A stretch of 64,000 bases of DNA from Amoebophrya sp. A120. Its lineage: Eukaryota; Protista; Dinoflagellata. The stretch lies in the NCBI GenBank assembly GCA_905178155.1, contig CAJINV010000005.1, forward strand, positions 2,420,054 to 2,484,053, in the 5' to 3' direction. Both the position numbers and the translations under genes were made by a program. Positions 1-64,000 of this stretch are shown here, one piece after another (the first letter of the stretch is position 1; every line of letters begins with the position of its first letter). The notes under the pieces are model-generated. The model made no database searches. It was given only the letters and a program-made list of their open reading frames with translations, and was not told the DNA's origin.

Positions 1-347
1 CGCGACGCGCCTGCTGGCGGGCCCCGTGCCGGTTTCATGGTCACCTAGGGCCGGGCCAGGGCCTGGATCATCTACACAAACAAGGAGCAAACAGCTCTAA
101 TTTAACCTACCTCTTCAATCAAATTGGCATCCTGGGTTAGCTAGTTCAAGTTGGGACTCCATCTAGATGGTTCAACATGATATCAATTCTGGGCACCGCC
201 TTCAAAGTCACCTGTGCCGTTTCCCGATGACGACGCTTCCGCACTCGAATCGCGAGCGGAAAGTTGCTATTTAAAAGCTTTGAAGAGATTTTTTTGAATA
301 AAAAATTAGATAATCGTTCAGACGGTCCCATATCCACCACTTTGCAG

Positions 348-3300
348 CCACCGAACAAAACCGCGGGCGCGATCGACTATTCCACCACGAAATTTGAGTG
401 CAAAAAGTGCCCGGAGGACAGACCCACAAGCCCGCCAAAGTCAAAATCCATCACGTTTTGTGCGAAGACTGGGAAGCAAACTTTGAAAATGGATGTCTCC
501 GTGAAGGACCCGAGCATTTTTGACGAACCGAAAACGGTCGAAGCGATTTTGGCGACTATGAAGGCTGACGGCGTTTTTGGGGAAAAGGACAGTTATGAGG
601 CGACGTTGGACGTGGTGAAGCCTCCTGCCATGGCGCTGCTGCAAAAAGACACCAGGACTGATGTTCTTGAAAAGCAGCTTGCGGAACAACAGACATCGAG
701 CGAGGAAATTGTAGACCGAGATAGGGATTTGCGAAGTACTTCTTATCCGTCGTATGACTCATCATCGCAGCCGGAAGGTGGCACGGCTGCACGGCCGGAA
801 GATGGAGAACAATTTTCGAATTATGCAGCAGCCGCAGCTTCCACCGAACGCGAACCTGACCTCGCGTCGCTTCTCGGCGCGGACTACGACCCAAACGACC
901 CGCTAGTCGCCGACCAGCTTCCCTCGCAATTTTTGCAAGTTAGCTCGAGTTCCACAACCTCCTCCGAAGCAAGGACGATTCTAACGCTGATTTTCACGGT
1001 GATAAACCAGCTTCCCCCCCTCGAGTACCCGGCAATTCAAGTCGCGTCTGGGTCAACTGGAAAGCCGTACCCCACGTTGCAGAAAGCGTTTCGCCTAATC
1101 TTCCCGCCGGAGGTTTATAATACCATTCAGATCAAGTTGCCGTTCGTCACTTGTGAGCCGGGTTTTGGGCAATCAGCGACGACGAACATGTGCGAAGTCT
1201 GCGCCCCCGGGTTTTTCGGCCCGGGCGGGTTGAGCCCGGGCTTGTGTCAAGTTTGCTCCGCACGGAAAACGAGCAACGCGGGCTCCGCGTTCTCGGATGC
1301 GGACTGCTACGGGGGGTGCGAACCGGGAAACGGGGTCAACTTTGCAACGAACAAATGCGAGCCTTGCAAACCGAACCTCTACTCCCCGGGTGGGAACGTG
1401 GAATGCAGCGAGTGCCCCCTCGGCATGACCAGTCCGGAAGGCGCGGGGTCGCTCCGGGACTGCACGGCGGCGTGCGAGCCCGGTTTCGGGGTCGCCGGCG
1501 CGACCTGCCAACTCTGCCCAAGTGGAACGTTCTCCGCGGGCGGGACGGATCCCTGCGAGCCCTGCCCCGCCGGATCCACGACGAACACGACGGGGTCCAC
1601 CAGCTCCGGGCAGTGCGGGCAATGCGGCCCGGAGTTCTGCAACTACCGAGGGCAGGCGACGGGGAACATTTGGAATTTGGACAACGGGGGCTGCCAGTGC
1701 AAATGCGAAACCGGGTACTCGGCCATGACGAACTGCGGCAGCTGCACCCAAGGGTACGAGAAGGATTCCACCGGTGCTTGCAGACCCTCCAGCGAGCGGT
1801 GCACGGTGAAAAGAAGTTGCAATAACCGCGGCGTCCCAATCAAACAGTGGAAAGATAGCACAGACACCCTCGAGCCCTGCCAGTGCATGTGCAAGGATAA
1901 CCGCTTGGACCCAACCACCAACTGCCTCTCCTGCAAAGCCTCGACCAACCTGAATCCGGAGGAAAACTGCGAGAACTGCATGGTGCCCCAACAGGACCGA
2001 TCGACCAACTGCAACACCTGCACCTCCGACGAGAAGCTCGACGCGTTCAAAAACTGCACGAAGTGCTTGCCCGGGGCGATCAACTGCACCGCGCCGAACC
2101 GGACTTTCGAAATGCTGTGGTTCTACTTGGGCGATCCGATGCACCGGAAGATGGAGTTCGAGATGGTGGAGCCGGTGGATTTCTCCTTGCAATTATCCCC
2201 CACGACGAAATCCTTCCAAACCAAAGCGCTCCAGACGTTGATCGACACCGCGGAACTGAAAGTCTTACCGAAGCCGTTTCCGAAAGTGAAGTTAAACAAC
2301 TACCGGTCCACCAAGACCTTCAAGTTCCTCGCGGGGAAATTACGGGATGAAAAGTTCAATTTCAGAATCACGGCCGGTTGGCCGGACGAGGTTGCGAACG
2401 AGACCAATGTGGACACGAAGGACGTGGCGATTTTGCGGCGAATATGAACTGCAAAAGTATCGTACTCGTATATAATTGCATCACAAATTTCCTCAGCATG
2501 AGAAATAAAATTTGTAATGCGAATTTACCTGAAGCTGAAGAAGAAGATTTGTAATGCATGATTGCAGTACGAGTGCGATACTTTTGCACAGGATAGCGGA
2601 AAATGGAACAAAATCGCTTCGCCGAAAATTCCCCCGTGCCGCTGGATTTTGCGGTAACCGCGACCAAGCTGTTGGAGTTCGACCTTTTGCCGTCCACTAC
2701 CGAGCCGGTTTCCTTCAAACTCCTGCCGCAATCGAAAAGATTGGAGTTGCCGAAAATCACGACGCCGTATGCGGACGAGAAGCTATATGCATCGCAAAAG
2801 TAAAAGTATCGCACTAGTTTGAAGAGTTGCAACACAAATTTTGTCAAGAACAAACATGCAATTTGTCATGCTAGTTTAGGTAGAAGGTTGGATTTGTCAT
2901 GCACGACTGCAATCACTACGGGCACTACGATACTTTTGCAGAGGATAAGCCAGGGCCGTTCAAAATCGCCCCGGAGGATTTGCCGAATCCGAAGTTCCGG
3001 ATCACGCCGATCCGGAAGTATTTCATCACGGAACTCTCCCAGCCGGTGAAGTTCGCGTTCAAAGTCACCGGCTCGACCCAAAAACTTTCCTTCAACGTGG
3101 AGAAGCAACCGCCGCAGTTTATCGATCAAAAAGCGGCCGAGGAGTGGAAGAGGGAGGAGGAGCGCAGGAAGAATCCCGTGATGCGAATCACGGACAAATT
3201 TCCCCAGCCGACCGGGTGCCGCATCGGGTACAACCGGATCGACTCGAAGAAGGACTGCGAGAAAGCGGCGGCGGCGATTCCAACCTGTAGACTGCCCGAA

Positions 3301-6300
3301 GTGGATCCGCGGATGAAGCCGAATCGGGATTCGAACCCGTTGAACGAAAAGTGCGAAACCAGGTGCAGTTCCGGCGGCGATATGGCGCAATCAAAGGAAT
3401 GCGAATTGCTTCCGCACATGAAGCCCAAATTCCCGTTTCACGTGGAGAACCGGCCGTTGATTAAACAGGGGTGCTACATCTCCGTGCAGAAGCAGGAGGT
3501 GGTCTGGAACGAGAACACAGTGGAAGAGGCGGCGCTGCCGGAGCGGGAGTACTACCACGTGTTGTGTCAGAAAGACGAGTTCTCCTACGGATTCCCCGAC
3601 CACCCGGCCGTGCAGTTCAGGATGCAGTTCGATCTGGACACGTTGTTTCACATCCCGGATGGGGTGAGTTGCAACATGCTTTTGGCGGTCTTGAAGTCGG
3701 ATGACTTCCTGGAGAAGTGGATCCCAACGGTGAAGGAGAATGCGGGCATCAACCAGTACGGGTCGGTGAACCTAGCCGGGTTGACGTGCCGGGGAACGGG
3801 CGTGGAGGGTTCCAGTGCGAAAGATGACGACAAAGCGGTCACGAAGTTCAACCAGAAAAGAAAGAAAGAATTGCTGAAGAAAGAAAAGGAGGATTTTGCG
3901 GATTCGAACGACTTTTCGCTGCTAGAAGTCGACAACGCGATGTTGAGCGGTGGTGATGATAGTGACGGTGAAGCTGAAGCGAAAAAGAAAGAAGTAGTTC
4001 CCGATTCAGAAAAATCAGATGTCGCAGCCCTGAACACGCGTCGCGGAGGACAAGAACTTCTGACCGGAAAAAGCACCAGCGAAGTTTTCGGCACCCCCGC
4101 GCCTCTCACCGTGGACCCGGATCTGGAGGACGAAGAGCCGATTTCCGTGCACTGGCAAGTCGTTGCGACGACGATCGACTTGTATGCAAGAAAAAAACTG
4201 TGTAAGTGTAAGTCTGTGATGCAAAGCATGTAACACTGTTACGCTTGTCATGCTAGGCAACCATGAAGTCCTATTTCATTTGTGTTTTCACTTACTAGCT
4301 GCGCATGACAGGCTTCGTCTGTCATGCAGAGCAGATTTGTCATGCCGTCACCCCAAGACACCTACACTAACACAGTTTTTTTGTTGGATAACTTGGACGT
4401 GGACGTGAAAGATGGTGAGGAGTTGAAGCTGGTGAAAAGAGTCGGTCTGGGCGTAAGAGAAAGTTTAGCAAACAGCAAAGCCATCACGGACCTCGGCGCG
4501 CAGCTCGCGGGGATCGCAGGTCCGATCCGAGCCCGGGTGATTTCGATCGACAAAGTGCCGTCCCCCTTTCCGAAGGAGGGTTTGCACGGCGACTACCCGG
4601 TGCCCGGTCTCCTCGGTGAGATAAAGCTCCGCGTGTACCACCCAGATTTGTGGATTTTGCGGAATAAACTTCTGATGTGGGTTTTTGGCCAAACTCTCAA
4701 ACCCTTTTTCGGGGTCCGGAACATGACCATGGTGCGGATCTCGGATCAGCCGGCGCCGAAAAACGAAACAATGTTCGAAGTACTGCAGCGAGAGGCGTCG
4801 ATTTTGCACCGGAAGCACAGACGGCACCGGAAGTGGGAAAGGAAAGTGTTGCACCAGGGGAAATTGTCGCCGATCGAGGTGTTTTTTCCGCGAAAGATGA
4901 CGAATCCGAGCATCAAGGAACAGAAAGAGGCGCTGGAGAAGCAATTGCAGCTGAGCAACGACTTTTACGGAGTCTACGACTTTGATGACAAGGAGTCCTT
5001 GCCTACTCTGGGTACTATGGAAGATGATCATCAAGAGCATAGAGTAGAACAGCCACAAGTTATTTCACCACCCCAAGCGACAGGTGGTCCTTTATTGCCA
5101 CTGGAAAACGACGATCTGTTGTTTGACGAAAGGCCACCGCACAACATACAGAACCAGCATCTGCAGCGGCTTACCCTCCTGCAAGTGCCGACGATCAAGA
5201 ACAAGAATTTTGAACTCGACATGGCGCAGCACATGCGGAACCACTTAACGCACTTCGGGATGGACTTCGACCACGATCATTTTCACTTCCCCGTTCCAAC
5301 CGAGCATCACGACATGTTTCTAGACCATAACGGCGATTTCGAGGTCCACACAGGAGCAACAGCGGCGGAGGCAAAAAGCAGCGGCGACGAGGAAAGATCT
5401 TCTCAAAATGAACACGGTGGCGCTTTTCTCCAAACCGATGCGAACGCCATGAGCCCCCTTCACGGCCACCTGGAAAATAAAAACGTCCCTGCGAAATCAA
5501 AAATTCTATCAGCTCGGAAAAACATAAACAAGACCACCGCCCGCCAGGTCTACCTGTCCGCCCTCCAGCTTCGCACGAAGGCGTCGAAACCGCTGAAAAA
5601 GCCGAAGACGGTGTACATCACGTATTTGGCGCAGGACGAGAGATTCCGGAACAATGTGCCGGAGATGGAGAAAACCAAAGAGATTATCATGAACTTGAAA
5701 CCCTCCACCGTCACTCCCTATGCGCGGAACTACTGCCAACAGCCGGACATGGTGACCCAACGGTTTTTTGAGCCCAAAATCTTGACGCCGAAGCAGGTGC
5801 ATGAATTGCTACACCCCTCTAGGCCGAAGGTGGTGAAGAAGAAGAAAAAGGAGCCTCCGAAGGATCTGACGAAGACGTGGAATATTCCGCCGAGAATGAT
5901 GAACGAGACGAAACCGAATCTAACCGCGCCAGTGAAACCAGAAGAGGCTGAGAAAGCGATCGCGCAGATGAATGTGACGGAAACGAGTACGACGACGGTG
6001 GAGCCGGAGTCGGAAGAGGAAGAGGAGGAAGAAGAGTCATCAACGGAGGAAACTGTTGATGAAGCGACCACGACCATGAACATCACCGGAGTGCACGACG
6101 AAGAAAAAGAGCAGAACATCACCACGCAACATACGGCATTCTCAACTGTTACATCCTCAACTGTTACATGGATTTGTGATGCAAGAACTGCAACAGTGAA
6201 ATAGGGTTCTTTGCGCTTCTTGAATGACAGAGTTGGCAAAGATTCTGAGCCTGTTGGGCTCGTCGAGAATTTGTCATGCGAAGCAGCTTGATCGTGTCGA

Positions 6301-9300
6301 TTCTAATTGCAATTTTGCATGAGAAAGCATGCAACACCAGTTGAGAATGTAACATTTGAGAACGCCATACAGCAAGTCTTGAACACGACAACCGGCGAGG
6401 TCGAGGATATGGATTGCAAAAATGTCTGGGTCTGGCAGACTGCAAGACTTGTGATGCACATTTTGCATGACCCACGAGGTCTGGAATGCAGAACCTAGCA
6501 TGAGAGATTCGGTGAGGTCTCCATCATGCCAATGCTGCATGAGAAACTCCCTCGCAGCTTGGTCGAAAGTGGACAGCTTTTGGCAGTCATGCAACACAGA
6601 TTTTTGCATGATTCTGATTTAGCATGACAAGTTCCACCTTTCCAGACCCAGACACTTTTGCATTTGATAGAGGAGGTGAAGGTGCAAAACGTGTACAACG
6701 AAACGACAGGGCAGATGGAGGAGGTATCCTGCGCAAAAGTATCGTACTCGTAGTAATCGCAATCATGCATTACAAACTTCCATCCCAAGGGAAAACAGCA
6801 TGACAAATTCCATTTATCATGCTGAGCGAATTTGTCATGCGATTTCTACTAGTACGATGCTTTTGCAATGCATAGGAAGTTCCAATCGCAAACGCAACGA
6901 ATTTAACGGTGACCCCGATCTCTCCCCCGGCGCCTGGTGTTGGGACGACGGCGGACGTCACAAACGCGCAACAGGCGATTGTGACGCAGTCCGGCGTGGC
7001 CTTGCTGTTCTGCAACCCGGGGCAGATATCAAATGCAACATAATGAAACCCTAGGTCTCAGAGAGCTAAACTTCTGATGCTGCATCTGGATGCTAAAAAC
7101 ATCTGTATTGCATGAGCAGCAAGAGGAATCAAATTTGGTTACGGGGAGAGGACATTTGTCATGCAGGATGCGCATCGATTTCGATGAGCGCTCAAAAAAA
7201 CTGTGATGCTAAGGCATACATCACAGACATCACGGATCATGGAAAATGTGCATGACAAACTTGTTCTCTCCCAGACTCAGACATGTTTGCAGTTCATAGC
7301 AGAAGGTGGTGGATGACCATTGCGAGGAGTGCCCGTACGGAACTTATTCGACGATTGGTGTGGAGTGTTTGGAGTGTCCGACCAACATGACCACCGTTGC
7401 GCCCTCCGCGACGTCTTTGGACTCCTGCGTCGGGAACTGTGAGCAGGGGTACGGCTGGACGGGCGCGATTTGTCGGCAGTGCGTGGACGCGGAGTACTCG
7501 GGCGCCGCGCCGGATGATCCCTGCCAAAAGTGCCCGGAGGGCATGATCGGCATCAACGCGACGTACGAGCGAATGATCGAGAACGTTTTCACCTTCCACA
7601 TGCACGATTTCCACCCGAAGCGGGTGATTGAGATGAACGCGACCGCGAATGTGGCGAACCAAAAGTTTGCTGTCAACGCGGATCAGAAGGAGAACGGGTT
7701 TGACTTAACGCCAAGATCGGAGAAAACCAAAAACATTGACTTCACCCCGAGAAGCGAGAAAAACCAAATCGATTTCACACCGCACGACGAGAAGTACGCG
7801 GTTCAAGCAGCTGCGAGGTCTATGGAAGTGTCAGAATCGAAATCAACAAAATCGAAATAATTTGTGATGCATAAAATCGATACCACTTGGAGCCTCAGTT
7901 TTCAAGTGGCGCATGACAAATTTCGGGAGCACCAAAATCCAGTCTGTCATGCTGTTTGGGCAAAGAAGACTGCTCCTGGCGTGCTGCTCCGGCAGCACAT
8001 CGCCTTCCCCTAATCAGGCTTGCAATCGGTCTCATTTGCCTACTCCCCAACACAGGCCTTACTTGCCCTACATTTTACGCATTGCAAATTTTTCGATTTT
8101 GTCGATTTCGATCCTGACACATCCATAAGGTCGGAGCCCGCGAAGTTCGACGTGTCTGGGAAACAACCCACTGCGTATCCTGAGTAAAAACATCCCCACA
8201 CCAGAGTCAAGATGGGGACTTTGCAACACAAACCTAGAACTTTTGGGGGTCACGCATCACAAGTTGCAGTCCGTAGTGTAGTGCAGGTTCGCAAAGCCAG
8301 CTGCATCAGAAATCCATCTGCTGATCCTATTTACAGCATTACAAATTCCAAAACACGACTAAAAATGGTTCTCCTGGCGATGCGCATTACAAATGTTCCC
8401 GTCATTGCAAATCTGCATGACAACTCTGGCGTGGGGACGTTTTTACTCAGGATACTGCGGGCGTGAAAATCACGGCGGACAGCCCCACCGCGGATCTGAA
8501 AATTCTCCCGAAAGACCAGCCGGAATCGAATGTGACCGTGTCTGCGAAGGAGGGAGAAACACAAATGAAGTTGCAACCAAAGAAACAACCGCAGTCGGAG
8601 TTCAGTGTAAACCCCGGGAGCCAAAAAACGAACCAATTCGATGTCCCCCTGGGGGAAAAGACGGAAAAGAAAGCGCAGTTCGGAGTTTTAACTCCGGACC
8701 AGACCAATCTGCTTTCCCGGCGGAAATTTCTTGCGAACCAAGCCGGGAAGTTTCCCTACATTCCGGGGATCGACTACATCCCGAGCAGCGACTTCCTCGA
8801 TGCGTGGTCGGCGAAGTGCAAGCCCAATTGCGCATTAGGACATTACTTCAACATCACCGTCGGGGCGTGTCAAGTTTGCCCCGTGAACCAGTACGGGTAC
8901 GGCGGGCCGATGCTGCAGTGCTTCCGCTGCCGTCCGCCGTTGGTGACCCGCGATCCGGCGGGCGGGGCTGGGAGTGATGAGAAGTGTTTTCCCCCCTGTA
9001 AAGCGGGGGAACGCTGGGGCCCGGAGGATAAGAACGATCCGGCGAGCAAGTTCGTCTGCGCGCCGTGCGAGTACGGGACCTACGCAACGGGTTCCCACTG
9101 GTCCGGCGCGCCCGGCTTGGGCGACAAGTGGCTTTCGCACCCGTGGCAGTGCGAGAAGTGCTCAGACAAAAAGCCGATCACGTCCACGAGCGGTGCAGTC
9201 TCCGACTTGCAGTGCGCGGTGCCGCCAATCACGAAAATGGCGATCAAAATCTCCGTATCAACTGCAAATATCGACGAAATCTGGGTCGTGTGGGAGGTTG

Positions 9301-12300
9301 CCAGGCCTGCTCTGCTTTTCATCTGCCATGAAGCATGTCTCGAAGTGCCTCTGTGGTGCATCAGGGCGAAAAGTGAATCCTCCTGACGCCTGCCATGCAG
9401 ATAAAAGTTAGCCTGCTCGCGAAATTATACGCAACAGATAGTAGGTCAGAAAACAAAAACACTATTGTCATGCTCCTCGGCTGCGTATTGCATTGGGCGT
9501 ATGTATCATTACATTTACAACTTTCTCGCATTACAGCTTTTACTGTCCAGACCCATATCGGTATTCGCAATGCATAACCCGCTGCGGGAGAATCGGTGCA
9601 AGCGGACACGTTTGACGACCCTGTAGTTTTGAAGGGAATGCAAGACTCGATTTCCGACTGGCTGCAAGCCTCCGACGTGCAGCTCTCCGTGGCCGCGAAT
9701 GAGGAGGGGACAACGGACCAAACGGTTTCGCAAATCGACTTGCTGCAACTCGCCACTGGGAGGAAGATCAAAAAGAAACTGCGCAAAGCGGCCACGGACC
9801 GGGAGATTCTGCTCGCGGTGGAGGCCACGGGGACGCCGCCGGGCGGAGTCACCGCGTCGGTTGACGATTTGTCGCAGACGATGCAGTCCAATCCGGATCT
9901 AGCAACTCTGGACCTGAACACGGAGGGGGCTGTGACGCACTGCGAGCCCGGGTACGGGATTTTCCCGGAGAACGCAACGTCGCCACTCTGCAGCATCTGC
10001 CCGGTCGGGTACTACGGACTGGGCGGGGAGAACCCACCGTGTATCGCCTGTCAGGAAGGGTTCAGTTCGGCGGCGACCAGCACAAACATCACCGCCTGCT
10101 TCCCCATCTGCGACAGTGGATACGGCGTGCACCCCGCGACGGGGGAGTGTGCGATTTGTCTGCCGGGGTTTTATGGGCCGGGGGGAGCGTCGGAACCCTG
10201 CCGGGAGTGCCCGCCCGGGAAGACGTCGAAGGTCGGAAGTCAGTACGAACAGGACTGTAAGCGGGAGTGCGAACTGGGCCGGTTCTGGTCGCAGGACAAG
10301 GAGTGCGCGGCCTGTCCGGTGCATACCTACAACGACGGGACCGACCCGATGGCGACCACGTGCAAGCAGTGTCCGATGGGGACGCTGACCGACTTTTCCG
10401 GCTCGGTTTCGAAACGAGATTGCGGGAAGTGCAACGATTTATTGCAGCTCTGCAACAACCGCGGGTTGTCGGTCACCGGCAACACCTGGGACGACGCGCA
10501 CAACGGCTGTCAGTGTGTCTGCGAGGAGGGGTACGACCACTGTACCCACTGCGCCACCTGCTTACCGGACTTCGAGAAAGACCGTTTCGGCAACTGCCGT
10601 CCGGCCTCCGACAAATGCCACCCGATCGAGGATTGCGCGAACCGAGGTAGTATCAACTGTAAAAATGTCTGGGTCTGGAAGGTCACAACTTGTAATGCTG
10701 TCTGTGGATTCTAAAAAAATTTGTATTGCATGACCAGCAAGAGGGGTCGGGTTTGTCCTACGCGGAGAGGGCATTTCGCATGCGGTAGAGGTATCACAAA
10801 GCCTCCTAAAAATCTGTGGTGCTACGGCATGTATTACAGACATAACGGCTCATGGAAAATATGCATGACAAATCTAGAAATCTTCCAGACCCAGACATTT
10901 TTGCAGTTGATAGGTAGGTTGTTGGAGGATTTCCGAGACGCAGAGTCCGGCTATTGCCGCTGCGCGTGCTACAACCCGAACGTGTTCGACCGGAAAACGG
11001 GGTGCAAGGAATGCGTGGATGGGCACAAGCTCGATCCGGAGCAGAATTGCGTCGTTTGCAAACTCGGCGAGATTTGGGACCCGGAAACCGCGTGCGAAAC
11101 TTGCTCGGACCCGAACGCCGATCCGCAGAAGGAGTGTCTGGAGTGTAAAGAGAACTACTTCCGGGACGAGGAGATCACGGACGGGAAGTGTATCCCGACT
11201 CCCACGACCACGACCACCCCGATCTGTTACCCGGGGCACGAACCGGTGAAGATCGATTTGATGTCGAAGAACCAGACCGCCGGCTTGAAGGCGGACGACG
11301 AAAACGACGAGTCTGATGCGGACGAAAAATCCATGACAGCTGGGGTCTTAGATCCGACCACCGCCAACGCGCCGCCGGGCGCCCCCGGGTCACGGTTCGA
11401 GTGCAAGCCCTGCCCGCTTGGGACGTACAGCCGCGTCGGCTTGCCGTGCGTCCAGTGCCCCACGGACATGACGACGAGAACGGTTGGTTCCGTCGAATAC
11501 GAAGAGTGCGTCGGGAACTGCAGTGTCGGTTTCGGTTGGATGGGGGCGAGTTGTAAGAAGTGCGGCGCCCACGAGTTCGCTTTGTTCCCCGACAAGCCCT
11601 GCGACCAGTGCCCGGCGGGGTACCGGGTTCTGCCGAAGTGGCGCGACATTTTCGCGGAAATCACGCAGAAGGAACGGCACGCGCTGTTGTTTGAGGCGGC
11701 GCGGAAGGACACGGACGAGTTTTTGCACGAACTTGCGATCATGATCGTGAAGCTGCAGGATCATGGGGGGCAGAACAACCCGAACGGGGAAGAAGATAAC
11801 ACTTTCCCGCCTCTGAGCGTGAATAACCCGGCGGAACTGGCACAAGAGTTGATGGAATTCGCGACGGAGGAAGGGAAGAAGATGCTGGAAATGTTGCGTG
11901 AAAAAGCAAAGATGTTCAAGTCGGACAAAAATGCGAATTCGCAAGCCGCTCGGCTGATGCGGAAACTAGCAAGCGAGGTGGAAGCCGTCTCGAAGAACGG
12001 TGCAAACGACTTTATTCCGGATCAGGAAGAATCTGTTTCTGTTCTCTCACGACACAAGAGAAACGGCACCGCGAACATGACTCTTTCTCCGGATTCGACG
12101 AACTTGAAAACGAACGTGGCACCGGATCCCACCACAGGCGTGGTAAATGCAACGACGTCCGTGAAAGCGGGTTTCATGCGGTACTTCAAAGTGAACACAA
12201 CCGCGAATACTTCCGCCCACGCCATGGATTTCGATTTGCCGCCGAAATTCCGTGTGGTGCCCGCCGGGAATGGGGATCCGGTGGTGTTGCTCCCGCCAGA

Positions 12301-24300: not shown

Positions 24301-27300
24301 ACAATTTGGAATGCGATTTCTACTAGTACGATGTTTTTGCGATGCATAAGGTTGGCTTAGCGGATCAAGATGACGAAGCCGCGACCATGGCGATCCAGAA
24401 TGTCTTCTGCCCAGGGGATCCGGGGTACTTTCTGGCGGAGGAAAGTCGGGAGTGGACTGGTATAGTTTTTAGAGCGTACGTAAGGTTTTGTTTTGTTGTT
24501 CTCGTTTTGAAGATTTTTTTCAAAACACTCTCGAACTTCTCGATGGACGCAGATCCAATCGCACCTCAATCATGCTACTTCTTCTTTAAAAGCAGTTGCA
24601 GGCATTTACGTTTTTTCCAACGCACAGGTTTCGACGATCCAGCTTTCGACACATCAGTTGCATCCTCCGACGCGCTGCTCCAGCCGGCGTATGGAAGATC
24701 TTTTGGCCTCACGAGCCTGGAAACTGAACGCCAAGCAAAGCAAGTCGTGTCCGTTGGGGAGACGCAGCTGCAAGTCCAGGTCGCTTTGGGTGGGAAAGCG
24801 GTCATTAACCCCAGTGGGGACGTGGATGACAATTTTCTCGTCAAAGTCGCCAACGGCTGCAAGCCGGACAAAGCGAAGCTGCAGGTCGGCATTGACACGA
24901 CGGTGTACCGAAACATTTCCAAAGACAACCCGGCACTGTTAAACACCACCATCAACGAGCCGGAAGTGGTCGATTACGGGTTTGACATCACGTCGGAAAA
25001 TCAAAATTATGGTGGAGCTGAAGGTGGTGTAGTTTATTCCGCTGGAGGGGGCAACAACCAGAGTGGCGCGACTAGCAACAGCAGCAGCAACTCGAATTCC
25101 AGTACCAGCGCTGGTGTTTTTGCGGACGACAACGTCACAGAGGAGGATGTAGAAGCGTTCTACAAGCAGCAAGAAGAGTACATGTCAGTGAACGTACCAA
25201 ATGTAAAAATGTCTGGGTCTGGAAAATTTGAACTTGTAATGCGTGTCATGCATTCCTGGAAAATCTGTGTTGCATGAGCAGCAAAACAGAGGCTTTCTTT
25301 GTCATGCGAAAACGCAATTTGTAATGCGTGCTAGGCATCAGCAGACCTCTCAAAAGCTTGTCATGCTTGGCTGCCATTGGAAGCGCTTCAATCATGCGCA
25401 ATTCAGCAACACAAGTTTCCAGACCCAGACATTTTTACATTTGATAGAACGTCACGGGCGACGATTTTCACGACGAAGTTGTCAGTTTCGATTTACTCGG
25501 CAATGGGTCGCAGAACGTCAGTTTCAACATCACGAAGATCACCCCTTTGCTCAAACTCGGGAAGCAACTTGCAAGCGGAGAGTCCAATAAGTGTGTGGTT
25601 AACGCGTTTAAGGATAATTCTGTCCTCGAAAAGCAGGGAATAGAAATCGACGAAAGTAGCGTGGATAAAAATCTGTTCCCAAAATCGCTTTTACCAAAAG
25701 TGTCCAACAAGATCAAGATCCGGGAAAAAGCGAAGTTCTCTATCGTCCAGCCCCCGGTCCGGTACTTCTTCAAGCTCTTCTGCGACCCGCCGAGCCGGAA
25801 TATCTCGGACCGGTTTAGATCGCAGATTTTCCCACCCGGCAAGTCAATTTTCGCGGACAAGAAACTCTTCGAGTCGCAGGAGGAAAAGTCCGCGTTTGAG
25901 ATGGGACAGAAATCCGAATACCACAATTTGCAAGAAATGGACGACATGCTTCTTGAATTTCCGAAGATGAGCAATTCCGTCGGGAAAGCATTTTTGAAAG
26001 CACTCGTCTCCACGACGCACGGGCGGGAATTGCTGAGGACTTGGATGCTGCAGATGGTGTACTTGGGGACAGAGAACAGCGAAAAATTGGTGGAGAAGAT
26101 GCAGAAGACTTTGATTGAATTGGAAATTCCAGACATCGAGGATTTCTTGAATCCAAAGACGTTGAAAACCGCATTCGGATTATACCTAGATCGACAAGTC
26201 CGGTCGACGTATTGCAATTACCTCGCTTTCGACGTGTTCCAGCCCCCGGGCGCGAAGTGGGCCGCGATGGCGGCCGCGGCGGCGAAGGATAAAAGTAAGG
26301 AAAAGCCTGTATTCAGAGGAAAAGTCCCCCCTCCCCATATCGAAAACGTATGTTTCCGAAAATTTGTCTTGCTGATTTGAGAGCACAAATCACGTCTGTC
26401 TTGCAAGAAGACAACTCCACAGGCTCTGCCGCATTATGCGGACGGTTTGTGATGCTGTTGGGCCTACAGCATAGGCGTTTCTCATGCTAAGTGCCTAGGC
26501 CAAAACCTCTCTACTCAGGCTTGGCAGGAGCCTGCAGTCCTCTACTGCAAGACACGCCTGATTTGTATACGCAAACCCAGCATCAGAAGCTTCCATTTGA
26601 TATGGGGAGGGGGGATTTTTCCTTTTGATAGCCGGAGTTCTCCTTCGACGTGACAGGGCAGAAACAACCGCTCATGAAGTTCAACGTGTCCACCATGGCG
26701 TGGGACTTGGCCAAGGAGTCACCCGTGGATCAGACCTTCATGGAGTGGCTGATTGAGTTGTTAACGGAAAAAGCGAACACTACCGAGTCGAATTTGTTTG
26801 CGGACATTTTACGGTTCGAGCCGGAAGGGAAAGACTTCGTGGTCGCGTGGAAGGACCGACTGCACTGGCAGTTGTTTCAGCAACCCTTTTTGCTACTCGA
26901 CATGCTGGTGGAAATGCTGTTAGACGACGCCTCCGGCCCGGCTGGGGAGGCGTTAGTGATGATGTTTGGGCACACCGCGAACGGGAAAAAGTTGTTACGG
27001 CAGTGGATGCTCGACCTGACCGGCGTGAACACAGACGACGCGGTCACACACGTGCTGAAGTTAACGCCGAAGGAATTGAAAAGGCTGGCGAAAGAGTACA
27101 ATTACAAATTGACGCATTTGAAGAAAATTGTCTCGCTTCTGCAGGTTCTGGCGACACCGGAAGTGGTTGTGAAGGAGGTGGGGAATGTTGGTGTGAAGGA
27201 TAATTTTTCATCGGGATCAACATCAAGTGCAGCGAACTTCGGAGAAGCCGGCACGTTGTTGCTGCAAACTGGGGAAAATGGCTTGTTTTCGTCATCGGCA

Positions 27301-30300
27301 GAGGACCGCGACGAGAGTAAGCCCAAGGAGGAAGCAGGTGTTTCTGACGCTAAGTCGCAAGACCAGCAATCCTCTTCCACGGGCATGTGGTGGCTGCGGA
27401 AATTACTGGAGCACGGGAGAGCGCTGATGGGCGGCGGTGGCGGTAGTGGGACAACTTCGAGCGGAGAAGCAGGGGCCGCTGCTTCAGCCCCTGGGCAATC
27501 TGTGTCGCTGCTGGACCTGCTAGGAGAAAACGACACAGCGACCGGAGATGAAACCGGAAACGGCACGGCGAATGCAACCAGCGAAGAACAAGCTGGTGAA
27601 CAAACTTCAGACGTCGAGAATAGCACAACCACCACTGTGCCCCCGTCCGGGAAAGAAAAGCCGCCTACTTACAACATCTCTGTACCGCTGCCGCAATCGA
27701 AAGCGAGTGCAAAAAACCCGCAAACTACGACGACCACAACAACTACGACGGTGTCGATCCCTTCAAAATGGCTAAAATTCAACATCACCGGCGCGATCCG
27801 TGATCCCGAGTACGTGCAGTCAGTTCTCCGCGCGCAGTTCGGGTTCGACACCCCGCACATCTACGGGTTGCCGATCGTCGGCAGGGACTTCTTGGTCGAG
27901 CTCGCCGCGAATTTGACGAAAAAGTACACGAGAAGGGCCAGGTCGTTTTTGAAAGAACTTACTTACCTACCCATCCGCGGCGTCGCGCACCCGCTGCCGG
28001 AGGCGAGAGTCTTTTTGGACAAGTGGGGCACGGAATTGCGGAAGATCTTCCTGAAGGACGGCCAGGAGTTCTTGACTCATTTGGTTCAGAACTTCACGAC
28101 CACCATCCCCTACCCCGAAGAGCCGGACTACAAGTTCGCGAACGAGGGGTGGGTTTTTTTAAACGTTTTCTCCCACACGGAGGCAGGCAAGTTGTTCATG
28201 CGGAAATGGACTTTGGATGTCGCGAGGGTGAATAGTTCTGGTGATAACGCGAAATTTTTGAACCACACGATGCAGGGGATTGTGTCTCCGGACTTTGACG
28301 AGTCATTTGATGAGATGATGGACTTGATGAAGCAAACGAACGGCGACACGGAACTGTTGATGAACATCTTACCAGATGAAATCGACGGCGTGAAGTTGGA
28401 ATGGTTTCACGGTGCAGCTGCGAACAAAACGGATAAAGAAGCCACTGCTGGTGGAGATGATGATGTTAAAAATGCGCAAAATTCTGATGAAGAAACGCTC
28501 GACCTCTCCTCACTAGAGAAGCGCAGCTCGTCGTCGCATATCAAAATCGAGTCGGATCCGAAGAAGCTTTTGGATTACTTGATGAGCGAGCCGGCGCGGC
28601 GAATCCGCGAGAAAAACCACATCCAGAAACCGAACCCTTCGTTAGCGACTGTTCGCCGCGTGACGATCAATTTGGACGGACTGCCGGACAAGGGAAAACT
28701 GCCCAAATCCGTGAAATTATTCACCTTCAACATCACGACGGGTCTCAAAGACCCGGAGAGGTTCCCGGAGTTCTCCGCGGCGAGGCGCAAACCGTGGCTG
28801 GCGTCTATGGAGTTTTCAAACCTTACATTCTCAACTGTTTACATGAATTTGCGATGCAAAAATAGCAAGAGAGAAAGCAGGAAGATTGCGCCTCTTGCAA
28901 TACAGGTTTGGCACAGAAGATTTGGATACCGTTTAGCCCTTCGGAAATTTGTCATGCGTAGCAACTTGACGGTGTAGTTGCTGCTGAGAGTTTTGCACGA
29001 CAAATCATGTAACAGTTGAGAGTGTAACATTTGAGAACGCCATAACTTCCAGACCAAGTTCCGCCGACATGACGTTGGATAGTCCCAAACTCCTAAAAGA
29101 ACCCAACCGAGCCCTCGCCGGGGCGGAGCTGTTTTCCTTGGCCGATTTGAAGAACGATCTGCTCCCCGAGGGGCAGTTTTTCCTGCGCGATTTCATCCAG
29201 AAATGCCTGGCCGTGACGTCGAACACGACGAGATTAGCAGCCAGATATTTCGTCCACCATCTCGGGAACACGGTGCACGGCGACCAGGTGTTGCGGACGT
29301 TCGCGAATTACCTGCAGTTCGCGCAAATTCTGGCAGAAAGAGCTTTAATCTTACGCGCGATGGCGCGGATCCGACACCAGATGCACGACATCATGTACAA
29401 GATCGCGACGCAGCTCGGGCAAAGCGAAACTGGGAAACAGTTCGTCGAATCGCTTTTCGAAGACGAGCAGGGACGAGAGTTCTTACATAACTGGATCACG
29501 GACGTTTTGGCTGGATCGAGAGAGGAAGGCGCGGCGATGCTGCGATGGTTGTTGGAAAAGATCCACACGAAGAAGGACGCGGATGCGGACGTGGGGGATT
29601 TGGAGCATTTGGAGGAGGAAGTTCTCGGGATTGACTCCGAGGTGGCACAGACCAACGACCAGAAGAGTCTGGGAAAAAAATCGCGGAACATGATCACCGA
29701 CATGTATGTGAATTTGACCCAACCGTTTGAAGTTCAGAAGAGGCCGAAGACGGAGTTCAACGTCACGCCGGCTGTCATCCCTGCCATGACAAGCGATATC
29801 AACGTCCCCTTGGAGCTATGCATTGCAAAACTATCGTACTAGTATGAATTGGATTACAAATTTGCTCTAGAACAAAAACGCAGTTTGTCATGCTATATCA
29901 GGTAAAAAGTTTAGATTTTTGATGCATGACTGCAATTAGTACGAGTACGATACTTTTGCATTGGATAGGAGCCGGGCGATGGGGTTTTGGTGACCGTTGA
30001 CGCGGCGTTGAAAATCCCAGAGGGGGAGAGTTGCGACGAGTTGCTGAAGTCCCTACAGGAGCAAGCGGATGCGTTAGCCGCGGAGGTGAAGGAAACGGCG
30101 GGAGACGGGGTCGAATCGGTCAAAGCGGAGGTTCTAGGGGTGTACTGCGAGGGGGATGTGATCGTGAAGAAGACGAACGGCACCACGACAGCTGGAGAAG
30201 TCGGAAATGACACGATTGTCAACGCGACTACATCAGATTCCGAGGACAGCCTGCTGCTCGGAGCAGCGAGGCACATGTTCAAGGCGAGCTTGGACCAGCA

Positions 30301-33300
30301 TGAGGATCCGAATCTTGGCGCGGGCTCAGCGTCCTTACTCCGCAGACGTCGGGACGACGGTGACAGTTCGGGTGACCAGGCGAACGGGCAACTCGCGTTC
30401 AGCTTCACCAGTGCGAATGGCTCTTCCACGACGGCCTCAGACATGGAGCACGCAGTGCAGGAAGATATCGAGAACTCCAACGCTTTGTCCTCTATCGGAG
30501 TGACAGTGCAAAACACGTCGGTCACCGTCGTCGACATCCAGCTGCACTTCGACTTGTCGGGATTACCACCCTTTCCAGCGAGAAAAATCAAAGTGGGGAT
30601 CAAGCCGAAATCCAGGCAGAACAAGGTGAAAATCAACCCGCGAAGGCAGTACGACGGGGGGGATTTCGCAATTACGCCAGAGGAAAAAGACGCTGGCAGT
30701 TTGAAAATTCTGCCTAAGGAGCAGAAAATCAATGCGGAAATCGTGCCCCAATCAATCGACCGGCAAGTCGCCATCACCGGCTCTTCGACCGACACGCGAC
30801 TCGGTTTCACGCCGAAAAAGCAGGACGCGGGGGACTTTTCAATCGGCCCGGGAAGCTTTGACATCGACGCCAAGGTTTTGCCCGGGAAATCCGAGCCGAT
30901 CATCGCGAATCTGACCGGGGAAACGGCAAAAGTGAGCGTTCCTCTCACCCCTGGTACATCAGCCCCCGTCACAGCGGACATCGTTCCGGGGACTCTGGAC
31001 GCGGGCGACTTCGTTTTGACGCCTGATGGGCCGAAGTTGAGGATCAACGCGACGAGCAGAACGTCTGACCCGATGAAAGCGAATTTCACGCGGAATGTTT
31101 TCGTCACGGGGTTGAACATCACGGCCGGGACGTCCAACCCCGCGATCATGAAAATCACGGCGGATGAAATGGAGCAGGGGTTTAAAGTTTTAGCGGACGG
31201 GACTATGACAGTGCACAACTCCCACTCCCCCTCATTTGTATAGCATGAACGGCAATACAAGCATCAGCAAGAGTGCCGGTCTTGCATGACAGATTTACAC
31301 TGGAGTGTAGTGCTATTTGGGCTACCAGAACTTGTCATGCAAACAGTGCCAAGAGGCACAGCTTGGATTTGAAGTTTTGCATTACAAATGAAGGGGAGGG
31401 GGAGTTGTGCACTCTATAGGGACCAAGATCAAACTAGAAGCGAACGCGGACGTCAGTGACCCGATCACCGCGAATTTGACAGCGAACAAGACAGCAACAA
31501 ACCTGAACGCGACCCACGGGCCGAGCTCGGCCGCAGAATACGTCACCGCGGGAATCTTAGCGGGGTCGGAGTCCAGCGGCTTCCGTGTGGTCCCGGTGAA
31601 TCAGCCGTCGATCAAGATCGACGCAATACCAACGAAGTTGCCACCTTTCTTCACAAATATCACCGAGGGGTCGCAAAACGTGAGTTTGAACGCGACCCAC
31701 GGGCCGGCGGATGCTGGGGAGTTCTGGAAAACGGAAATTCTCGCGGGGAAGAAAGACAGTGGATTTCAACTGTTACCCAACGGGACAAAAGTTCAGGTTT
31801 CTGCGCTGCCAAGTAAAATGCCCGCGATCACAACCGGGATTCTCCCCGGGACCGAGTCCGCGACGGTAAACGCGGTGCACGGGCCGGTGGCGGGGAAGGA
31901 ACTCGTGAAAGCGGACATCATTGCAGGAACGAGTGGATCTAAAATGAATGTCCTCCCCGGAGGGGAAAACATCACGGTGAAAGCGGTTCCGGGACAATCT
32001 CCGCCGATCAACGCGGCGGTTACCCCGGGAACAGAAACGATGAAGCTCAAAGCCGTGCACGGCCCGTCTTCCGCTGGAGACGTGCTGAAAACAAACGTCA
32101 CAGCGGGAACGAAGGTTCTGGTCAGCGGTGGTGGCGGTAAAAATTCTGGGGATGGTGAGTTGATGAACCCGGGAGATATTAAACAAGGCGAAGATGTTGA
32201 TCCTGCAAGTGTTTTCTTCAAGAAGCACCAGGGCGGCGAAGAACAAGATCCGCTTGGCGCGGAAAGCGGTTTTAGGATCACTCCGGACGGTATAAATTGC
32301 AAAAATGTCTGGGTCTGGAAGATTGCTGAGGTTTGTCATGCTGTGGCTGTTTGACACAGAAGGTGTGCCATGCAAGGCCTCGCGTCGCAGGTTTTGAGAC
32401 GGTTTCCCAATGCCTAATCCGCATGACAAACACCTTCTTTCGGCGACAGGACAAAGAGCTCCTTTTGCTATCCAAGCATGGCAGATTTTTGTGTGATCTA
32501 AGTACGCATCACAAGTTCGCATCCTTCCAGACCCAGATACTTTTGCATTTGATAGACGGCACCAAAGTGTTCTTCAATGCCACCGCGAAGTCCTTCCAAC
32601 CGGTCACGACGGAAATTACCGAGGGGACTCAAAATTTCTCCATGGACGCAACCCACGGCCCGGTTCCCGGGAAAGAACTTGTGAAGACGCAAATCACCGA
32701 AGGAGTAAAAGAGATCAACGTGACGGCGAAAGCGGGGAAAGTCGCGGATTTGTACGTCAATGCCACCGCGGATTCTACCAAAGTCAAGCTCGATACCACG
32801 CCGACAACCTATGACAAGCAAACGGTGGAAGTGAATCAACCCTGGTCGAAGACGATTCAGATCCAACCGCGGTCGGAGCAGTACAAGTTCAACATCCCGG
32901 GCACGTCGGTGACTTATCCAAACATATCGATCTCTGCCGCGAATTCGACCAGGCAGTTTGAACTGACGGGAGATTCTGTCACGACGAAAACCAGGTTGGA
33001 GACTTCTGAGGAAAAAACACAATTCAATTTGAAAGCGGAGAAGAAACAATTCAACTTCAACATCGAGTCCGATCCAGCTCTGTCCCCGAAGTTACGAGTG
33101 GACGTTCTGCCTTTATCCAAAACCGTCGCTTCGGAGTTATGGCGTTCTCAAACGTTACGCTCTCAACTGTTACATGATTTGCCATGCACAATTACCATGA
33201 GCCACGGCCACCAGGCGATCAAGCTACGTCGCATGACAAATTCCCGAAGGGCTAAGCAGCGCCTAAAGCTGTGCCAAATTTGTGATGCGAGAGCTGCAAG

Positions 33301-36300
33301 CTTGTCCCTTTGTTCACTGTTGCGGTTCTTGCATCAGAAATCCATGTAACAGTTGAGAATGCAACAGCTGAGAACGCCATAGGAGTTGAAAGGGGAGACC
33401 ACGACGGAGAAATTACAAATTGCCCCCGCGGAGAAACAATTGTCCGTCGGCGTGGAATATCAACTGCAAAAATGTCTGGGTCTGGAAACTTGTAATGCTG
33501 CGCTGGGAATAGTGAATGCTCTGTATCTGTAATGCACAGCCAAGCATGTTGAGAAATATCTGCCCTTTTTTGTGTTGCGTTTTTCGCATGACAAACTGCG
33601 TTTTTCCATGACAGGCAAAAGGGTCTCTTCTGGGACACGCATCACAAACTTTTTGGCCATGCCAGACAAACATGACAAATCTCGCAATCTTCCAGACCCA
33701 GACATTTTTGCATTTGATATGGAAGGCGGCAAGAGACTGGAAGTGAAAATCACACCAGACAACGAGCAAGGTGGTGCACAAACACCCTCGAGAGTGAAGT
33801 TCCAAGTCTTACCCGCCGTGAGTGAGCAAGTTCCAGTCACTTTGACCGCGGAGGGTAGAGGGACGACGAAGTTTTCCCTCACGCCGCAAAAGATGCCGAG
33901 TGATTTCGTGTTCAAAATCACCAGGGGGACGAAAAAACTGTCGTTTGACTTGAAGGACAAGCACGCGGACACGACTTTTGAGGTCAAAGTAAAGCCGTTG
34001 GAGAACGAATTTTCTCTGTCCATCACGGGGATGCCGATCGCGCAGGGGTCGGAGGTCATTGTCAAATCGGTGATGGCACTGGTGAAGCCGGAGGGCATGA
34101 CCTGCGACCAGTTGGAGGCGAGTCTGAGAAACGAGGAAACCATGGACCAATTCGCCTCCGACGTGCAGCAGGCGGCGCTGAAAGCGGGGTCGCGGATCGA
34201 CGTCGTGGCGGAAATAGCGTTGAAAACTTGCAAAGATGAGTCGGTGCAGGATTTGGGTGCGATTGCTTTGCTTTCGAGGGCGGGAAGTTACTTGATGAGC
34301 GGGCTTGTTCAAGAAGGCCAAGCTGGTGCGCAAGAACAACGACATCAAAGTCTTCTAGGTGGAACTAGTGAAAGCGAAGAGATGAACCACGATAAGCAAA
34401 GTAAATCTAAGTCCTACCAAGACCCCGGAGAAGAGGGTACCACCACCGCAGAATTTGACTACTACATCGTGCCCGCGACGGACGACGCGGTGGTGACCAC
34501 GGAAGGTCTCGAAACCGCGGTGAAAGCTGGGTCGGAGGCTGGTGATATCAAATGCAAAAATGTCTGGGTCTGGAAGATTCCGAGACTTGCCATGCTAGTC
34601 TGGTATGACTCTGAGATCTGTATTGCGTGGCCGCGAAGAGCTCCTCTTGCCTGTCATGCAAAAATGCAGTTTCTCATGCGGCGTACGCAACTCAGAACCA
34701 CGGAAAAACTTGGCATGCTGTGCTGCGCATTTCAGTGTGCTCACTATACTCTTTCTTGCATCACAAATTTCCGGACCCAGACGTATCTGCATTTGATAGG
34801 TGAGGGCTTGCAGCAACTCGGCGTGTTGTCCGGAGAACAGCTCGGGTCGGAATTGGTGTTGAAACCGCCGTATCCTGTGCAAAAGTATCGTACTAGTAGT
34901 AATCGCAGTCATGCGTTACAAATTCTCTTCTTTAGGTAAACCAGCATTAGAAATTTTATTTCTCACGGTGAGAAAATTTGTAATGCGATTTATACTAGTA
35001 CGACTACGATGCTTTTGCACAGGATACGCCTCGAGATCCTGCGGAAGAGGAGGAAAAGGATTGGACCAATCATCTTGGCAGAAAGTTGTCCTGCAAGAAA
35101 GCTCTGCGAGAGGCCCGGAAGAACACGCCGATAAAAGACATGAGCAAAGTTGTTACTGTGCCGCAAAAACCCCCGACGGGAGGAGGTGAGCTGCAAACAG
35201 CGCCGTTTTTGACAGATGCGGAGAAAAAATTGTTATCTGAAAAGATCAAAGCCGCGGTGGCGGCGAGTCAGCAAGAACAATTGATCAAGGAAATGAAGAA
35301 AGACCTGCAAAACCAAGACTCCGTCGTTGGAAAGGCGTTTTCAAAGTGGAAAGCGGCTGGCGGCGATGTGTCAGTTGAGGGGAAAACGCTGTTCCTGCAG
35401 CGGATGGTCGAGATGAAGCGCCACAGCCGTGGCAGTCGTGTTTTCTCCGATGAGGACATGACTTTCTCTTTCACCCCGCCGCTGCGCACGGCTGTTGGAA
35501 CGCTGATTACGTTTGAAGAGGTGCCGGATGAAAGGGATTTGAGCGGTTCTGCAGGTAGGGATTTAAGCGTCGATTCTACTGCCAGCCCCGATAGTACTCA
35601 AAAAGACGACGAGCTCTCTATGCAGCAGCGGAAACAGCAGCAACTGCAATACCTCGAGTCGCAACAGGAAAGCAGGGAGACGGTGGTGCAAAAAGTGGGG
35701 AACTTGCACCTAGAAAAGCAACTCGAAGCCGAATTACAAGATCGGATGCAGATTTTCAGTGATTGCATGCAGCTGGAGATGCAACTGGCATCCGTTCCTA
35801 ATTCGAAAGAAGTACAGGGGGATGAAAATAAACCTGCGGGTGGAAAAGGAAAACAAGATCAAGAAAAAGACCCGTCTAGTACTTCATCTTCGCCATTATC
35901 CTCACTCTCCAGCATGGCTGATTTCCTCCTTTCCACACTGGAAACCAGAAATAGGGCGACTTCAACCGACGATGGCACGACCGGAGATAATACAACTACA
36001 ACCGAAGGAGAGGAACAAATCGGCACCACCCCTACTGACGAGGAAACCAAGGCCTCGGCTTTCCAACCTGGAGCAGAGACCACTACCCCCGAACCGCCGC
36101 CGACCACATTAGGTCCCAAGTCCACCAAGACCTTCAACGTCGCGGTGACGCAGCCGGACCGATTTTATTCCCTGAAAGTCCCCACCGGACCGAAGAAGCA
36201 CCACAAGGACTTCATCATCCCGATGCCGAAGGAAGTCACAGAAATCCGGTTTTTCAACGTGACAGCGAACAACTTCTCCAATAACACGCTGAGAATCACC

Positions 36301-39300
36301 CCCGGGCAGTTCAAGCACGCGATCGACATCGACACGAGCTACCTGGTATCAAGTGCAAATATGTCTGGGTCTGGAAGATTCCGAGGTTTGTGATGCAGTT
36401 TATCCAAGCTCCACCAAGTCTGCAATGCAGGGTCTAGCATCACAGGATCTGCAGCCCCTTGGTGATGCCTGTTCTGCATGACAAATGCCCTCTCAGCATG
36501 GCCAGAAATGGGCACCTTTTGCAAGTCGCGCAACACAGATTTTTGTACGATCCGCAACATGCATCACAAGTTCGAAACCTTCCAGGCCCAGACATATTTG
36601 CAATGCATACCTAGATATGGATGACGTGATCAAGAAGTTGTTCACCAAAATCTACTATCAACTGCAAAAATGTCTGGGTCTGGAAACTTGTGATGCTGGG
36701 TGGCGTATCACGATGAGGCTACGAATGCTGGCTCAGCATGACAAGTTTCTGAGCTCCCAGGTGTTGTATATTCTGCATGACAAACTGCGCTTTTGCATCA
36801 CAGAAAAACGGAGCTCTTGGGTAACGTGCATGACAGATTTAAGAGTCATGCCAGACAAGCATGACAAGCATGAATTTTTCCAGACCCAGAATTTTTTGCA
36901 TTTCATATCTACGCAAAAACCATGGACGCCGGGGTTTTCAATTTGACGAAGAAAGTCGAAGCGACGATGGAAACGGTTTTTTCGCCCGAGTCTTTTGACT
37001 TTGTCACAAATCTCACCGACGTTTTCGGCTACCGGATCAAGGTCCAGGTGGCGGGGATTTTGAATAAGGTGGACAAGCAGCCACTGAAATTCAAGATTCT
37101 GGACAAATCTTCGTTCTACGGGACTCAATCCCACAAATTCAAAATCACGCCTGTGAATCAGAAGCAAGACTTCAACGTCACGACGCACATTTGGAGTGGG
37201 AAGAAATCCTTCGACACGAACGTGACCACGAATATCTTCAACGGGAACAAAAGTTTTGACGTCAACGTGACACTATGGATTGCAAAAATGTCTGGGTTTG
37301 GAAGAGTCGGGACTTGTCATGCACATTTTGCATGACCCGTGAGGTCTGTGATGCTGGTGCTAGCGCCACAGATTTTTTGAGAGCTTCTTGATGCTAATTA
37401 CGCATGAGAAATTCCCTCTCCGCGTGCCAAGAACTGACTCCTCTTGCTGCTCATGCAACACAGATATTTTTAGAATCCGCAGACAGCATTACAAGTTGCA
37501 TTCTTCCAGACCCAGACATTTTTACATTTGATAGACACCGTATTACGATGATACGTTCACCGGGACGAAGGAGATGGATTTCAACGTGAATGGGTCTCAC
37601 AAGTACGGGTTCGGCGTCTACCCGGATGGGGGAGGGCCGCGGCCAGATGACGATAGCTACTTCGGGTTCGGGTTCGGCGGGGATAGCGCGGAGGGGGAGA
37701 GAAGGCTGGGGAAATTCTGCAAGAAGCTCTCCTTCGACATTGGCGGGGATTTGACGAAGCAAAAGCACGAGTTCGCAATCCAGTTCCCACAGAGAACAAC
37801 CCTGAAAACGCAGTTAACGCCCACCACGAAGACGTTTTTGATCCCGCCAATCATCCCCGCACACCGGTCCGCCAAAGTCGGGGATGAGATCGAATTGGTA
37901 GTCCGAGCGACGTTGCTGGTTCCGACAAGCGAGGAGTGTTCGGAGTTCGGGAAAAGGGTAAAGAAACTCTTGCCGGAGATCTCCGAGAAAATCCAAGCAG
38001 CCGTCGATTTCGGCACGGACACCGGGGAGTTCCGGATCGCGGGGGACGTCACGACTCTGTGTCCCAGCAGTATCGTAGGAAAAAAGTGTTTGCGTTACAG
38101 TTACACACATAGTATATGCAGGCCAAGCACTACAGAGAAGCTCTGTCATGCCGGATATGCATATGAGCCTTGCTTCCTACTCCTACAGGTTTTCCCATAG
38201 GATTTCTGCATTGCAAGCTTTCTCTCTCATGCAGAGACATTTGTGTTGCTGAATTGACAACAAATGTGTAACTGTCTAACACTTTTTTCCTTCGATAAGT
38301 AGCTTCGCGAATCTGTTGGAGATCCACTCGAGAGCAACATCTACTTCGGGAGCCGCGTATCAACTGTAAAAATGTCTGGGTCTGGGAACTTGTGATGCTG
38401 GGTGGCGTCTCATGATGAGGCTACAAATGCTGGCGCAGCGTGACAAGTTTCTGAGCTCCTAGGTGTTGCCTATTCTGCATGACAAACTGCGCTTCTGCAT
38501 CACAGAAAAGCGGAGCTCTTGGGTAACGTGCATGACAGATTTAAGAGTCATGCCAGACAAGCATGACAAACGTGAATTCTTCCAGACCCAGACACTTTTA
38601 CATTTGATACCGCGGCAGCATCTAGTGCTTCGGGAGGAGGAGGAGGAGGCTCATCATCTTCTGCCGTTATTTCTACTTCGGAGAAGAACGAAAATGTTGA
38701 GAAAGAACCCGAAACCCTGATCGCCGAGTACACCTTTACGGCGAATCCGGGCGAAAACGCGAAGGCGGCTGGGACGGAATTCTCTACGGTCGATTTGGAA
38801 AATTCCGTGAAGTCTGGGTTCCAGAACGCGAAGACTTTTGAAGAGGACTTGGGGACGACGATCACCAGCATGGAAGTCTCCGCTAAAGTTCACTATCAAA
38901 TAATGCAAATATGTCTGGGTCTGGAAACTTGTGATGCAAGAAAGGGAATAGTGAACTCACTATAATGCGCTGCCAAGCATGACAAGTTTTTTCCATGGTT
39001 CTGAGTTGCGTACTCCGCATGAGAAACTGCGGTTTTGCATGACAGGGAGGCGGAGCTCTTCGCGGCCATGCAACACAGATTCCCGAGTCATGCCAGACAA
39101 GCATGACAAACTTGCATTCTTGCAGACCCAGACATTTTTACATTTGATATTCACTCCCAAGAGACGAAAGTTCGCGAGGAGCTTTCCGTTTCCATCACGG
39201 GGGACAATTTGTTCCCAACGACAGCTGCACCTCCGCCGGTCGTGGTGGAACAGACGAACGGAACCACTCCTGCGCCACTGGACACTGATTCGCAGAAAAT

Positions 39301-42300
39301 GATGAAGGAGCTGAAGTTCCAAATCAGCGGCGGGGTGGACGAGCAAACGGCGGACAAGTTTGTGAAGGATTTGGTGAAAAACATCACGTCCGCAAAGTCG
39401 CCAAAAGTGTTTCGCACCGGGGAGAATTTCGTCTGTGAATACCTGAAAGTGGATTTGACACCCGGGAAGGAAGCGAAGTTCTCGATGGCCATGGCGGTGG
39501 AGAAGGTGAAATTTGAGTCCACGGTGCATGTATGCATTGCAAATATGTCTGGGTCTGGAAGACAGTAACTTGTGATGCTAAATCTGCATCATGCTAAGAT
39601 CTGTGTTGCATAAGTGCCAAAAGCTTTCCACTTTCGACCAAGTTGGGAGCGGGTTTCTCATGCAGGACAGGCATGACAGAGACCTCGCAGAGTTTGTCAT
39701 GCTAGACCCCGCATTTTTCCAGACCTCATGGCTCATAGAAAACCTGCATGACAAGTCTGGCATTCTTCCAGACCCAGACACATTTGCAATGCATAGCATG
39801 CGAGCCTCGAAATCCCGGTTGGGCAGACCTGTAGCGACGCCTTGGAGCAAGTCTCGAAGGAGGAGCTGGTGCAGGACATCCAGAAAGCAACCTTGTTGAC
39901 GAAATCACAAATCGTCATCGAGCAATTGACCTGCCTCGGTGGGCCGTCGTTTTTGCAAACAAGTGAGGTTCCCGTCGGCTTAATTTGGTTGTTCGAGGAC
40001 GAACGAAAGACGGCGGACGCGATCGTACGGGTAAGAGATCAGAAAAAAACTCAAGACACGACGGAATTCCCCGTGTTGCTAGCGTTGAAGGGGGAGGTTG
40101 CAATTCTCTCCGCGGATGAGGAGCAGTGCGTGGAGAACTTGAAGCACGGAATTCCGAACGCATTGAAAACGGGAAAGGCTTTGCAGGGGATTTCGGCGAC
40201 GGCTACCGAGGTGGAAACAGAGGCGAGCATTACAGGACGATCTGGTCTTCCAGCAACTTCTGAGGCGAACGAGGGCCTGGGGGAGGTGAAAGAGATCAAG
40301 GATGAGGGGGAAGGTGGAGAAGGAGATGGTGGTGCAGGTAGTTCTGGGTCCTCTGGGATGAATCAAACCGGTGGAGGTCAGAGCTTCGGCGGTGAGGAAG
40401 GTGGGAATAAAACTACCGCCAAGGTAAACAAAACCCTCGAAGTTGGAGTATCTTCTGGTGGAAAAAATAACGCAACTACAGAAAGTGAGAACCAAATCAA
40501 CGCCACAGAGTCAAACGAGACAACTACGGCTGCACCATTTTTGAACGAAACTTCTAACCAGAGCATCACCACAGCAGCCCCGACAACCGAGGATGAAAAT
40601 AACGCCACACTCGCCCCCGAAGAAGACAAAGAAACCAGTACAATTCCGCCAGAGTACCGACAGAGCGGCACCGGGGAGGCGCGGATTGGTGCGACCGTTA
40701 CGCTAGCAGTGTACTTACCGGAGGGAACGGAATGCGACATGATTGCGCCGTCGTTGAGCAAGGAGAAACTGAGCAACGATGTGGAGGCAAAGCTTCCGGA
40801 TGAGCTGACAGTCACGTCGGACAAACTCGAAGTGAATGTCGTGGTGAAGGAATTGTCTTGTCTCGTCGCCGCAGCTGCTGGTACTAACGGCGCCGCTTTT
40901 CTGCAGACTAGCACCAACCAAGCCGCCAATGCCAGAGACGATATCACCGTGACCACCGAGTCCGACGGCTTCGCGACGCTCCTGCTCGACAGCGAAATGT
41001 CAGCCTCCGGGGCGGTATCAAATGCAAAAATGTCTGGGTCAGGAAGATTTCTACATTTGTCATGCATATGTTCCATGAGCCATGATGTCTGTGATGCATG
41101 CCGTAGCATCACAGATTTTTAGAGGGCTTTGTGATACCTCTACCGCATGAGAAATGCCCACTCCACGCAGGACAAACCCGACCCCTCTTGCTGGTCATGC
41201 AATGCAAATTTTTTTAGAATCCACAGACAGCATCACAAGTTGTGACCTTCCAGACCCAGACACTTTTGCATTTGATAGGCGGACATCGCGACGAAAAAGA
41301 TCGACGACTTGAAGCTCAACTTCGCATACCAAATGTAAAAATGTCTGGGTCTGGTGGAAGAATGCAACTTGTCATGCCAAATCTGAATCAGGCAAAAAAC
41401 TGTGTTGCATGATTGCCAAAAGTTGTGCACTTTTGACCTAATCGAGAGGCAATTTCTCATGCAGGATAGGCATGATAGAACTCTCACAGGATCTGTCATG
41501 CTATGTCCTACATGCCAGACCTCATGGGTTATGGAAAACCTGCATGACAAGTCTGGCAATCTTCCAGACCCAGACACTTTTGCAATCCATATCGCAGAAG
41601 CGCTAACCGCGGCCCTGCCCGAGGCGTCGGCTTTTATTGACTTCGGCGCCCAAGTCCTCGCTTTTGAGGTGAGCACGAAGATCAACCGGGAGGGCGGCGC
41701 GGTGATCAACGACGTCACGAAAGACGATAAAACGACTACACAGTTTGGGCCGCAGGGGTTGCTGGAGGGAGATAAGTCTGTGGAGATCACTATTGACACC
41801 GACAAATACTCGACCACGTTCAAATCACCCTCCTCGGGAAAAGGGCCGTGGAAGAAATTGAACTTCACGATGGAGATCCCCGGAATGAATGGCGTGAACG
41901 TTTCCTTGCAGTACCCAGAAGGACAAGACGGCTTCGGCGAAGAGGATTTGGTCGACCAGCCAGAGCCGGTGACGTTTGACTTCAACGTGCACAAGGTCAA
42001 CGAAACCCACCCCCTTTTCTTCAACGTGACAAGGTTAGATCAGAGCTTTTTCTTGAAGAACATGGTGAACTTGCTCAACAAGATGGTCGGGTATCATCGA
42101 GACACGAGGAAAGCGAAGTTAAAAGAAGAAAGGGATAATGTCGAGCAGAAAAAACTGCTGGAGCAAAGCAGAACGAGCATAAAAACAGCACGGAGTTCCA
42201 CCTCTGGTAGTCGTGATTCGGCGCACCAAGACACCGAAGATGAAGATTTCGGCCACATCCTGGACCTAGATGCGGACGACGAACTCGCTGCCAACGTCGG

Positions 42301-45300
42301 CCTCGCGGACCGCCGCGACGCTTTGGTTCGGAACGCGAACAAGCTGTTGCGGCGGAAATTAAATCTCAAAGGAGAAAAGGGGAAGCTTGCTTTTCAGAAG
42401 TTGACGAAAGGGGACATTGACGACTTGGAGGATCACGCAAAGTGGCTGAAAGAGTTGACAAACCGGACTTTTGAAGAATATTTGACCCGGTGGCGGGAAA
42501 GGCAAGAGGCGTTGCGGCGGCAGCGACTCGCCGGGCAACGGGCGGAACAGGCGGAGAAGGAGCGGCTGCGGCGGCTGGAGGAGGCGGAGAAGGACGAGAA
42601 GCAGGGGGCGAGGGATCTGATCACGCAGATCAAGATCTACCTGGACATGATCCACGAGTTCGAGATAAAATACCACTTAACGCCGGACAAGTGGTCGCAG
42701 ATCAACGAACAGCAGGAGATCGCACAGGTGGAGGAGGACGGGAAAGTGGTCGAGGCGGCAAAGAAGTTGGCCGAGGACTTGGCGTATCAAATGCAAATAT
42801 GTCTGCGTCTGGAAGATTCTAAACTTGTGATGCTGTGTCTGGATTCTAAAAAAATTTGTATTGCATGACCAGCAAGAGGACTCCAGTTTGTGCTACTCGG
42901 AGAGGACATTTCTCATGCGGTAGAGGCATCACAAAGCCGTCGAAAAATCTGTGATGCTAGAGCATGCATCACAGACATCATGTGTCATTCAAAATATGCA
43001 TGAAAAACCTGGCAATCTTCCAGACCCAGACATTTTTGCAGTTGATACGGCGCGGGAGTTGCAGCACCTGAAAATCGTCGGGGAATTGGTCGCGCCGCCA
43101 CTGTCGAAGACCACGTTGTTTGTGAACATCAGCATATGCAAGAAAAAAACTGTGTAAGTGTAAATCTGTGACGCAGAAAATGCAAAACAGTTATACTTGT
43201 CATGCTGGAAGAGCGTCATAAGCTACTATCTTACGTGTTTCCACTTACTAGCTGCGCATGACAGGTTTTCCCTGTAATGCAAAGCGAATTTGTGATGCTG
43301 CTCTTCCTACAAAGTTACACTTACACAGTTTTTTTCTTGGATACAGCACCGATGGATCCACTTTCGGGCCCGGGGACGCGGAAAAAAGGGTGCAGGAAAA
43401 AGCGAAGGAAAAGCGGAAAAAAATGTTCTCCCGACTCTGGTCGGCCGAGAAAGCGGACCGGAACTCCCCGTACACGTGCGACCCGGGATTCGGACCGGTG
43501 GTCAGTCCCTCCGTGCCGATAAAGCAGATTGAATGCCTGCCCTGTCCGAGGGGGACGTACTCGCCCAAGGGGGTCGTGTGCCGGCCCTGTCCGGCGAACA
43601 CGATGTCGCCCGCGGCTGCCACGCGGATAACGGACTGCCTCGGGAACTGTCCGAAGGGGTATGGATGGGAAAATCGCAGGTGCAGAAAATGCGACAAGCT
43701 GAAGGAGTTCGCCGCGAGTCCGAGTTCCCCCTGCGTGAAATGCCCCACGGGGACGGTATGAGAGTGCACAACTCCCGCCCCTCCCCCTCATTTGTAATGC
43801 AAAATACCAAACTCGCACCTTGCTCGTAAGCACTGCTAGCATGACAAATTTTGGAACCTCAAATAGTAATACAATCTGCACGCTGATTTGTCATGGGAAA
43901 GCCCCTTTTTTGCTGTTGCTTGTGTTGCTGTATATGCCATACAAATAAGGGGGAGGGATTGTTGTGCACTCTCATAGACGGAAGTCGTGGATGTGAACGA
44001 CAAGAAGTGTCAATCTCCGCCGGGTTTGATGGAAGGCACTACGAATGCAGATCCGGGAAAAGTCGAACCCTGGAAGCTGTTTTGCTCCCCGAAATGCCCT
44101 ATCAAATGCAAAAGTGTCTGGGTCTGGAAGAGTGTGAACTTGTCACGCAGGTTTTCCATGACTCTTGAGGTCTGGAATGCGTGACCTAGCATGACAGAGT
44201 CTGTGAGGTCTCCTTCATGCCTATTCTGCATGAGAAACTGCCTCTATCTAAAATTGTTCAAAAGTGGACCTCTTTTGGTAATCATGCAACACAGATTTTT
44301 GCATGATTCGGATTTAGTATGACAAGTTGCAATCTTCCAGACCCAGACACTTTTGCAATCCATATGCCTGCCCGGGCAGGAGTGGTCCGACGAGGGTGGC
44401 TGCATTGACTGCCCGCTGGGATCTATCGCAAGAAAAAACTGTTTCACTGTGAACTTGTGATGAATAGAATGGAAGACAGAACTATTTGTCTTGCCACACC
44501 TGCAAGACCTCGACTCTTTAGCGGTGTTTTCCCTTTGGAAGCGCGCATGGCAAATTATCTGTGTCATGTGTAACAAACTTGTGATGCAGATCTTGCAAGA
44601 TCATCACCGCTGTGAGACAGTTTTTTCGTGGGATAGGATCTTTTTCCCCGGAGGGGCAGAAGTGCCGGAAGTGCTTTCCGGAGTACACGACGCGGTATCC
44701 GGCAAGCATCATGATCGACGACTGCATTCCGGAATGCAAAGCGGGCTACTCCTGGGGACCAAACGTGAAAACCGGCGCGCTGGGGTGTAAGATCTGCCCC
44801 CGGGGCACGTTCACCACGCCCTCGCAGATCGCGACGAGTTTGAACTTTACGGCGAAGAGATTGGACTGCGACTTCTGTCCCGAGGGCAAATCGACCTTCC
44901 GCGAGGGTGCGACCAGCCGGTTCGAGTGCATCGAGCCGGCGGTTTCCGACATTCTAATCCGCGTCCGGCCGAATGAACCGGAGAAGTACGATAAGAAAGC
45001 GCTGACTCTTTTGAACGACATTGTTCTGAAGATGGTGAACGACAAAATCGGCGGGGCGACTCTTGAAGCCTACAACATCACGGCAGAGACAACCCTGACA
45101 AAACCGACCGGGGGTTTCATGCTACTGCAATCCAACGGTAAAATCGAGGAGCAGTACGTCGCGAATGCGGAAGATCAGCAGTACGCGGAAGTGAGGTTGA
45201 AAATCGCAGAAATTTTCCCATCGTACGAGGAAGCGGCGAACTTGACGACAACCCCAAAACCGGACCGAACCCAAAAACCCTTCGACGCGCGGGGCATGTG

Positions 45301-48300
45301 GGACGTTCTGAAGAAGGACGAATCGTTGAAAGCGGTCACCAGACTGTTCTTCAAAGCGATCGAGGTGACCTGCAAACCCGGGTTCGGCTTCAAGCCGAAT
45401 GTGACTGACGACGCGATTTGCTACCCGTGCCCCGTCGGGTTTTTCGGTTTGGGGGGCATCGATCCGGAGTGCGAGCGGTGCGAAAAAGGGTGGTCCAGTT
45501 CTCCCGGGTCCACGGAGTGCTTTCCGGTCAACTGCATGCCGGGCGAGGGGCTGTTCAGACAAGCGAAAAAGTGCGAAATCTGTCCGCCGGACTTCTTCGG
45601 GAGCGGGAAGGATCAGCCGTGTTTGCCGTGTCCGAACGAGAACACACACAGCGCTGCTGGGTCACCTGATTTATCCAGCTGCAAGGCGAATTGCAAGTGG
45701 GGGGAAGGGTTCTTCGGAGGGAACAAGTGCATGCAGTGTCCGGCGAACAGCTTCTCCGCCGGCGGCTCCGATTCTTGCACCGTGTGCCCGGCCGGAACGG
45801 GCACGGGACCCATTTTGCCGCATGTCGTTCCCTGGACGTTAGACGATCCCGACGGGAAGAAAGCGATCATCACCGGGTTCTGGCAGAAGACCCAGTGCGG
45901 GCTGTGCAAAAACGACGTGCACTGCAACGGCGCGGGAATCGCCTCGGGGAACAGCTGGGACACCGAGAAGGGCGGGTGTCGGTGCGACTGCAATCCTGGG
46001 TATGCCGTATCAAATGTAAAAATGTCTGGGTCTGGAAACTTGTGATGCTGTGTGGCGTATCATGAGGAGGCCACAATTGCTGGCTCAGCATGACAGGTTT
46101 CTGAGCTTCTAGGTGTTGCCTATTCTGCATGACAAACTACGTTTCTGCATGACAGAAAAGTGGGGCTCTTTGGTAATGTGCATGACAGATTTAAGAGTCA
46201 TGCCAGAGAAGCATGACAAACTTGCATTCTTCCAGACCCACACATTTTTACATTTGATATGCCGGACCGAGTTGCAACTACTGCGCGGAAAACTACGCCC
46301 GGGACGAACGGACAAACAAGTGCAGGTCTTTATCAAAAGGAAAAATCCCCCCTCCCCATATCGAACGGGTACGCTTCCGGAAATTTGTGTTGCTGATTTG
46401 AGGTCACAAATCGCGTTTGTCTTGCAAGAAGACAAGGGCAGAAGCTTCCGCCCCATTATGGAAGCGATTTGTCATGCTGTTAGGCCTAAAGGGGAGCCGT
46501 TTGCCATGCTGAACAACTAGACCCATACGCCCCTACCTGGGGGCGTATCTGGCCGCAATGCCTCTCTGTAATACAGACCTGAATCGTGTACGCAAATCCA
46601 GCATAAGAAACTTCGTTTCGATAGGGGGAGGGGGGATTTTTCATTCTCATAGTCTTTGGTCACCGAAAAGTGCCCGGACGCGGCGTTTCTGTGCAACGGC
46701 AGGGGGCAGCTCGTGAACCTGTTCGAAGATGAGATGACGAAGATCTGCGAGTGCGTCTGCGATTCCGACGTGTACGACAGGCGGAACAACTGCCAAACGT
46801 GCTCCGCCAGTCGCTTATTGGACCCGCAGTCCCAGTGCGAGCGGTGTTACCAAATGCAAAAATGTCTGGGTCTGGAAGAATCCGAACTTGTGATGCTGCA
46901 TTTGGATTCCAAAAAAATCTGTATTTCATGACCAGCAAATAAGGGAATGCAATTTTGGCAACGCGGAGAGGGCATTTGTCATGCGGAATAGGTATCGCGA
47001 AGCCCTCAAAAAGTCTGTGATGCTAGGGCATGCATCACAGACATCATGGCCCAGGCAAAACGTGCATGACAAGTCTCAGAATCTTCGTACACCCAGACAT
47101 TTTTGCATTTGATAGGTGTTTAGACGACGACTTCGACCCATTGACGAACTGCAAGGAGCGGAAATCCTGCATGCAGACCAACACGTGCGTCGCGCCGCCG
47201 GTGTTTTTGTCTCCCTTCTTCTGTCCCGCGGGGTGGCAACCGGTGAGGGAGGAAGAAAAATGCAGGGAGATCGCGAGTTCCTTACCGACTTGCGGGAAGG
47301 AGTTGGTGGAAAGACGATCCACACTCTACGCCCCCTCGGACAACTACATGACCATCATGCAGAACGCGACCTGCTCCTTCCTCTGCGCCCAGGACCCCGC
47401 GACCTGCGGCGAGCTCTGGGCCTCGGGCACGTCTCTGTCCGCCGTGGCGCCCGACGCGATGGCCGCGGTGAACGCCCCGGCCGGGTATGTGGAGCAGGTG
47501 AAGCACCGATTACAACAGAAAGAGCAGGGTCTGGACGAAAACTCATTAACTTTCACCGGCGGAAATCTAGGCCTCCAAATGCCAAAAGCGTGTTACTTCG
47601 TGCATTGGGAGGAGGAGAATTCCGTCGCGGTGGTATTCAACGATTTGGTGAAAAAGAAGTACGACATGAAAGTTTACCCCGAAACAAAAACCGCTGCGCT
47701 CACCATTCGCGAGATGCCAAAGGCGCAAATCGGATTGCCGAAATTTGACGACTTGAAGAAACACGACCCGAAACTGACGACCCCGATAATTTCAGCGAAT
47801 AAGCAGGAATTCAAATTCGATTTGACCGACCCGCAGTGGCAGTGGAGAGATAAAACGTCGAAATTCAACATTTTGCCGCAATTTTCGGGCACGAAAAATT
47901 TGAAATTCGACGTCGAGACGTCCGATTTAGCGCCAGAAAGTGTACTGTTCAAGAAGAAGACTTCAGTGGAGGAGGAAACCAATTACCGGGAAGGAAAAAC
48001 AGAAGAGAAAAAGCAGCGCGACTACTTGTTCAACGTAAAGGACGCGAAGGGGGAGGAAAATGACTACGCGATACGACAACGGGCTTTGCGGTTCGACGCC
48101 GTGCGGCCGGTTTCAACCTCGATGGAATTCGAGTTAGAGCATGAGAAGGATAGTATTAGCACAACTGTAGGACGAGATGTTGATCCCGGTGTTGAGACCA
48201 CTAATTCGAGGCTGTTGGAAAAGATCGAAAAGAACGAAAATCTCAACGCCGAAGGGAAGGCGGACATCACCTTTTTCACTAAAGCGAAGGACTTCTTCCA

Positions 48301-51300
48301 CCGGGTGAAAAAGTTGACGTTTGGAAACTTGTGGAAAGAGGAAAAAGCGAAGGAAAAGGCGAAAGAGCAGCAAGTGAAAACCAAGAAGAAGAACCTTCCC
48401 CCTGCACTGGACCACAAAGCGGGTGGAAAAAGTGGCACAGTGGAAGCTTTGGCGAAGGAAAAGAAAAGCCTGCCGGCGCCTTTGGAGAAGGCCAAGGAGA
48501 AACAAGAGGAAGTGCAACTAGCGCCGGGAGCGGAGGGTGTGCACTACAAGAAAACTTTTCCGGTGTCTTTGGCAGAGGAAACTCGACAGGACACCACAGG
48601 TTTTAGACCGAGTTTGAGTTTTCACTTGAACAGTCCGGAAAGCGGTGAGGATGCGGCGTTTTCATCCCCTGGTGACAAAAATGTTGAGCAAGAAGACCCC
48701 ACGGCCGAACAAGAGCTTTCTCTGCTGCAAAGTTCCAAGCTCCAAGCCACCGGCGTCCTTTTCCAGCCGGCAACACTGTTCAAAGCCAGAGCGCGCATGC
48801 TGTGCGAACGGCAGCAGGAACAAGGACAACCGGCGGAACAAAGTTTGTTGGCCGTCTATTCATCCTCGGGCGGTAGAGCCACTAGTTCCTACGAAAAGCA
48901 GTACGCGATAGCCCCGTTGCCTATGAAAGATAAATCCTTCTGCCCGCAGAACCTGCAGAGGATCGCGCTGTTCAGCACCGAAGCAAATGAATTCTCAAAA
49001 TCCACCACCTGTTTCCCCACCTGCCACGCCGGCCAGCGCTGGAACGGCAAGCAGTGCGAGGCGTGTCCGGCCGATAGCTTCATGACGGAATTGCACTGGT
49101 GGCGAAAGCGGGAGGAACCAGTGACCAACTGGGCGGGATATAACGAGCACACTTGCGAAAAGTGCCCGAGAAATAGAAGGTTCACGATAGGAGGAGTTCC
49201 TGCTGCTGCGCTTGGAGGACAGCAATTCCTATCAGCATCACCGTCCAGGACCGGGAAAACGAGCAAGAATCACTGCGTCGCGCCCCCACTCACAACCATC
49301 CAGATCCGAATACCAAATGGCGAGCAATCGTTTCTGACGCTGTTGCAAGAGAATTTAGACGAGGAGTATTTCCGGCTGAGTAGCGACAAGAAAAAAACCG
49401 CGGTTTTAGAGGTGGTTTCCGAGGAAAACAAGGGATACATTTTCCAGCAGTTTTTCCAAAAAGCACTGAAATCCACAAAGGGATTATCCAAGCTTATCGA
49501 GCTCCAAGACTTCAGCATTGACGACGGGAAGACGCCACAGCAGGTGGGAAACGCGAAGTCTCTGACGTTTTTGACCAGTTCGTTACCCGAGGAACTAACC
49601 AGCCAGCACGAACCACAGGTGACGATCAACGTGAGGATACGAACGACCGAGCCAGTGGAGCTGATGTCCAAGCGGGAAGTGAGAAGCTTAAGAGGGTTGA
49701 AAGCGCTCTTAGCCGAAAAGTTGTTCCAACCGCAATTCGCAACCTTCGCCGACGTCGCCGCGGCCGATACGGATAACAACCTCTCCAGCAGCTGCGCGCC
49801 GGGGTACGGAAAAATTGAAATACCGGATGAAAGGAATGATGGAAAAAGTGAGCTGTCCTTTCTCTGCGAACAAATCTGCGACGAGGGTTCCTTCTCTCCC
49901 GGTGGTGATCACGCGGTGTGCACTGCCTGCCCGGATCACACGAGCAGCTTCCCCGCTTCTGGTAATTGTTTACCGACCTGCTCAGCCGGCTTTGGCCTGT
50001 CGGCGGCAGCGCCGAGGAGTACTTCTAGCGAGTCGTACGACAAGTTTATTTCATCTGGTGAAAGACATAATTCTGAAACTGCCTCTTCCCAAAATATCGG
50101 AACTACAAGTTCTACCTCCTCCCGCACCTGTGTCTACTGCCCCAAAAACCACTTCGGCCCCGGCAGACTGTCCGAGTGCCAAGAGTGCCCGGCGAGTCGC
50201 CCCATTTCCATGCCGGGGAGCTTATCCAAGAAAAAAACATTGTAGGTGTAACTTTTTTGGAGGAACAGCTGCATTACAAATTTGTCTGGCATGACAGCAA
50301 AAACCTGTCATGCGCAGATAGTACGCGAAAACGCCCTTTAATGGACCCTGCGATGCATGCCAAGCATGACAGACGCAATCATCCTGCATATTGAGCATCA
50401 CAAATTTACTTACACTAACAGCGTTTTTTTCTTGGATAGAGCTCGTCAGTGGAGCACTGTCGGGTGAGTTGCAAGGACGATGAGAGTATCAAATGCAAAA
50501 GTGTCTGGGTCTGGAAACTTGTAATGCTGCGCTGGGAATAGTGAATGCTCTGTAATGCCCAGGCAAGCATGAGAAGTATCTGCGCTTCTTTGTGTTACGT
50601 TTTTCGCATGACAAACTGCGTTTTTGCATGACAGGCACAAGGGTCTCTTCTTGGACACGCATCACAAACTTTTTGGTCATGCCAGACAAGCATGACAAAT
50701 CCCAAAATCTAGCGGACCCAGACATTTTTGCATTTGATAGAGAGGTGGGTGCCCAGGATTGGGAGATGTGTTTTGGAGGACGAAATGGAGGAGCAGGACT
50801 TGGCTCTGACGGAGGAAAGCATGTTGACGCATGGGGACGAGCAGTTGCTATCAACAGATGGAATAAATTCACCAGCATCTTCGCCTCTTTGGCCCCATGA
50901 CGTCGTAGGGGACACAGTTCTAGGCGAGGGCAGCACGAGTGCTGCAGCTCCTCGGGAAGATTCATCATCATCTTCATCTTCTCGTCTTGGTGGGCTTTTC
51001 CCATGGAAAACCGCAAATACACAAGCCGCACGGGAAGGGGAAGACGAAAAAGAAAAAGCCAAAAACGATATTGCCCCACAGCACCTGCTCCTTCCCGTCG
51101 CTGCTGATCCGAAGAAGAAAAGAGAAAAAGAAAAACAAGCCATTCTCGCCGAGGTTGGTCGAGCTGCGGAGCAAAGCGAGCAAGCGCAAAGAACGCATGA
51201 AGGACCAGCAGGTGGACCACAACAAGACGAGCACTTCCTTTATTCCCCGGAGGAGCTAGCTGCCGTGAAGAAGAGAGCGAGACAGGAACTGACGCTCGTG

Positions 51301-51657
51301 CAGTCGTATCAGCCAAACTTACAAGCCATGTCTCAAGAATTGGCGGAGAGAACGGCGGAGAAGAAAATTTTTGCCGAAAGCAACGACGAAGCAGCTGGCA
51401 CAACTTCTGCGTCGTCCTCTCCTCGTGTAGAGGTAGCACGCACGGCGCAGCGTGGTAGTGCAGATGAAGCAGGAGTAACAATGGTGCACTATGGAAAAGG
51501 AGCAGGAGATGAGCCTGGAAATAAAGGGAAAACTACCAGCAACCACGCTCCGAATCTGCTCATGACCCAAACAACGGAAAGCAGACCGAGCTCCGCTCCG
51601 AAAAAACCCATCGGGTCTCTGGTGAAAGGCTTGTCGTTCTTCAGACAAACTAGATAA
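348..51657 (+). CDS. Giant multi-exon Cys-rich, probably secreted or surface protein (~12,200 aa in window, 5'-partial) with GCC2/GCC3 (Ephrin_rec_like) repeats, EGF-like modules, a CAP domain and low-complexity linkers
   Basis: The successive + strand ORFs (264, 2603, 2899, 4324, 7306, 8463, 9596, 10721, 12627, 16753, 17230, 19697, 22697 ... 47030, 50728) join into one frame when each TAT...ATA element plus one 5-bp direct repeat is removed (49/49 frame-consistent). Stop TAA at 51655-51657. Start at 348 is a tentative acceptor (tttgcag); the true 5' end is probably upstream of the window. Confidence 0.85.
1150..2090 (+). other. Cys-rich supermodule copy 1 (GCC2/GCC3-like repeats + EGF-like)
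   Basis: CxPGxG...CxxCPxGxFS repeats followed by CNYRGQATGNIWNLDNGGCQCKCETGY. Confidence 0.8.
2443..2595. mobile_element. Introner 1, TIR family A (TATnnnnTGCAAAAGTATCG)
   Basis: TIRs; DR gcgaa/gcgga; 158-nt removal restores frame. Confidence 0.88.
2786..2947. mobile_element. Introner 2, family A
   Basis: TIRs; DR agcta/agcca; frame restored. Confidence 0.88.
4183..4390. mobile_element. Introner 3, family B (TATsCAAGAAAAAAAC)
   Basis: TIRs; perfect DR acttg; frame restored. Confidence 0.92.
6132..6369. mobile_element. Introner 4, family J (TATGGCGTTCTCAA; TAC start here)
   Basis: TIRs; DR caaca/cagca; frame restored. Confidence 0.88.
6408..6669. mobile_element. Introner 5, family C (TATnnnnTGCAAAAATGTCTGGGTCTGG)
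   Basis: TIRs; perfect DR gagga; frame restored. Confidence 0.93.
6725..6874. mobile_element. Introner 6, family A
   Basis: TIRs; DR ggagg/ggaag; frame restored. Confidence 0.88.
7027..7298. mobile_element. Introner 7, family C (left TIR decayed)
   Basis: Perfect DR gcaga; interior matches introner 14; frame restored. Confidence 0.88.
7821..8127. mobile_element. Introner 8, family D (TATGGAnnTGTCAGnATnGAAATC)
   Basis: Long TIRs; perfect DR aggtc; frame restored. Confidence 0.92.
8176..8454. mobile_element. Introner 9, family E (TATCCTnnGTAAAAACnTCCCCAC)
   Basis: TIRs; perfect DR ctgcg; frame restored. Confidence 0.92.
9256..9576. mobile_element. Introner 10, degenerate family C
   Basis: Decayed TIRs; DR ctccg/acccg; 326-nt removal restores frame. 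Confidence 0.72.
9935..11200 (+). other. Cys-rich supermodule copy 2
   Basis: Same architecture; CNNRGLSVTGNTWDDAHNGCQCVCEEGY; interrupted by introner 10651-10912. Confidence 0.8.
10651..10912. mobile_element. Introner 11, family C
   Basis: TIRs; perfect DR ggtag; frame restored. Confidence 0.93.
12305..12454. mobile_element. Introner 12, family A
   Basis: TIRs; perfect DR acatg; frame restored. Confidence 0.92.
12496..12801. mobile_element. Introner 13, family F (TATTACAATGAAAnTGCC)
   Basis: TIRs; perfect DR tccag; frame restored. Confidence 0.9.
13785..14640 (+). other. Cys-rich supermodule copy 3
   Basis: CNYRGTPKGNTWDSNGCMCGCDEGY preceded by CPxGYYS repeats. Confidence 0.8.
14905..15495 (+). 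other. CAP/SCP/PR-1 domain within the giant protein
   Basis: Motifs HNLYRCLHNVPPLIWN, FGENIA, WWYEDE, IGHYTQVVWGDSWELGC (CRISP signature) and VLCQYGRGGNV. Confidence 0.92.
16432..16694. mobile_element. Introner 14, family C
   Basis: TIRs; perfect DR cgcgg; frame restored. Confidence 0.93.
17124..17283. mobile_element. Introner 15, family A
   Basis: TIRs; perfect DR actgt; frame restored. Confidence 0.92.
18944..19349. mobile_element. Introner 16, family G (TATnnnAGGAAAAnTCCCCCCTCCCCATAT), with small nested insert
   Basis: TIRs; perfect DR tggtg; frame restored; 85 nt longer than siblings 22 and 46. Confidence 0.92.
19430..19686. mobile_element. Introner 17, family C
   Basis: TIRs; perfect DR cgagt; frame restored. 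Confidence 0.93.
20921..21440. repeat. Copy 1 of a diverged ~500-bp duplicated domain inside the nested insertion
   Basis: Shares blocks (gccgctgcacgaaga, ccccggtactcgagcacgc, ccccatgaccaacctatgaaa, accgagcgcacccgcttcctc, atgccgagggacttt, gggacggttga) with 22006-22499. Confidence 0.85.
22006..22499. repeat. Copy 2 of the duplicated domain
   Basis: Same conserved blocks in the same order as 20921-21440. Confidence 0.85.
23318..23579. mobile_element. Introner 19, family C
   Basis: TIRs; DR acgac/ccgac; frame restored; reverse complement of introner 5. Confidence 0.92.
24203..24348. mobile_element. Introner 20, family A (TAC start)
   Basis: TIRs; poor DR cgttt/aggtt; 151-nt removal restores frame. 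Confidence 0.78.
24460..24627 (+). other. Probable canonical GT-AG intron (168 nt, in frame, stopless)
   Basis: T-rich stretch gtatag...ttttccaacgcacag; removal gives EWTG-FDD. No TIR. Confidence 0.5.
25195..25446. mobile_element. Introner 21, family C (TAC start)
   Basis: TIRs; perfect DR gaacg; frame restored. Confidence 0.92.
26310..26630. mobile_element. Introner 22, family G
   Basis: TIRs; DR gcctg/gccgg; frame restored. Confidence 0.9.
28806..29044. mobile_element. Introner 23, family J
   Basis: TIRs; DR gcgtc/acttc; frame restored. Confidence 0.82.
29817..29967. mobile_element. Introner 24, family A
   Basis: TIRs; perfect DR ggagc; frame restored. Confidence 0.92.
31204..31418. mobile_element. 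Introner 25, family H (TATGAnAGTGCACAACT)
   Basis: TIRs; perfect DR gggac; frame restored. Confidence 0.92.
32291..32554. mobile_element. Introner 26, family C
   Basis: TIRs; perfect DR gacgg; frame restored. Confidence 0.93.
33138..33381. mobile_element. Introner 27, family J
   Basis: TIRs; perfect DR ggagt; frame restored; opposite orientation to 4 and 23. Confidence 0.92.
33458..33719. mobile_element. Introner 28, family C
   Basis: TIRs; perfect DR tggaa; frame restored. Confidence 0.93.
34546..34798. mobile_element. Introner 29, family C
   Basis: TIRs; perfect DR ggtga; removal in frame (the element itself is stopless in that frame). Confidence 0.92.
34871..35026. mobile_element. Introner 30, family A
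   Basis: TIRs; DR cgccg/cgcct; frame restored. Confidence 0.9.
36347..36609. mobile_element. Introner 31, family C
   Basis: TIRs; DR cctgg/cctag; frame restored. Confidence 0.9.
36656..36907. mobile_element. Introner 32, family C
   Basis: TIRs; perfect DR tctac; frame restored. Confidence 0.93.
37274..37533. mobile_element. Introner 33, family C
   Basis: TIRs; perfect DR gacac; frame restored. Confidence 0.93.
38071..38297. mobile_element. Introner 34, family I (TATCGnAGGAAAAAAGTGTT)
   Basis: TIRs; DR agcag/agtag; frame restored. Confidence 0.88.
38358..38609. mobile_element. Introner 35, family C
   Basis: TIRs; perfect DR ccgcg; close sibling of 32 and 45; frame restored. Confidence 0.93.
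38894..39149. mobile_element. Introner 36, family C
   Basis: TIRs; perfect DR ttcac; reverse complement of 29; frame restored. Confidence 0.92.
39531..39795. mobile_element. Introner 37, family C
   Basis: TIRs; perfect DR gcatg; frame restored. Confidence 0.93.
41016..41277. mobile_element. Introner 38, family C
   Basis: TIRs; perfect DR ggcgg; reverse complement of 11; frame restored. Confidence 0.93.
41327..41591. mobile_element. Introner 39, family C (TAC start)
   Basis: TIRs; perfect DR tcgca; frame restored. Confidence 0.92.
42785..43047. mobile_element. Introner 40, family C
   Basis: TIRs; DR tggcg/cggcg; frame restored. Confidence 0.91.
43135..43343. mobile_element. Introner 41, family B
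   Basis: TIRs; perfect DR cagca; frame restored. Confidence 0.93.
43757..43976. mobile_element. Introner 42, family H
   Basis: TIRs; perfect DR gacgg; opposite orientation to 25; frame restored. Confidence 0.92.
44100..44364. mobile_element. Introner 43, family C
   Basis: TIRs; DR tgccc/tgcct; frame restored. Confidence 0.91.
44424..44635. mobile_element. Introner 44, family B-like
   Basis: TIRs; perfect DR ggatc; frame restored. Confidence 0.9.
46008..46259. mobile_element. Introner 45, family C
   Basis: TIRs; perfect DR tgccg; frame restored. Confidence 0.93.
46331..46651. mobile_element. Introner 46, family G
   Basis: TIRs; perfect DR gtctt; frame restored. Confidence 0.92.
46848..47114. 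mobile_element. Introner 47, family C (TAC start)
   Basis: TIRs; perfect DR ggtgt; frame restored. Confidence 0.92.
50223..50438. mobile_element. Introner 48, family B
   Basis: TIRs; perfect DR gagct; frame restored. Confidence 0.92.
50487..50739. mobile_element. Introner 49, family C
   Basis: TIRs; perfect DR gagag; sibling of 28; frame restored. Confidence 0.92.
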
Positions 51658-52862
51658 AAGTGTACTTTTGTTGCGCCGCCTGATTTTGCTTGTTTTCAAT
51701 TTTCCGTGTGCCTTCCTAAAAATTTGGTCATCATCTTAATCAGCCTGTACGTAGATCCAGCGCTCCTTTTCTCAATTGGTTGTGCAGATGTAGAATAAGT
51801 ACTAGCATGCGGGCACTAAATCTTGAAACCAAAACTTTCCTATGTAGCATAGCTTTGAGACTTGATAGAAACCGAAAACCTAGCGAGACTTAAGTGTAAA
51901 TTTGTATTCAGCGAGGCTTATAGCAATGCAGACACCAGCACGACGGTTCTGTCTCTGCGCAAAAGCAGTCATTTTTTTTGTGTCTCTCAACAACTAGCAA
52001 ATTGGATAAATTCCAAGAATTTTTTACGTTTGAAGTATAATAGCAAAGCTAGTCAGAGTCCGACGTAGCACCACGCGGACAGATAAAATCAAAAAGTAAG
52101 ATGATGAACAATATCACCATACATCCGGATGAACACTTAGCGAGTTTCTTTGTTTCAAATCTAGTGACCAGAAGAGAGCACGTCTCTACCACGACGCTGC
52201 GGCGCGTCCAGGGTCTGATTGGGTAGCCGCAGCGAGAGCACGCAGCCGCAGGATTTTTGGATAATATACTCAAAGCCATCTTTTTCTTTTTGAATTTACG
52301 TTTACCAAAACCAATGCTTCGAAAAGTTTCATACAGGACCAGCATAGGACAGCTTGGGTTTCTAGCTTGTTTCGCTTTACGTAGACAGAAGGCAACTTCA
52401 TCAAAGAGTTGTATTGGTGATATGACGCACACGCAAACGCCACGCGAGGGCGCAAAAACAAGAGCCAAAACAGCTCGCGGAATTTTGTAGCGTTTTTTGA
52501 ATTTATAAATAATTATCGGGAAAAGTTAAACTACAAAACGCACTCGGTTGGGACAACGTCGAGGTCTTTTGATGATATCGAGATGTTAGTTGTCTCAAAA
52601 AATCGACACCTGAATTAAATAGGAACTTGATCGGTAAGCAGCTGCTCCGTTTTCGGTTTTTTCTCACTGATATCGTGGTCTTACTACAGTCGCCTCGCAT
52701 AAAATATTTGATTTTTTCTAGTGTCGGTAGAAAAAATCAAAAATATGTAGAGAAAATCATAACGAGAAGAAAAGAGAAAAAAGAAGAGAAAGGATACAAA
52801 GAGAAAATCAAACGAGAAAACACAAAGACGACGATTTTTCTCACAAGAAGCACGCGCCTCGT

Positions 52863-52896
52863 TTTGATTTTTTCTACAGCTGTAGAAAAAATCAAA
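52863..52896. repeat. Perfect 34-bp palindrome
   Basis: tttgattttttctacag|ctgtagaaaaaatcaaa; a related hairpin lies at ~52707-52741. Confidence 0.85.
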
Positions 52897-53139
52897 CGGG
52901 ACTCGTCCGAAACCGAGAGAAGCGAGAAAATGGCAAGAACTCGAGAAGTTCTCACTTTTTCTCGAAGTTCTCGCTTTTTCTCGAAAGTCTTCTCGTCCCG
53001 CCCATTCGAGGCCAGCGGCCGAAAACCTCCAAAATACGGTAGAAAAAATCAAACACCTCCGGGGAAAATCAAAAGACCTCCACCCAGAAGCGGAAAAGCC
53101 GAATACACGCGCACGCGCGAAGCGATGCGCGAAGCCCCA

Positions 53140-55480
53140 GCACCGCGAAGCGCCAGACGGCAATGGGGGCGCGCCCCATGTGTGGGCAACGCTGAGAACG
53201 AAGCGGCCTCGTCTTGCAAGCGGACAAAGTTCGTTTTCCTTTCAGGCCAACGGGCCCGCCACCTACGCAACCAGGCGGGGGCGGGCGCGCTGGGTGTGCA
53301 AAACAAAGCGGACCTCGCGGCCGAGAAAAGAGAAATAACAAAGCCGCGCGCGCAGCGCGCGGTGGGCGCGGGTAACGCGGCGAGGCAACCACGCCGCGCG
53401 CGCAGCGCGCGGAGAAAATTTTTCCGACAAGCGGGAAGCGCAGCAAAGCGAGGGAGCGGGCGCATTGGGTGCAGGGTAGCCAACCCTACACACTTCGCGG
53501 CCAAGAAGAAGGCAGAGGCAGCAAGGCCGCGCGCGCAGCGCGCGGAGGAAATTTTCCAAGCGTGCGACAGACGAAGGCGGGGGCGCGCCCCATGTGTGGG
53601 GAACGCTAAGAAGCAACCTCGCCGCGCGCGCAGCGCGCGGGGAAAATTTTTGCGAAAAGCAGGCCACGCAACCAACCAAGCGGAAGCGCGCGGCATTGGG
53701 CGCAGGCGAACCGAGCCAGCCGACATACTTCGCGGCCAACCAAGAAGACAGCAGAGGTAGCAATGCCGCGCTCGCAGCGCGCGGAGCAAATTTTTCAAGC
53801 GACAGATGGAGATGGGGGCGCGCCCCATGCGTGGGGAATTCTGAGAAGCGGAGAAAATTTTCCAAAGGGCAGACGGGGGTGGGGGCGCGCCACATGTGCG
53901 GGGAACGTTGGGCAGCAACCTCGCGCGCGCGGAGAAAATTTTTCTAGCGGCAGGCGAAGCCGGGGGCGCGCCCCATTTGTGGGGAACGCTAAGGAGCAAC
54001 CTCGCCGCGCGCGGAACGCGCGGAGAGAATTTCTCAGGCGGCAGACGGAGGTGGGTGCGCGCCCCATGTGTGGGGGCAGCTGGCAGGAAACCTCGCCGCG
54101 CGCGCAGCGCGCGGAGAAAATTTTTCCGACATGACAAGCGGGCCACGCGGCCAGGCGGAGCCGCGCATTGTGTGCGGAAGAACCGCAGCCAAATACTCGG
54201 CGGCCAAAGAGAAGGCAGCAAGGCCGCGCGCGCAGCGCGCGGAGAAAATTTTTCAAGCGGCAGAAGGGGGTGGGGGCGCGCCCCATGTGTGGGGGGCGCT
54301 GAGAACCAACCTCGCCGCGCGCGCAATGTATGGGGAGAATTTTTCCGACAAGCGGGTCACGCAGCCAAGCGGGGGCGCGCGGCATTGGGTGTAGACGAAC
54401 CGAGCCAACATACTTCGCGGCCAAGAAGAAGGCAAAGGGAGCAAAGCCGCGAGCGCAGCGCGCGGAGCAAATTTTTCAAGTCCGCGACAGACGGAGATGC
54501 GGGCGCGCCCCATGTGCGGGGGATTCTGAAAAGCAACCTCGCTGCGCGCGCAGCGCGCGGAGAAAATTTTTCAAAGGGCCGACGGGGGTGGGGGCGCGCC
54601 ACATGTGTGGGGAATGCCGAGAAGCAACCGCGCCGCGCGCGCAGCGCGCGGAGAAAAATTTTGCAAGCGGCAAACGAAGGCGCGGGCGCGCCCCATGTGT
54701 GGGGGGCCCTAAGAAGCAACCTCGCCGCGCGCGCAGCGCGCGGGGGAAATTTTTTCGAAAAGCAGGCCACGCAACCAAGCGGACGCGCGCGGCTTTGGGT
54801 GCAGACGATCCGAGCCGACATACTTCGCGGCCAAGAAGACGGCAACGGTAGCAATGCCGCGCTCGCAACGCGCGGAGCAAATTTTTCAAGGGGCAGATGG
54901 AGATGGGGGCGCCCCCCATGCGTGGGCAATGCTGAGAAGCAACCTCGCTGCGCGCGCAGCGCGCGGAGGAAATTTCCAAAGGGCAGACGGGGGTGGGGGC
55001 GCGCCACATGTGCTGGGAACGTTTGGAAGCAACCTCGCCGCGCGAGCAGCGCGCGGAGAGAATTTTTCAAGCGACAGGCGAAGGTGGGGGGCGCGCCCCA
55101 TGTGTAGGGAACGCGAAGAAGCAATCTCGCCGCGCGCGCAGCGCGCGGAGAAAATTTTCCAAGCGGCAGACGGAGGTAGGTGCGCGCCCCATGTGTGGGG
55201 AGCGCTGACAAGACACCTCGCTGCGCGCGCAGCGCGCGGAGAAAATTTTTGCGACTGACAAGCGGGCCACGCGGCCAGGCGGGGCCGCGCATTGTGTGCA
55301 GAAGAACCGCACCCACATACTCGGCGGCCAAGACGAAGGCCGAGGCAGGAAACTCGCGCGCGCAGCACGCGGAGAAAATTTTTCAAGCGACAGACGGAGA
55401 TTGGGGCGCGCCCCATGTGCAGAGACGCTGAGAAACAACCTCGCCGCGCGCGCAGCGCGCGCGCGGAGAAAATTTTTCGC
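53140..55480. repeat. GC-rich tandem satellite of ~91-bp and ~132-bp units with a ~1.1-kb higher-order repeat
   Basis: About 22 copies of cgcgcgcagcgcgcggagaaaattttt; short units carry ggggcgcgccccatgtgtgggg, long units carry catacttcgcggccaagaag. Confidence 0.92.
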
Positions 55481-56363
55481 GCATTCTTCTCGATTTTTCT
55501 CAAAGCACCCGACTGGTTTTTTCTACAGTGGGAGCCCGGTTTGATTTTTTCTAGATGCTTTGTGATTTTTTCTACCGTATTTTTTTTTTCTCGACATGTA
55601 ATCGGTATGAAAAGCAAAAAATACAATTTTGGTTTGATCCACTTCGTGTCTGTGAGTTTTGCTTATTAATGCAGCTTTTCTATGCCAAGGCCAAGCGATT
55701 CTCGGACTCGGTCTGCTATTTGCTTGTGATGTGCACAATCTCGGTGATTCCACGCTTGTGAAGCTGAATACAACGCAATGATCCACAAAAAACAGATCTT
55801 CGATCTTAGTGGAGGTTGATAGGCATTATTGAAGAGCCAAGAGTAGAAGAAGCAACCGCTATGACAAGTATCTACTTCAGGACCTCAATTTATTCTATGT
55901 CAACGTAAAACTAAAAGCAATCTTATTCTGTATGTACTACCATCGAGAAAATGAAGACAACATTCACAACCTCCTGTAAGATGTCATGATATTCAATCAA
56001 TATTTTATTTGACGCAGCGGCTCCTACAGCGATGTAGCTCCTACGGCGCGCGAAGTTCCGGGATCTTACACGAAGATCTGCCGACGTGTGATCTCGGAGC
56101 TCCTATTTGATCCAATTTTGCTGGTTACGATCGAATTGAATATTGATTGTGCCGCGCTCGTTCCCGCGAGACGTGGAACTTCCCGCAATCTGTGGAACAT
56201 GTAGTTGCACGCCTGATTATATTTCAATAGCCGTCTAAGGACTTCTACTTCCCAATTATCCGGAAGTGTCTATAGATCGTCGGACCGTATAGCACTCACT
56301 CAACTCTCACACTAGCACAATTCTTTATGTGAACTCTGTTCGTCGACGTTGTTTATTTCAAGT

Positions 56364-59300
56364 ATGACCTCGAAGAACGTGAGCAAGGCGAAGTCCAAAG
56401 CCCCCAGTGGGGGCGGCAAAAATGCGGGCAGTGCTGGCAATGGTACCGCCACCAAGGTCGTGCGCCCAAAGGAAATAAAAGTGCCACCAGCTGTAGTCGT
56501 GCCAACAGAAGTGACGCCTGGCGGGGTTCTTGTGACTGAGGACACAAATGCGGTCACCACAGGCCGGCTCACCGACCTGCCAGAAGTTACCAGGCCGGCG
56601 GTGTTGGACACCATAGAACAGAGGTAATTCTATCTATTTTGTCGCGTTTGGTAGGAATGAGCGAGATCCTGACCCCGATGAATTGTTTCATGGAAGCGAT
56701 ATTTCTATTGGCTCCATGATTTTTTGAGGTCCTTCCTTCCTATCGTGCAGAGATAGATATCTTCAGATGCGGTTTATAAGATGATTTTTGCATGCTCAAG
56801 AAACGGAACAACTACCCCTGGTCCACAGGTACACCACCGGCAACCAAGCCTACACCTTTGTCAGTGACGACCTCCTGGTTGCGGTCTCACCAAAACTGCA
56901 CACTTTAACGAAACATGCCACGGCTTCAAATTCAACATCGAGTTCTAATCCCGGCATTGATACCCCCGCACAGCAGCAGCTCCCCCAGCAGCCCGACCCG
57001 CATGCATTCGACCAAGAACACCTGGATTTTTACTCGCGCTACTCCTCTGGCGACCAGCTCCCGGCGAGGTTTTTCCCGCGTCGCATGCGAGACGAGTACA
57101 AAGCGTCAGTTTTTTCAGCACGGTCGAGGGCTGGTTCGAGGGAATCGTTTCCGGCACAGCTGCATCCGGCTAAATCACCCACGCCGGCCCTGTCTTCGAC
57201 ACCAGGCGGCAATAAGAGGCACAAGAACCTCCAGCTGCAAAGTATGCGCACTGTCGAGCCTCACTTGTTCGAGATGCCGGAGAAGGCTTTTCGGGATTTA
57301 CTGTTCTTGAAACAGAATCAAAGCCTTGTTTTCCTAGGGGAAGAGACAAGAACCGCGTTCGACATGTCGTTGGAGTTCCTGTGCTACAAAAGCAGCAGCA
57401 GCAGCAGCAGCAGTAGTTCTTCATCTTCGTCGACGTCTACCTGTGTAGCAACATCAAGGGAGCCCGGAACAGAATCTGATAGTACGCACGCGCAGATAGA
57501 AGATAGAATACGCAGCGCGATGCTCCTCTTAGAAACCTTTGGTCACAGCGGTGGCGCACAAAGCAGTGCAAATTCTGTGCCTCACTTTGGAAAGTTTCTG
57601 CAATTGTACTTCGGCGCGGACACTGTGGGGCGACCGGTGATTTTAGGAGCGACGATACGACAATTTTTGCTGGAGAGCAAGCAGGTCCTGGAGCAGAGCG
57701 GCGAGGCGATTCTGCAGTGCTTTTTGCAGTTGGAGAACGCCGGGTTATTACAGGGTTTGCTCGACTACAGGAATGAAGACGGTACAGCTCCTGTCGAGGG
57801 GCAAGAGCAAGGAGCTGATTTGTTTTCAGACACCGAGACCGCTGTGCATAGCCGGCTGCCAAGCACGCAGCGTCTCATCCGGACGTTTTTGGACCATGCG
57901 GCTGCTACAGAAGAAGCTGGGGTCGCTGTTGCGAGAAATAGTCCGGAGACCAATATTAAAGGACTGGGAAACCACGGCGCTCCTGTCCCGATAGTACAGG
58001 CCGAAATGTCCCCACGAGGCCCAAAAATCAGCAGCCTGGGAAGAGACTACGAGGAGTCCTCACGTGAACGGCAGGGCCGACTACAGGCTTTGGAAGCCAT
58101 TTTTGGCAGAGCGTCGCCTTTCGACGGAGCAGAAGATGATAGGTCAGCGACAACCCGATCCTCATCGTTCGAAGCCACCTGCGACGCCCTGGAGGTGTGC
58201 GGGTTTTCGGAAGAGAAGGTGGAAAACCTTTTTCAAACCGTCGCGGGCATCCGATGTATCGCAATTGCTGCTACAGCTACAGAGGGAACTACCGCCGTCG
58301 ATGCGGAACAGAAGAGGACTCTATTGAGACTTGCCAACGCTCTTCTCGGATTCTTGGATAGCACTAGCAGCAGCAGCAGTACAACCAGTTTTTACCTCGG
58401 CGGAGCGACCGCGGCTGTTGTGCACTCTAGCCAAGAAGATTATGCGGACGTCGCCACACCGATCCATGCTCCAAAGACGAAAACACAAAAACAGGCTGAG
58501 CAAACGGCGGATTTGGTCGACAAGAACGAGTCGCCGCTGCTGGTAGAAACCAAAATCGTGCCAATGCTAGAAGCGAAGCAGCACCAGAACGGCGGGATCA
58601 CCGAAACCACGCCCAGTTCGGAACTCGCGACTTTAGCGCAGAACCTTTACCAGAATCTGTTTTCTTTCCTGGTTCGCGCTTTGAATGTCTGTTTAAAGAC
58701 GCAACAGCGAAGAAAGATAAACGGTGCTTCTAGTGCCACGGCTCAACGAGAAGCGACATCAAACCCTACACGACGTCGTGGTAAGTTTCTTCTAAACCCG
58801 ACAGACACCCCGAACTTTGAGGCCTTCGTCGCAAAAAACTTTTTGTCTACCGACTCTGATGTTGCGGATCTAGACGCGGTTTCGAGCTGCATCGGCTTGT
58901 TAGACGGTGGTTTCAGAATGGTTCGACAACCACGACCATCCTCCACGATGAAAATGGCATCTGCAGGAACTCCACGGAAAAATAAATCGCAGTCCCTGGA
59001 CGCTCTGCTTCAGAACTACGTGAACGACAAATTTGCGCATTTTCTCTCGTCCATTCTGTTTCAAAAGGAGTACGAAGCGGTTGCGGAGGAACTTGGGAAT
59101 GACGTGGTGCAGGAACTGTATGCGCATTGCGACAAAAAGGACCATCCGCTGGTTTTGGGGAAAACGCTCGCGAGTCTGGAAACTGCGATCTTCCCCGAGT
59201 TGAAAATCGGTTTAAAGACGTCCTCTGAAAATAATGCTGCTCCCAATGAAAATGCGTCACCGAATACTAAAACGGAAAGCGCACGACCGTCAAGCTCCTC

Positions 59301-62300
59301 CTCGAAGCAGGCCAAGAGCAAGGCGAAAAAATCTTCAAATAAAGTTGCGGGCGTAGGAGCTGCATCTACTACGGAAGCAAGTGGTGCGACCACCTCTGCG
59401 GCGACAATGTCCTTGAGTGAACGCCTCCGGAAGAAAATTTCCAATTTGAAACACGACTACATTTCCATCCGGGCAGGAGAAATCTTCGCGAAGAACAAAA
59501 ATAAAGCCAATGTCGGGTTGGAGCTAGGCGTCAGGCATTTTGGAGGAGAAGAGCCGACCTGGTATGATGTTGCCGAGTTTGAAACTACCTTGGAGCGAGC
59601 GGAAAATAAGACCACCGCCTGGATGAATATCGGTGCAGAAGATATGGATCTGTCAGGATTGAAATCGTCAAAGTTGAAATTATTTGTGATGCATAAAATG
59701 CAAGGCATGAAGTGCTTGTCTTGCCGGGATGGCAAGTGAGGCCGACCGTCAGCCTGTTTAGGGTTTGAAATAGACATGCTGAAGTAGCATGACAAAAGCA
59801 GTCTCCTGTGCCCAAACAGCATGACAAACTGGATTCCGGTGCTCGAAAAATTTGTCATGCGCCGCTTGATAAGTGGGCTTGCGACTGGTATCGGTTTCAT
59901 GCATGACAAATTATTTCAACTTTGTCGATTTCAAACCTGACGCTTCCATAGAAGACACCAGCAGTAGTGCCGGTCCTCTTTTCCTCTCACTTTGTGACAA
60001 CAGCGAGAATCTCGTTGTCCGCTTCATGTGCCGCGACCCCACGAAGCCCACGACCTCGTCGTCCCAAGCGGAGAACGGTCGTGCCGCGGTGGCACAAAGC
60101 AAGCCCTTTTGTTCATCCTTTGTGCTGCACACGGACACAATGGACACGATGGCGATGCTGAAGCAGTTACTCTCCAGGTCTAAAGTGCGGTTCGTCCTTG
60201 GCGTTGAAGCTGGAACCGTTTCTACTACTGCGTCTTCGGAGGCTAGTACAACAAGGACGGATTTTTTACCAAGCTTCAACTTCGATCGCGAGGCGTTTGA
60301 CGCGCAACTACGCAAATTCGATTTATACTCCGTCGCCGGGATCCGGAAGCGCGGGTATGCGCACTGTTTATCACATTCTGAGTTTCTGAAGCGATACAAA
60401 GCGATAGCAGCTCCATCATCTCCAGGAGGGTCGACTACATCGAGTGCAGCAAAAATAGTAGACGCTGTTGTTTCCGGTCTGAACGAGGCAATTGGCGGCC
60501 AATTGCTCGTGTCGGATAAAGATAGAAGAAGCGAACTCCTCATCCAATGCGGGAAATCCAAAGTCTTCTTCAAAGAAGCCACTGCAAGTCTCCTTGAGAA
60601 GAAGAAAGTGATCCTCTCCAGCCAGTTCGCGACCAGGATACAGAAAGTCTGGCGCGGAAAAATAATCCGGAAGGAGCTGAAAGCCATGCCGATTTTGCTT
60701 CGGAAGATCCAGGACTTCCCAAAGAGGTTGAAGCTTGATTACAACGAATCGGAAGAGCTGACCGCGGTATCCTACCAAAACTTCTCCGAAGTGGAGAAGC
60801 ACGTCAATCAATGTGCGGAACTACTGGACTTGGTGCACGAGTCGACCTTTTGTATTGATGCGGGTCAAGATAATGAACAGCAACAGCAGGCAGCACCAGC
60901 AGAAGCACCAGCAGACCAAGGGCTGGTGCAGCTGCGTCGTCGAGAATTAGGTAATATACAACTGAATCCGGTGAAGACCCTGGAGCAGTGCCGCCAGAGA
61001 CTCCAGAACGTCGGCAATTTGTTTCAGCACGTCGAGCAGATGTGCGAAACGGAGGACCGGACCATGGAGATTTTCAGCATGCTGCAACGGTGTGCGGCTT
61101 TAGGTATGGGCCACTGTTTTGCCGTCCAGCAGCTCCAAGCGAGACACGACAATTTGGTCGCGCAGAGCAGCAGAGTTTTGCAGCTGAAGCGGTTGACGAA
61201 GAGGTGTCAGAGGTTTTTGGCGAAGACAGAAGGGCTGTTTGAACCTGTAGTGGTACAACAACTACCGGGTGGTGGAGGTAGTACAAATACATCTTCAGTG
61301 GAGATTTCCAATCTCGACCGTGAAGCCTTCAAACTGATGCGGAAAAGCGAGTTGAGCCAGGAGCTCAACGCCTCGGCCCTGCTTCTATCCGAGGAGGAAG
61401 ACAATAATTCTCCTAGCGGCGGAGGTGTTTCGACTGTTTTTACACCAAGAGCCACGAGAGCTCCAAACGACGGCGGACAGCACATCAGTAACCAAGACCA
61501 GGAGACGCGCTTCCAAAAATGCGTCGAGGAGGTTTTGCAGGCGTTTTTGACCGATTCTCATCGATTGTTAAACGAAATAGCGGTTTTCCAGCGGGAAGTT
61601 GAAATTATCGGAGAGCGCGACAGCGCCGTTGCGACCTGGACGAAACTCCTGACTTTCGACCCGTTTGAGGCCTTCTGTGACCTGACCTACACCGCGGTGC
61701 CGAAAGTGAAAAGTAGACACGCGGAAGTGAAGGAAAAAATGCTTCTTCAGCAACAGCTAGATGGAAAGAACAGTAGCGAAAATATTAAAAAAACCGTACA
61801 ACGCCTCAACACGCTCGAGCTGGAGTTCAACGCGAGAAGCAAGGCCTCGTCCAGTAGTAGATTCGGCAACTACAGCACCAGAACCGACAGCGTTTTCAGT
61901 TCGGGGGCGCCGAGCAGGAATTTGTCAACGGCGCAAACGACATCAAAACGTGGTCAAGAAATGATGGAGGATAGTGCTGCTGATCAAGAGATGGCAGTGG
62001 CGATCGATCTTTCCTCCGAAGCGCCACAGTTCCAGAATTTGTCGACAGCAGTTCCTCCGGGAGGCACCGGCCAGCTGACCACAGGAAACGACGACGAAGA
62101 CTACCCGATTAATATGCTTCAGCCCCAGCAGCTCGAAATCACGTCCTTCCTCCCATCCCCAACAAATAACTTTTTGAGCGACACGCTTCTCTCCCTGCTG
62201 CGCCTAGCCCCGAAGGGCACGCTTGACTCCGCGGGATGGCGGCGGGTTGGGAGCCTTGCTGAAGACCATAGCTTTAGCTTTATTCCGGCAGAAAGCTGCA

Positions 62301-64000
62301 TGAAACCTCCTGGCGAGGTTGGAGCTACTTCGTCGGAGGATGCACTAAGTGACGAACCTACAGAATTGGACCTCGCGTGTTTGTACCTGGCTTTTATGAA
62401 ATCCATCAGAAACATCGAAACCTACGACCAGGCTCTCATCGACGCCGCTTTCTGCAACACGATCGAGTTGAAGGGATGGTTAAGTCCACCGTCCTCGAAC
62501 CGCGAACAACAGCAAAAAATGCCATTGCAGCCGCGCTCCGACAGAAAGATCACCTGGACCTTGGACAGCACACAACTCGGCATCCTGGCCCGATCGCAAG
62601 TGTACCTCCGCGAAACTGAGATCGCGGAGAAGGCGGCGACGCTGGGGAGTGCGTTGGAAGGCAAAAGCGACGAATACGGTGCGGCGGAGGAGGATGAGGA
62701 AGAGCAGAAATCCCAACTGGCGCACGAGTTCGCCGCGGCCTTCACGGTGCGGAAAAATGATTTAAACCAGCAGCTCGAGGTTCTTTTGGGAACAGCTTTC
62801 GAGATGAATGGCGGTGCAGGGGCAACGAGCGTAGGTGTGCCATCAACATCATCTGCGTTGCGGATTCACTGCAGCCGAACGAAGAACCCAGACGGGGAAG
62901 AAGAGATCAAAGTGGAAATCAGAACACACGGCGATACTGGTGGACCAGGAGGTGATGTAATAATGGGGAACAATAATTCCATCAAGCAGCAATCATTCTT
63001 CTCAGAGCGGCTTGGTGCAACGAGCAGTCCGATATTTTTGCCGCAAGTACAACGACCTGTGATGTTCCCCCCGACAACTACAACAGGGTCTTCTTCTAGA
63101 GGACCTCGAGTTCTTGTTCAGCACGGTGGCGGTGCTGGGCCTCCTGCAGTTACTGCGATGTCCATGCCCACGGCATCGTTGTCCTCGACAGCAAGACTCC
63201 CCTTCACAGGAGCCACAGCTGCAGCAACAGCAGGTAGAGCCATGGTAAACCACGTGCAAACGGAAGATCTCCGGATCTGGGATAGCACGGACAGCGAGGA
63301 CGATGAGAATGCTTCTACCGTGTCCACCTCCAGCTGGGGAAACAATTTCGAAAGCAACTTCAACAAATCCTTCAACTCGCCAACGAGGTCGCCAATAGGT
63401 AGCCCTGGTGGTAGTCAACAACTGTTGCGGGCACAATCCCCAGAAATCAGCAAAACTATGATGTTGTCCTTGTCACCAAAGCATGTCAGAGCAAAAATCG
63501 ACTCCCGCGCCAGCAGCTCCGCCGGGTCGCGTATGCGGACAGCGTCGTCGAGCCTCAAGGGCGGGAACAACAGGAGAAACCAGCAAAGCCAAAAGATCTC
63601 CGGCCACGCCAGACGGGTTTTGTTGCAAGAAAGACTACTCCGCGCTCAGGACGAGTACGATTTGCCGATGATGCGACGGTGTCTGGAGCGGCTGAAACAA
63701 AAATACGAGATCGAAATCGACAAGGAGCACGCGGACGTGGTACAGCTGTTGGAAGCGTTGAGCAAAGAGTCCGTGATAAGGCAGAAACTGAAACTGACGA
63801 AAGAGGCGCTTGACCGGTCCAATCGGAACAACGGGAATGCTGGCTATGGTGCGACGTTTTCTTCTTCGCAAGTACAAGCTGGCGGTGCGTTTCTGCATGA
63901 CAAACACGGTAGCGTTCTTGCAGGGTCGTCCGCTGCATCGAACAAATCCAGCAGAATCAACAGTGCTTCTTTCTACAGTTCTACGACGAAAGCCGTGCAG
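56364..64000 (+). CDS. Highly divergent myosin-like protein (degenerate motor domain, IQ motif, long tail); 3'-partial. Exons 56364-56623, 56829-59642, 59956-end
   Basis: Myosin head motifs in order: LTDLPEVTRPAVLDTIEQRY, AYTF..LLVAVSP, PHLFEM..AF...NQSL, LLETFG..HFGKFLQL, FLLE, IGLLD, NYVNDK, RHFGG, FDAQLR..IRKRGY..HSEFLKRY, GKSKVFFK; IQ motif RIQKVWRGKIIR (~60630-60670). I saw no stop to the window end in the stretches I translated. Confidence 0.82.
56624..56828 (+). other. Canonical GT-AG intron in the myosin-like gene
   Basis: AG|gtaatt ... ccacag|G; splicing gives EQR-YTT in frame, matching the myosin 'RY' motif. Confidence 0.8.
59643..59950. mobile_element. Introner 50, family D (in the myosin-like gene)
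   Basis: TIRs; perfect DR gaaga; 313-nt removal continues the myosin motifs; opposite orientation to 8. Confidence 0.92.

What the first reader, a model, noticed from the sequence alone, without database searches (positions are those of the whole stretch)
2443..59950. Fifty TAT...ATA inverted-repeat elements act as frame-perfect non-canonical introns
Seen: 50 elements (146-406 bp, one expanded to 2.5 kb) with TIRs and a 5-bp direct repeat. Removing the element plus exactly one repeat copy restores the ORF at 50/50 sites. The repeats have no fixed sequence, and in the cases I tried no register gave GT...AG. Known: TIR + fixed-length TSD + no coding capacity is the MITE/DNA-transposon signature. 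From memory, introners with inverted and direct repeats were described in Amoebophrya spp. (Farhat et al. 2021), so the class itself is probably not new, but its splicing mechanism is unresolved as far as I know. Inference: an alternative splicing or excision system precise enough to remove 49 elements from one transcript.
Basis: partly seen in the sequence, partly recalled or inferred. Interest (0 to 1): 0.93.

Follow-up and report, generated by a model that had tools for sequence, protein, structure and literature searches.

The report
Hairpin transposon introns, fixed cut register
Fifty small hairpin-ended transposon copies interrupt two genes of what is likely the marine parasite Amoebophrya, and RNA-like contigs lack the tested copies exactly, together with one 5-base duplication; the class is already published, but the junctions suggest a fixed cutting rule that its describers left open.

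Summary
Confirmed. 50 elements (146-406 bp, one 2,467 bp) have inverted ends and a 5-bp direct repeat (36 of 50 perfect). Removing element+5 nt at 49 sites gives a 12,337-codon open frame; the 50th lies in a second gene. RNA-like contigs skip exactly element+5 nt at 14 of 15 elements laid (15th joint not listed); a DNA-like run keeps them. The class is known: these match the introner elements of Amoebophrya A120 (Farhat 2021), probably the same families. New here: five imperfect repeats with RNA joints allow only one fixed register, intron = N1-TAT...ATA-N4, whereas Farhat left the borders unknown. This is suggestive only: random cuts would fit one register 52% of the time. Both orientations are removed, and no AG end is preferred. 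Best reading: hairpin-measuring RNA splicing that ignores GT/AG, like Euglena's N3/N5 code; a U1-less spliceosome is the main rival. Corrections: 4 of 50 can be read GT...AG and 5 begin TAC. The scan earlier noted similar element-plus-one-duplication introns in Euglena and a dinoflagellate.

The parts
231..51657 (+). Gene 1: open frame of 12,337 codons after removal of 49 elements (12,251 aa from the first ATG at 489; true start not fixed). Cys-rich ephrin-receptor-like repeats and a CAP domain; likely a giant surface or secreted protein
56364..64000 (+). Gene 2 (runs off the window): myosin-head-like protein with one canonical intron and one element
56624..56828 (+). Predicted canonical GT-AG intron of gene 2 (205 nt; restores the frame, no RNA laid)
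2443..2595 (.). Element, ~150-bp family, repeat 4/5
2786..2947 (.). Element, repeat 4/5
4183..4390 (.). Element, ~210-bp family, repeat 5/5
6132..6369 (.). Element starting TAC, repeat 4/5
6408..6669 (.). Element, ~262-bp family, repeat 5/5
6725..6874 (.). Element, ~150-bp family, repeat 4/5
7027..7298 (.). Element, ~262-bp family, repeat 5/5
7821..8127 (.). Element, ~307-bp family, repeat 5/5; GT...AG register possible
8176..8454 (.). Element of 279 bp, repeat 5/5; short relative of the 2,467-bp element
9256..9576 (.). Element of 321 bp, repeat 3/5
10651..10912 (.). Element, repeat 5/5; GT...AG register possible
12305..12454 (.). Element, repeat 5/5
12496..12801 (.). Element, repeat 5/5
16432..16694 (.). 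Element, repeat 5/5
17124..17283 (.). Element, repeat 5/5
18944..19349 (.). Element of 406 bp, repeat 5/5
19430..19686 (.). Element, repeat 5/5
20404..22870 (.). Element of 2,467 bp: a 279-bp-family copy expanded by a nested insert, repeat 5/5; no RNA laid here
20431..22638 (-). Nested insert of 2,188 bp between two identical 20-bp repeats (20431-20450, 22619-22638), with a T run at its left end and no transposase or RT match; looks like a retroposed insertion
23318..23579 (.). Element, repeat 4/5
24203..24348 (.). Element of 146 bp starting TAC, repeat 3/5
25195..25446 (.). Element starting TAC, repeat 5/5
26310..26630 (.). Element, repeat 4/5
28806..29044 (.). Element, repeat 3/5
29817..29967 (.). 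Element, repeat 5/5
31204..31418 (.). Element, repeat 5/5
32291..32554 (.). Element, repeat 5/5
33138..33381 (.). Element, repeat 5/5
33458..33719 (.). Element, repeat 5/5
34546..34798 (.). Element, repeat 5/5; GT...AG register possible; the only one that would read through if retained
34871..35026 (.). Element, repeat mismatch at position 5; joint 34865/35027 keeps the right-copy base (register at most 4)
36347..36609 (.). Element, mismatch at position 4; joint 36345/36614 keeps the left-copy base (register at least 4)
36656..36907 (.). Element; joint skips element+5
37274..37533. Element; joint not listed, contig piece ends at 37268 as expected
38071..38297 (.). Element, mismatch at position 3; joint 38068/38301 (register at least 3)
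38358..38609 (.). Element; joint skips element+5
38894..39149 (.). Element; joint skips element+5
39531..39795 (.). Element; joint skips element+5
41016..41277 (.). Element; joint skips element+5; GC...AG register possible
41327..41591 (.). Element starting TAC; joint skips element+5
42785..43047 (.). Element, mismatch at position 1; joint 42780/43049 (register at least 1)
43135..43343 (.). Element; joint skips element+5
43757..43976 (.). Element; joint skips element+5
44100..44364 (.). Element, mismatch at position 5; joint 44093/44364 in three runs keeps the right-copy base (register at most 4)
44424..44635 (.). Element; joint skips element+5
46008..46259 (.). Element, repeat 5/5
46331..46651 (.). 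Element, repeat 5/5
46848..47114 (.). Element starting TAC, repeat 5/5; GT...AG register possible
50223..50438 (.). Element, repeat 5/5
50487..50739 (.). Element, repeat 5/5
59643..59950 (.). Element in gene 2, ~307-bp family, repeat 5/5; only +5 restores the frame

Best explanation
These are transposon-like inserts with inverted ends that RNA-like contigs lack together with exactly one 5-base duplication, and they are likely cut from the pre-mRNA by a machinery that measures from the terminal hairpin, 1 base before TAT and 4 bases after ATA, without reading GT or AG. Steps: (1) inferred: a transposase encoded elsewhere inserts a non-autonomous element and duplicates 5 bp; (2) predicted: in the transcript the two inverted ends pair and bring the ends together, in either orientation; (3) shown for 14 sites: the product lacks element+5 nt, restoring the pre-insertion coding sequence; (4) inferred from five imperfect repeats, if the rule is fixed: the cuts fall at N1 and N4; (5) inferred, least certain: the catalyst is a dedicated cut-and-join pathway, as proposed for Euglena's nonconventional introns, rather than ordinary splice-site recognition.
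For: Exact element+5 skips at 14 listed joints in runs X1-X3, each non-GT...AG in every register the joint allows. Contig coordinates leave no room for extra letters at 36345, 38068, 38888, 39525, 41010/41321, 42780/43129, 43751, 44093 and 44418. Register bounds: 34871 at most 4, 44100 at most 4, 36347 at least 4, 38071 at least 3, 42785 at least 1, so 4 is the only single value, and cutting flush at TAT or at ATA is excluded as a general rule. In that register the intron starts GT 22, AT 10, CT 10, TT 8 and ends AG in only 5 of 50, with 15 different end dinucleotides. The ~262-bp family is removed in both orientations: 3 plus and 3 minus among the RNA-tested copies. 47 of 49 folded elements pair at least 10 of their first 20 bases with the 3' end (no shuffle control, expected from the repeats). 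8 of 8 listed contigs of the DNA-like run X5 run from exon into the elements on both sides at depth 36-45. Euglena shows by knock-in that a fixed 3-nt/5-nt spacer around an inverted motif governs splicing (PMC12501133; abstract and section 8).
Against: Five sites are few. With cuts drawn at random within the repeat, five such sites fit one register 52% of the time and pin one value 33% of the time. Farhat et al. report splice sites variable relative to the hairpin. The RNA nature of X1-X3 is the tool's guess; they are one sample, assembled contigs only, and no silent stretch or canonical intron was laid as a control. Nothing here identifies the catalyst. A120 keeps nearly all spliceosomal proteins and U2, U4, U5, U6. 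The invariant U+2 and A+3 in this register are also what a spliceosomal donor needs. The terminal T-A pair is formed in only 32 of 49 predicted folds. No transposase was found.
Confidence: 0.5

Rival explanations
1. A modified U2-type spliceosome without U1 removes them. The start N-U-A-U/C serves as a relaxed donor (GUAU when the repeat ends in G), the hairpin brings the ends together, and the 3' cut is set by distance instead of by AG.
For: In register 4, +2 is T and +3 is A in 50 of 50, while +4 varies (45 T, 5 C). G at +1 in 22 of 49 gene-1 sites against 30% expected, p=0.023 uncorrected. Spliceosome largely present and U1 not found in A25/A120. A review reports that Fritillaria's transposon-derived non-canonical introns are spliceosomal and reads Amoebophrya the same way (PMC11282704 section 6). 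All nine predominant A120 motifs in Table S4 start N-T, though aligner placement inside repeats could cause this.
Against: The G excess did not replicate in outside loci: 28 of 103 and 34 of 102, with noisy strand assignment. AG ends only 5 of 50. T+2 and A+3 are also simply the transposon end. The 3' ATA, a possible branch A at -7, varies in 5 of 102 outside elements lying in long frames (not RNA-tested). Orientation does not matter, so no strand-specific internal branch signal is needed.
Confidence: 0.33
2. Removal is at RNA level, but the cut slides within the 5-base repeat from site to site; only the total of element+5 is fixed.
For: Random registers fit the five informative sites about half the time. 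Farhat's Fig. 3 and S23 legends call the sites variable, 1-5 nt from the inverted repeats.
Against: Each of the five sites shows one joint only, the same in each run that covers it (1 to 3 runs), and all fit register 4. Most of the published variability can come from ambiguous placement inside perfect repeats (36 of 50 here).
Confidence: 0.11
3. The elements are precisely eliminated from DNA (IES-like) in some nuclei or stage, and the element-free contigs come from such DNA or its transcripts.
For: X1-X3 are only guessed to be RNA. A symmetric staggered DNA cut would also keep left position 1 and right position 5.
Against: 8 of 8 listed X5 contigs cross the exon-element borders unbroken at even depth 36-45 (its joint table was cut, and contigs drop rare variants). 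Element-free contigs have uneven depth: about 42 in the 3' part, 5.8 at 35-37 kb, and mean depth under 2 in exon bins at 27-32 kb, as a long mRNA would show. Positions 3 and 4 both come from the left copy.
Confidence: 0.04
4. The gene is a pseudogene or an assembly artefact that merely carries repeats.
For: No homologue was found for the gene-2 pieces searched; gene 1 was not searched that way.
Against: Unbroken 12,337-codon frame, Pfam domains in frame, exact joints in RNA-like contigs, DNA-like contigs identical to the window.
Confidence: 0.02

Closest known systems
Introner elements (IEs) of Amoebophrya sp. A120 (Farhat et al. 2021, PMC7789003)
   Same: Inverted repeats starting TAT, seven freer bases, then a run of A (positions 11-13 are A in 42, 44 and 46 of 50); 5-bp direct repeats shown in their Fig. 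S19 legend; non-canonical borders; about 240 nt there, median 256 here; many families; some readable as GT-AG (15% of A120 canonical introns have the same layout; 4 of 50 here). Probably the same elements.
   Different: That paper gives repeats of 3-5 nt, variable splice sites and an unknown border position. Here the repeat is uniformly 5 bp, the removal is element+5 at every RNA-tested site, and imperfect repeats point to one register, N1/N4.
Euglenid nonconventional introns (Nomura et al. 2025, PMC12501133; code N3-CDG...CHG-N5/6|R)
   Same: Non-GT-AG introns bounded by inverted motifs set a fixed, asymmetric distance inside the cut sites, shorter on the donor side; MITE origin proposed; they coexist with GT-AG introns; machinery unknown.
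   Different: Unrelated lineage, CAG/CTG motif with 3+5 spacers against TAT/ATA with 1+4; a purine is preferred at the next exon start in Euglena, none clearly here (10 A, 9 C, 21 G, 10 T). The Euglena code is tested by knock-in, this one rests on five junctions.
Spliceosomal TIR introners of Micromonas and Aureococcus, and Fritillaria non-canonical introns (seen only through PMC11282704 and PMC7789003)
   Same: MITE-like elements with inverted ends and target duplication that leave a scar-free message.
   Different: Those carry or co-opt fixed splice dinucleotides (GT/GC...AG; AG...AC/AT in Fritillaria); here neither end has a fixed dinucleotide apart from the T at +2.
MITEs of TIR DNA transposons with 5-bp duplications (Transib, integrase-like Ginger types; termini recalled, not tested)
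   Same: Short, non-coding, inverted ends, fixed-length duplication, many dispersed copies in both orientations.
   Different: The TAT...ATA ends match no superfamily that I could tie to a call, and no partner transposase was found. PMC12130899 describes A120 TIR introners with Copia/Gypsy-like ORFs that could be the partner; not tested.

Membership tests
Amoebophrya A120-type introner elements | Terminal inverted repeat starting TAT, 7 less conserved bases, then at least three A | tested here: met
   TAT 45, TAC 5 of 50; A at positions 11-13 in 42, 44, 46 of 50; definition
Amoebophrya A120-type introner elements | Direct repeat of 3-5 nt at the exon-intron borders | tested here: met
   5-bp repeat perfect at 36 of 50, 4/5 at 11, 3/5 at 3; shuffle mean 0.79
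Amoebophrya A120-type introner elements | Removed from RNA with non-canonical borders | tested here: met
   14 listed joints of 15 elements laid, none GT...AG; the runs are RNA by the tool's guess only
Amoebophrya A120-type introner elements | Repeated in families across the genome | tested here: met
   15 clusters among 50 copies, 10 with two or more members; 49 of 50 hit outside loci at 74-98% identity; summed depth of tens of thousands on elements against 36-56 in exon-only bins in X5
Amoebophrya A120-type introner elements | Host genome is Amoebophrya A120 | not testable with these tools
   No genome held, organism names coded, protein searches empty; inferred from the element motif only
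MITE (non-autonomous TIR DNA transposon) | Inverted ends, fixed-length target duplication, short and non-coding | tested here: met
   ORFs of the 2,467-bp copy give no Pfam match below E 0.03
MITE (non-autonomous TIR DNA transposon) | An autonomous partner with the same ends that encodes a transposase | tested here: inconclusive
   8 longer TIR pairs (457-1,185 bp) in 145 loci of at most 5.4 kb, longest ORF 198 aa, not scanned for domains; whole genome not available
MITE (non-autonomous TIR DNA transposon) | Empty site with one copy of the 5 bp in a relative or allele | not testable with these tools
Spliceosomal (U2-type) introns | GT/GC donor and AG acceptor | tested here: not met
   GT...AG possible at 4 of 50 and GC...AG at 1; at 0 of 14 RNA-tested joints for GT...AG
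Spliceosomal (U2-type) introns | Lariat with branch adenosine; snRNP dependence | not testable with these tools
   Only assembled contigs were available for the matching organism; raw run X8 gave 3 reads
Euglenid nonconventional introns | CDG...CHG motif with 3-nt and 5/6-nt spacers | tested here: not met
   Motif is TAT...ATA with inferred 1 and 4; it works like them but is not a member
Euglenid nonconventional introns | Fixed spacer length between motif and cut | tested here: inconclusive
   Five sites allow only register 4, but chance of compatibility is 0.52
Euglenid nonconventional introns | Released as full-length circles, not lariats | not testable with these tools
   Feature taken from the review; no suitable reads

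The most novel reading that the evidence does not exclude
Amoebophrya A120-type introners obey one strict splicing code, N1-TAT...ATA-N4, read from the terminal hairpin by a non-spliceosomal machinery. With Euglena's N3/N5 code this would be a second, independently evolved hairpin-ruler pathway whose two spacers add up to the transposon's target duplication, so that any insertion in either orientation is born a scar-free intron.
Probability: 0.4. Interest if true: 0.85.

Novelty: already known. Interest (0 to 1): 0.52.

Why it matters
The elements themselves are published. How tens of thousands of them are removed from messages without GT-AG is still open, and the describing paper could not place the intron borders. 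A fixed register turns that question into sharp tests: it says where lariat or circle junctions must map, which bases of a reporter to change, and how to re-annotate the non-canonical introns that make up over 60% of introns in these genomes. This gene is a good test bed: 49 elements, 28% of its span, and a nested 2.2-kb insert that asks whether only the ends matter.

Tried and rejected
No whole genome is held for the window, and the records behind the outside loci are not held for searching, so no empty sites, orthologues or genome-wide transposase search. No listed holder is on record as RNA. The pattern scan of viral contigs gave 0 matches. Two protein searches with gene-2 pieces found nothing, which is weak evidence. 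Rfam gave 0 matches at gathering score. G preference at intron +1: seen in the window (22 of 49, p=0.023), not replicated outside (28 of 103; 34 of 102); rejected as a requirement. Invariant 3' ATA as a branch signal: 50 of 50 in the window, but 5 of 102 outside elements in long frames differ (GTA, AAA, ATC, ATG, CTA); not upheld. Frame test in outside loci was weak: only 4 informative sites, 3 fit and 1 did not; the long-frame count was 103 of 259 for +5 against 78 for +4 and 68 for +6, so strand calls there are noisy. Rows dropped before those counts: 35 of 297 TIR pairs with repeat match 2 or less, 3 of 262 with short flanks, and 156 or 157 of 259 that could not be oriented. The candidate 56631-56759 (weak inverted repeat, repeat 3/5) was rejected: its removal does not restore a frame, while a GT-AG intron 56624-56828 does. 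Codon effects at the 17 mismatched repeat bases (8 synonymous) do not tell which copy is exonic. The 2,467-bp copy is not an autonomous element. Literature: searches turned up no paper giving a fixed register or mechanism for Amoebophrya introners; one search turned up no title or abstract tying TAT...ATA ends to a superfamily. The library lacks most subscription journals; Roy 2023, Henriet 2019 and Guminska 2021 were not read, nor the figures of Farhat 2021 or the supplements of PMC12130899, which may bear on the register and the transposase.

Full report
Observation. A scan for TAT...ATA pairs with inverted ends, completed by BLAST with the first 44 elements, gives 50 elements between 2443 and 59950. 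They are 146-406 bp long, one is 2,467 bp, the median is 256.5 bp, and they hold 44.5% G+C against 55% in the exons. All end ATA; 45 begin TAT and 5 TAC. The flanking repeat is 5 bp: perfect at 36, 4/5 at 11 and 3/5 at 3 of 50. No other length from 2 to 9 comes near, and shuffled pairing gives 0.79 perfect on average.

Reading frame. Removing each element plus 5 nt at 49 sites joins 231-51654 into 37,011 nt with no stop, followed by the stop at 51655-51657. All 22 sites whose neighbouring exons each have one open frame fit. The product carries ephrin-receptor-like Cys-rich repeats and a CAP domain. The 50th element lies in a second, myosin-head-like gene, where only +5 among +3 to +7 restores the frame. 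That gene also has a predicted ordinary GT-AG intron at 56624-56828, so both intron types occur side by side.

RNA and DNA. Ten runs were listed; none of the holders is on record as RNA, and X1-X4 are RNA by the tool's guess and come from one sample. Contigs of X1-X3 laid on 34799-44800, which holds 15 elements, show 14 joints at elements; a 15th listed joint runs from inside one element to inside another and one further joint was not shown. All 14 skip exactly element+5 nt, and none allows GT...AG. One contig of 10,472 nt spans 10 of the listed joints. In run X5, whose kind is not on record, 8 of 8 listed contigs run from an exon into the elements on both sides, with no differences and depth 36-45, while summed depth on elements reaches tens of thousands. 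I read X5 as DNA that keeps the elements and holds many copies. Raw run X8 gave 3 reads only.

Register. Inside a perfect repeat the cut cannot be placed, but five RNA-tested elements have a mismatch. Counting the left-copy bases kept in the message: 34871 at most 4, 44100 at most 4, 36347 at least 4, 38071 at least 3, 42785 at least 1. If one rule holds, it is 4: the intron is one base, the element, then four bases. Cutting flush with TAT or with ATA cannot be the general rule. The weakness is the number of sites: random registers would be compatible with one value 52% of the time and would pin one value 33% of the time. In register 4 the introns start GT 22, AT 10, CT 10, TT 8 and end in 15 different dinucleotides, AG in 5 of 50.

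What the machinery can read. Families occur in both orientations, and the ~262-bp family is removed in both, 3 and 3 among the tested copies. The symmetric ends are therefore the likely signal. Predicted folds pair the two ends in 47 of 49 elements. Two hints for spliceosomal reading did not hold up. G at +1 was in excess in the window (22 of 49, p=0.023) but not in outside loci (28 of 103, 34 of 102). The 3' ATA is invariant in the window but varies in 5 of 102 outside elements in long frames. The outside set comes from 145 loci of one set of assembly contigs in the metagenome collection, holding the same families at 74-98% identity. There 225 of 297 TIR pairs have a perfect 5-bp repeat. Its strand calls are noisy and it has no RNA test.

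The long copy. Element 20404-22870 is a copy of the 279-bp family (8176-8454) with a 2,188-bp insert between two identical 20-bp repeats and a T run at one end. Its six tested ORFs match no transposase or reverse transcriptase. It looks like a retroposed piece nested in the element, not an autonomous parent. The frame requires its removal, but no RNA was laid there.

What is known. Farhat et al. 2021 (PMC7789003; I read the abstract, passages, sections 10, 11, 12, 16, supplement passages and part 3 of 5 with Table S4; not the figures) describe 29,850 repeated introns in A120 whose inverted repeats start TAT, then seven freer bases, then at least three A, with 3-5-nt direct repeats. They found no U1 snRNA and state that the border position is unknown. 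All nine predominant A120 motifs in their Table S4 start N-T and eight end A-N, which fits register 4 read on either strand but could be aligner bias. PMC12130899 (passages) reports tens of introner introns in single A120 genes and TIR families with Copia/Gypsy-like ORFs. PMC11282704 (passages and section 6) and PMC11453091 (passages) add no mechanism. PMC12501133 (abstract, passages, section 8) shows a fixed 3-nt/5-nt spacer code in Euglena and does not mention Amoebophrya; earlier scan notes led me to it. No tool named the organism; A120 or a close relative is my inference from the motif.

Verdict. The addition is the exact element+5 removal at 14 sites and a candidate fixed code, N1-TAT...ATA-N4, which I did not find in print in searches of an open-access library. 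I put hairpin-measuring, GT/AG-blind splicing by a separate pathway at 0.5, a U1-less spliceosome at 0.33, a sliding cut at 0.11, DNA elimination at 0.04 and pseudogene or artefact at 0.02. Interest 0.52.

Noticed in passing
window 231-51657 (+): After removal of the elements the gene encodes about 12,250 aa with many Cys-rich ephrin-receptor-like repeats, a CAP domain and long low-complexity stretches; possibly a giant surface protein of the parasite. Start codon and any signal peptide not fixed.
   Followed up: partly
window 20431-22638: A 2,188-bp insert with a perfect 20-bp duplication and a terminal T run, containing a ~430-bp internal duplication at 75% identity, nested in an introner; no hit printed in the 145 outside loci.
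   Followed up: partly
window 52700-55590: Intergenic G+C-rich array of ~91-bp units with higher-order periods of about 235, 410 and 496 bp, flanked by repeated short inverted motifs (arms such as 52725-52743 and 55559-55577); looks like a different non-autonomous transposon or foldback element.
   Followed up: partly
window 56364-64000 (+): Gene 2 has only a partial myosin-head match (profile positions 59-196 of 679, E 6e-18) in a frame of at least 2,373 aa, and two longer-protein searches found no relative; a highly diverged myosin-like protein.
   Followed up: partly
window 56631-56759: A weak TAT...ATA inverted repeat (17 of 25) lies inside the predicted canonical intron 56624-56828; chance, or a decayed element that has become an ordinary intron.
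   Followed up: no
window 34546-34798: The only element of 49 whose retention would keep the frame open; it also has a GT...AG register.
   Followed up: no
window 7821, 10651, 34546, 46848: Elements whose 5-bp repeat lets an aligner call them GT-AG; such cases may inflate the published count of canonical introns with inverted repeats.
   Followed up: partly
L003:987-1135, L023, L024, L032, L077 and others: Outside copies with altered terminal triplets (3' GTA, AAA, ATC, ATG, CTA; 5' TGT, TAC, CAT, TTT), several inside long frames; natural mutants that would show which terminal bases splicing needs if RNA were available.
   Followed up: partly

Follow-up and report, generated by a model that had tools for sequence, protein, structure and literature searches.

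A shared 11-bp motif with helical phasing inside dissimilar TIR families of Amoebophrya sp. A120 introners

Fifty elements of the form TAT...ATA, grouped in ten families, carry one and the same internal motif in the window (the whole 64,000-nucleotide stretch of Amoebophrya sp. A120 DNA that was analysed), and the copies of this motif lie in phase along the DNA helix. From this arrangement, the 11-bp sites are probably a double-stranded DNA binding array for one common protein that belongs to the mobilising machinery (likely an integrase-like transposase, or else a DNA-binding partner of it) and would cross-mobilise all of the families. The elements themselves are already known, because they match the published A120 introners; in the portions of those publications available to us, inverted and direct repeats are described, and a shared internal motif, its spacing or its phase was not found.

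The elements interrupt two genes. Removing 49 of them together with 5 nt each from host gene 1 (231..51657, + strand) yields a frame of 12,337 codons encoding ephrin-receptor-like/TNFR-like Cys repeats and a CAP domain; other removal offsets leave 259-274 stops (3 for +2 nt). Host gene 2 (56785..64000, + strand) has a myosin-head-like start and extends past the window, and its frame is restored by removing the element at 59643 plus 5 nt. No RNA read or contig spanning an element site was found; it is the reading frame that points to removal of the elements. All 50 have TA..TA termini, with a target duplication of 5 bp that is perfect in 36, matches at 4/5 positions in 11 and at 3/5 in 3; the target sites are 58% GC. 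The tip signature common to the families is TAT, about seven free bases and an A run (families D and H have no A run); in a cluster-weighted profile T, A and T are invariant (partly via the detection rule) and A reaches 71-87% at positions 11-15, and some tip variants are also common to several families. Complementarity between the TIR arms is about 70-100% at most of the first 30 positions and fades after about 31-34 bp; positions 16-30 differ by family and are conserved within each family. With lengths of 146-406 nt, TIRs, TSDs, many copies (near copies elsewhere are up to 96% identical) and no coding capacity, the elements have the traits of MITEs.

The family letters are those of this analysis, and may differ from those of the preliminary description; each element is followed here by its length in nt and its motif copies. 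Family A is inserted in both orientations (11 and 12 copies): 6408..6669 (262; 2 exact and 3 variant sites), 7027..7298 (272; 3; left TIR damaged), 10651..10912 (262; 2), 16432..16694 (263; 4), 19430..19686 (257; 4), 23318..23579 (262; 3), 25195..25446 (252; 5), 32291..32554 (264; 3), 33458..33719 (262; 4), 34546..34798 (253; 2), 36347..36609 (263; 4), 36656..36907 (252; 6), 37274..37533 (260; 3), 38358..38609 (252; 5), 38894..39149 (256; 4), 39531..39795 (265; 4), 41016..41277 (262; 4; 92% identical to the 10651 element and in the opposite orientation), 41327..41591 (265; 3), 42785..43047 (263; 4), 44100..44364 (265; 1 exact), 46008..46259 (252; 6), 46848..47114 (267; 5) and 50487..50739 (253; 6). 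Family B comprises 2443..2595 (153; 3 exact), 2786..2947 (162; 2, at 2864 and 2895, 31 bp apart), 6725..6874 (150; 3), 12305..12454 (150; 2), 17124..17283 (160; 1 exact), the decayed 24203..24348 (146; 1), 29817..29967 (151; 1 exact) and 34871..35026 (156; 1 exact). To family C belong 4183..4390 (208; 5, at 4215, 4246, 4303, 4320 and 4338), 38071..38297 (227; 1 exact), 43135..43343 (209; 4), 44424..44635 (212; 1 exact) and 50223..50438 (216; 5); to D, 6132..6369 (238; 2), 28806..29044 (239; 1 exact) and 33138..33381 (244; 2); and to E, 31204..31418 (215; 3) and 43757..43976 (220; 2). Family F contains 18944..19349 (406; 1 exact, with variant sites in two 32-bp pairs), 26310..26630 (321; 1 exact) and 46331..46651 (321; 1 exact), the last with sites at 46386, 46418, 46470 and 46502 (32, 52 and 32 bp apart). 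Family G is represented by 8176..8454 (279), with six sites, all on the minus strand, at spacings of 31, 49, 33, 48 and 31 bp, and by 20404..22870, which has 3 copies in its element part and is split by a nested non-TIR insert (about 20451-22618) that has a perfect 20-bp duplication. Family H is found at 7821..8127 (307; 3, at 7863, 7911 and 7945) and, in gene 2, at 59643..59950 (308; sites at 59685, 59717, 59787, 59819, 59853 and 59901), family I at 12496..12801 (306; 4 exact, with two 31-33-bp pairs), and family J, a decayed relative of A, at 9256..9576 (321; 2 in a weak array).

The exact 8-mer TGT[CGA]ATGC/GCAT[GCT]ACA occurs 77 + 79 = 156 times in the window, and the variant with T at the free position 0 + 1 times. 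Element DNA (12,303 bp) holds 151 of the 156 copies, representing all ten families, the nested insert (2,173 bp) 3, exons (44,167 bp) 2 and intergenic DNA (5,357 bp) none, that is, 12.3/kb in elements vs 0.045/kb in exons; every family exceeds its dinucleotide-shuffle mean at least 20-fold (e.g., 87 vs 1.99 in A and 8 vs 0.15 in H). At least two exact copies are present in 39 of the 50 elements and one in the other 11, and the consensus extends to about 11 bp, AYYTGTVWTGC. The preliminary description, which had reported an 8-mer shared by dissimilar TIR families, is thus confirmed; eight of its ten example coordinates are exact, 59686 should read 59685, and the letters at 6586, AGTCATGC, come close to the motif. 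Its count of ten families recurs when the motif is masked and the elements are clustered by BLAST, but the make-up differs (A and J, and F and I, are merged and C is split in three), so the family count depends on the method. Apart from the merged pairs, masked families have median local alignment scores of 16-24 (shuffled median, 18), and individual pairs reach up to 33 vs a null maximum of 29.

The layout of the sites bears on whether they act by pairing. The proposed rule that TGT forms lie inside the left TIR and ACA forms inside the right one holds in 23 of the 50 elements, 20 of them in family A; in family B the sites point outward, and in family G they are all on one strand. The copies had also been suggested to be repeated pairing modules, which would lengthen an RNA or single-stranded DNA stem, and predicted folds do pair 40% of the motif bases (1540/3860) with another copy. 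Against this, complementarity at the variable base is seen in 44 of 119 (37%) mirror-placed outer site pairs vs 43% by chance, and all sites are on one strand in 16/16 family G elements and 5/5 elements of cluster 10, so these sites cannot pair with one another; the predicted family G fold closes on the TIR. We therefore reject pairing, for want of covariation at the variable base and given the one-strand families, as the least probable of the explanations considered.

The spacing of the sites points to double-stranded DNA. Same-strand pairs 31-33 bp apart number 14 in the ten family representatives vs 1.87 expected, a level reached at any spacing in 0 of 5000 randomisations, and such a pair is present in 290 of 340 elements and in 14 of 18 sequence clusters, which are not strictly independent because a common ancestor may be too faint to detect. 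The best period of the sites is 10.4 bp (mean cosine 0.38 over 115 pairs, 0/1000 nulls; 0.00 at 11.0 bp), and opposite-strand pairs taken alone are phased at the same period (P = 0.0025). With parameters fixed beforehand, eight families that are not in the window, found motif-blind in a metagenome assembly, contain 23 exact copies in 2,143 bp vs 0.18, five same-strand pairs vs 0.81 (P = 0.001) and a phase of 0.354 (48 pairs, P = 0.001); the periodicity that the preliminary description suggested checking is therefore both present and replicated. Spacer dinucleotides show no clear 10.4 peak; phase measured from the element ends, without regard to orientation, did not hold up out of sample (P = 0.63). 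Strong sites nearer to an end than 32 bp are rare (5 of several hundred); of 511 outermost inward sites, 96 start at 32-34 and 317 at 40-44, and one tip variant (TATGCATTGC) bears a variant site at position 3.

Sites are equally frequent on the two pre-mRNA strands (117 vs 110), and the same family is present both ways round within one gene. This strand symmetry and the 10.4-bp phase in both orientations narrow the predicted reader to a double-stranded DNA binder, and in that form the earlier suggestion of a binding-site array for one shared protein is supported. They also disfavour the splicing factor suggested with it, that is, a single-strand RNA-binding protein that reads the motif on RNA: the elements do have to leave the transcript, and the reverse form of the motif contains UGCAUG, an RBFOX-type word, but a single-strand reader would not impose one lattice on both orientations or accept motif and reverse complement equally on the sense strand. 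We consider an RNA factor very improbable.

Variation among copies separates the motif core from its spacers. Shared variant alleles per column are 0.044 in the core vs 0.175 in the spacers and singleton rates are 2.03 vs 3.81%; in the largest subfamily (n = 34) singleton rates are 1.80 vs 1.72%. The pooled singleton ratio, core to spacer, is 0.5-0.7, with the strongest depletion at the invariant G (0.62%), and constraint on the motif acts mostly between lineages. In copies with signs of age, changes accrue in the core as quickly as in the spacers (+0.81 vs +0.58 points, wide intervals); the decay test put forward in the preliminary description is underpowered. If all families derived from one ancestral element or tandem unit, the motif copies might be its functionless relic, and the common tip signature, some common tip variants and the detectable relatedness of A to J and F to I fit such a descent. 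The core-versus-spacer contrast largely refutes it: shared variants within families are four times rarer in the core than in the spacers, and across families the spacers between paired sites are unrelated and masked families are mostly shuffle-like while the motif is intact. A relic is slightly less credible still than an RNA factor.

If a mobilising protein binds the array, its protomers would occupy pairs of sites along a single helix face, the first of them 32-34 or 40-44 bp inside an end, and the bound protein could bend or wrap the 110-400-bp element so as to bring both tips together; the joined tips would then undergo integrase-type insertion with a 5-bp stagger. Elements with good arrays would be amplified more, and the motif would therefore be kept while the spacers drift, as does the part of the TIR that is specific to each family. 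Excision from the RNA would depend on the TIR stem, which can form in either orientation, and not on the motif. Searches near related elements (0.5 Mb of overlapping loci) matched 0 of 134 ORFs of at least 215 aa to transposase or integrase families, and four elements of 457-1104 nt have no obvious long coding frame. Against a mobilising protein stand the lack of such hits, the distance of the strong sites from the ends, the sites in TIR-free GT-AG introns, the depleted core singletons and the failed end-phase test.

The sites might instead serve a sequence-specific DNA-binding or chromatin protein, of the host or domesticated, that acts after insertion, either marking the element for U1-less co-transcriptional splicing whichever way round it lies or packaging and silencing it; we regard this as possible, although rather unlikely. 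All of the DNA-level evidence (pairs, phase, replication and strand symmetry) fits it equally, as does the depletion of core singletons. Because positions 16-30 of the TIR are family-specific and strong sites are so rare within 32 bp of an end, end readers peculiar to each family, combined with one shared host factor, fit equally well. Farhat et al. 2021 report for A120 about 30,000 repeated introns, grouped in about 1,950 families, and detected neither U1 nor a transposase (PMC7789003). In the window, GT/GC-AG is possible at the exact cut in only 5 of the 50 elements. Sites also occur outside TIR elements: three in the nested non-TIR insert, and 24 vs 4.6 expected in predicted GT/GC-AG introns, called motif-blind and TIR-free, of which 15 of 109 have sites, among them a Rab gene intron and several from a single adaptin gene with inward or 31-bp pairs. 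However, site density in these introns (0.9/kb) is close to the 0.72/kb of other non-coding DNA and lies far below the 17.6/kb of the elements, as expected of decayed elements, and their clusters are unphased (0.077, P = 0.28). Exonic and non-exonic copies are alike in core/spacer ratio (0.54 vs 0.49; n = 116 vs 12, underpowered) and in motif load (1.00 vs 0.97, P = 0.65, with only 12-19 non-exonic copies), three exonic elements that have just one strong site still restore the frame, and GT-AG-capable copies are not visibly relaxed. A stronger version, which we consider improbable, is that introns are defined on DNA: a host or domesticated protein on the phased array would guide a U1-less spliceosome to thousands of non-canonical introns in either orientation during transcription, might double as a cross-family mobilisation factor, and would leave old introns with their pairs after TIR loss.

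One motif whose spacing follows the DNA helix and which recurs in unrelated families would mean one system with one DNA-binding protein, and not a mixture of superfamilies. The motif would then be a precise bait for that protein and a signature for both the autonomous element and decayed introners among canonical introns, and it bears on how A120 introns move and are spliced.

Published A120 introners resemble the present elements in having many families, an IR of TAT, seven freer bases and an A run, and a short direct repeat (PMC7789003; PMC12130899), and the published family table includes lengths near 150, 209, 252-262, 279, 305 and 320 nt. The present elements show the same features, that is, TAT followed by about 7 less-conserved nt and at least 3 A, a 5-bp duplication within the 3-5 nt given for direct repeats at the exon/intron border, and repeated families within coding sequence. 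A120 introner family 38 has integrase-related coding sequence and is filed as Ginger with "5-bp TSD, TA/TA Termini" (PMC12130899); it shares the end signature and duplication length, but is about 810 bp long with coding remnants. IS3EU and GingerRoot also have TA..TA termini and GingerRoot has GC-rich targets, and the TNT..AYA termini of IS481EU are comparable (PMC10045372, PMC6839031, PMC2836005); GingerRoot differs in its 6-bp duplications (0/50 here) and its TIRs of 100-150 bp (about 31-34 bp of complementarity here). The 5-bp duplication agrees with TDD-4/5 and lies within the 4-5-bp TSD of Ginger2/Tdd, whereas Ginger2 ends are TGTNR and those here TAT.

CACTA TnpA and hAT subterminal repeats are similar spaced internal sites. 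Further precedents are Tn7 TnsB, whose left-end sites are 42 and 31 bp apart (PMC9308760), IS21, which makes a 5-bp duplication (PMC10122671), and, in the part of the source available, the subterminal motifs of the Emigrant MITE (PMC1636448). The arrays described here resemble those of the Tn7, IS21 and Mu type in having several degenerate sites, defined spacing and asymmetric ends. In Tn7 and IS21, however, the first site is inside the TIR beside the cut, whereas here the array starts at least 32 bp inside the tip; and, unlike the Tn7, IS21 and Mu arrays, these putative binding arrays span the whole element in either polarity and are common to families with unrelated TIR bodies.

The window contains 50 elements, of which 43 were located with a scan for TA-ended inverted repeats and the other seven by visual inspection of motif copies outside these; the border of one element was shifted by one base after the scan. 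All 50 start and end with TA (mostly as TAT...ATA), their lengths are 146–406 nt except for one of 2,467 nt that contains a nested insert, and the 5-bp flanking duplication is perfect in 36, has one mismatch in 11, and has two mismatches in three. A TA-target Tc1/mariner origin was discarded, since the TA is part of the element and the duplicated target spans 5 bp. If the 49 elements are cut from gene 1, each together with 5 flanking nt, what is left reads as one frame of 12,337 codons; with 3, 4, 6, or 7 nt instead of 5 there are 259–274 stops, and with 2 nt there are three. Because the frame is restored in this way, the elements act like introns of a live gene, and we infer that they are spliced; the RNA contigs are short exon pieces without an exon joint, and the RNA reads filed under the same species label give no coverage of gene 1 exons and none of gene 2. 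The protein predicted for gene 1 (231–51657; 12,337 aa) contains ephrin-receptor-like and TNFR-like Cys repeats and a CAP domain. An AT-rich, stop-free, motif-free segment with GT...AG ends (24451–24627), counted here as exon, may be a frame-preserving canonical intron. The duplication both starts and ends in G in 9/50 window elements and in 18/167 exonic elements in the metagenome loci; such elements, G|TAT...ATA|G, could be spliced as GT-AG introns with one codon added.

The element tip consists of TAT, approximately seven freer bases, and an A run, which in the accessible text of Farhat et al. (PMC7789003) is the A120 introner signature, and the element lengths are found again among the A120 families tabulated in the accessible part of Gozashti et al. 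(PMC12130899); judged by these features, the elements themselves are already known as Amoebophrya A120 introners. At tip positions 4, 5, and 7 the match between the two arms of an element is poor (40–62%), and families A and B have the same tip variants, as if ends had been exchanged or were read with loose specificity.

The preliminary description proposed that dissimilar families share one internal 8-mer, TGT[CGA]ATGC / GCAT[GCT]ACA, and this is borne out: element DNA holds 151 of the 156 exact copies in the window (12.3 per kb), exons hold two (0.045 per kb), intergenic DNA holds none, and every family is far above its own shuffles. An iterated matrix widens the motif to approximately 11 bp (A-[TC]-[TC]-T-G-T-[CGA]-[AT]-T-G-C, with T nearly missing at the variable place) and, at equal threshold, detects 279 sites in the 50 elements, or 22.7 per kb vs 0.4 per kb in exons. 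When the motif is masked, the families, except for the A–J pair, score about like shuffled sequence in local alignments; BLAST of the masked sequences joined F with I and divided C in three. The motif was also said often to point inward at both ends; this holds for 23 of the 50 elements (20 of them in family A).

Site positions are fixed within each family, and same-strand pairs 31–33 bp apart, with unrelated spacers, are found in 8/10 families. The ten family representatives contain 14 such pairs (1.87 expected), a number above that for any 3-bp spacing window in 5000 randomisations; counted by family, 7/10 representatives have the pair (P = 0.013). When the period and the site centre are fitted jointly (the centre is 2.5 bp 5′ of the 8-mer middle), the best period is 10.4 bp, with a mean cosine of 0.38 for 115 pairs that was reached in 0/1000 nulls with the same grid search; at 11.0 bp the mean cosine is 0.00. 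The pitch of B-DNA is 10.4–10.5 bp and that of an RNA duplex approximately 11. Opposite-strand pairs by themselves fall on the same 10.4-bp lattice (54 pairs, P = 0.0025), and randomly drawn representatives give a period of 10.3–10.5 in 191/200 draws. Element lengths have no clear 10.4 peak. Generic nucleosome-type WW periodicity was not seen: the spacer dinucleotides of 340 elements have no matching WW period.

In metagenome contigs, the family A TIR matched at least 183 stretches (all 77 loci listed are from JACKZZ01 contigs), and 180 loci (0.5 Mb, including overlaps) were analysed; in this sample, family A and loci whose A TIR is intact are over-represented. Of the 50 window elements, a motif-blind detector recovers 43 with no extra calls; in the loci it found 296 unique elements; six of >420 nt were left out, and 283 of the remaining 290 have an exact motif copy (898 copies in total). 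Eight clusters, comprising 13 elements, have no member in the window; the motif is present in 12 of the 13, with 23 copies vs 0.18 expected. With the window parameters fixed, these clusters have a phase of 0.354 (48 pairs, P = 0.001) and five 31–33-bp pairs vs 0.81 expected (P = 0.001); the clusters may share a remote ancestor and so not be fully independent. An orientation-blind phase relative to the element ends, present in the window, failed in the new families (P = 0.63). For window and metagenome together, the 31–33-bp pair occurs in 290/340 elements and 14/18 clusters. Of 511 outermost inward sites, 96 lie 32–34 bp and 317 lie 40–44 bp from the end, peaks that were defined post hoc. One family of 109–113 nt (locus L059, 2473–2581; locus L024, 1032–1144; and three others) is barely more than two TIRs and one site pair. 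In viral contigs the family A TIR had no matches; 28 viral loci match the paired-motif pattern, none inside a TAT...ATA element, and were taken as chance.

The motif had been interpreted either as repeated pairing modules or as an array for one shared protein, a transposase or a splicing factor. Family A is inserted in gene 1 in one orientation 11 times and in the other 12 times, and the sense strand has 117 forward vs 110 reverse sites; the variable base is complementary at 37% of 119 mirror-placed outer pairs, below the 43% expected; and all sites are on one strand in 16/16 family G elements and in 5/5 elements of the new 110-nt family. Because of this strand balance, the lack of covariation, and the one-strand families, pairing modules are rejected and a single-strand RNA reader, including an RNA-binding splicing factor, is unlikely. 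The shared-protein proposal survives for double-stranded DNA: a protein on such DNA explains jointly the polarity, degeneracy, and phase of the motif, and we regard an array for such a protein as very probable.

Approximately 20 motif clusters are located outside recognisable elements. Some are decayed elements; several are short TIR-free GT-AG introns with inward or 31-bp pairs, which lie in an adaptin gene (AP-4 epsilon-like by eye; locus L058, 456–2575) and in a Rab gene (L059, 2315–2428) and contain one or two strong sites each. A motif-blind ab initio prediction, in which some calls are surely wrong, gave 109 TIR-free introns without element similarity; 15 of these contain 24 sites (4.6 expected). 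This excess would favour a host protein that binds the array after insertion and for which the sites are retained, a reading that we consider unlikely; against it, the TIR-free clusters are unphased (P = 0.28), and their introns have 0.9 sites per kb, about that of other non-coding DNA (0.72; elements, 17.6), and the sites can be explained by old introners that have decayed. The motif as a universal intron signal was rejected, as 94/109 of these predicted introns have no site. At L044 1732–1870, a family B-like array with GT...AG ends has kept its 5-bp duplication and lost its right TIR, possibly an introner turned canonical intron. The 2.17-kb insert in a family G element (window 20451–22618) is flanked by an exact 20-bp duplication, begins with poly-T, and contains two diverged direct repeats approximately 1,085 bp apart and three motif sites; it has no relative in the metagenome loci and looks like a target-primed retro-insertion. 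An intergenic GC-rich array (53031–55583; approximately 91-bp units in higher-order repeats) has no motif sites and is bordered by an imperfect inverted repeat of 38 bp with a TACGGTAGAAAAAATCA core, further copies of which are at 52725 and 52880.

Selection on the motif sites (core) relative to the DNA between them (spacers) was assessed in 20 subfamilies of at least four copies (191 copies). Per column, the core has one quarter as many variants common to several copies as the spacers (0.044 vs 0.175), which speaks for constraint; singleton changes are 2.03% vs 3.81%, a ratio of 0.53 that rises to approximately 0.7 with larger subfamilies and is 1.05 in the largest. Copies that look old, in that their TSD has a mismatch or their TIR a private change, have gained changes in the core (+0.81 points; 95% interval 0.10–1.54) as in the spacers (+0.58; −0.01–1.15); at the four strictest motif positions the gain is +0.35 (−0.33–1.07). 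The core/spacer ratio does not differ between exonic (0.54, 116 copies) and non-exonic (0.49, 12 copies) insertions. An apparent motif loss in decayed-TIR copies (core/spacer 0.71–0.83, 19 copies) was discarded as an artefact, mostly of truncations, insertions, and wrong references; on inspection, the core of several damaged-TIR copies is almost intact. The evidence leans to selection in lines that were copied and is also compatible with protection after insertion.

Neither a shared internal motif nor its phase is described in the accessible parts of PMC7789003, PMC12130899, PMC11282704 (a review), and PMC12005148 (a later Amoebophrya genome), and a search of the wider, mainly non-subscription literature gave no such report; the motif may be present in figures S19–S25 of Farhat et al. 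or the family consensus sequences of Gozashti et al. Arrays of subterminal sites are familiar from other elements; what is new is one phased array common to families with unrelated TIR bodies, present along the entire element in either polarity, in elements that form introns in a U1-less genome.

None of 134 ORFs of at least 215 aa in the metagenome loci matches a transposase or integrase family; the element ends point to the integrase clan. In the accessible text of the sources, IS3EU/GingerRoot has TA..TA ends and 6-bp duplications, IS481EU has TNT..AYA, and TDD-4/5 has 5-bp duplications (PMC10045372, PMC6839031, PMC2836005); A120 family 38, which has an integrase-related coding sequence, carries the annotation '5-bp TSD, TA/TA Termini' (PMC12130899); integrase-clan transposases recognise arrays of weak sites by how these are spaced (PMC9308760, PMC10122671); and the subterminal motifs of one MITE are bound cooperatively by a transposase (PMC1636448). 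We moderately favour an array that serves mobilisation, and the elements likely work as integrase-type cut or copy elements. Counting against this reading, TIR positions 16–30 are family-specific and conserved within each family, and the array starts outside them, whereas in Tn7 and IS21 the first site is inside the terminal repeat. Under strict membership, the elements differ from GingerRoot in TSD and TIR length and from Ginger2 in their termini.

Follow-up and report, generated by a model that had tools for sequence, protein, structure and literature searches.

Amoebophrya controls dinoflagellate blooms. The locus described here lies in a 64,000-nucleotide stretch of Amoebophrya sp. A120-type DNA (the window) and raises the question whether a single gene encodes one protein of more than 12,000 amino acids, as an initial annotation made from the sequence alone proposed, and what such a protein would do.

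Results

A single reading frame interrupted by introners

Excision of 49 introners, in each case together with a single copy of the direct repeat, and of one GT-AG intron removed 14,581 nt, exactly the figure given in the initial annotation, and left a forward-strand ORF of 36,729 nt at 348..51657. It comprises 51 exons of 33-3,625 nt, encodes 12,242 amino acids (about 1.33 MDa), contains one stop in all, the TAG at 51655-51657, and is open at its 5′ end. The introners, located between 2443 and 50744 in both orientations, are mostly 146-406 nt long and carry TAT...ATA inverted ends, typically TAT followed by 7 nt and at least three A, with some beginning in TAC. We obtained 54 candidate pairs of TIRs, each flanked by a direct repeat, from which eight were dropped (cross-pairs, duplicates, weak scores) and one, at 59643, was left out as lying outside the gene; four introners, at 2786, 9256, 24203 and 28806, were placed by eye, giving a total of 49. 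By sequence, 50 elements fell into 12 groups (eight groups of 2-23 copies and four singletons). Introners themselves are already known from A120, for which the available parts of the literature likewise describe TAT + 7 nt + AAA inverted ends and short direct repeats (PMC7789003), non-canonical splice sites and tens of elements per gene (PMC7789003; PMC12130899). The direct repeat, given as 3-5 nt in the available part of the A120 introner paper, measures 5 nt at each of the 49 sites here; its two copies are identical at 35 of them, and the mismatched repeats put the cut after the fourth base of the repeat.

When removal lengths from element+2 to element+8 were compared, only element+5 gave a frame without internal stops, and the random-phase chance of an open frame in all 49 internal exons has a log10 P of -18, which argues for a single gene. 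When the ORF was divided into 1,000-aa blocks, 12 of 13 showed in-frame codon bias. An ortholog fragment, P0038, spans aa 2163-2544 with 41% identity (E 1e-104) and is colinear over the introner at 9256. Genetic code tables 4 and 6 were considered and rejected, as they do not account for the stops, and Rfam gave no matches.

Two introns deserve separate mention. The longest (20404..22875) consists of an introner of the same family as that at 8176 and an insert of ~2.17 kb that shows a target duplication and a run of T; it is in frame, and the TIR pair and the direct repeat that bound it are intact. Should the gene be broken, this intron is the most plausible site; contig depth in the bin 21670-22336 inside it is 0 for the contig sets X1 and X2 and 75 for X3. 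The sole canonical GT-AG intron (24460..24627, forward strand) is a prediction: it is 168 nt long, in frame and stop-free, with a GC content of 0.39 and a non-coding codon score of -0.29, and its borders were picked to preserve the frame, which is also preserved when the intron is left in. The bin around it (24338-25004) has no X1 or X2 cover.

Position 348, earlier taken as the gene start, did not hold up. The first Met of the ORF is residue 48, and aa 7-47 match a later Cys repeat (aa 3119-3161) with E 6e-4; the ORF thus opens within a Cys repeat, and the gene start therefore probably lies upstream of the window. The 3′ border of bases 1-347 could be an introner end, with a score of 9 against a 95th percentile of 8.5 for exonic sequence, or a canonical AG.

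RNA-like contigs and the public annotation

X1 and X2 are one sample of presumed RNA; their contigs were compared with the window from base 17,000 onward. An X1 contig of 10,472 nt has exactly the spliced length of the model between 37,942 and 52,498, with no other letters. It is spliced across the last 16 junctions, covers aa 9033-12242 and continues into the 3′ UTR. All 15 listed X1 joints match the model, omitting the element plus 5 nt, and 11 of them are also present in X2. These joints lie at or downstream of 38,068, whereas the first ~29 junctions are predicted from DNA; at five junctions between 34,546 and 37,274, contigs end at exon borders and do not read through. Further upstream, X1 and X2 contigs lie on exons as far as ~17.7 kb, with a depth of 0 in a unique intron bin. 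Depth falls toward the 5′ end (X1, 42 to 5.8 to 2-5; X2, 28 to 7.3 to 3-5), which fits a long 3′-biased transcript, but depth cannot rank gene parts and was not counted as support. A raw RNA run from 2026 (X6) gave only 16 matching reads, all partial and therefore uninformative about transcript ends. The 3′ UTR (51658..52519, forward strand) is covered by an X1 contig to 52498 and by an X2 contig to 52519, so that the transcript extends beyond 51,657, where the span given in the initial annotation ends, to at least 52,519.

A public protein, CAD7949982.1 (GSA120T00012154001; 3,063 aa, unnamed), is identical to aa 9180-12242. It lacks at least 9,179 aa of the model, represents the last quarter only and may rest on the same data as X1 and X2; the gene is thus truncated in the public collection, whereas the initial annotation had expected standard gene callers to break it up into dozens of genes. 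The protein begins at an internal Met, aa 9180 (38870..38872, forward strand), which is the first Met of the contig and has no signal-like core. Protein searches found the residues upstream of 9180 absent from public proteins. GSA120T00012154001 does not occur in 10 supplementary files of PMC6176090 or five of PMC9478091, and literature searches retrieved no publication on this protein. According to the available part of its description, the A120 annotation pipeline relies on transcript cover (PMC7789003). Altogether, the one-gene claim is supported, directly by the RNA-like contig for aa 9033-12242 and, for the residues upstream, indirectly by frame, codon bias and the ortholog fragment.

Cysteine-rich units and other segments

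All features below lie on the forward strand. A Pfam scan of 36 exons gave Ephrin_rec_like/GCC2 and CAP matches in nine, PF07699 (Ephrin_rec_like, GCC2/GCC3) exceeding its 23.1-bit cut-off in eight and falling below it in one more. The four GN(T/I/S)W supermodules noted previously are present, with motifs at aa 439, 2577, 3613 and 10785 (four seen, 0.1 expected). Unit 1 (aa 1-578; 348..2081) consists of the end of a GCC2 repeat, a type-B module carrying ALLQ and QFLQ, a GCC2 array and an EGF-like GNIW block; the initial ~130 aa present in units 2-4 are missing from it. Units 2-4 have type-B modules with DLLQ (unit 2, aa 2132-2726; 8817..11194), SFVQ (unit 3, aa 3113-3716; 12819..14630) and MLLQ (unit 4, aa 10325-10905; 44080..47164), and GNTW, GNTW and GNSW blocks, respectively. 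Unit 5 (aa 11521-11945; 49010..50763) is degenerate and has no GN.W block.

The CAP domain (aa ~3817-3998; 14931..15476) matches PF00188 with E 1.4e-8 and 36 bits against a cut-off of 21.1 and matches 15 PDB CAP sequences at E≤0.01, its GHYTQVVW aligning to PDB CAP proteins. A helical repeat of ~4 copies (aa 5990-7030; 25871..29563) was detected by self-BLAST (E 4e-5 and 1e-3) and alignment, and beta-rich internal repeats (aa 7311-8130; 30560..34024) by self-BLAST (E 1e-32); neither has a Pfam match. A charged, helical-looking stretch, judged from its sequence, occupies aa 9990-10190 (42368..43452). The protein ends in a low-complexity charged tail (aa 11946-12242; 50764..51654) with neither a TM segment nor a hydrophobic GPI-type end.

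Repeated beta-alpha-beta modules and a candidate cleavage motif

The protein contains at least 12 unannotated beta-alpha-beta modules, which are probably SEA-like. It is fairly likely that the Cys-poor spacers are ferredoxin-like, SEA-like modules, and most of the Cys-poor part may be built of them. Type-A modules occur in seven copies, six of which were recovered above reversed decoys in leave-one-out searches. The first halves at aa 985-1043 (C..C; 3625..3801) and aa 5588-5646 (24089..24416) are followed by SLLE and ALLQ; the module at aa 7116-7310 (29975..30559), which was folded, has an RRRR run in its loop and no strict motif; that at aa 8137-8325 (34043..34870) has a loop with GLVQ only; and in the last three (37886..41700), first halves at aa 9015, 9305 and 9607 precede NLLE, SFLQ and AFLQ.

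The type-A model has a weak mean pLDDT of 54.8 and an unresolved second half. With one modelled copy as query in VIA, SEA domains took four of the top 11 rows, with Z scores of 5.0-5.7 (below 8) and rmsd values of 3.2-3.7 Å over 68-73 residues; the best rows were collagenase helper domains, and SEA domains tied with unrelated ferredoxin-like folds. Foldseek returned no match for this model at E≤0.001, the module did not form in a second structure model, and VIA on the ortholog model gave helical hairpins only. Pfam SEA was matched neither in the 36 exons (E≤0.01) nor in P0002 or P0038 (E≤0.1), and the ESM Atlas offered nothing usable for the type-B module or the helical repeat (best 0.82). One feature of SEA domains is an autoproteolytic GSVVV-type site; the module loops seen here carry hydrophobic-Q/E words instead.

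Eleven of the 12 modules carry the motif [FLM][LIV][QE], against 3.6 expected, and seven carry the stricter [SNAF][FLM][ILV][QE], against 1.0; these positional tests were devised after the pattern had been noticed. Over the whole protein, the literature pattern [SNF][FLM][ILV][QED] is not enriched (10 against ~8 expected), and a cytosolic myosin control also has [FL]LQ in excess (six against 2.0). Plasmepsin IX/X and TgASP3 cut between hydrophobic residues at sites such as SFVQ, SLVQ, NFLQ and SMLE (PMC7146544; PMC10113190; PMC8540915), and two words of the present protein, SFVQ (aa 3328) and SLVQ (aa 5233), recur letter for letter among the plasmepsin X peptide sites (PMC7146544). Sites of these proteases span four residues, with hydrophobic P1 and P1′ and Q/E/D at P2′, and the words in the modules may be of this kind; known substrates have one or few sites, whereas about a dozen candidates occur here in repeated modules. 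GLLQ, DLLQ, SFVQ and QFLQ share one column block in a MAFFT alignment, and P0038, the one fragment from which motif conservation is judged, retains LLQ within a loop of other length and sequence. As the modules bear putative maturation sites, the mature protein may consist of more than a single uncut chain. The open 5′ end, the SEA-like modules and the putative maturation sites were absent from the initial annotation.

Glycosylation sequons and hydropathy

The highest 19-aa hydropathy window of the 12,242-aa ORF is only 1.41, so that the ORF has no TM segment, which agrees with the earlier remark that no C-terminal one is obvious. N-glycosylation sequons far exceed expectation (NAT, 23 against 3.8; NIT, 12 against 1.5; NVT, 15 against 3.0), NxT doing so in 11 of 13 blocks, compared with two against 7.1 expected in the adjoining myosin; the last 1,242 aa have none (3.3 expected). 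Only one of 219 Mets has even a marginal hydrophobic core downstream. Sequons, Cys modules and CAP domain together support a predicted extracellular or secretory-organelle role, and to that extent the proposed reading as an adhesin, wall or invasion protein is partly supported.

Discussion

Similarity to animal proteins is confined to the Cys repeats. Giant SCUBE/SVEP1-like proteins (mollusc, annelid and hemichordate matches) have GCC2 arrays (~33% identity) followed by EGF-like blocks, and also an alpha/beta spacer before the array, with a polybasic loop in P0122; they additionally possess CUB, Sushi, HYR and LamG domains, none of which was found in the 36 exons scanned here, and often a C-terminal TM segment. 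In P0122, RRRR lies in the domain directly before its GCC2 array and might, by analogy, parallel a furin-type site. In searches for further relatives, unit 3 gave one weak match among 7,992 candidates of 703-2,005 aa, residues 100-1020 of P0002 gave none among 7,990 shorter proteins, and metagenome scans yielded 91 and 195 matching stretches, none confirmed. Apicomplexan CRMPs and Babesia GCC2/GCC3 surface proteins, as portrayed in the available parts of the reports, are likewise large, combine Ephrin_rec_like and EGF-like modules and act at the surface or in invasion (PMC9815656; PMC9843837), but the protein described here is far longer, has CAP and SEA-like modules and has no 9-TM core. With the Chlamydomonas mastigoneme (MST1/MST3) the protein shares a TNFR-like cysteine-rich rod and the character of a giant extracellular glycoprotein; the Ig array, poly-proline helix and PKD-like anchor that the accessible part of that report describes (PMC11015965) are absent here.

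Our best explanation, held tentatively and at slightly less than even confidence, is that one gene, with 50 introns in the window, has an open frame for 12,242 aa or more and encodes a likely secreted glycoprotein precursor, which would be cut at short hydrophobic-Q/E sites within SEA-like modules into pieces that make up an adhesive surface or extrusome scaffold. Very probably, the ~9,000 aa upstream are on the same transcript as the 3′ part, and entry into the secretory pathway would, with similar confidence, depend on a signal upstream of the window. The next step could equally well prove right or wrong: an aspartic protease of clade C, akin to plasmepsin IX/X and ASP3, would cleave each module in its long central loop, between the two hydrophobic residues, and the halves would stay paired in one sheet, so that GCC2 rods, a CAP head and the helical and beta blocks would form a non-covalently linked, releasable assembly. 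That the product serves host attachment or an infective-stage coat is a guess to which we give somewhat less than even weight. The most far-reaching version, a single secreted polyprotein exceeding 1.33 MDa that would rank with the longest protist secretory proteins and be cut at about a dozen plasmepsin X/ASP3-type sites, all in one and the same loop of the repeated SEA-like modules, we regard as rather doubtful.

An uncut giant glycoprotein, forming a mucin- or ruler-like filament or coat like the Chlamydomonas mastigoneme, with LLQ and FLQ being structural or due to chance, seems somewhat unlikely. It would suit the missing overall enrichment of the literature motif, the LLQ excess in the myosin control, and the presence of a cysteine-rich domain in MST1 and of a single very long chain, which may set filament length, in MST3 (PMC11015965, available part); the mastigoneme chain 8wa2_A is moreover the top Foldseek match of the GCC2 array in the ortholog model (E 4e-4). 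That match, however, reflects the common TNFR-like repeat only (TM-score 0.15), poly-proline tracts and a PKD-like anchor were not seen in the ORF, and the motif is concentrated in module loops and kept in the diverged loop of the ortholog. A CRMP-like membrane sensor of the invasion apparatus, the TM part of which would be encoded by another exon or by a partner gene, is very unlikely. CRMPs are large, have long insertions and control rhoptry discharge, and their cysteine-rich, EGF-like ectodomain has its counterpart here, but they have nine TM segments according to the available text (PMC9815656) and the present ORF has none, while the contig runs past the stop into ~860 nt of UTR.

The extent of the gene could also have been misjudged. 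An internal start, or at least two in-frame genes arranged in tandem, such that the 3′ ~3,100-3,800 aa have their own transcript and the upstream gene is separate or rarely used, would match the public annotation beginning at aa 9180, the lack of the upstream part among public proteins, and the start of the long contig at 37,942 where the next contig, by the model, ends at 37,675. We consider this unlikely: that gap falls inside an open exon, the 36.7 kb without a stop leave non-coding room only in introners with intact ends, Met 9180 sits within the last strand of a module, hardly any Met precedes a hydrophobic core, and the annotation pipeline depends on transcript cover, as the available part of its description states (PMC7789003). 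The least probable reading is that in-silico splicing created the frame artefactually or that the locus is decayed; although 29 junctions come from DNA alone, four elements were added on visual inspection and one intron was positioned by frame, one fixed rule preserves the frame at all 49 elements, and RNA-like contig, codon bias and ortholog fragment speak against it.

For annotation, the locus indicates that a transcript-led approach to the A120 genome can leave very long genes truncated at the 5′ side; the rule used here (inverted ends plus 5 nt, cut after base 4) recovers the lost parts from DNA alone. In its available part, an earlier survey of apicomplexan-like invasion genes in Amoebophrya lists no more than TSP1/vWF proteins and a single rhoptry-like protein (PMC6176090). 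The protein described here, predicted to be extracellular, over 12,000 aa long and to three quarters absent from databases, is a candidate component of an attachment or coat machinery that is still missing. If the polyprotein reading is true, the maturase code of apicomplexan secretory organelles would extend to a syndinian dinoflagellate parasite, and the protein would provide the first molecular handle on the parasite's attachment or extrusome machinery.

Removal of introners opens a single frame from 348 to 51657

The + strand carries long open frames that are interrupted every few hundred bases by elements that have TAT...ATA inverted ends and are flanked on each side by a 5-nt direct repeat, a signature that matches the A120-type introners described in PMC7789003. 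Introners are already known, and tens in single genes are noted in PMC12130899. There are 50 elements in the window, divided among 12 groups of which the most populous has 23 copies; both orientations are present. Of 54 candidate rows, 8 were dropped and 1 lay outside the gene; with 4 added by eye, this left 49 elements. Removing these, each with 5 further bases, together with a 168-nt GT-AG intron at 24460-24627 (14,581 nt in total), gave a spliced product of 12,242 codons with a single TAG at 51655-51657, which bears out the initial annotation of a hidden single ORF of more than 12,000 aa. Removal of the element plus 3, 4, 6 or 7 bases produced more than 250 stops, and plus 2 or 8 bases also left internal stops. 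The probability that all 49 internal exons are open in frame is approximately 1e-18, one boundary having been picked by frame. Codon bias, trained on the RNA-covered part, agreed with the frame in 12 of 13 blocks, the sole failure being the final 242-aa tail. We consider it very probable that the hidden giant gene is real.

The splice point was bounded using direct repeats that carry a mismatch. The contig end at element 36347 places the cut no earlier than base 4 of the repeat; element 44100 (Leu 10331 in the public protein) and element 34871 (an X2 piece starts at 35027) place it no later than base 4. Taken together, the mismatched repeats set the cut behind the fourth of the five bases. Assuming a uniform cut, introns start with N-T, with GT in 22 of 49 and a terminal AG in only 4 of 49. 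The introner insertions cut the gene into micro-exons, two of which (43 and 44 nt) are both present in the RNA contig. The micro-exons, for example those at 36615-36655 and 6375-6407, reach down to 33 nt.

The stop at the 3' end is firm. At the other end, no signal-like core accompanies the first Met (aa 48). Residues 7-47 close a Cys repeat that matches the one at aa 3119-3161 (E 6e-4), and units 2-4 begin with ~130 aa that unit 1 does not have. The gene start probably lies upstream of the window, and 12,242 aa and 1.33 MDa are therefore lower bounds. Bases 1-347 are non-coding in all three + frames and do not match the window's introners; their end is either a canonical AG (position 347) or, at 332, a weak introner end.

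Transcript and database evidence

Sequence sets X1 and X2, which derive from one sample and are presumed to be RNA, were aligned over 33,001-53,000 and 17,001-37,000. In the former interval, one X1 contig of 10,472 nt aligns as a series of spliced segments without a single differing letter. All 15 joints listed, out of 24, correspond to element plus 5, and 11 of these also occur in X2. Between 37,942 and 52,498 the model, once spliced, also measures exactly 10,472 nt, which means that one contig spans 16 junctions plus 841 nt of UTR. Other contigs end at exon ends 34,540 and 36,345 and then continue; the model implies that five more junctions are covered. Over 17,001-37,000, X1 and X2 consist of short exon contigs with zero cover in the unique intron bin, a bin that the third set, X3, does cover. 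The RNA check of junctions applies to 34,546 and downstream. At junction 9256, the ortholog fragment P0038 (493 aa, from a 1,536-nt contig; 41% match to aa 2163-2544) is colinear across the joint.

CAD7949982.1 (3,063 aa, Amoebophrya sp. A120) is identical to aa 9180-12242; its start coincides with the first Met in the long X1 contig. The A120 annotation pipeline leaned on transcript alignments (PMC7789003), which accounts for the truncation of the public protein. A HMMER search with exon 1 against 1.84 billion representatives gave no near-identical protein among the 150 listed of 546 matches, and only P0002 among the 151 proteins collected shares 12-mers with the model. No paper on the giant protein appeared among those covered by our literature search.

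Domain anatomy

Five higher-order units (aa 1-578, 2132-2726, 3113-3716, 10325-10905 and 11521-11945) each combine GCC2 repeats with a spacer module, and a GN(T/I/S)W block of the EGF-like type closes four of them, in line with the four Cys supermodules first reported. There are also three GCC2 pairs and one CAP domain. The Cys-poor parts are repetitive, though without a Pfam match; they include seven type-A modules, recognisable by a C..C pair (leave-one-out recovery 6 of 7), five type-B modules that lie within the units, approximately four helical repeats and one beta-rich array. The further GCC2 clusters, CAP domain and beta-rich repeats of the initial annotation were recovered, and its lack of a C-terminal transmembrane segment extends to the entire 12,242-aa frame, in which none was found. 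The helical repeat at 25871-29563 has the signature G..(F/L)L..W in about four copies and has no assignment in Pfam or the ESM Atlas.

Homopolymers aside, N-glycosylation words are the most over-represented trimers; they exceed expectation in all 11 blocks to aa 11,000, but the last 1,242 aa contain none. In the neighbouring myosin, 2 occur against 7.1 expected. The giant protein uses the same Cys rods as SCUBE/SVEP1 and CRMP. Identity with SCUBE/SVEP1 was rejected, as was identity with CRMP, whose definition in PMC9815656 requires nine transmembrane segments. Babesia GCC2/GCC3 proteins are described as surface proteins (PMC9843837).

Other features of the window

At 20451-22618, an introner contains an insert of ~2.17 kb, with a copy of a duplicated 17-20-nt target on either side. 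The insert has a T-run on the left and an internal duplication of 430 bp (75%); no ORF above 120 aa was found in it. It is retroposon-like, on the minus strand, and nested in a transposon intron. A GC-rich satellite (53070-55480; ~91-bp units, higher-order periods 235, 410 and 496) separates the giant gene from a myosin-like gene at 56364-64000 (Myosin_head E 6e-18, weak IQ), which has long insertions, extends past the window and holds one introner (59643-59950).

Module fold and a possible polyprotein

By sequence, each module can be read as two strand-helix-strand halves with a variable loop of ~40-120 aa or more in between. AlphaFold2 on aa 7116-7310 (mean pLDDT 54.8) was confident only for the first half. 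In VIA, four SEA-domain chains appeared in the top 11 rows (Z 5.0-5.7), level with other ferredoxin-like folds and for a weak model, so that a SEA-like fold is compatible with the prediction, not proven.

In post hoc positional tests on the type-A loops, [FLM][LIV][QE] was present in 6 of 7 against 1.0 expected, and its strict form in 5 of 7 against 0.27; for the type-B modules the figures were 5 of 5 against 2.5 and 2 of 5 against 0.75. Over the whole chain, the literature pattern showed no enrichment (10 versus 8 expected) and S[FLM][ILV][QE] a mild excess (6 versus 2.5); the cytosolic myosin control likewise has an excess of Q-words. These results weigh against reading the motif as a protease site, as does the post hoc design of the positional tests. 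P0038 keeps LLQ within a longer, unalignable loop. Peptide sites reported for plasmepsin X are SFIQ, SLVQ, FFIQ, NFLQ, SMLE, SFLE, SFLD and SFVQ (PMC7146544), its cut is described as falling between two hydrophobic residues (PMC10113190), and clade-C proteases are described as maturases of apical secretory organelles (PMC8540915).

Most likely, the giant gene gives one very long mRNA, whose product would enter the ER through a signal upstream of the window and then be glycosylated and disulfide-bonded. Cleavage in the module loops could follow during organelle maturation, the pieces being held together by shared sheets, as happens in cut SEA domains, in a large adhesive or structural assembly. 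The polyprotein reading has roughly even chances. Candidate sites include the cell surface and flagellar hairs, given that the GCC2 array is similar to MST1 of mastigonemes (PMC11015965). The protein may also reside in trichocysts, which, according to PMC9478091, are thought to serve host attachment and are made at the sporont stage.

Follow-up and report, generated by a model that had tools for sequence, protein, structure and literature searches.

How can insertions that lie in both directions within one gene be removed so that its reading frame is restored? The question is raised by a stretch of 64,000 nt of Amoebophrya sp. A120 (GCA_905178155.1, contig CAJINV010000005.1, positions 2,420,054-2,484,053, forward strand), here called the window. 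A sequence-only reading of the window had proposed that removal is independent of orientation and that the information lies in the symmetric TIR hairpin or in symmetric motifs, which would point to structure-guided end joining or a bidirectional branch signal. The elements are known Amoebophrya introners, and both they and the hairpin idea have been published (PMC7789003); the same paper reports tens of thousands of non-GT-AG Amoebophrya introns and states their removal without detectable U1 snRNA as an open question (section 16).

Elements and reading frame

We rebuilt 50 elements in the window (46 computed, 4 by eye; Table 1), in an order that matches the earlier numbering (element 5 at 6408, element 19 at 23318, element 50 at 59643-59950). 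They are TIR elements of the form TAY...ATA with a 5-bp target duplication, inside two + strand genes (49 in gene 1, one in gene 2), and belong in part to nine multi-copy families. Element 18 (2,467 nt, nested insert) excepted, their length is 146-406 nt. TA..TA termini were seen at 100 of 100 window ends. In a pooled set of 349 elements, which includes 299 from independent loci, 334 start with TAT, and arm positions 11-14 are A in 277-335 elements, depending on position and arm. The duplication is perfect in 36 of the 50 window elements and in 452 of 596 locus elements obtained by a search that tolerated up to 2 mismatches. A test of coding capacity revealed stops in all three sense frames of 44 of the 50 window elements. 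We found no autonomous copy or transposase within the 64-kb window, no TIR match in viral contigs and, among the loci examined, no locus orthologous to gene 1.

As claimed earlier, the frame is restored throughout: deletion of each element plus 5 nt, whichever of six registers is used, leaves a single ORF of 12,337 codons (231-51657, 49 elements) and the frame of gene 2 (element 50). Deleting the element with 0, 1, 3 or 4 additional nucleotides did not give a single ORF. Element 29 also stays in frame if kept, and frame alone is therefore no proof of its removal. The gene 1 product carries Ephrin_rec_like cysteine repeats and a CAP domain; over its last 3,063 aa, 3,062 residues are identical to the public protein P0001. 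Protein searches (queries up to 2,000 aa) found no further gene models.

Table 1. Genes and elements in window coordinates (F1, main family; A and B, the two orientations).
Feature	Position	Strand	Family	Orientation	Remarks
Gene 1	231..51657	+			one ORF, 12,337 codons once 49 elements removed; first Met at 489
Gene 2	56785..64000	+			open frame, start upstream, runs off window; Myosin_head match; holds element 50
1	2443..2595	.	F2	A	
2	2786..2947	.	F6		
3	4183..4390	.	F3	A	
4	6132..6369	.	F4	A	5' tip TAC
5	6408..6669	.	F1	A	
6	6725..6874	.	F2	B	
7	7027..7298	.	F1	B	
8	7821..8127	.	F7	A	
9	8176..8454	.	F8		
10	9256..9576	.	singleton		
11	10651..10912	.	F1	B	
12	12305..12454	.	F2	A	
13	12496..12801	.	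singleton		
14	16432..16694	.	F1	B	
15	17124..17283	.	F2	A	
16	18944..19349	.	F5		
17	19430..19686	.	F1	B	
18	20404..22870	.	F8		2,467 nt through nested insert
19	23318..23579	.	F1	B	
20	24203..24348	.	F2	B	5' tip TAC
21	25195..25446	.	F1	B	5' tip TAC
22	26310..26630	.	F5		
23	28806..29044	.	F4	A	
24	29817..29967	.	F6		
25	31204..31418	.	F9	A	
26	32291..32554	.	F1	A	
27	33138..33381	.	F4	B	
28	33458..33719	.	F1	A	
29	34546..34798	.	F1	B	in-frame retention possible
30	34871..35026	.	F2	B	
31	36347..36609	.	F1	A	
32	36656..36907	.	F1	A	
33	37274..37533	.	F1	A	
34	38071..38297	.	singleton		
35	38358..38609	.	F1	A	
36	38894..39149	.	F1	A	P0001 junction
37	39531..39795	.	F1	B	P0001 junction
38	41016..41277	.	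F1	A	P0001 junction
39	41327..41591	.	F1	B	5' tip TAC; P0001 junction
40	42785..43047	.	F1	B	first base of left duplication copy retained in P0001
41	43135..43343	.	F3	A	P0001 junction
42	43757..43976	.	F9	B	P0001 junction
43	44100..44364	.	F1	A	fifth duplication base in P0001 is the right copy's
44	44424..44635	.	singleton		symmetric cut gives a stop
45	46008..46259	.	F1	A	P0001 junction
46	46331..46651	.	F5		P0001 junction
47	46848..47114	.	F1	B	5' tip TAC; P0001 junction
48	50223..50438	.	F3	B	P0001 junction
49	50487..50739	.	F1	A	P0001 junction
50	59643..59950	.	F7	B	within gene 2

Orientation of the elements

Eight pairs of elements, covering seven claims of inverted interiors, were aligned after trimming 30 nt off each end, with same-strand and reverse-complement scoring and 200 shuffles. 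All of them align solely as reverse complements, with identities of 166/192 (5/19), 187/202 (11/38), 155/181 (29/36), 139/187 (4/27), 131/185 (23/27), 118/163 (25/42), 74/92 (1/30) and 186/243 (8/50); reverse-complement scores were 86-329, same-strand scores 19-43 and shuffle maxima 24-31. The main family is split 12 to 11 in the window, with none of 126 similarity edges inconsistent, and six of the nine multi-copy families contain both orientations. Assignment of orientation beyond the window, as the earlier reading had suggested, added 292 elements of a related assembly; orientation is random in this enlarged sample (main family 58:69), and 12 of 12 families hold both directions. There may be a small bias, as two tighter subfamilies are split 27:11 (p=0.014) and 17:4 (p=0.007; both uncorrected); across families, chi-square tests at the different thresholds gave p=0.67, 0.49 and 0.30, none of them significant. 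These data support the conclusion that the interior direction of an element is irrelevant to its removal, a result that by itself is expected of a TIR transposon and has precedent.

Junctions and cut register

P0001 is a public gene model of Amoebophrya sp. A120 from a source whose gene models rest on aligned transcripts (PMC7789003, section 25). All 14 of its 14 junctions correspond to removal of an element plus 5 nt, and elements of both orientations are joined across, which is indirect evidence of removal from mRNA. In P0001, base 1 of the left duplication is retained at element 40 and base 5 is lost at element 43; among other genes, ETF-beta retains left bases 1 and 3, and ALAD left base 2. 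The data show that the cut falls inside the duplication, in register (1,4) or (2,3), between which none of the conserved-residue cases distinguishes. Register (1,4), with cuts 1 nt upstream and 4 nt downstream of the element, is likely. Element phases at the loci are distributed 151/81/67 (p=1.5e-9), the commonest class being intron phase 0 under (1,4); the window shows this excess only weakly (20/15/15).

A symmetric cut placed one base beyond each TIR (+3 nt) had been suggested by the NT-AN pairs of Farhat Table S4 (PMC7789003) and by seven large A120 families in the Gozashti 2025 dataset. We rejected it: it creates four stops in 349 junctions versus none for the inner +5 registers, and P0001 follows +5 at all 14 junctions. 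The published NT-AN pairs likely reflect sliding of the aligner within the duplication. Of the inner mismatches in the window 7 of 10 are synonymous, a proportion that was not replicated at the loci (12 of 31). A stop under registers (0,5) and (1,4) was an artefact from an adjacent element. C is found one base past the duplication in 124 cases (85 expected) and G one base before it in 94 (76 expected), and the difference between the two excesses is not significant (p=0.19). At two loci, L072 and L033, neighbouring elements 5 and 7 nt apart leave exons of 0-2 nt, which are awkward for a spliceosome.

Polarity of the terminal triplet

The bases that vary at the tips follow gene direction. Strand was called with a codon model that had been trained on window sequence. 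Among the 349 pooled elements, 29 carry a tip variant: positions 1/2/3 of the tip vary in 0/1/14 elements at the gene-5' end and in 9/4/1 at the gene-3' end (Fisher 2.9e-6). The polarity was first noticed in the window and then replicated at separate loci (p=7e-5 in the 299 independent-locus elements alone). The lone 3' variant at position 3 is a weak call (L038:124), without which the counts become 0/1/14 and 9/4/0. Labelling the tips by contig strand abolished the polarity (p=0.68), and in an end-agnostic search of 65 loci 5' variants were confined to position 3 (9/290) and 3' variants to positions 1-2 (7/288). A looser set, filtered by strand margin only (n=361), gave 0/1/9 versus 8/2/4 (p=0.0045), including four 3' position-3 variants that are flanked on one side by a stop or by an open frame of short length. 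No comparable asymmetry was seen at other TIR positions after correction.

The U at the 5' tip is fixed in 349 of 349 elements, and the A that lies three bases in from the 3' tip in 348 of 349. The idea that removal is blind to polarity is not supported, as the outer three bases vary with the direction of the gene. Every tolerated variant breaks or weakens a terminal pair, and pairing between the tips is dispensable. We found no earlier description of the polarity in the literature searched; introners, and either-way insertion in Polarella and Aureococcus, were known already.

Stem pairing and internal signals

Arm positions 4-8 do not covary (match 0.672 within elements, 0.689 between), whereas positions 9-16 match slightly better within elements (0.876 versus 0.844; p=0.0005, 120 elements), and pairing predicted for positions 9-13 is 0.88-0.89. 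G.U wobbles do not outnumber A.C mismatches (275 versus 285 in 277 elements; 40 versus 51 in the window), so that RNA-level pairing remains unsupported. The proposal that the information lies in symmetric hairpins or motifs is supported in part: it resides in the symmetric ends, the direction of the interior being irrelevant. Reliance on hairpin pairing alone is not supported, as the tips are polar and positions 4-8 lack covariation.

An internal GCATGACA motif appeared polar in the window (14 versus 3) but not in 292 locus elements (49 versus 55). The bidirectional branch signal is retained in a changed form, likely as the A of the terminal ATA, which by symmetry is present at both ends, and not as the internal GCATGACA motif. 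Conventional signals were not seen: window elements have no one-sided polypyrimidine tract (pyrimidine share 0.566 versus 0.561) and no sense-only branch consensus (YTRAY in 9 versus 9 of 50). At arm position 5, an A is found in 173 of the 5' arms and in 154 of the 3' arms, and a U2-type context round the 3' A is not enriched. Neither G at intron +1 nor AG at the 3' end is enriched, and GT-AG ends occur in 9 of 349 elements under register (1,4). This lack of enrichment counts against a spliceosome, which normally wants both.

A model for removal and its alternatives

As the tips vary with the direction of the gene, an RNA splicing machine that senses direction is likely. The elements are MITE-type transposon introns, and on balance we lean towards their removal from RNA by a polar reaction of the spliceosomal type, in which the U of the upstream tip and the A of the downstream tip are read. 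Under (1,4) the intron would start N-U-(A/G), resembling a GU-R donor with the U at +2, and end A-U-A-N-N-N-N, in which the fixed A, at position seven counted from the 3' end, could act as branch nucleophile. In group II introns the branch distance is 7-8 nt. The ends (U 349/349, A 348/349) would then be polar in the U2-type manner, provided that (1,4) applies and the A has the presumed branch role, and the chemistry would be that of a lariat. The inner TIR stem might substitute for U1 snRNA by placing the branch A beside the donor, the 3' cut might be measured by distance from the branch A rather than by AG, and a U1-less spliceosome would carry out removal. U1 snRNA was undetected in Amoebophrya, where U2, U4, U6 and most spliceosomal proteins were detected (PMC7789003), and a short, fixed branch-to-acceptor spacing is known from Giardia, Trichomonas and Spironucleus (PMC6679479).

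Orientation would be irrelevant to this polar machine because the TAT...ATA dyad makes either end usable as donor or branch; elements lie in both directions since their two ends are mirror images. From the polarity follow predictions for three single bases, namely U as donor, the A at position seven from the end as branch, and 1/4 as the register of the cut; it also explains cheap invasion at any site, in either direction, with no scar. More tentative is its specific form, a rewired spliceosome in which the inverted repeat replaces site selection by U1 and U2, with the stem setting the terminal A, where branching would take place, beside an N-U-R donor and the acceptor measured six bases downstream. 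If true, any TAT...ATA element with a 5-bp duplication would be a scarless intron in either direction, and a two-base code would replace GT-AG.

A less likely alternative is a non-spliceosomal endonuclease and ligase. Bound asymmetrically to the TIR stem, it would read this U and this A, cleave 1 nt upstream and 4 nt downstream of the stem, and free the intron in linear or circular form; such a mechanism has been proposed for the nonconventional introns of euglenids. It accounts for the polarity, the exact +5 removal, the lack of a G(+1)/AG preference and the micro-exons; Euglena introns are laid out similarly, with CAG following a spacer of 3 nt and CTG preceding one of 5 nt and both motifs required (PMC12501133), and leave as circles (PMC11282704, section 6). 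However, what is fixed here is a donor-like U(+R) together with a single A at a branch-like distance rather than a paired motif, variants that abolish pairing of the tips are tolerated, and the host retains most of the spliceosome (PMC7789003).

Structure-guided joining in which the symmetric hairpin alone is decisive, the strict form of the sequence-only reading, is improbable. Random orientation, the predicted pairing of positions 9-13 and the match excess at 9-16 agree with it, but it is contradicted by the polar tips, by the asymmetric cut (the symmetric one introduces stops and clashes with P0001), by the lack of covariation at positions 4-8 and by the wobble counts. More improbable still is excision from DNA before expression by a transposase dimer, as for ciliate IESs. 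TA-bounded TIR ends and random orientation would suit a DNA enzyme, yet the tips are polar, and such a dimer has no evident access to the direction of transcription. Joined-junction 29-mers were found as DNA in 0 of 638 cases in loci or window (weak evidence from a small sample), and the published introns have RNA-seq support against an assembly that contains them. That the polarity is a mutational or detection artefact, uninformative about the machine, is scarcely credible: variant elements are few and the strand call relied on a window-trained codon model, but both ends are detected symmetrically, other conserved T/A positions lack strand bias, and the pattern was replicated and was lost under contig-strand labels.

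Comparison with known systems

The introners described in A120 (Farhat et al. 2021, PMC7789003) share with the window elements inverted repeats that start with TAT, As after about seven variable bases, direct repeats of 3-5 nt, a length of ~240 nt, non-canonical borders, a predicted hairpin and grouping into repeated families that lack coding capacity; P0001 bears the name of that source and matches window exons. Splice positions are called variable there, and no element orientation, tip polarity or cut register was found in the cited text. The introners of Polarella glacialis and Aureococcus anophagefferens likewise insert in either orientation, but with GT/GC/GA donors, AG acceptors and a one-orientation bias (10.1101/2020.10.14.339549); the window elements need no G(+1)/AG, and their main family is unbiased.

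Nonconventional introns of euglenids and diplonemids (PMC12501133, PMC12621601, PMC11282704) are also MITE-like, with paired ends, no GT-AG, and a short 5' and a longer 3' spacer round a terminal motif. Theirs is CAG/CTG with spacers of 3 and 5, both halves being needed (PMC12501133), whereas Amoebophrya has TAT/ATA with spacers that are likely 1 and 4, and nothing but U(+R) and a single A is fixed; the CAG/CTG pair with its 3- and 5-nt spacers was not found at the TAT/ATA element ends. Fritillaria borealis introns (PMC11282704, 10.1101/2025.08.15.670264) resemble the elements in being MITE-derived, with TIR and TSD, and in a changed U2 spliceosome, but prefer AG-AC and AG-AT, and the cited text does not describe a loss of U1. 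IS3EU/GingerRoot transposons (PMC10045372, PMC12730594) share the TA..TA termini, in fungal examples TAYGG..CCRTA with TIRs >30 bp, but have duplications usually of 6 bp, compared with 5 bp in Amoebophrya. In Giardia, Trichomonas and Spironucleus (PMC6679479), where long introns are shortened by base pairing, the fused branch point and 3' splice site likewise sets branch A and acceptor at a short, fixed spacing; unlike the Amoebophrya elements, in which only the A is fixed, those introns keep a conserved branch motif and GT/AG ends.

Removal of the elements together with five nucleotides restores the host frames

To rebuild the elements, we combined a scan for paired TIRs flanked by a 5-bp repeat, which yielded 46, with inspection by eye of leftover frame breaks, which added four; the order of these 50 matched the numbering of the sequence-only reading. 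All begin with TAY and finish with ATA, and the 5-bp target duplication is perfect in 36/50. Taking out each element plus 5 nt joined gene 1 into a single ORF of 12,337 codons across 49 elements and opened the gene 2 frame across element 50, bearing out the earlier claim that removal restores frame. The ORF in the window was not restored when 0, 1, 3 or 4 extra bases were removed with the elements.

Coordinates of features in the window and in loci (L) of a related assembly
Feature	Position	Strand	Description
Gene 1	231-51657	+	Ephrin_rec_like repeats, cysteine-rich; CAP domain
Element 18	20404-22870		2,467 nt; nested 2.2-kb insert
Satellite	53100-55470		GC-rich; units of ~91 nt and 220-240 nt; between gene 1 and gene 2
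Candidate intron	56624-56750		Ordinary GT...AG; near gene 2 start
Gene 2	56785-64000	+	Myosin head
L072 neighbours	7881-7887		Elements 5 or 7 nt apart
L033 neighbours	13407-13415		Elements 5 or 7 nt apart
L033 neighbours	14674-14682		Elements 5 or 7 nt apart

The host frame is restored even across element 18, whose insert lies between 20-nt direct repeats (element positions 28-47 and 2216-2235), has a T run on its left edge and a 430-nt internal duplication (75% identical), and is possibly a non-LTR retroelement.

A search with exon 40 retrieved P0001, a public protein model of 3,063 aa with the source name Amoebophrya sp. A120. It aligned gap-free with the last 3,063 residues of the joined gene 1 ORF, being identical at 3,062 positions, so that the element plus 5 nt is absent at 14/14 junctions (elements 36-49). 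These junctions cover the main family in both orientations (36, 38, 43, 45 and 49 versus 37, 39, 40 and 47) as well as the opposed siblings 41 and 48. The support for removal is indirect, because the source gene models were, according to available text of PMC7789003, derived from transcript alignments by picking long ORFs. Since P0001 spans just the last part of the ORF, gene 1 looks under-annotated.

Elements lie in both orientations

The sequence-only reading had named sibling pairs with reverse-complementary interiors; with 30 nt cut off each element end beforehand, all of these pairs were alignable as reverse complement only, at 72-93% identity and far over 200 shuffles. The main family in the window is split 12 versus 11, with 0/126 inconsistent edges. 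A TIR pattern scan of one other assembly gave 127 loci (769 kb), in which our detector found 596 unique elements, 78-96% identical to their best-matching window elements; in a benchmark it recovered 44/50 window elements with 2 false calls, and shuffled DNA (149 kb) gave no calls at all. A codon model, with the window as training set, was applied to the flanking sequence to call the strand and frame of the host (214/591 strict calls; 292 with locus consensus). Among these 292 and 49 window elements (element 18 excluded), both orientations occur in 12/12 families with at least four copies. The main family is divided 58 versus 69 (p=0.38), and nearest neighbours share orientation in 154 cases and oppose it in 156. 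Two tighter subfamilies are skewed (27:11 and 17:4); orientation bias tested across all families was not significant. The sequence-only observation is real and confirmed; the elements belong to a known class, and their orientation independence is expected.

The tips are polar and the cut site is bounded

The window's five TAC tips all stand at the gene-5′ end, and an end-agnostic search revealed the full tip pattern. The tip set (n=349) comprised the 50 window elements and 299 locus elements, selected among 591 and 494 candidates for a frame margin of 3 and at least 35 open codons per side. Departures from TAT at tip positions 1/2/3 (the outer three bases) numbered 0/1/14 at the gene-5′ end, and departures at the gene-3′ end 9/4/1 (Fisher p=2.9e-6; 7e-5 for loci alone); under contig-strand labels the polarity was gone (p=0.68). 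The 5′ end tolerates TAC, TAA, TAG and, once, TGT, and the 3′ end ATG, ATC, ATT, ACA and AGA; the sole 3′ GTA is a weak call. Counting against polarity, a looser set (n=361) holds four GTA ends, each flanked on one side by a stop or a short open frame. At the RNA level the fixed bases are a starting U (349/349), mostly followed by A, and an A three bases inside the 3′ tip (348/349). Arm positions other than the tips were symmetric between ends after correction.

As the cut is not placeable at a perfect duplication, mismatched duplication copies served as bounds. Among window elements, the two copies disagree at position 4 or 5 in 1, 2, 6, 22, 31, 30 and 43. In P0001, the fifth duplication base at element 43 matches the right copy, and the first at element 40 matches the left. 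In three loci, left bases 1 and 3 are required by the conserved RYATLP of ETF-beta (L074), left base 2 by the conserved GD of ALAD (L079), and a stop codon arises if base 1 comes from the right copy (L067). Together these mismatches leave registers (1,4) and (2,3), the nucleotides cut before and after the element. The 299 locus elements favour one codon phase (151/81/67; window 20/15/15), which is intron phase 0 if the register is (1,4). A symmetric cut leaving +3 nt, suspected from published dinucleotide tables, was dropped because it produced 4 stops in 349 junctions and failed against P0001. C is enriched just after the right duplication (124 versus 85 expected; n=349, loci and window). The analysis adds a two-base polar tip code and a bounded cut site.

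Hairpin and internal motifs

Predicted pairing is 0.88-0.89 at arm positions 9-13 and 0.44-0.65 at positions 4-7, and sense and antisense folds are predicted to be alike. Covariation between arms was absent at positions 4-8 and slight at positions 9-16, where subfamily structure could also yield it; G.U wobbles were not in excess over A.C mismatches (275 versus 285; 277 elements). Neither a pyrimidine tract nor a branch consensus was prominent on the sense strand of the elements. An internal GCATGACA-type motif repeats on both element strands and seldom occurs in exons; a role as a binding repeat for a transposase or other protein is more likely. A polarity of this motif was rejected, as it did not replicate. 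Unrelated families share the motif GCAT(G/C/T)AC(A/G), repeated on either strand and frequently placed ~49, 81, 113, 134 and 173 nt from an element end; exons (33.6 kb) contain 3 matches on each strand.

Insertion and removal

TIR, duplication and random orientation suggest that a TIR DNA transposase making 5-bp staggered cuts inserted the elements; it would be indifferent to gene direction. Removal is polar and therefore acts most likely on RNA. In register (1,4) the intron would read N-U-R ... A-U-A-N4, where U at +2 resembles a GU donor and the fixed A is seventh from the end. We lean, somewhat beyond even chances, towards a U1-less spliceosome: the TIR stem would keep this A next to the donor, branching would occur at it, and the acceptor would then be measured from the branch A. 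U1 was not found in these Amoebophrya strains according to available text of PMC7789003, and excerpts of PMC6679479 describe acceptors measured across a similar distance in Giardia and Trichomonas. The main rival, an asymmetric endonuclease plus ligase as proposed for euglenid introns, is possible but clearly less probable; it is favoured by the absent G(+1) and AG preference and by elements separated by just 5-7 nt, which would leave exons of 0-2 nt (see table), gaps of 8-21 nt being absent from 498 neighbour pairs. Polarity-blind joining fits poorly and is improbable, and excision of the elements from DNA, likewise a poor fit, is more doubtful still.

The Amoebophrya elements, their repeats and the hairpin idea are already published (PMC7789003), and opposite-orientation copies were previously searched for (excerpts of PMC9860276). 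Introners of Polarella and Aureococcus also lie in either orientation and have near-canonical ends (10.1101/2020.10.14.339549, available portion). The termini resemble IS3EU/GingerRoot, whose duplications, in the text available from PMC10045372 and PMC12730594, are usually 6 bp, unlike the 5 bp here. Orientation counts, tip polarity and cut register for Amoebophrya were not found in the text, mostly open-access, of the literature searched. Symmetric fungal stwintrons are reportedly the subject of one earlier paper (PMC8469720). The polar tip code and bounded cut make the splicing mechanism testable.

The intergenic satellite is bordered by short inverted AT-rich repeats and had no match among the fetched loci of the other assembly. 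The candidate GT...AG intron occurs alongside the non-canonical element 50.
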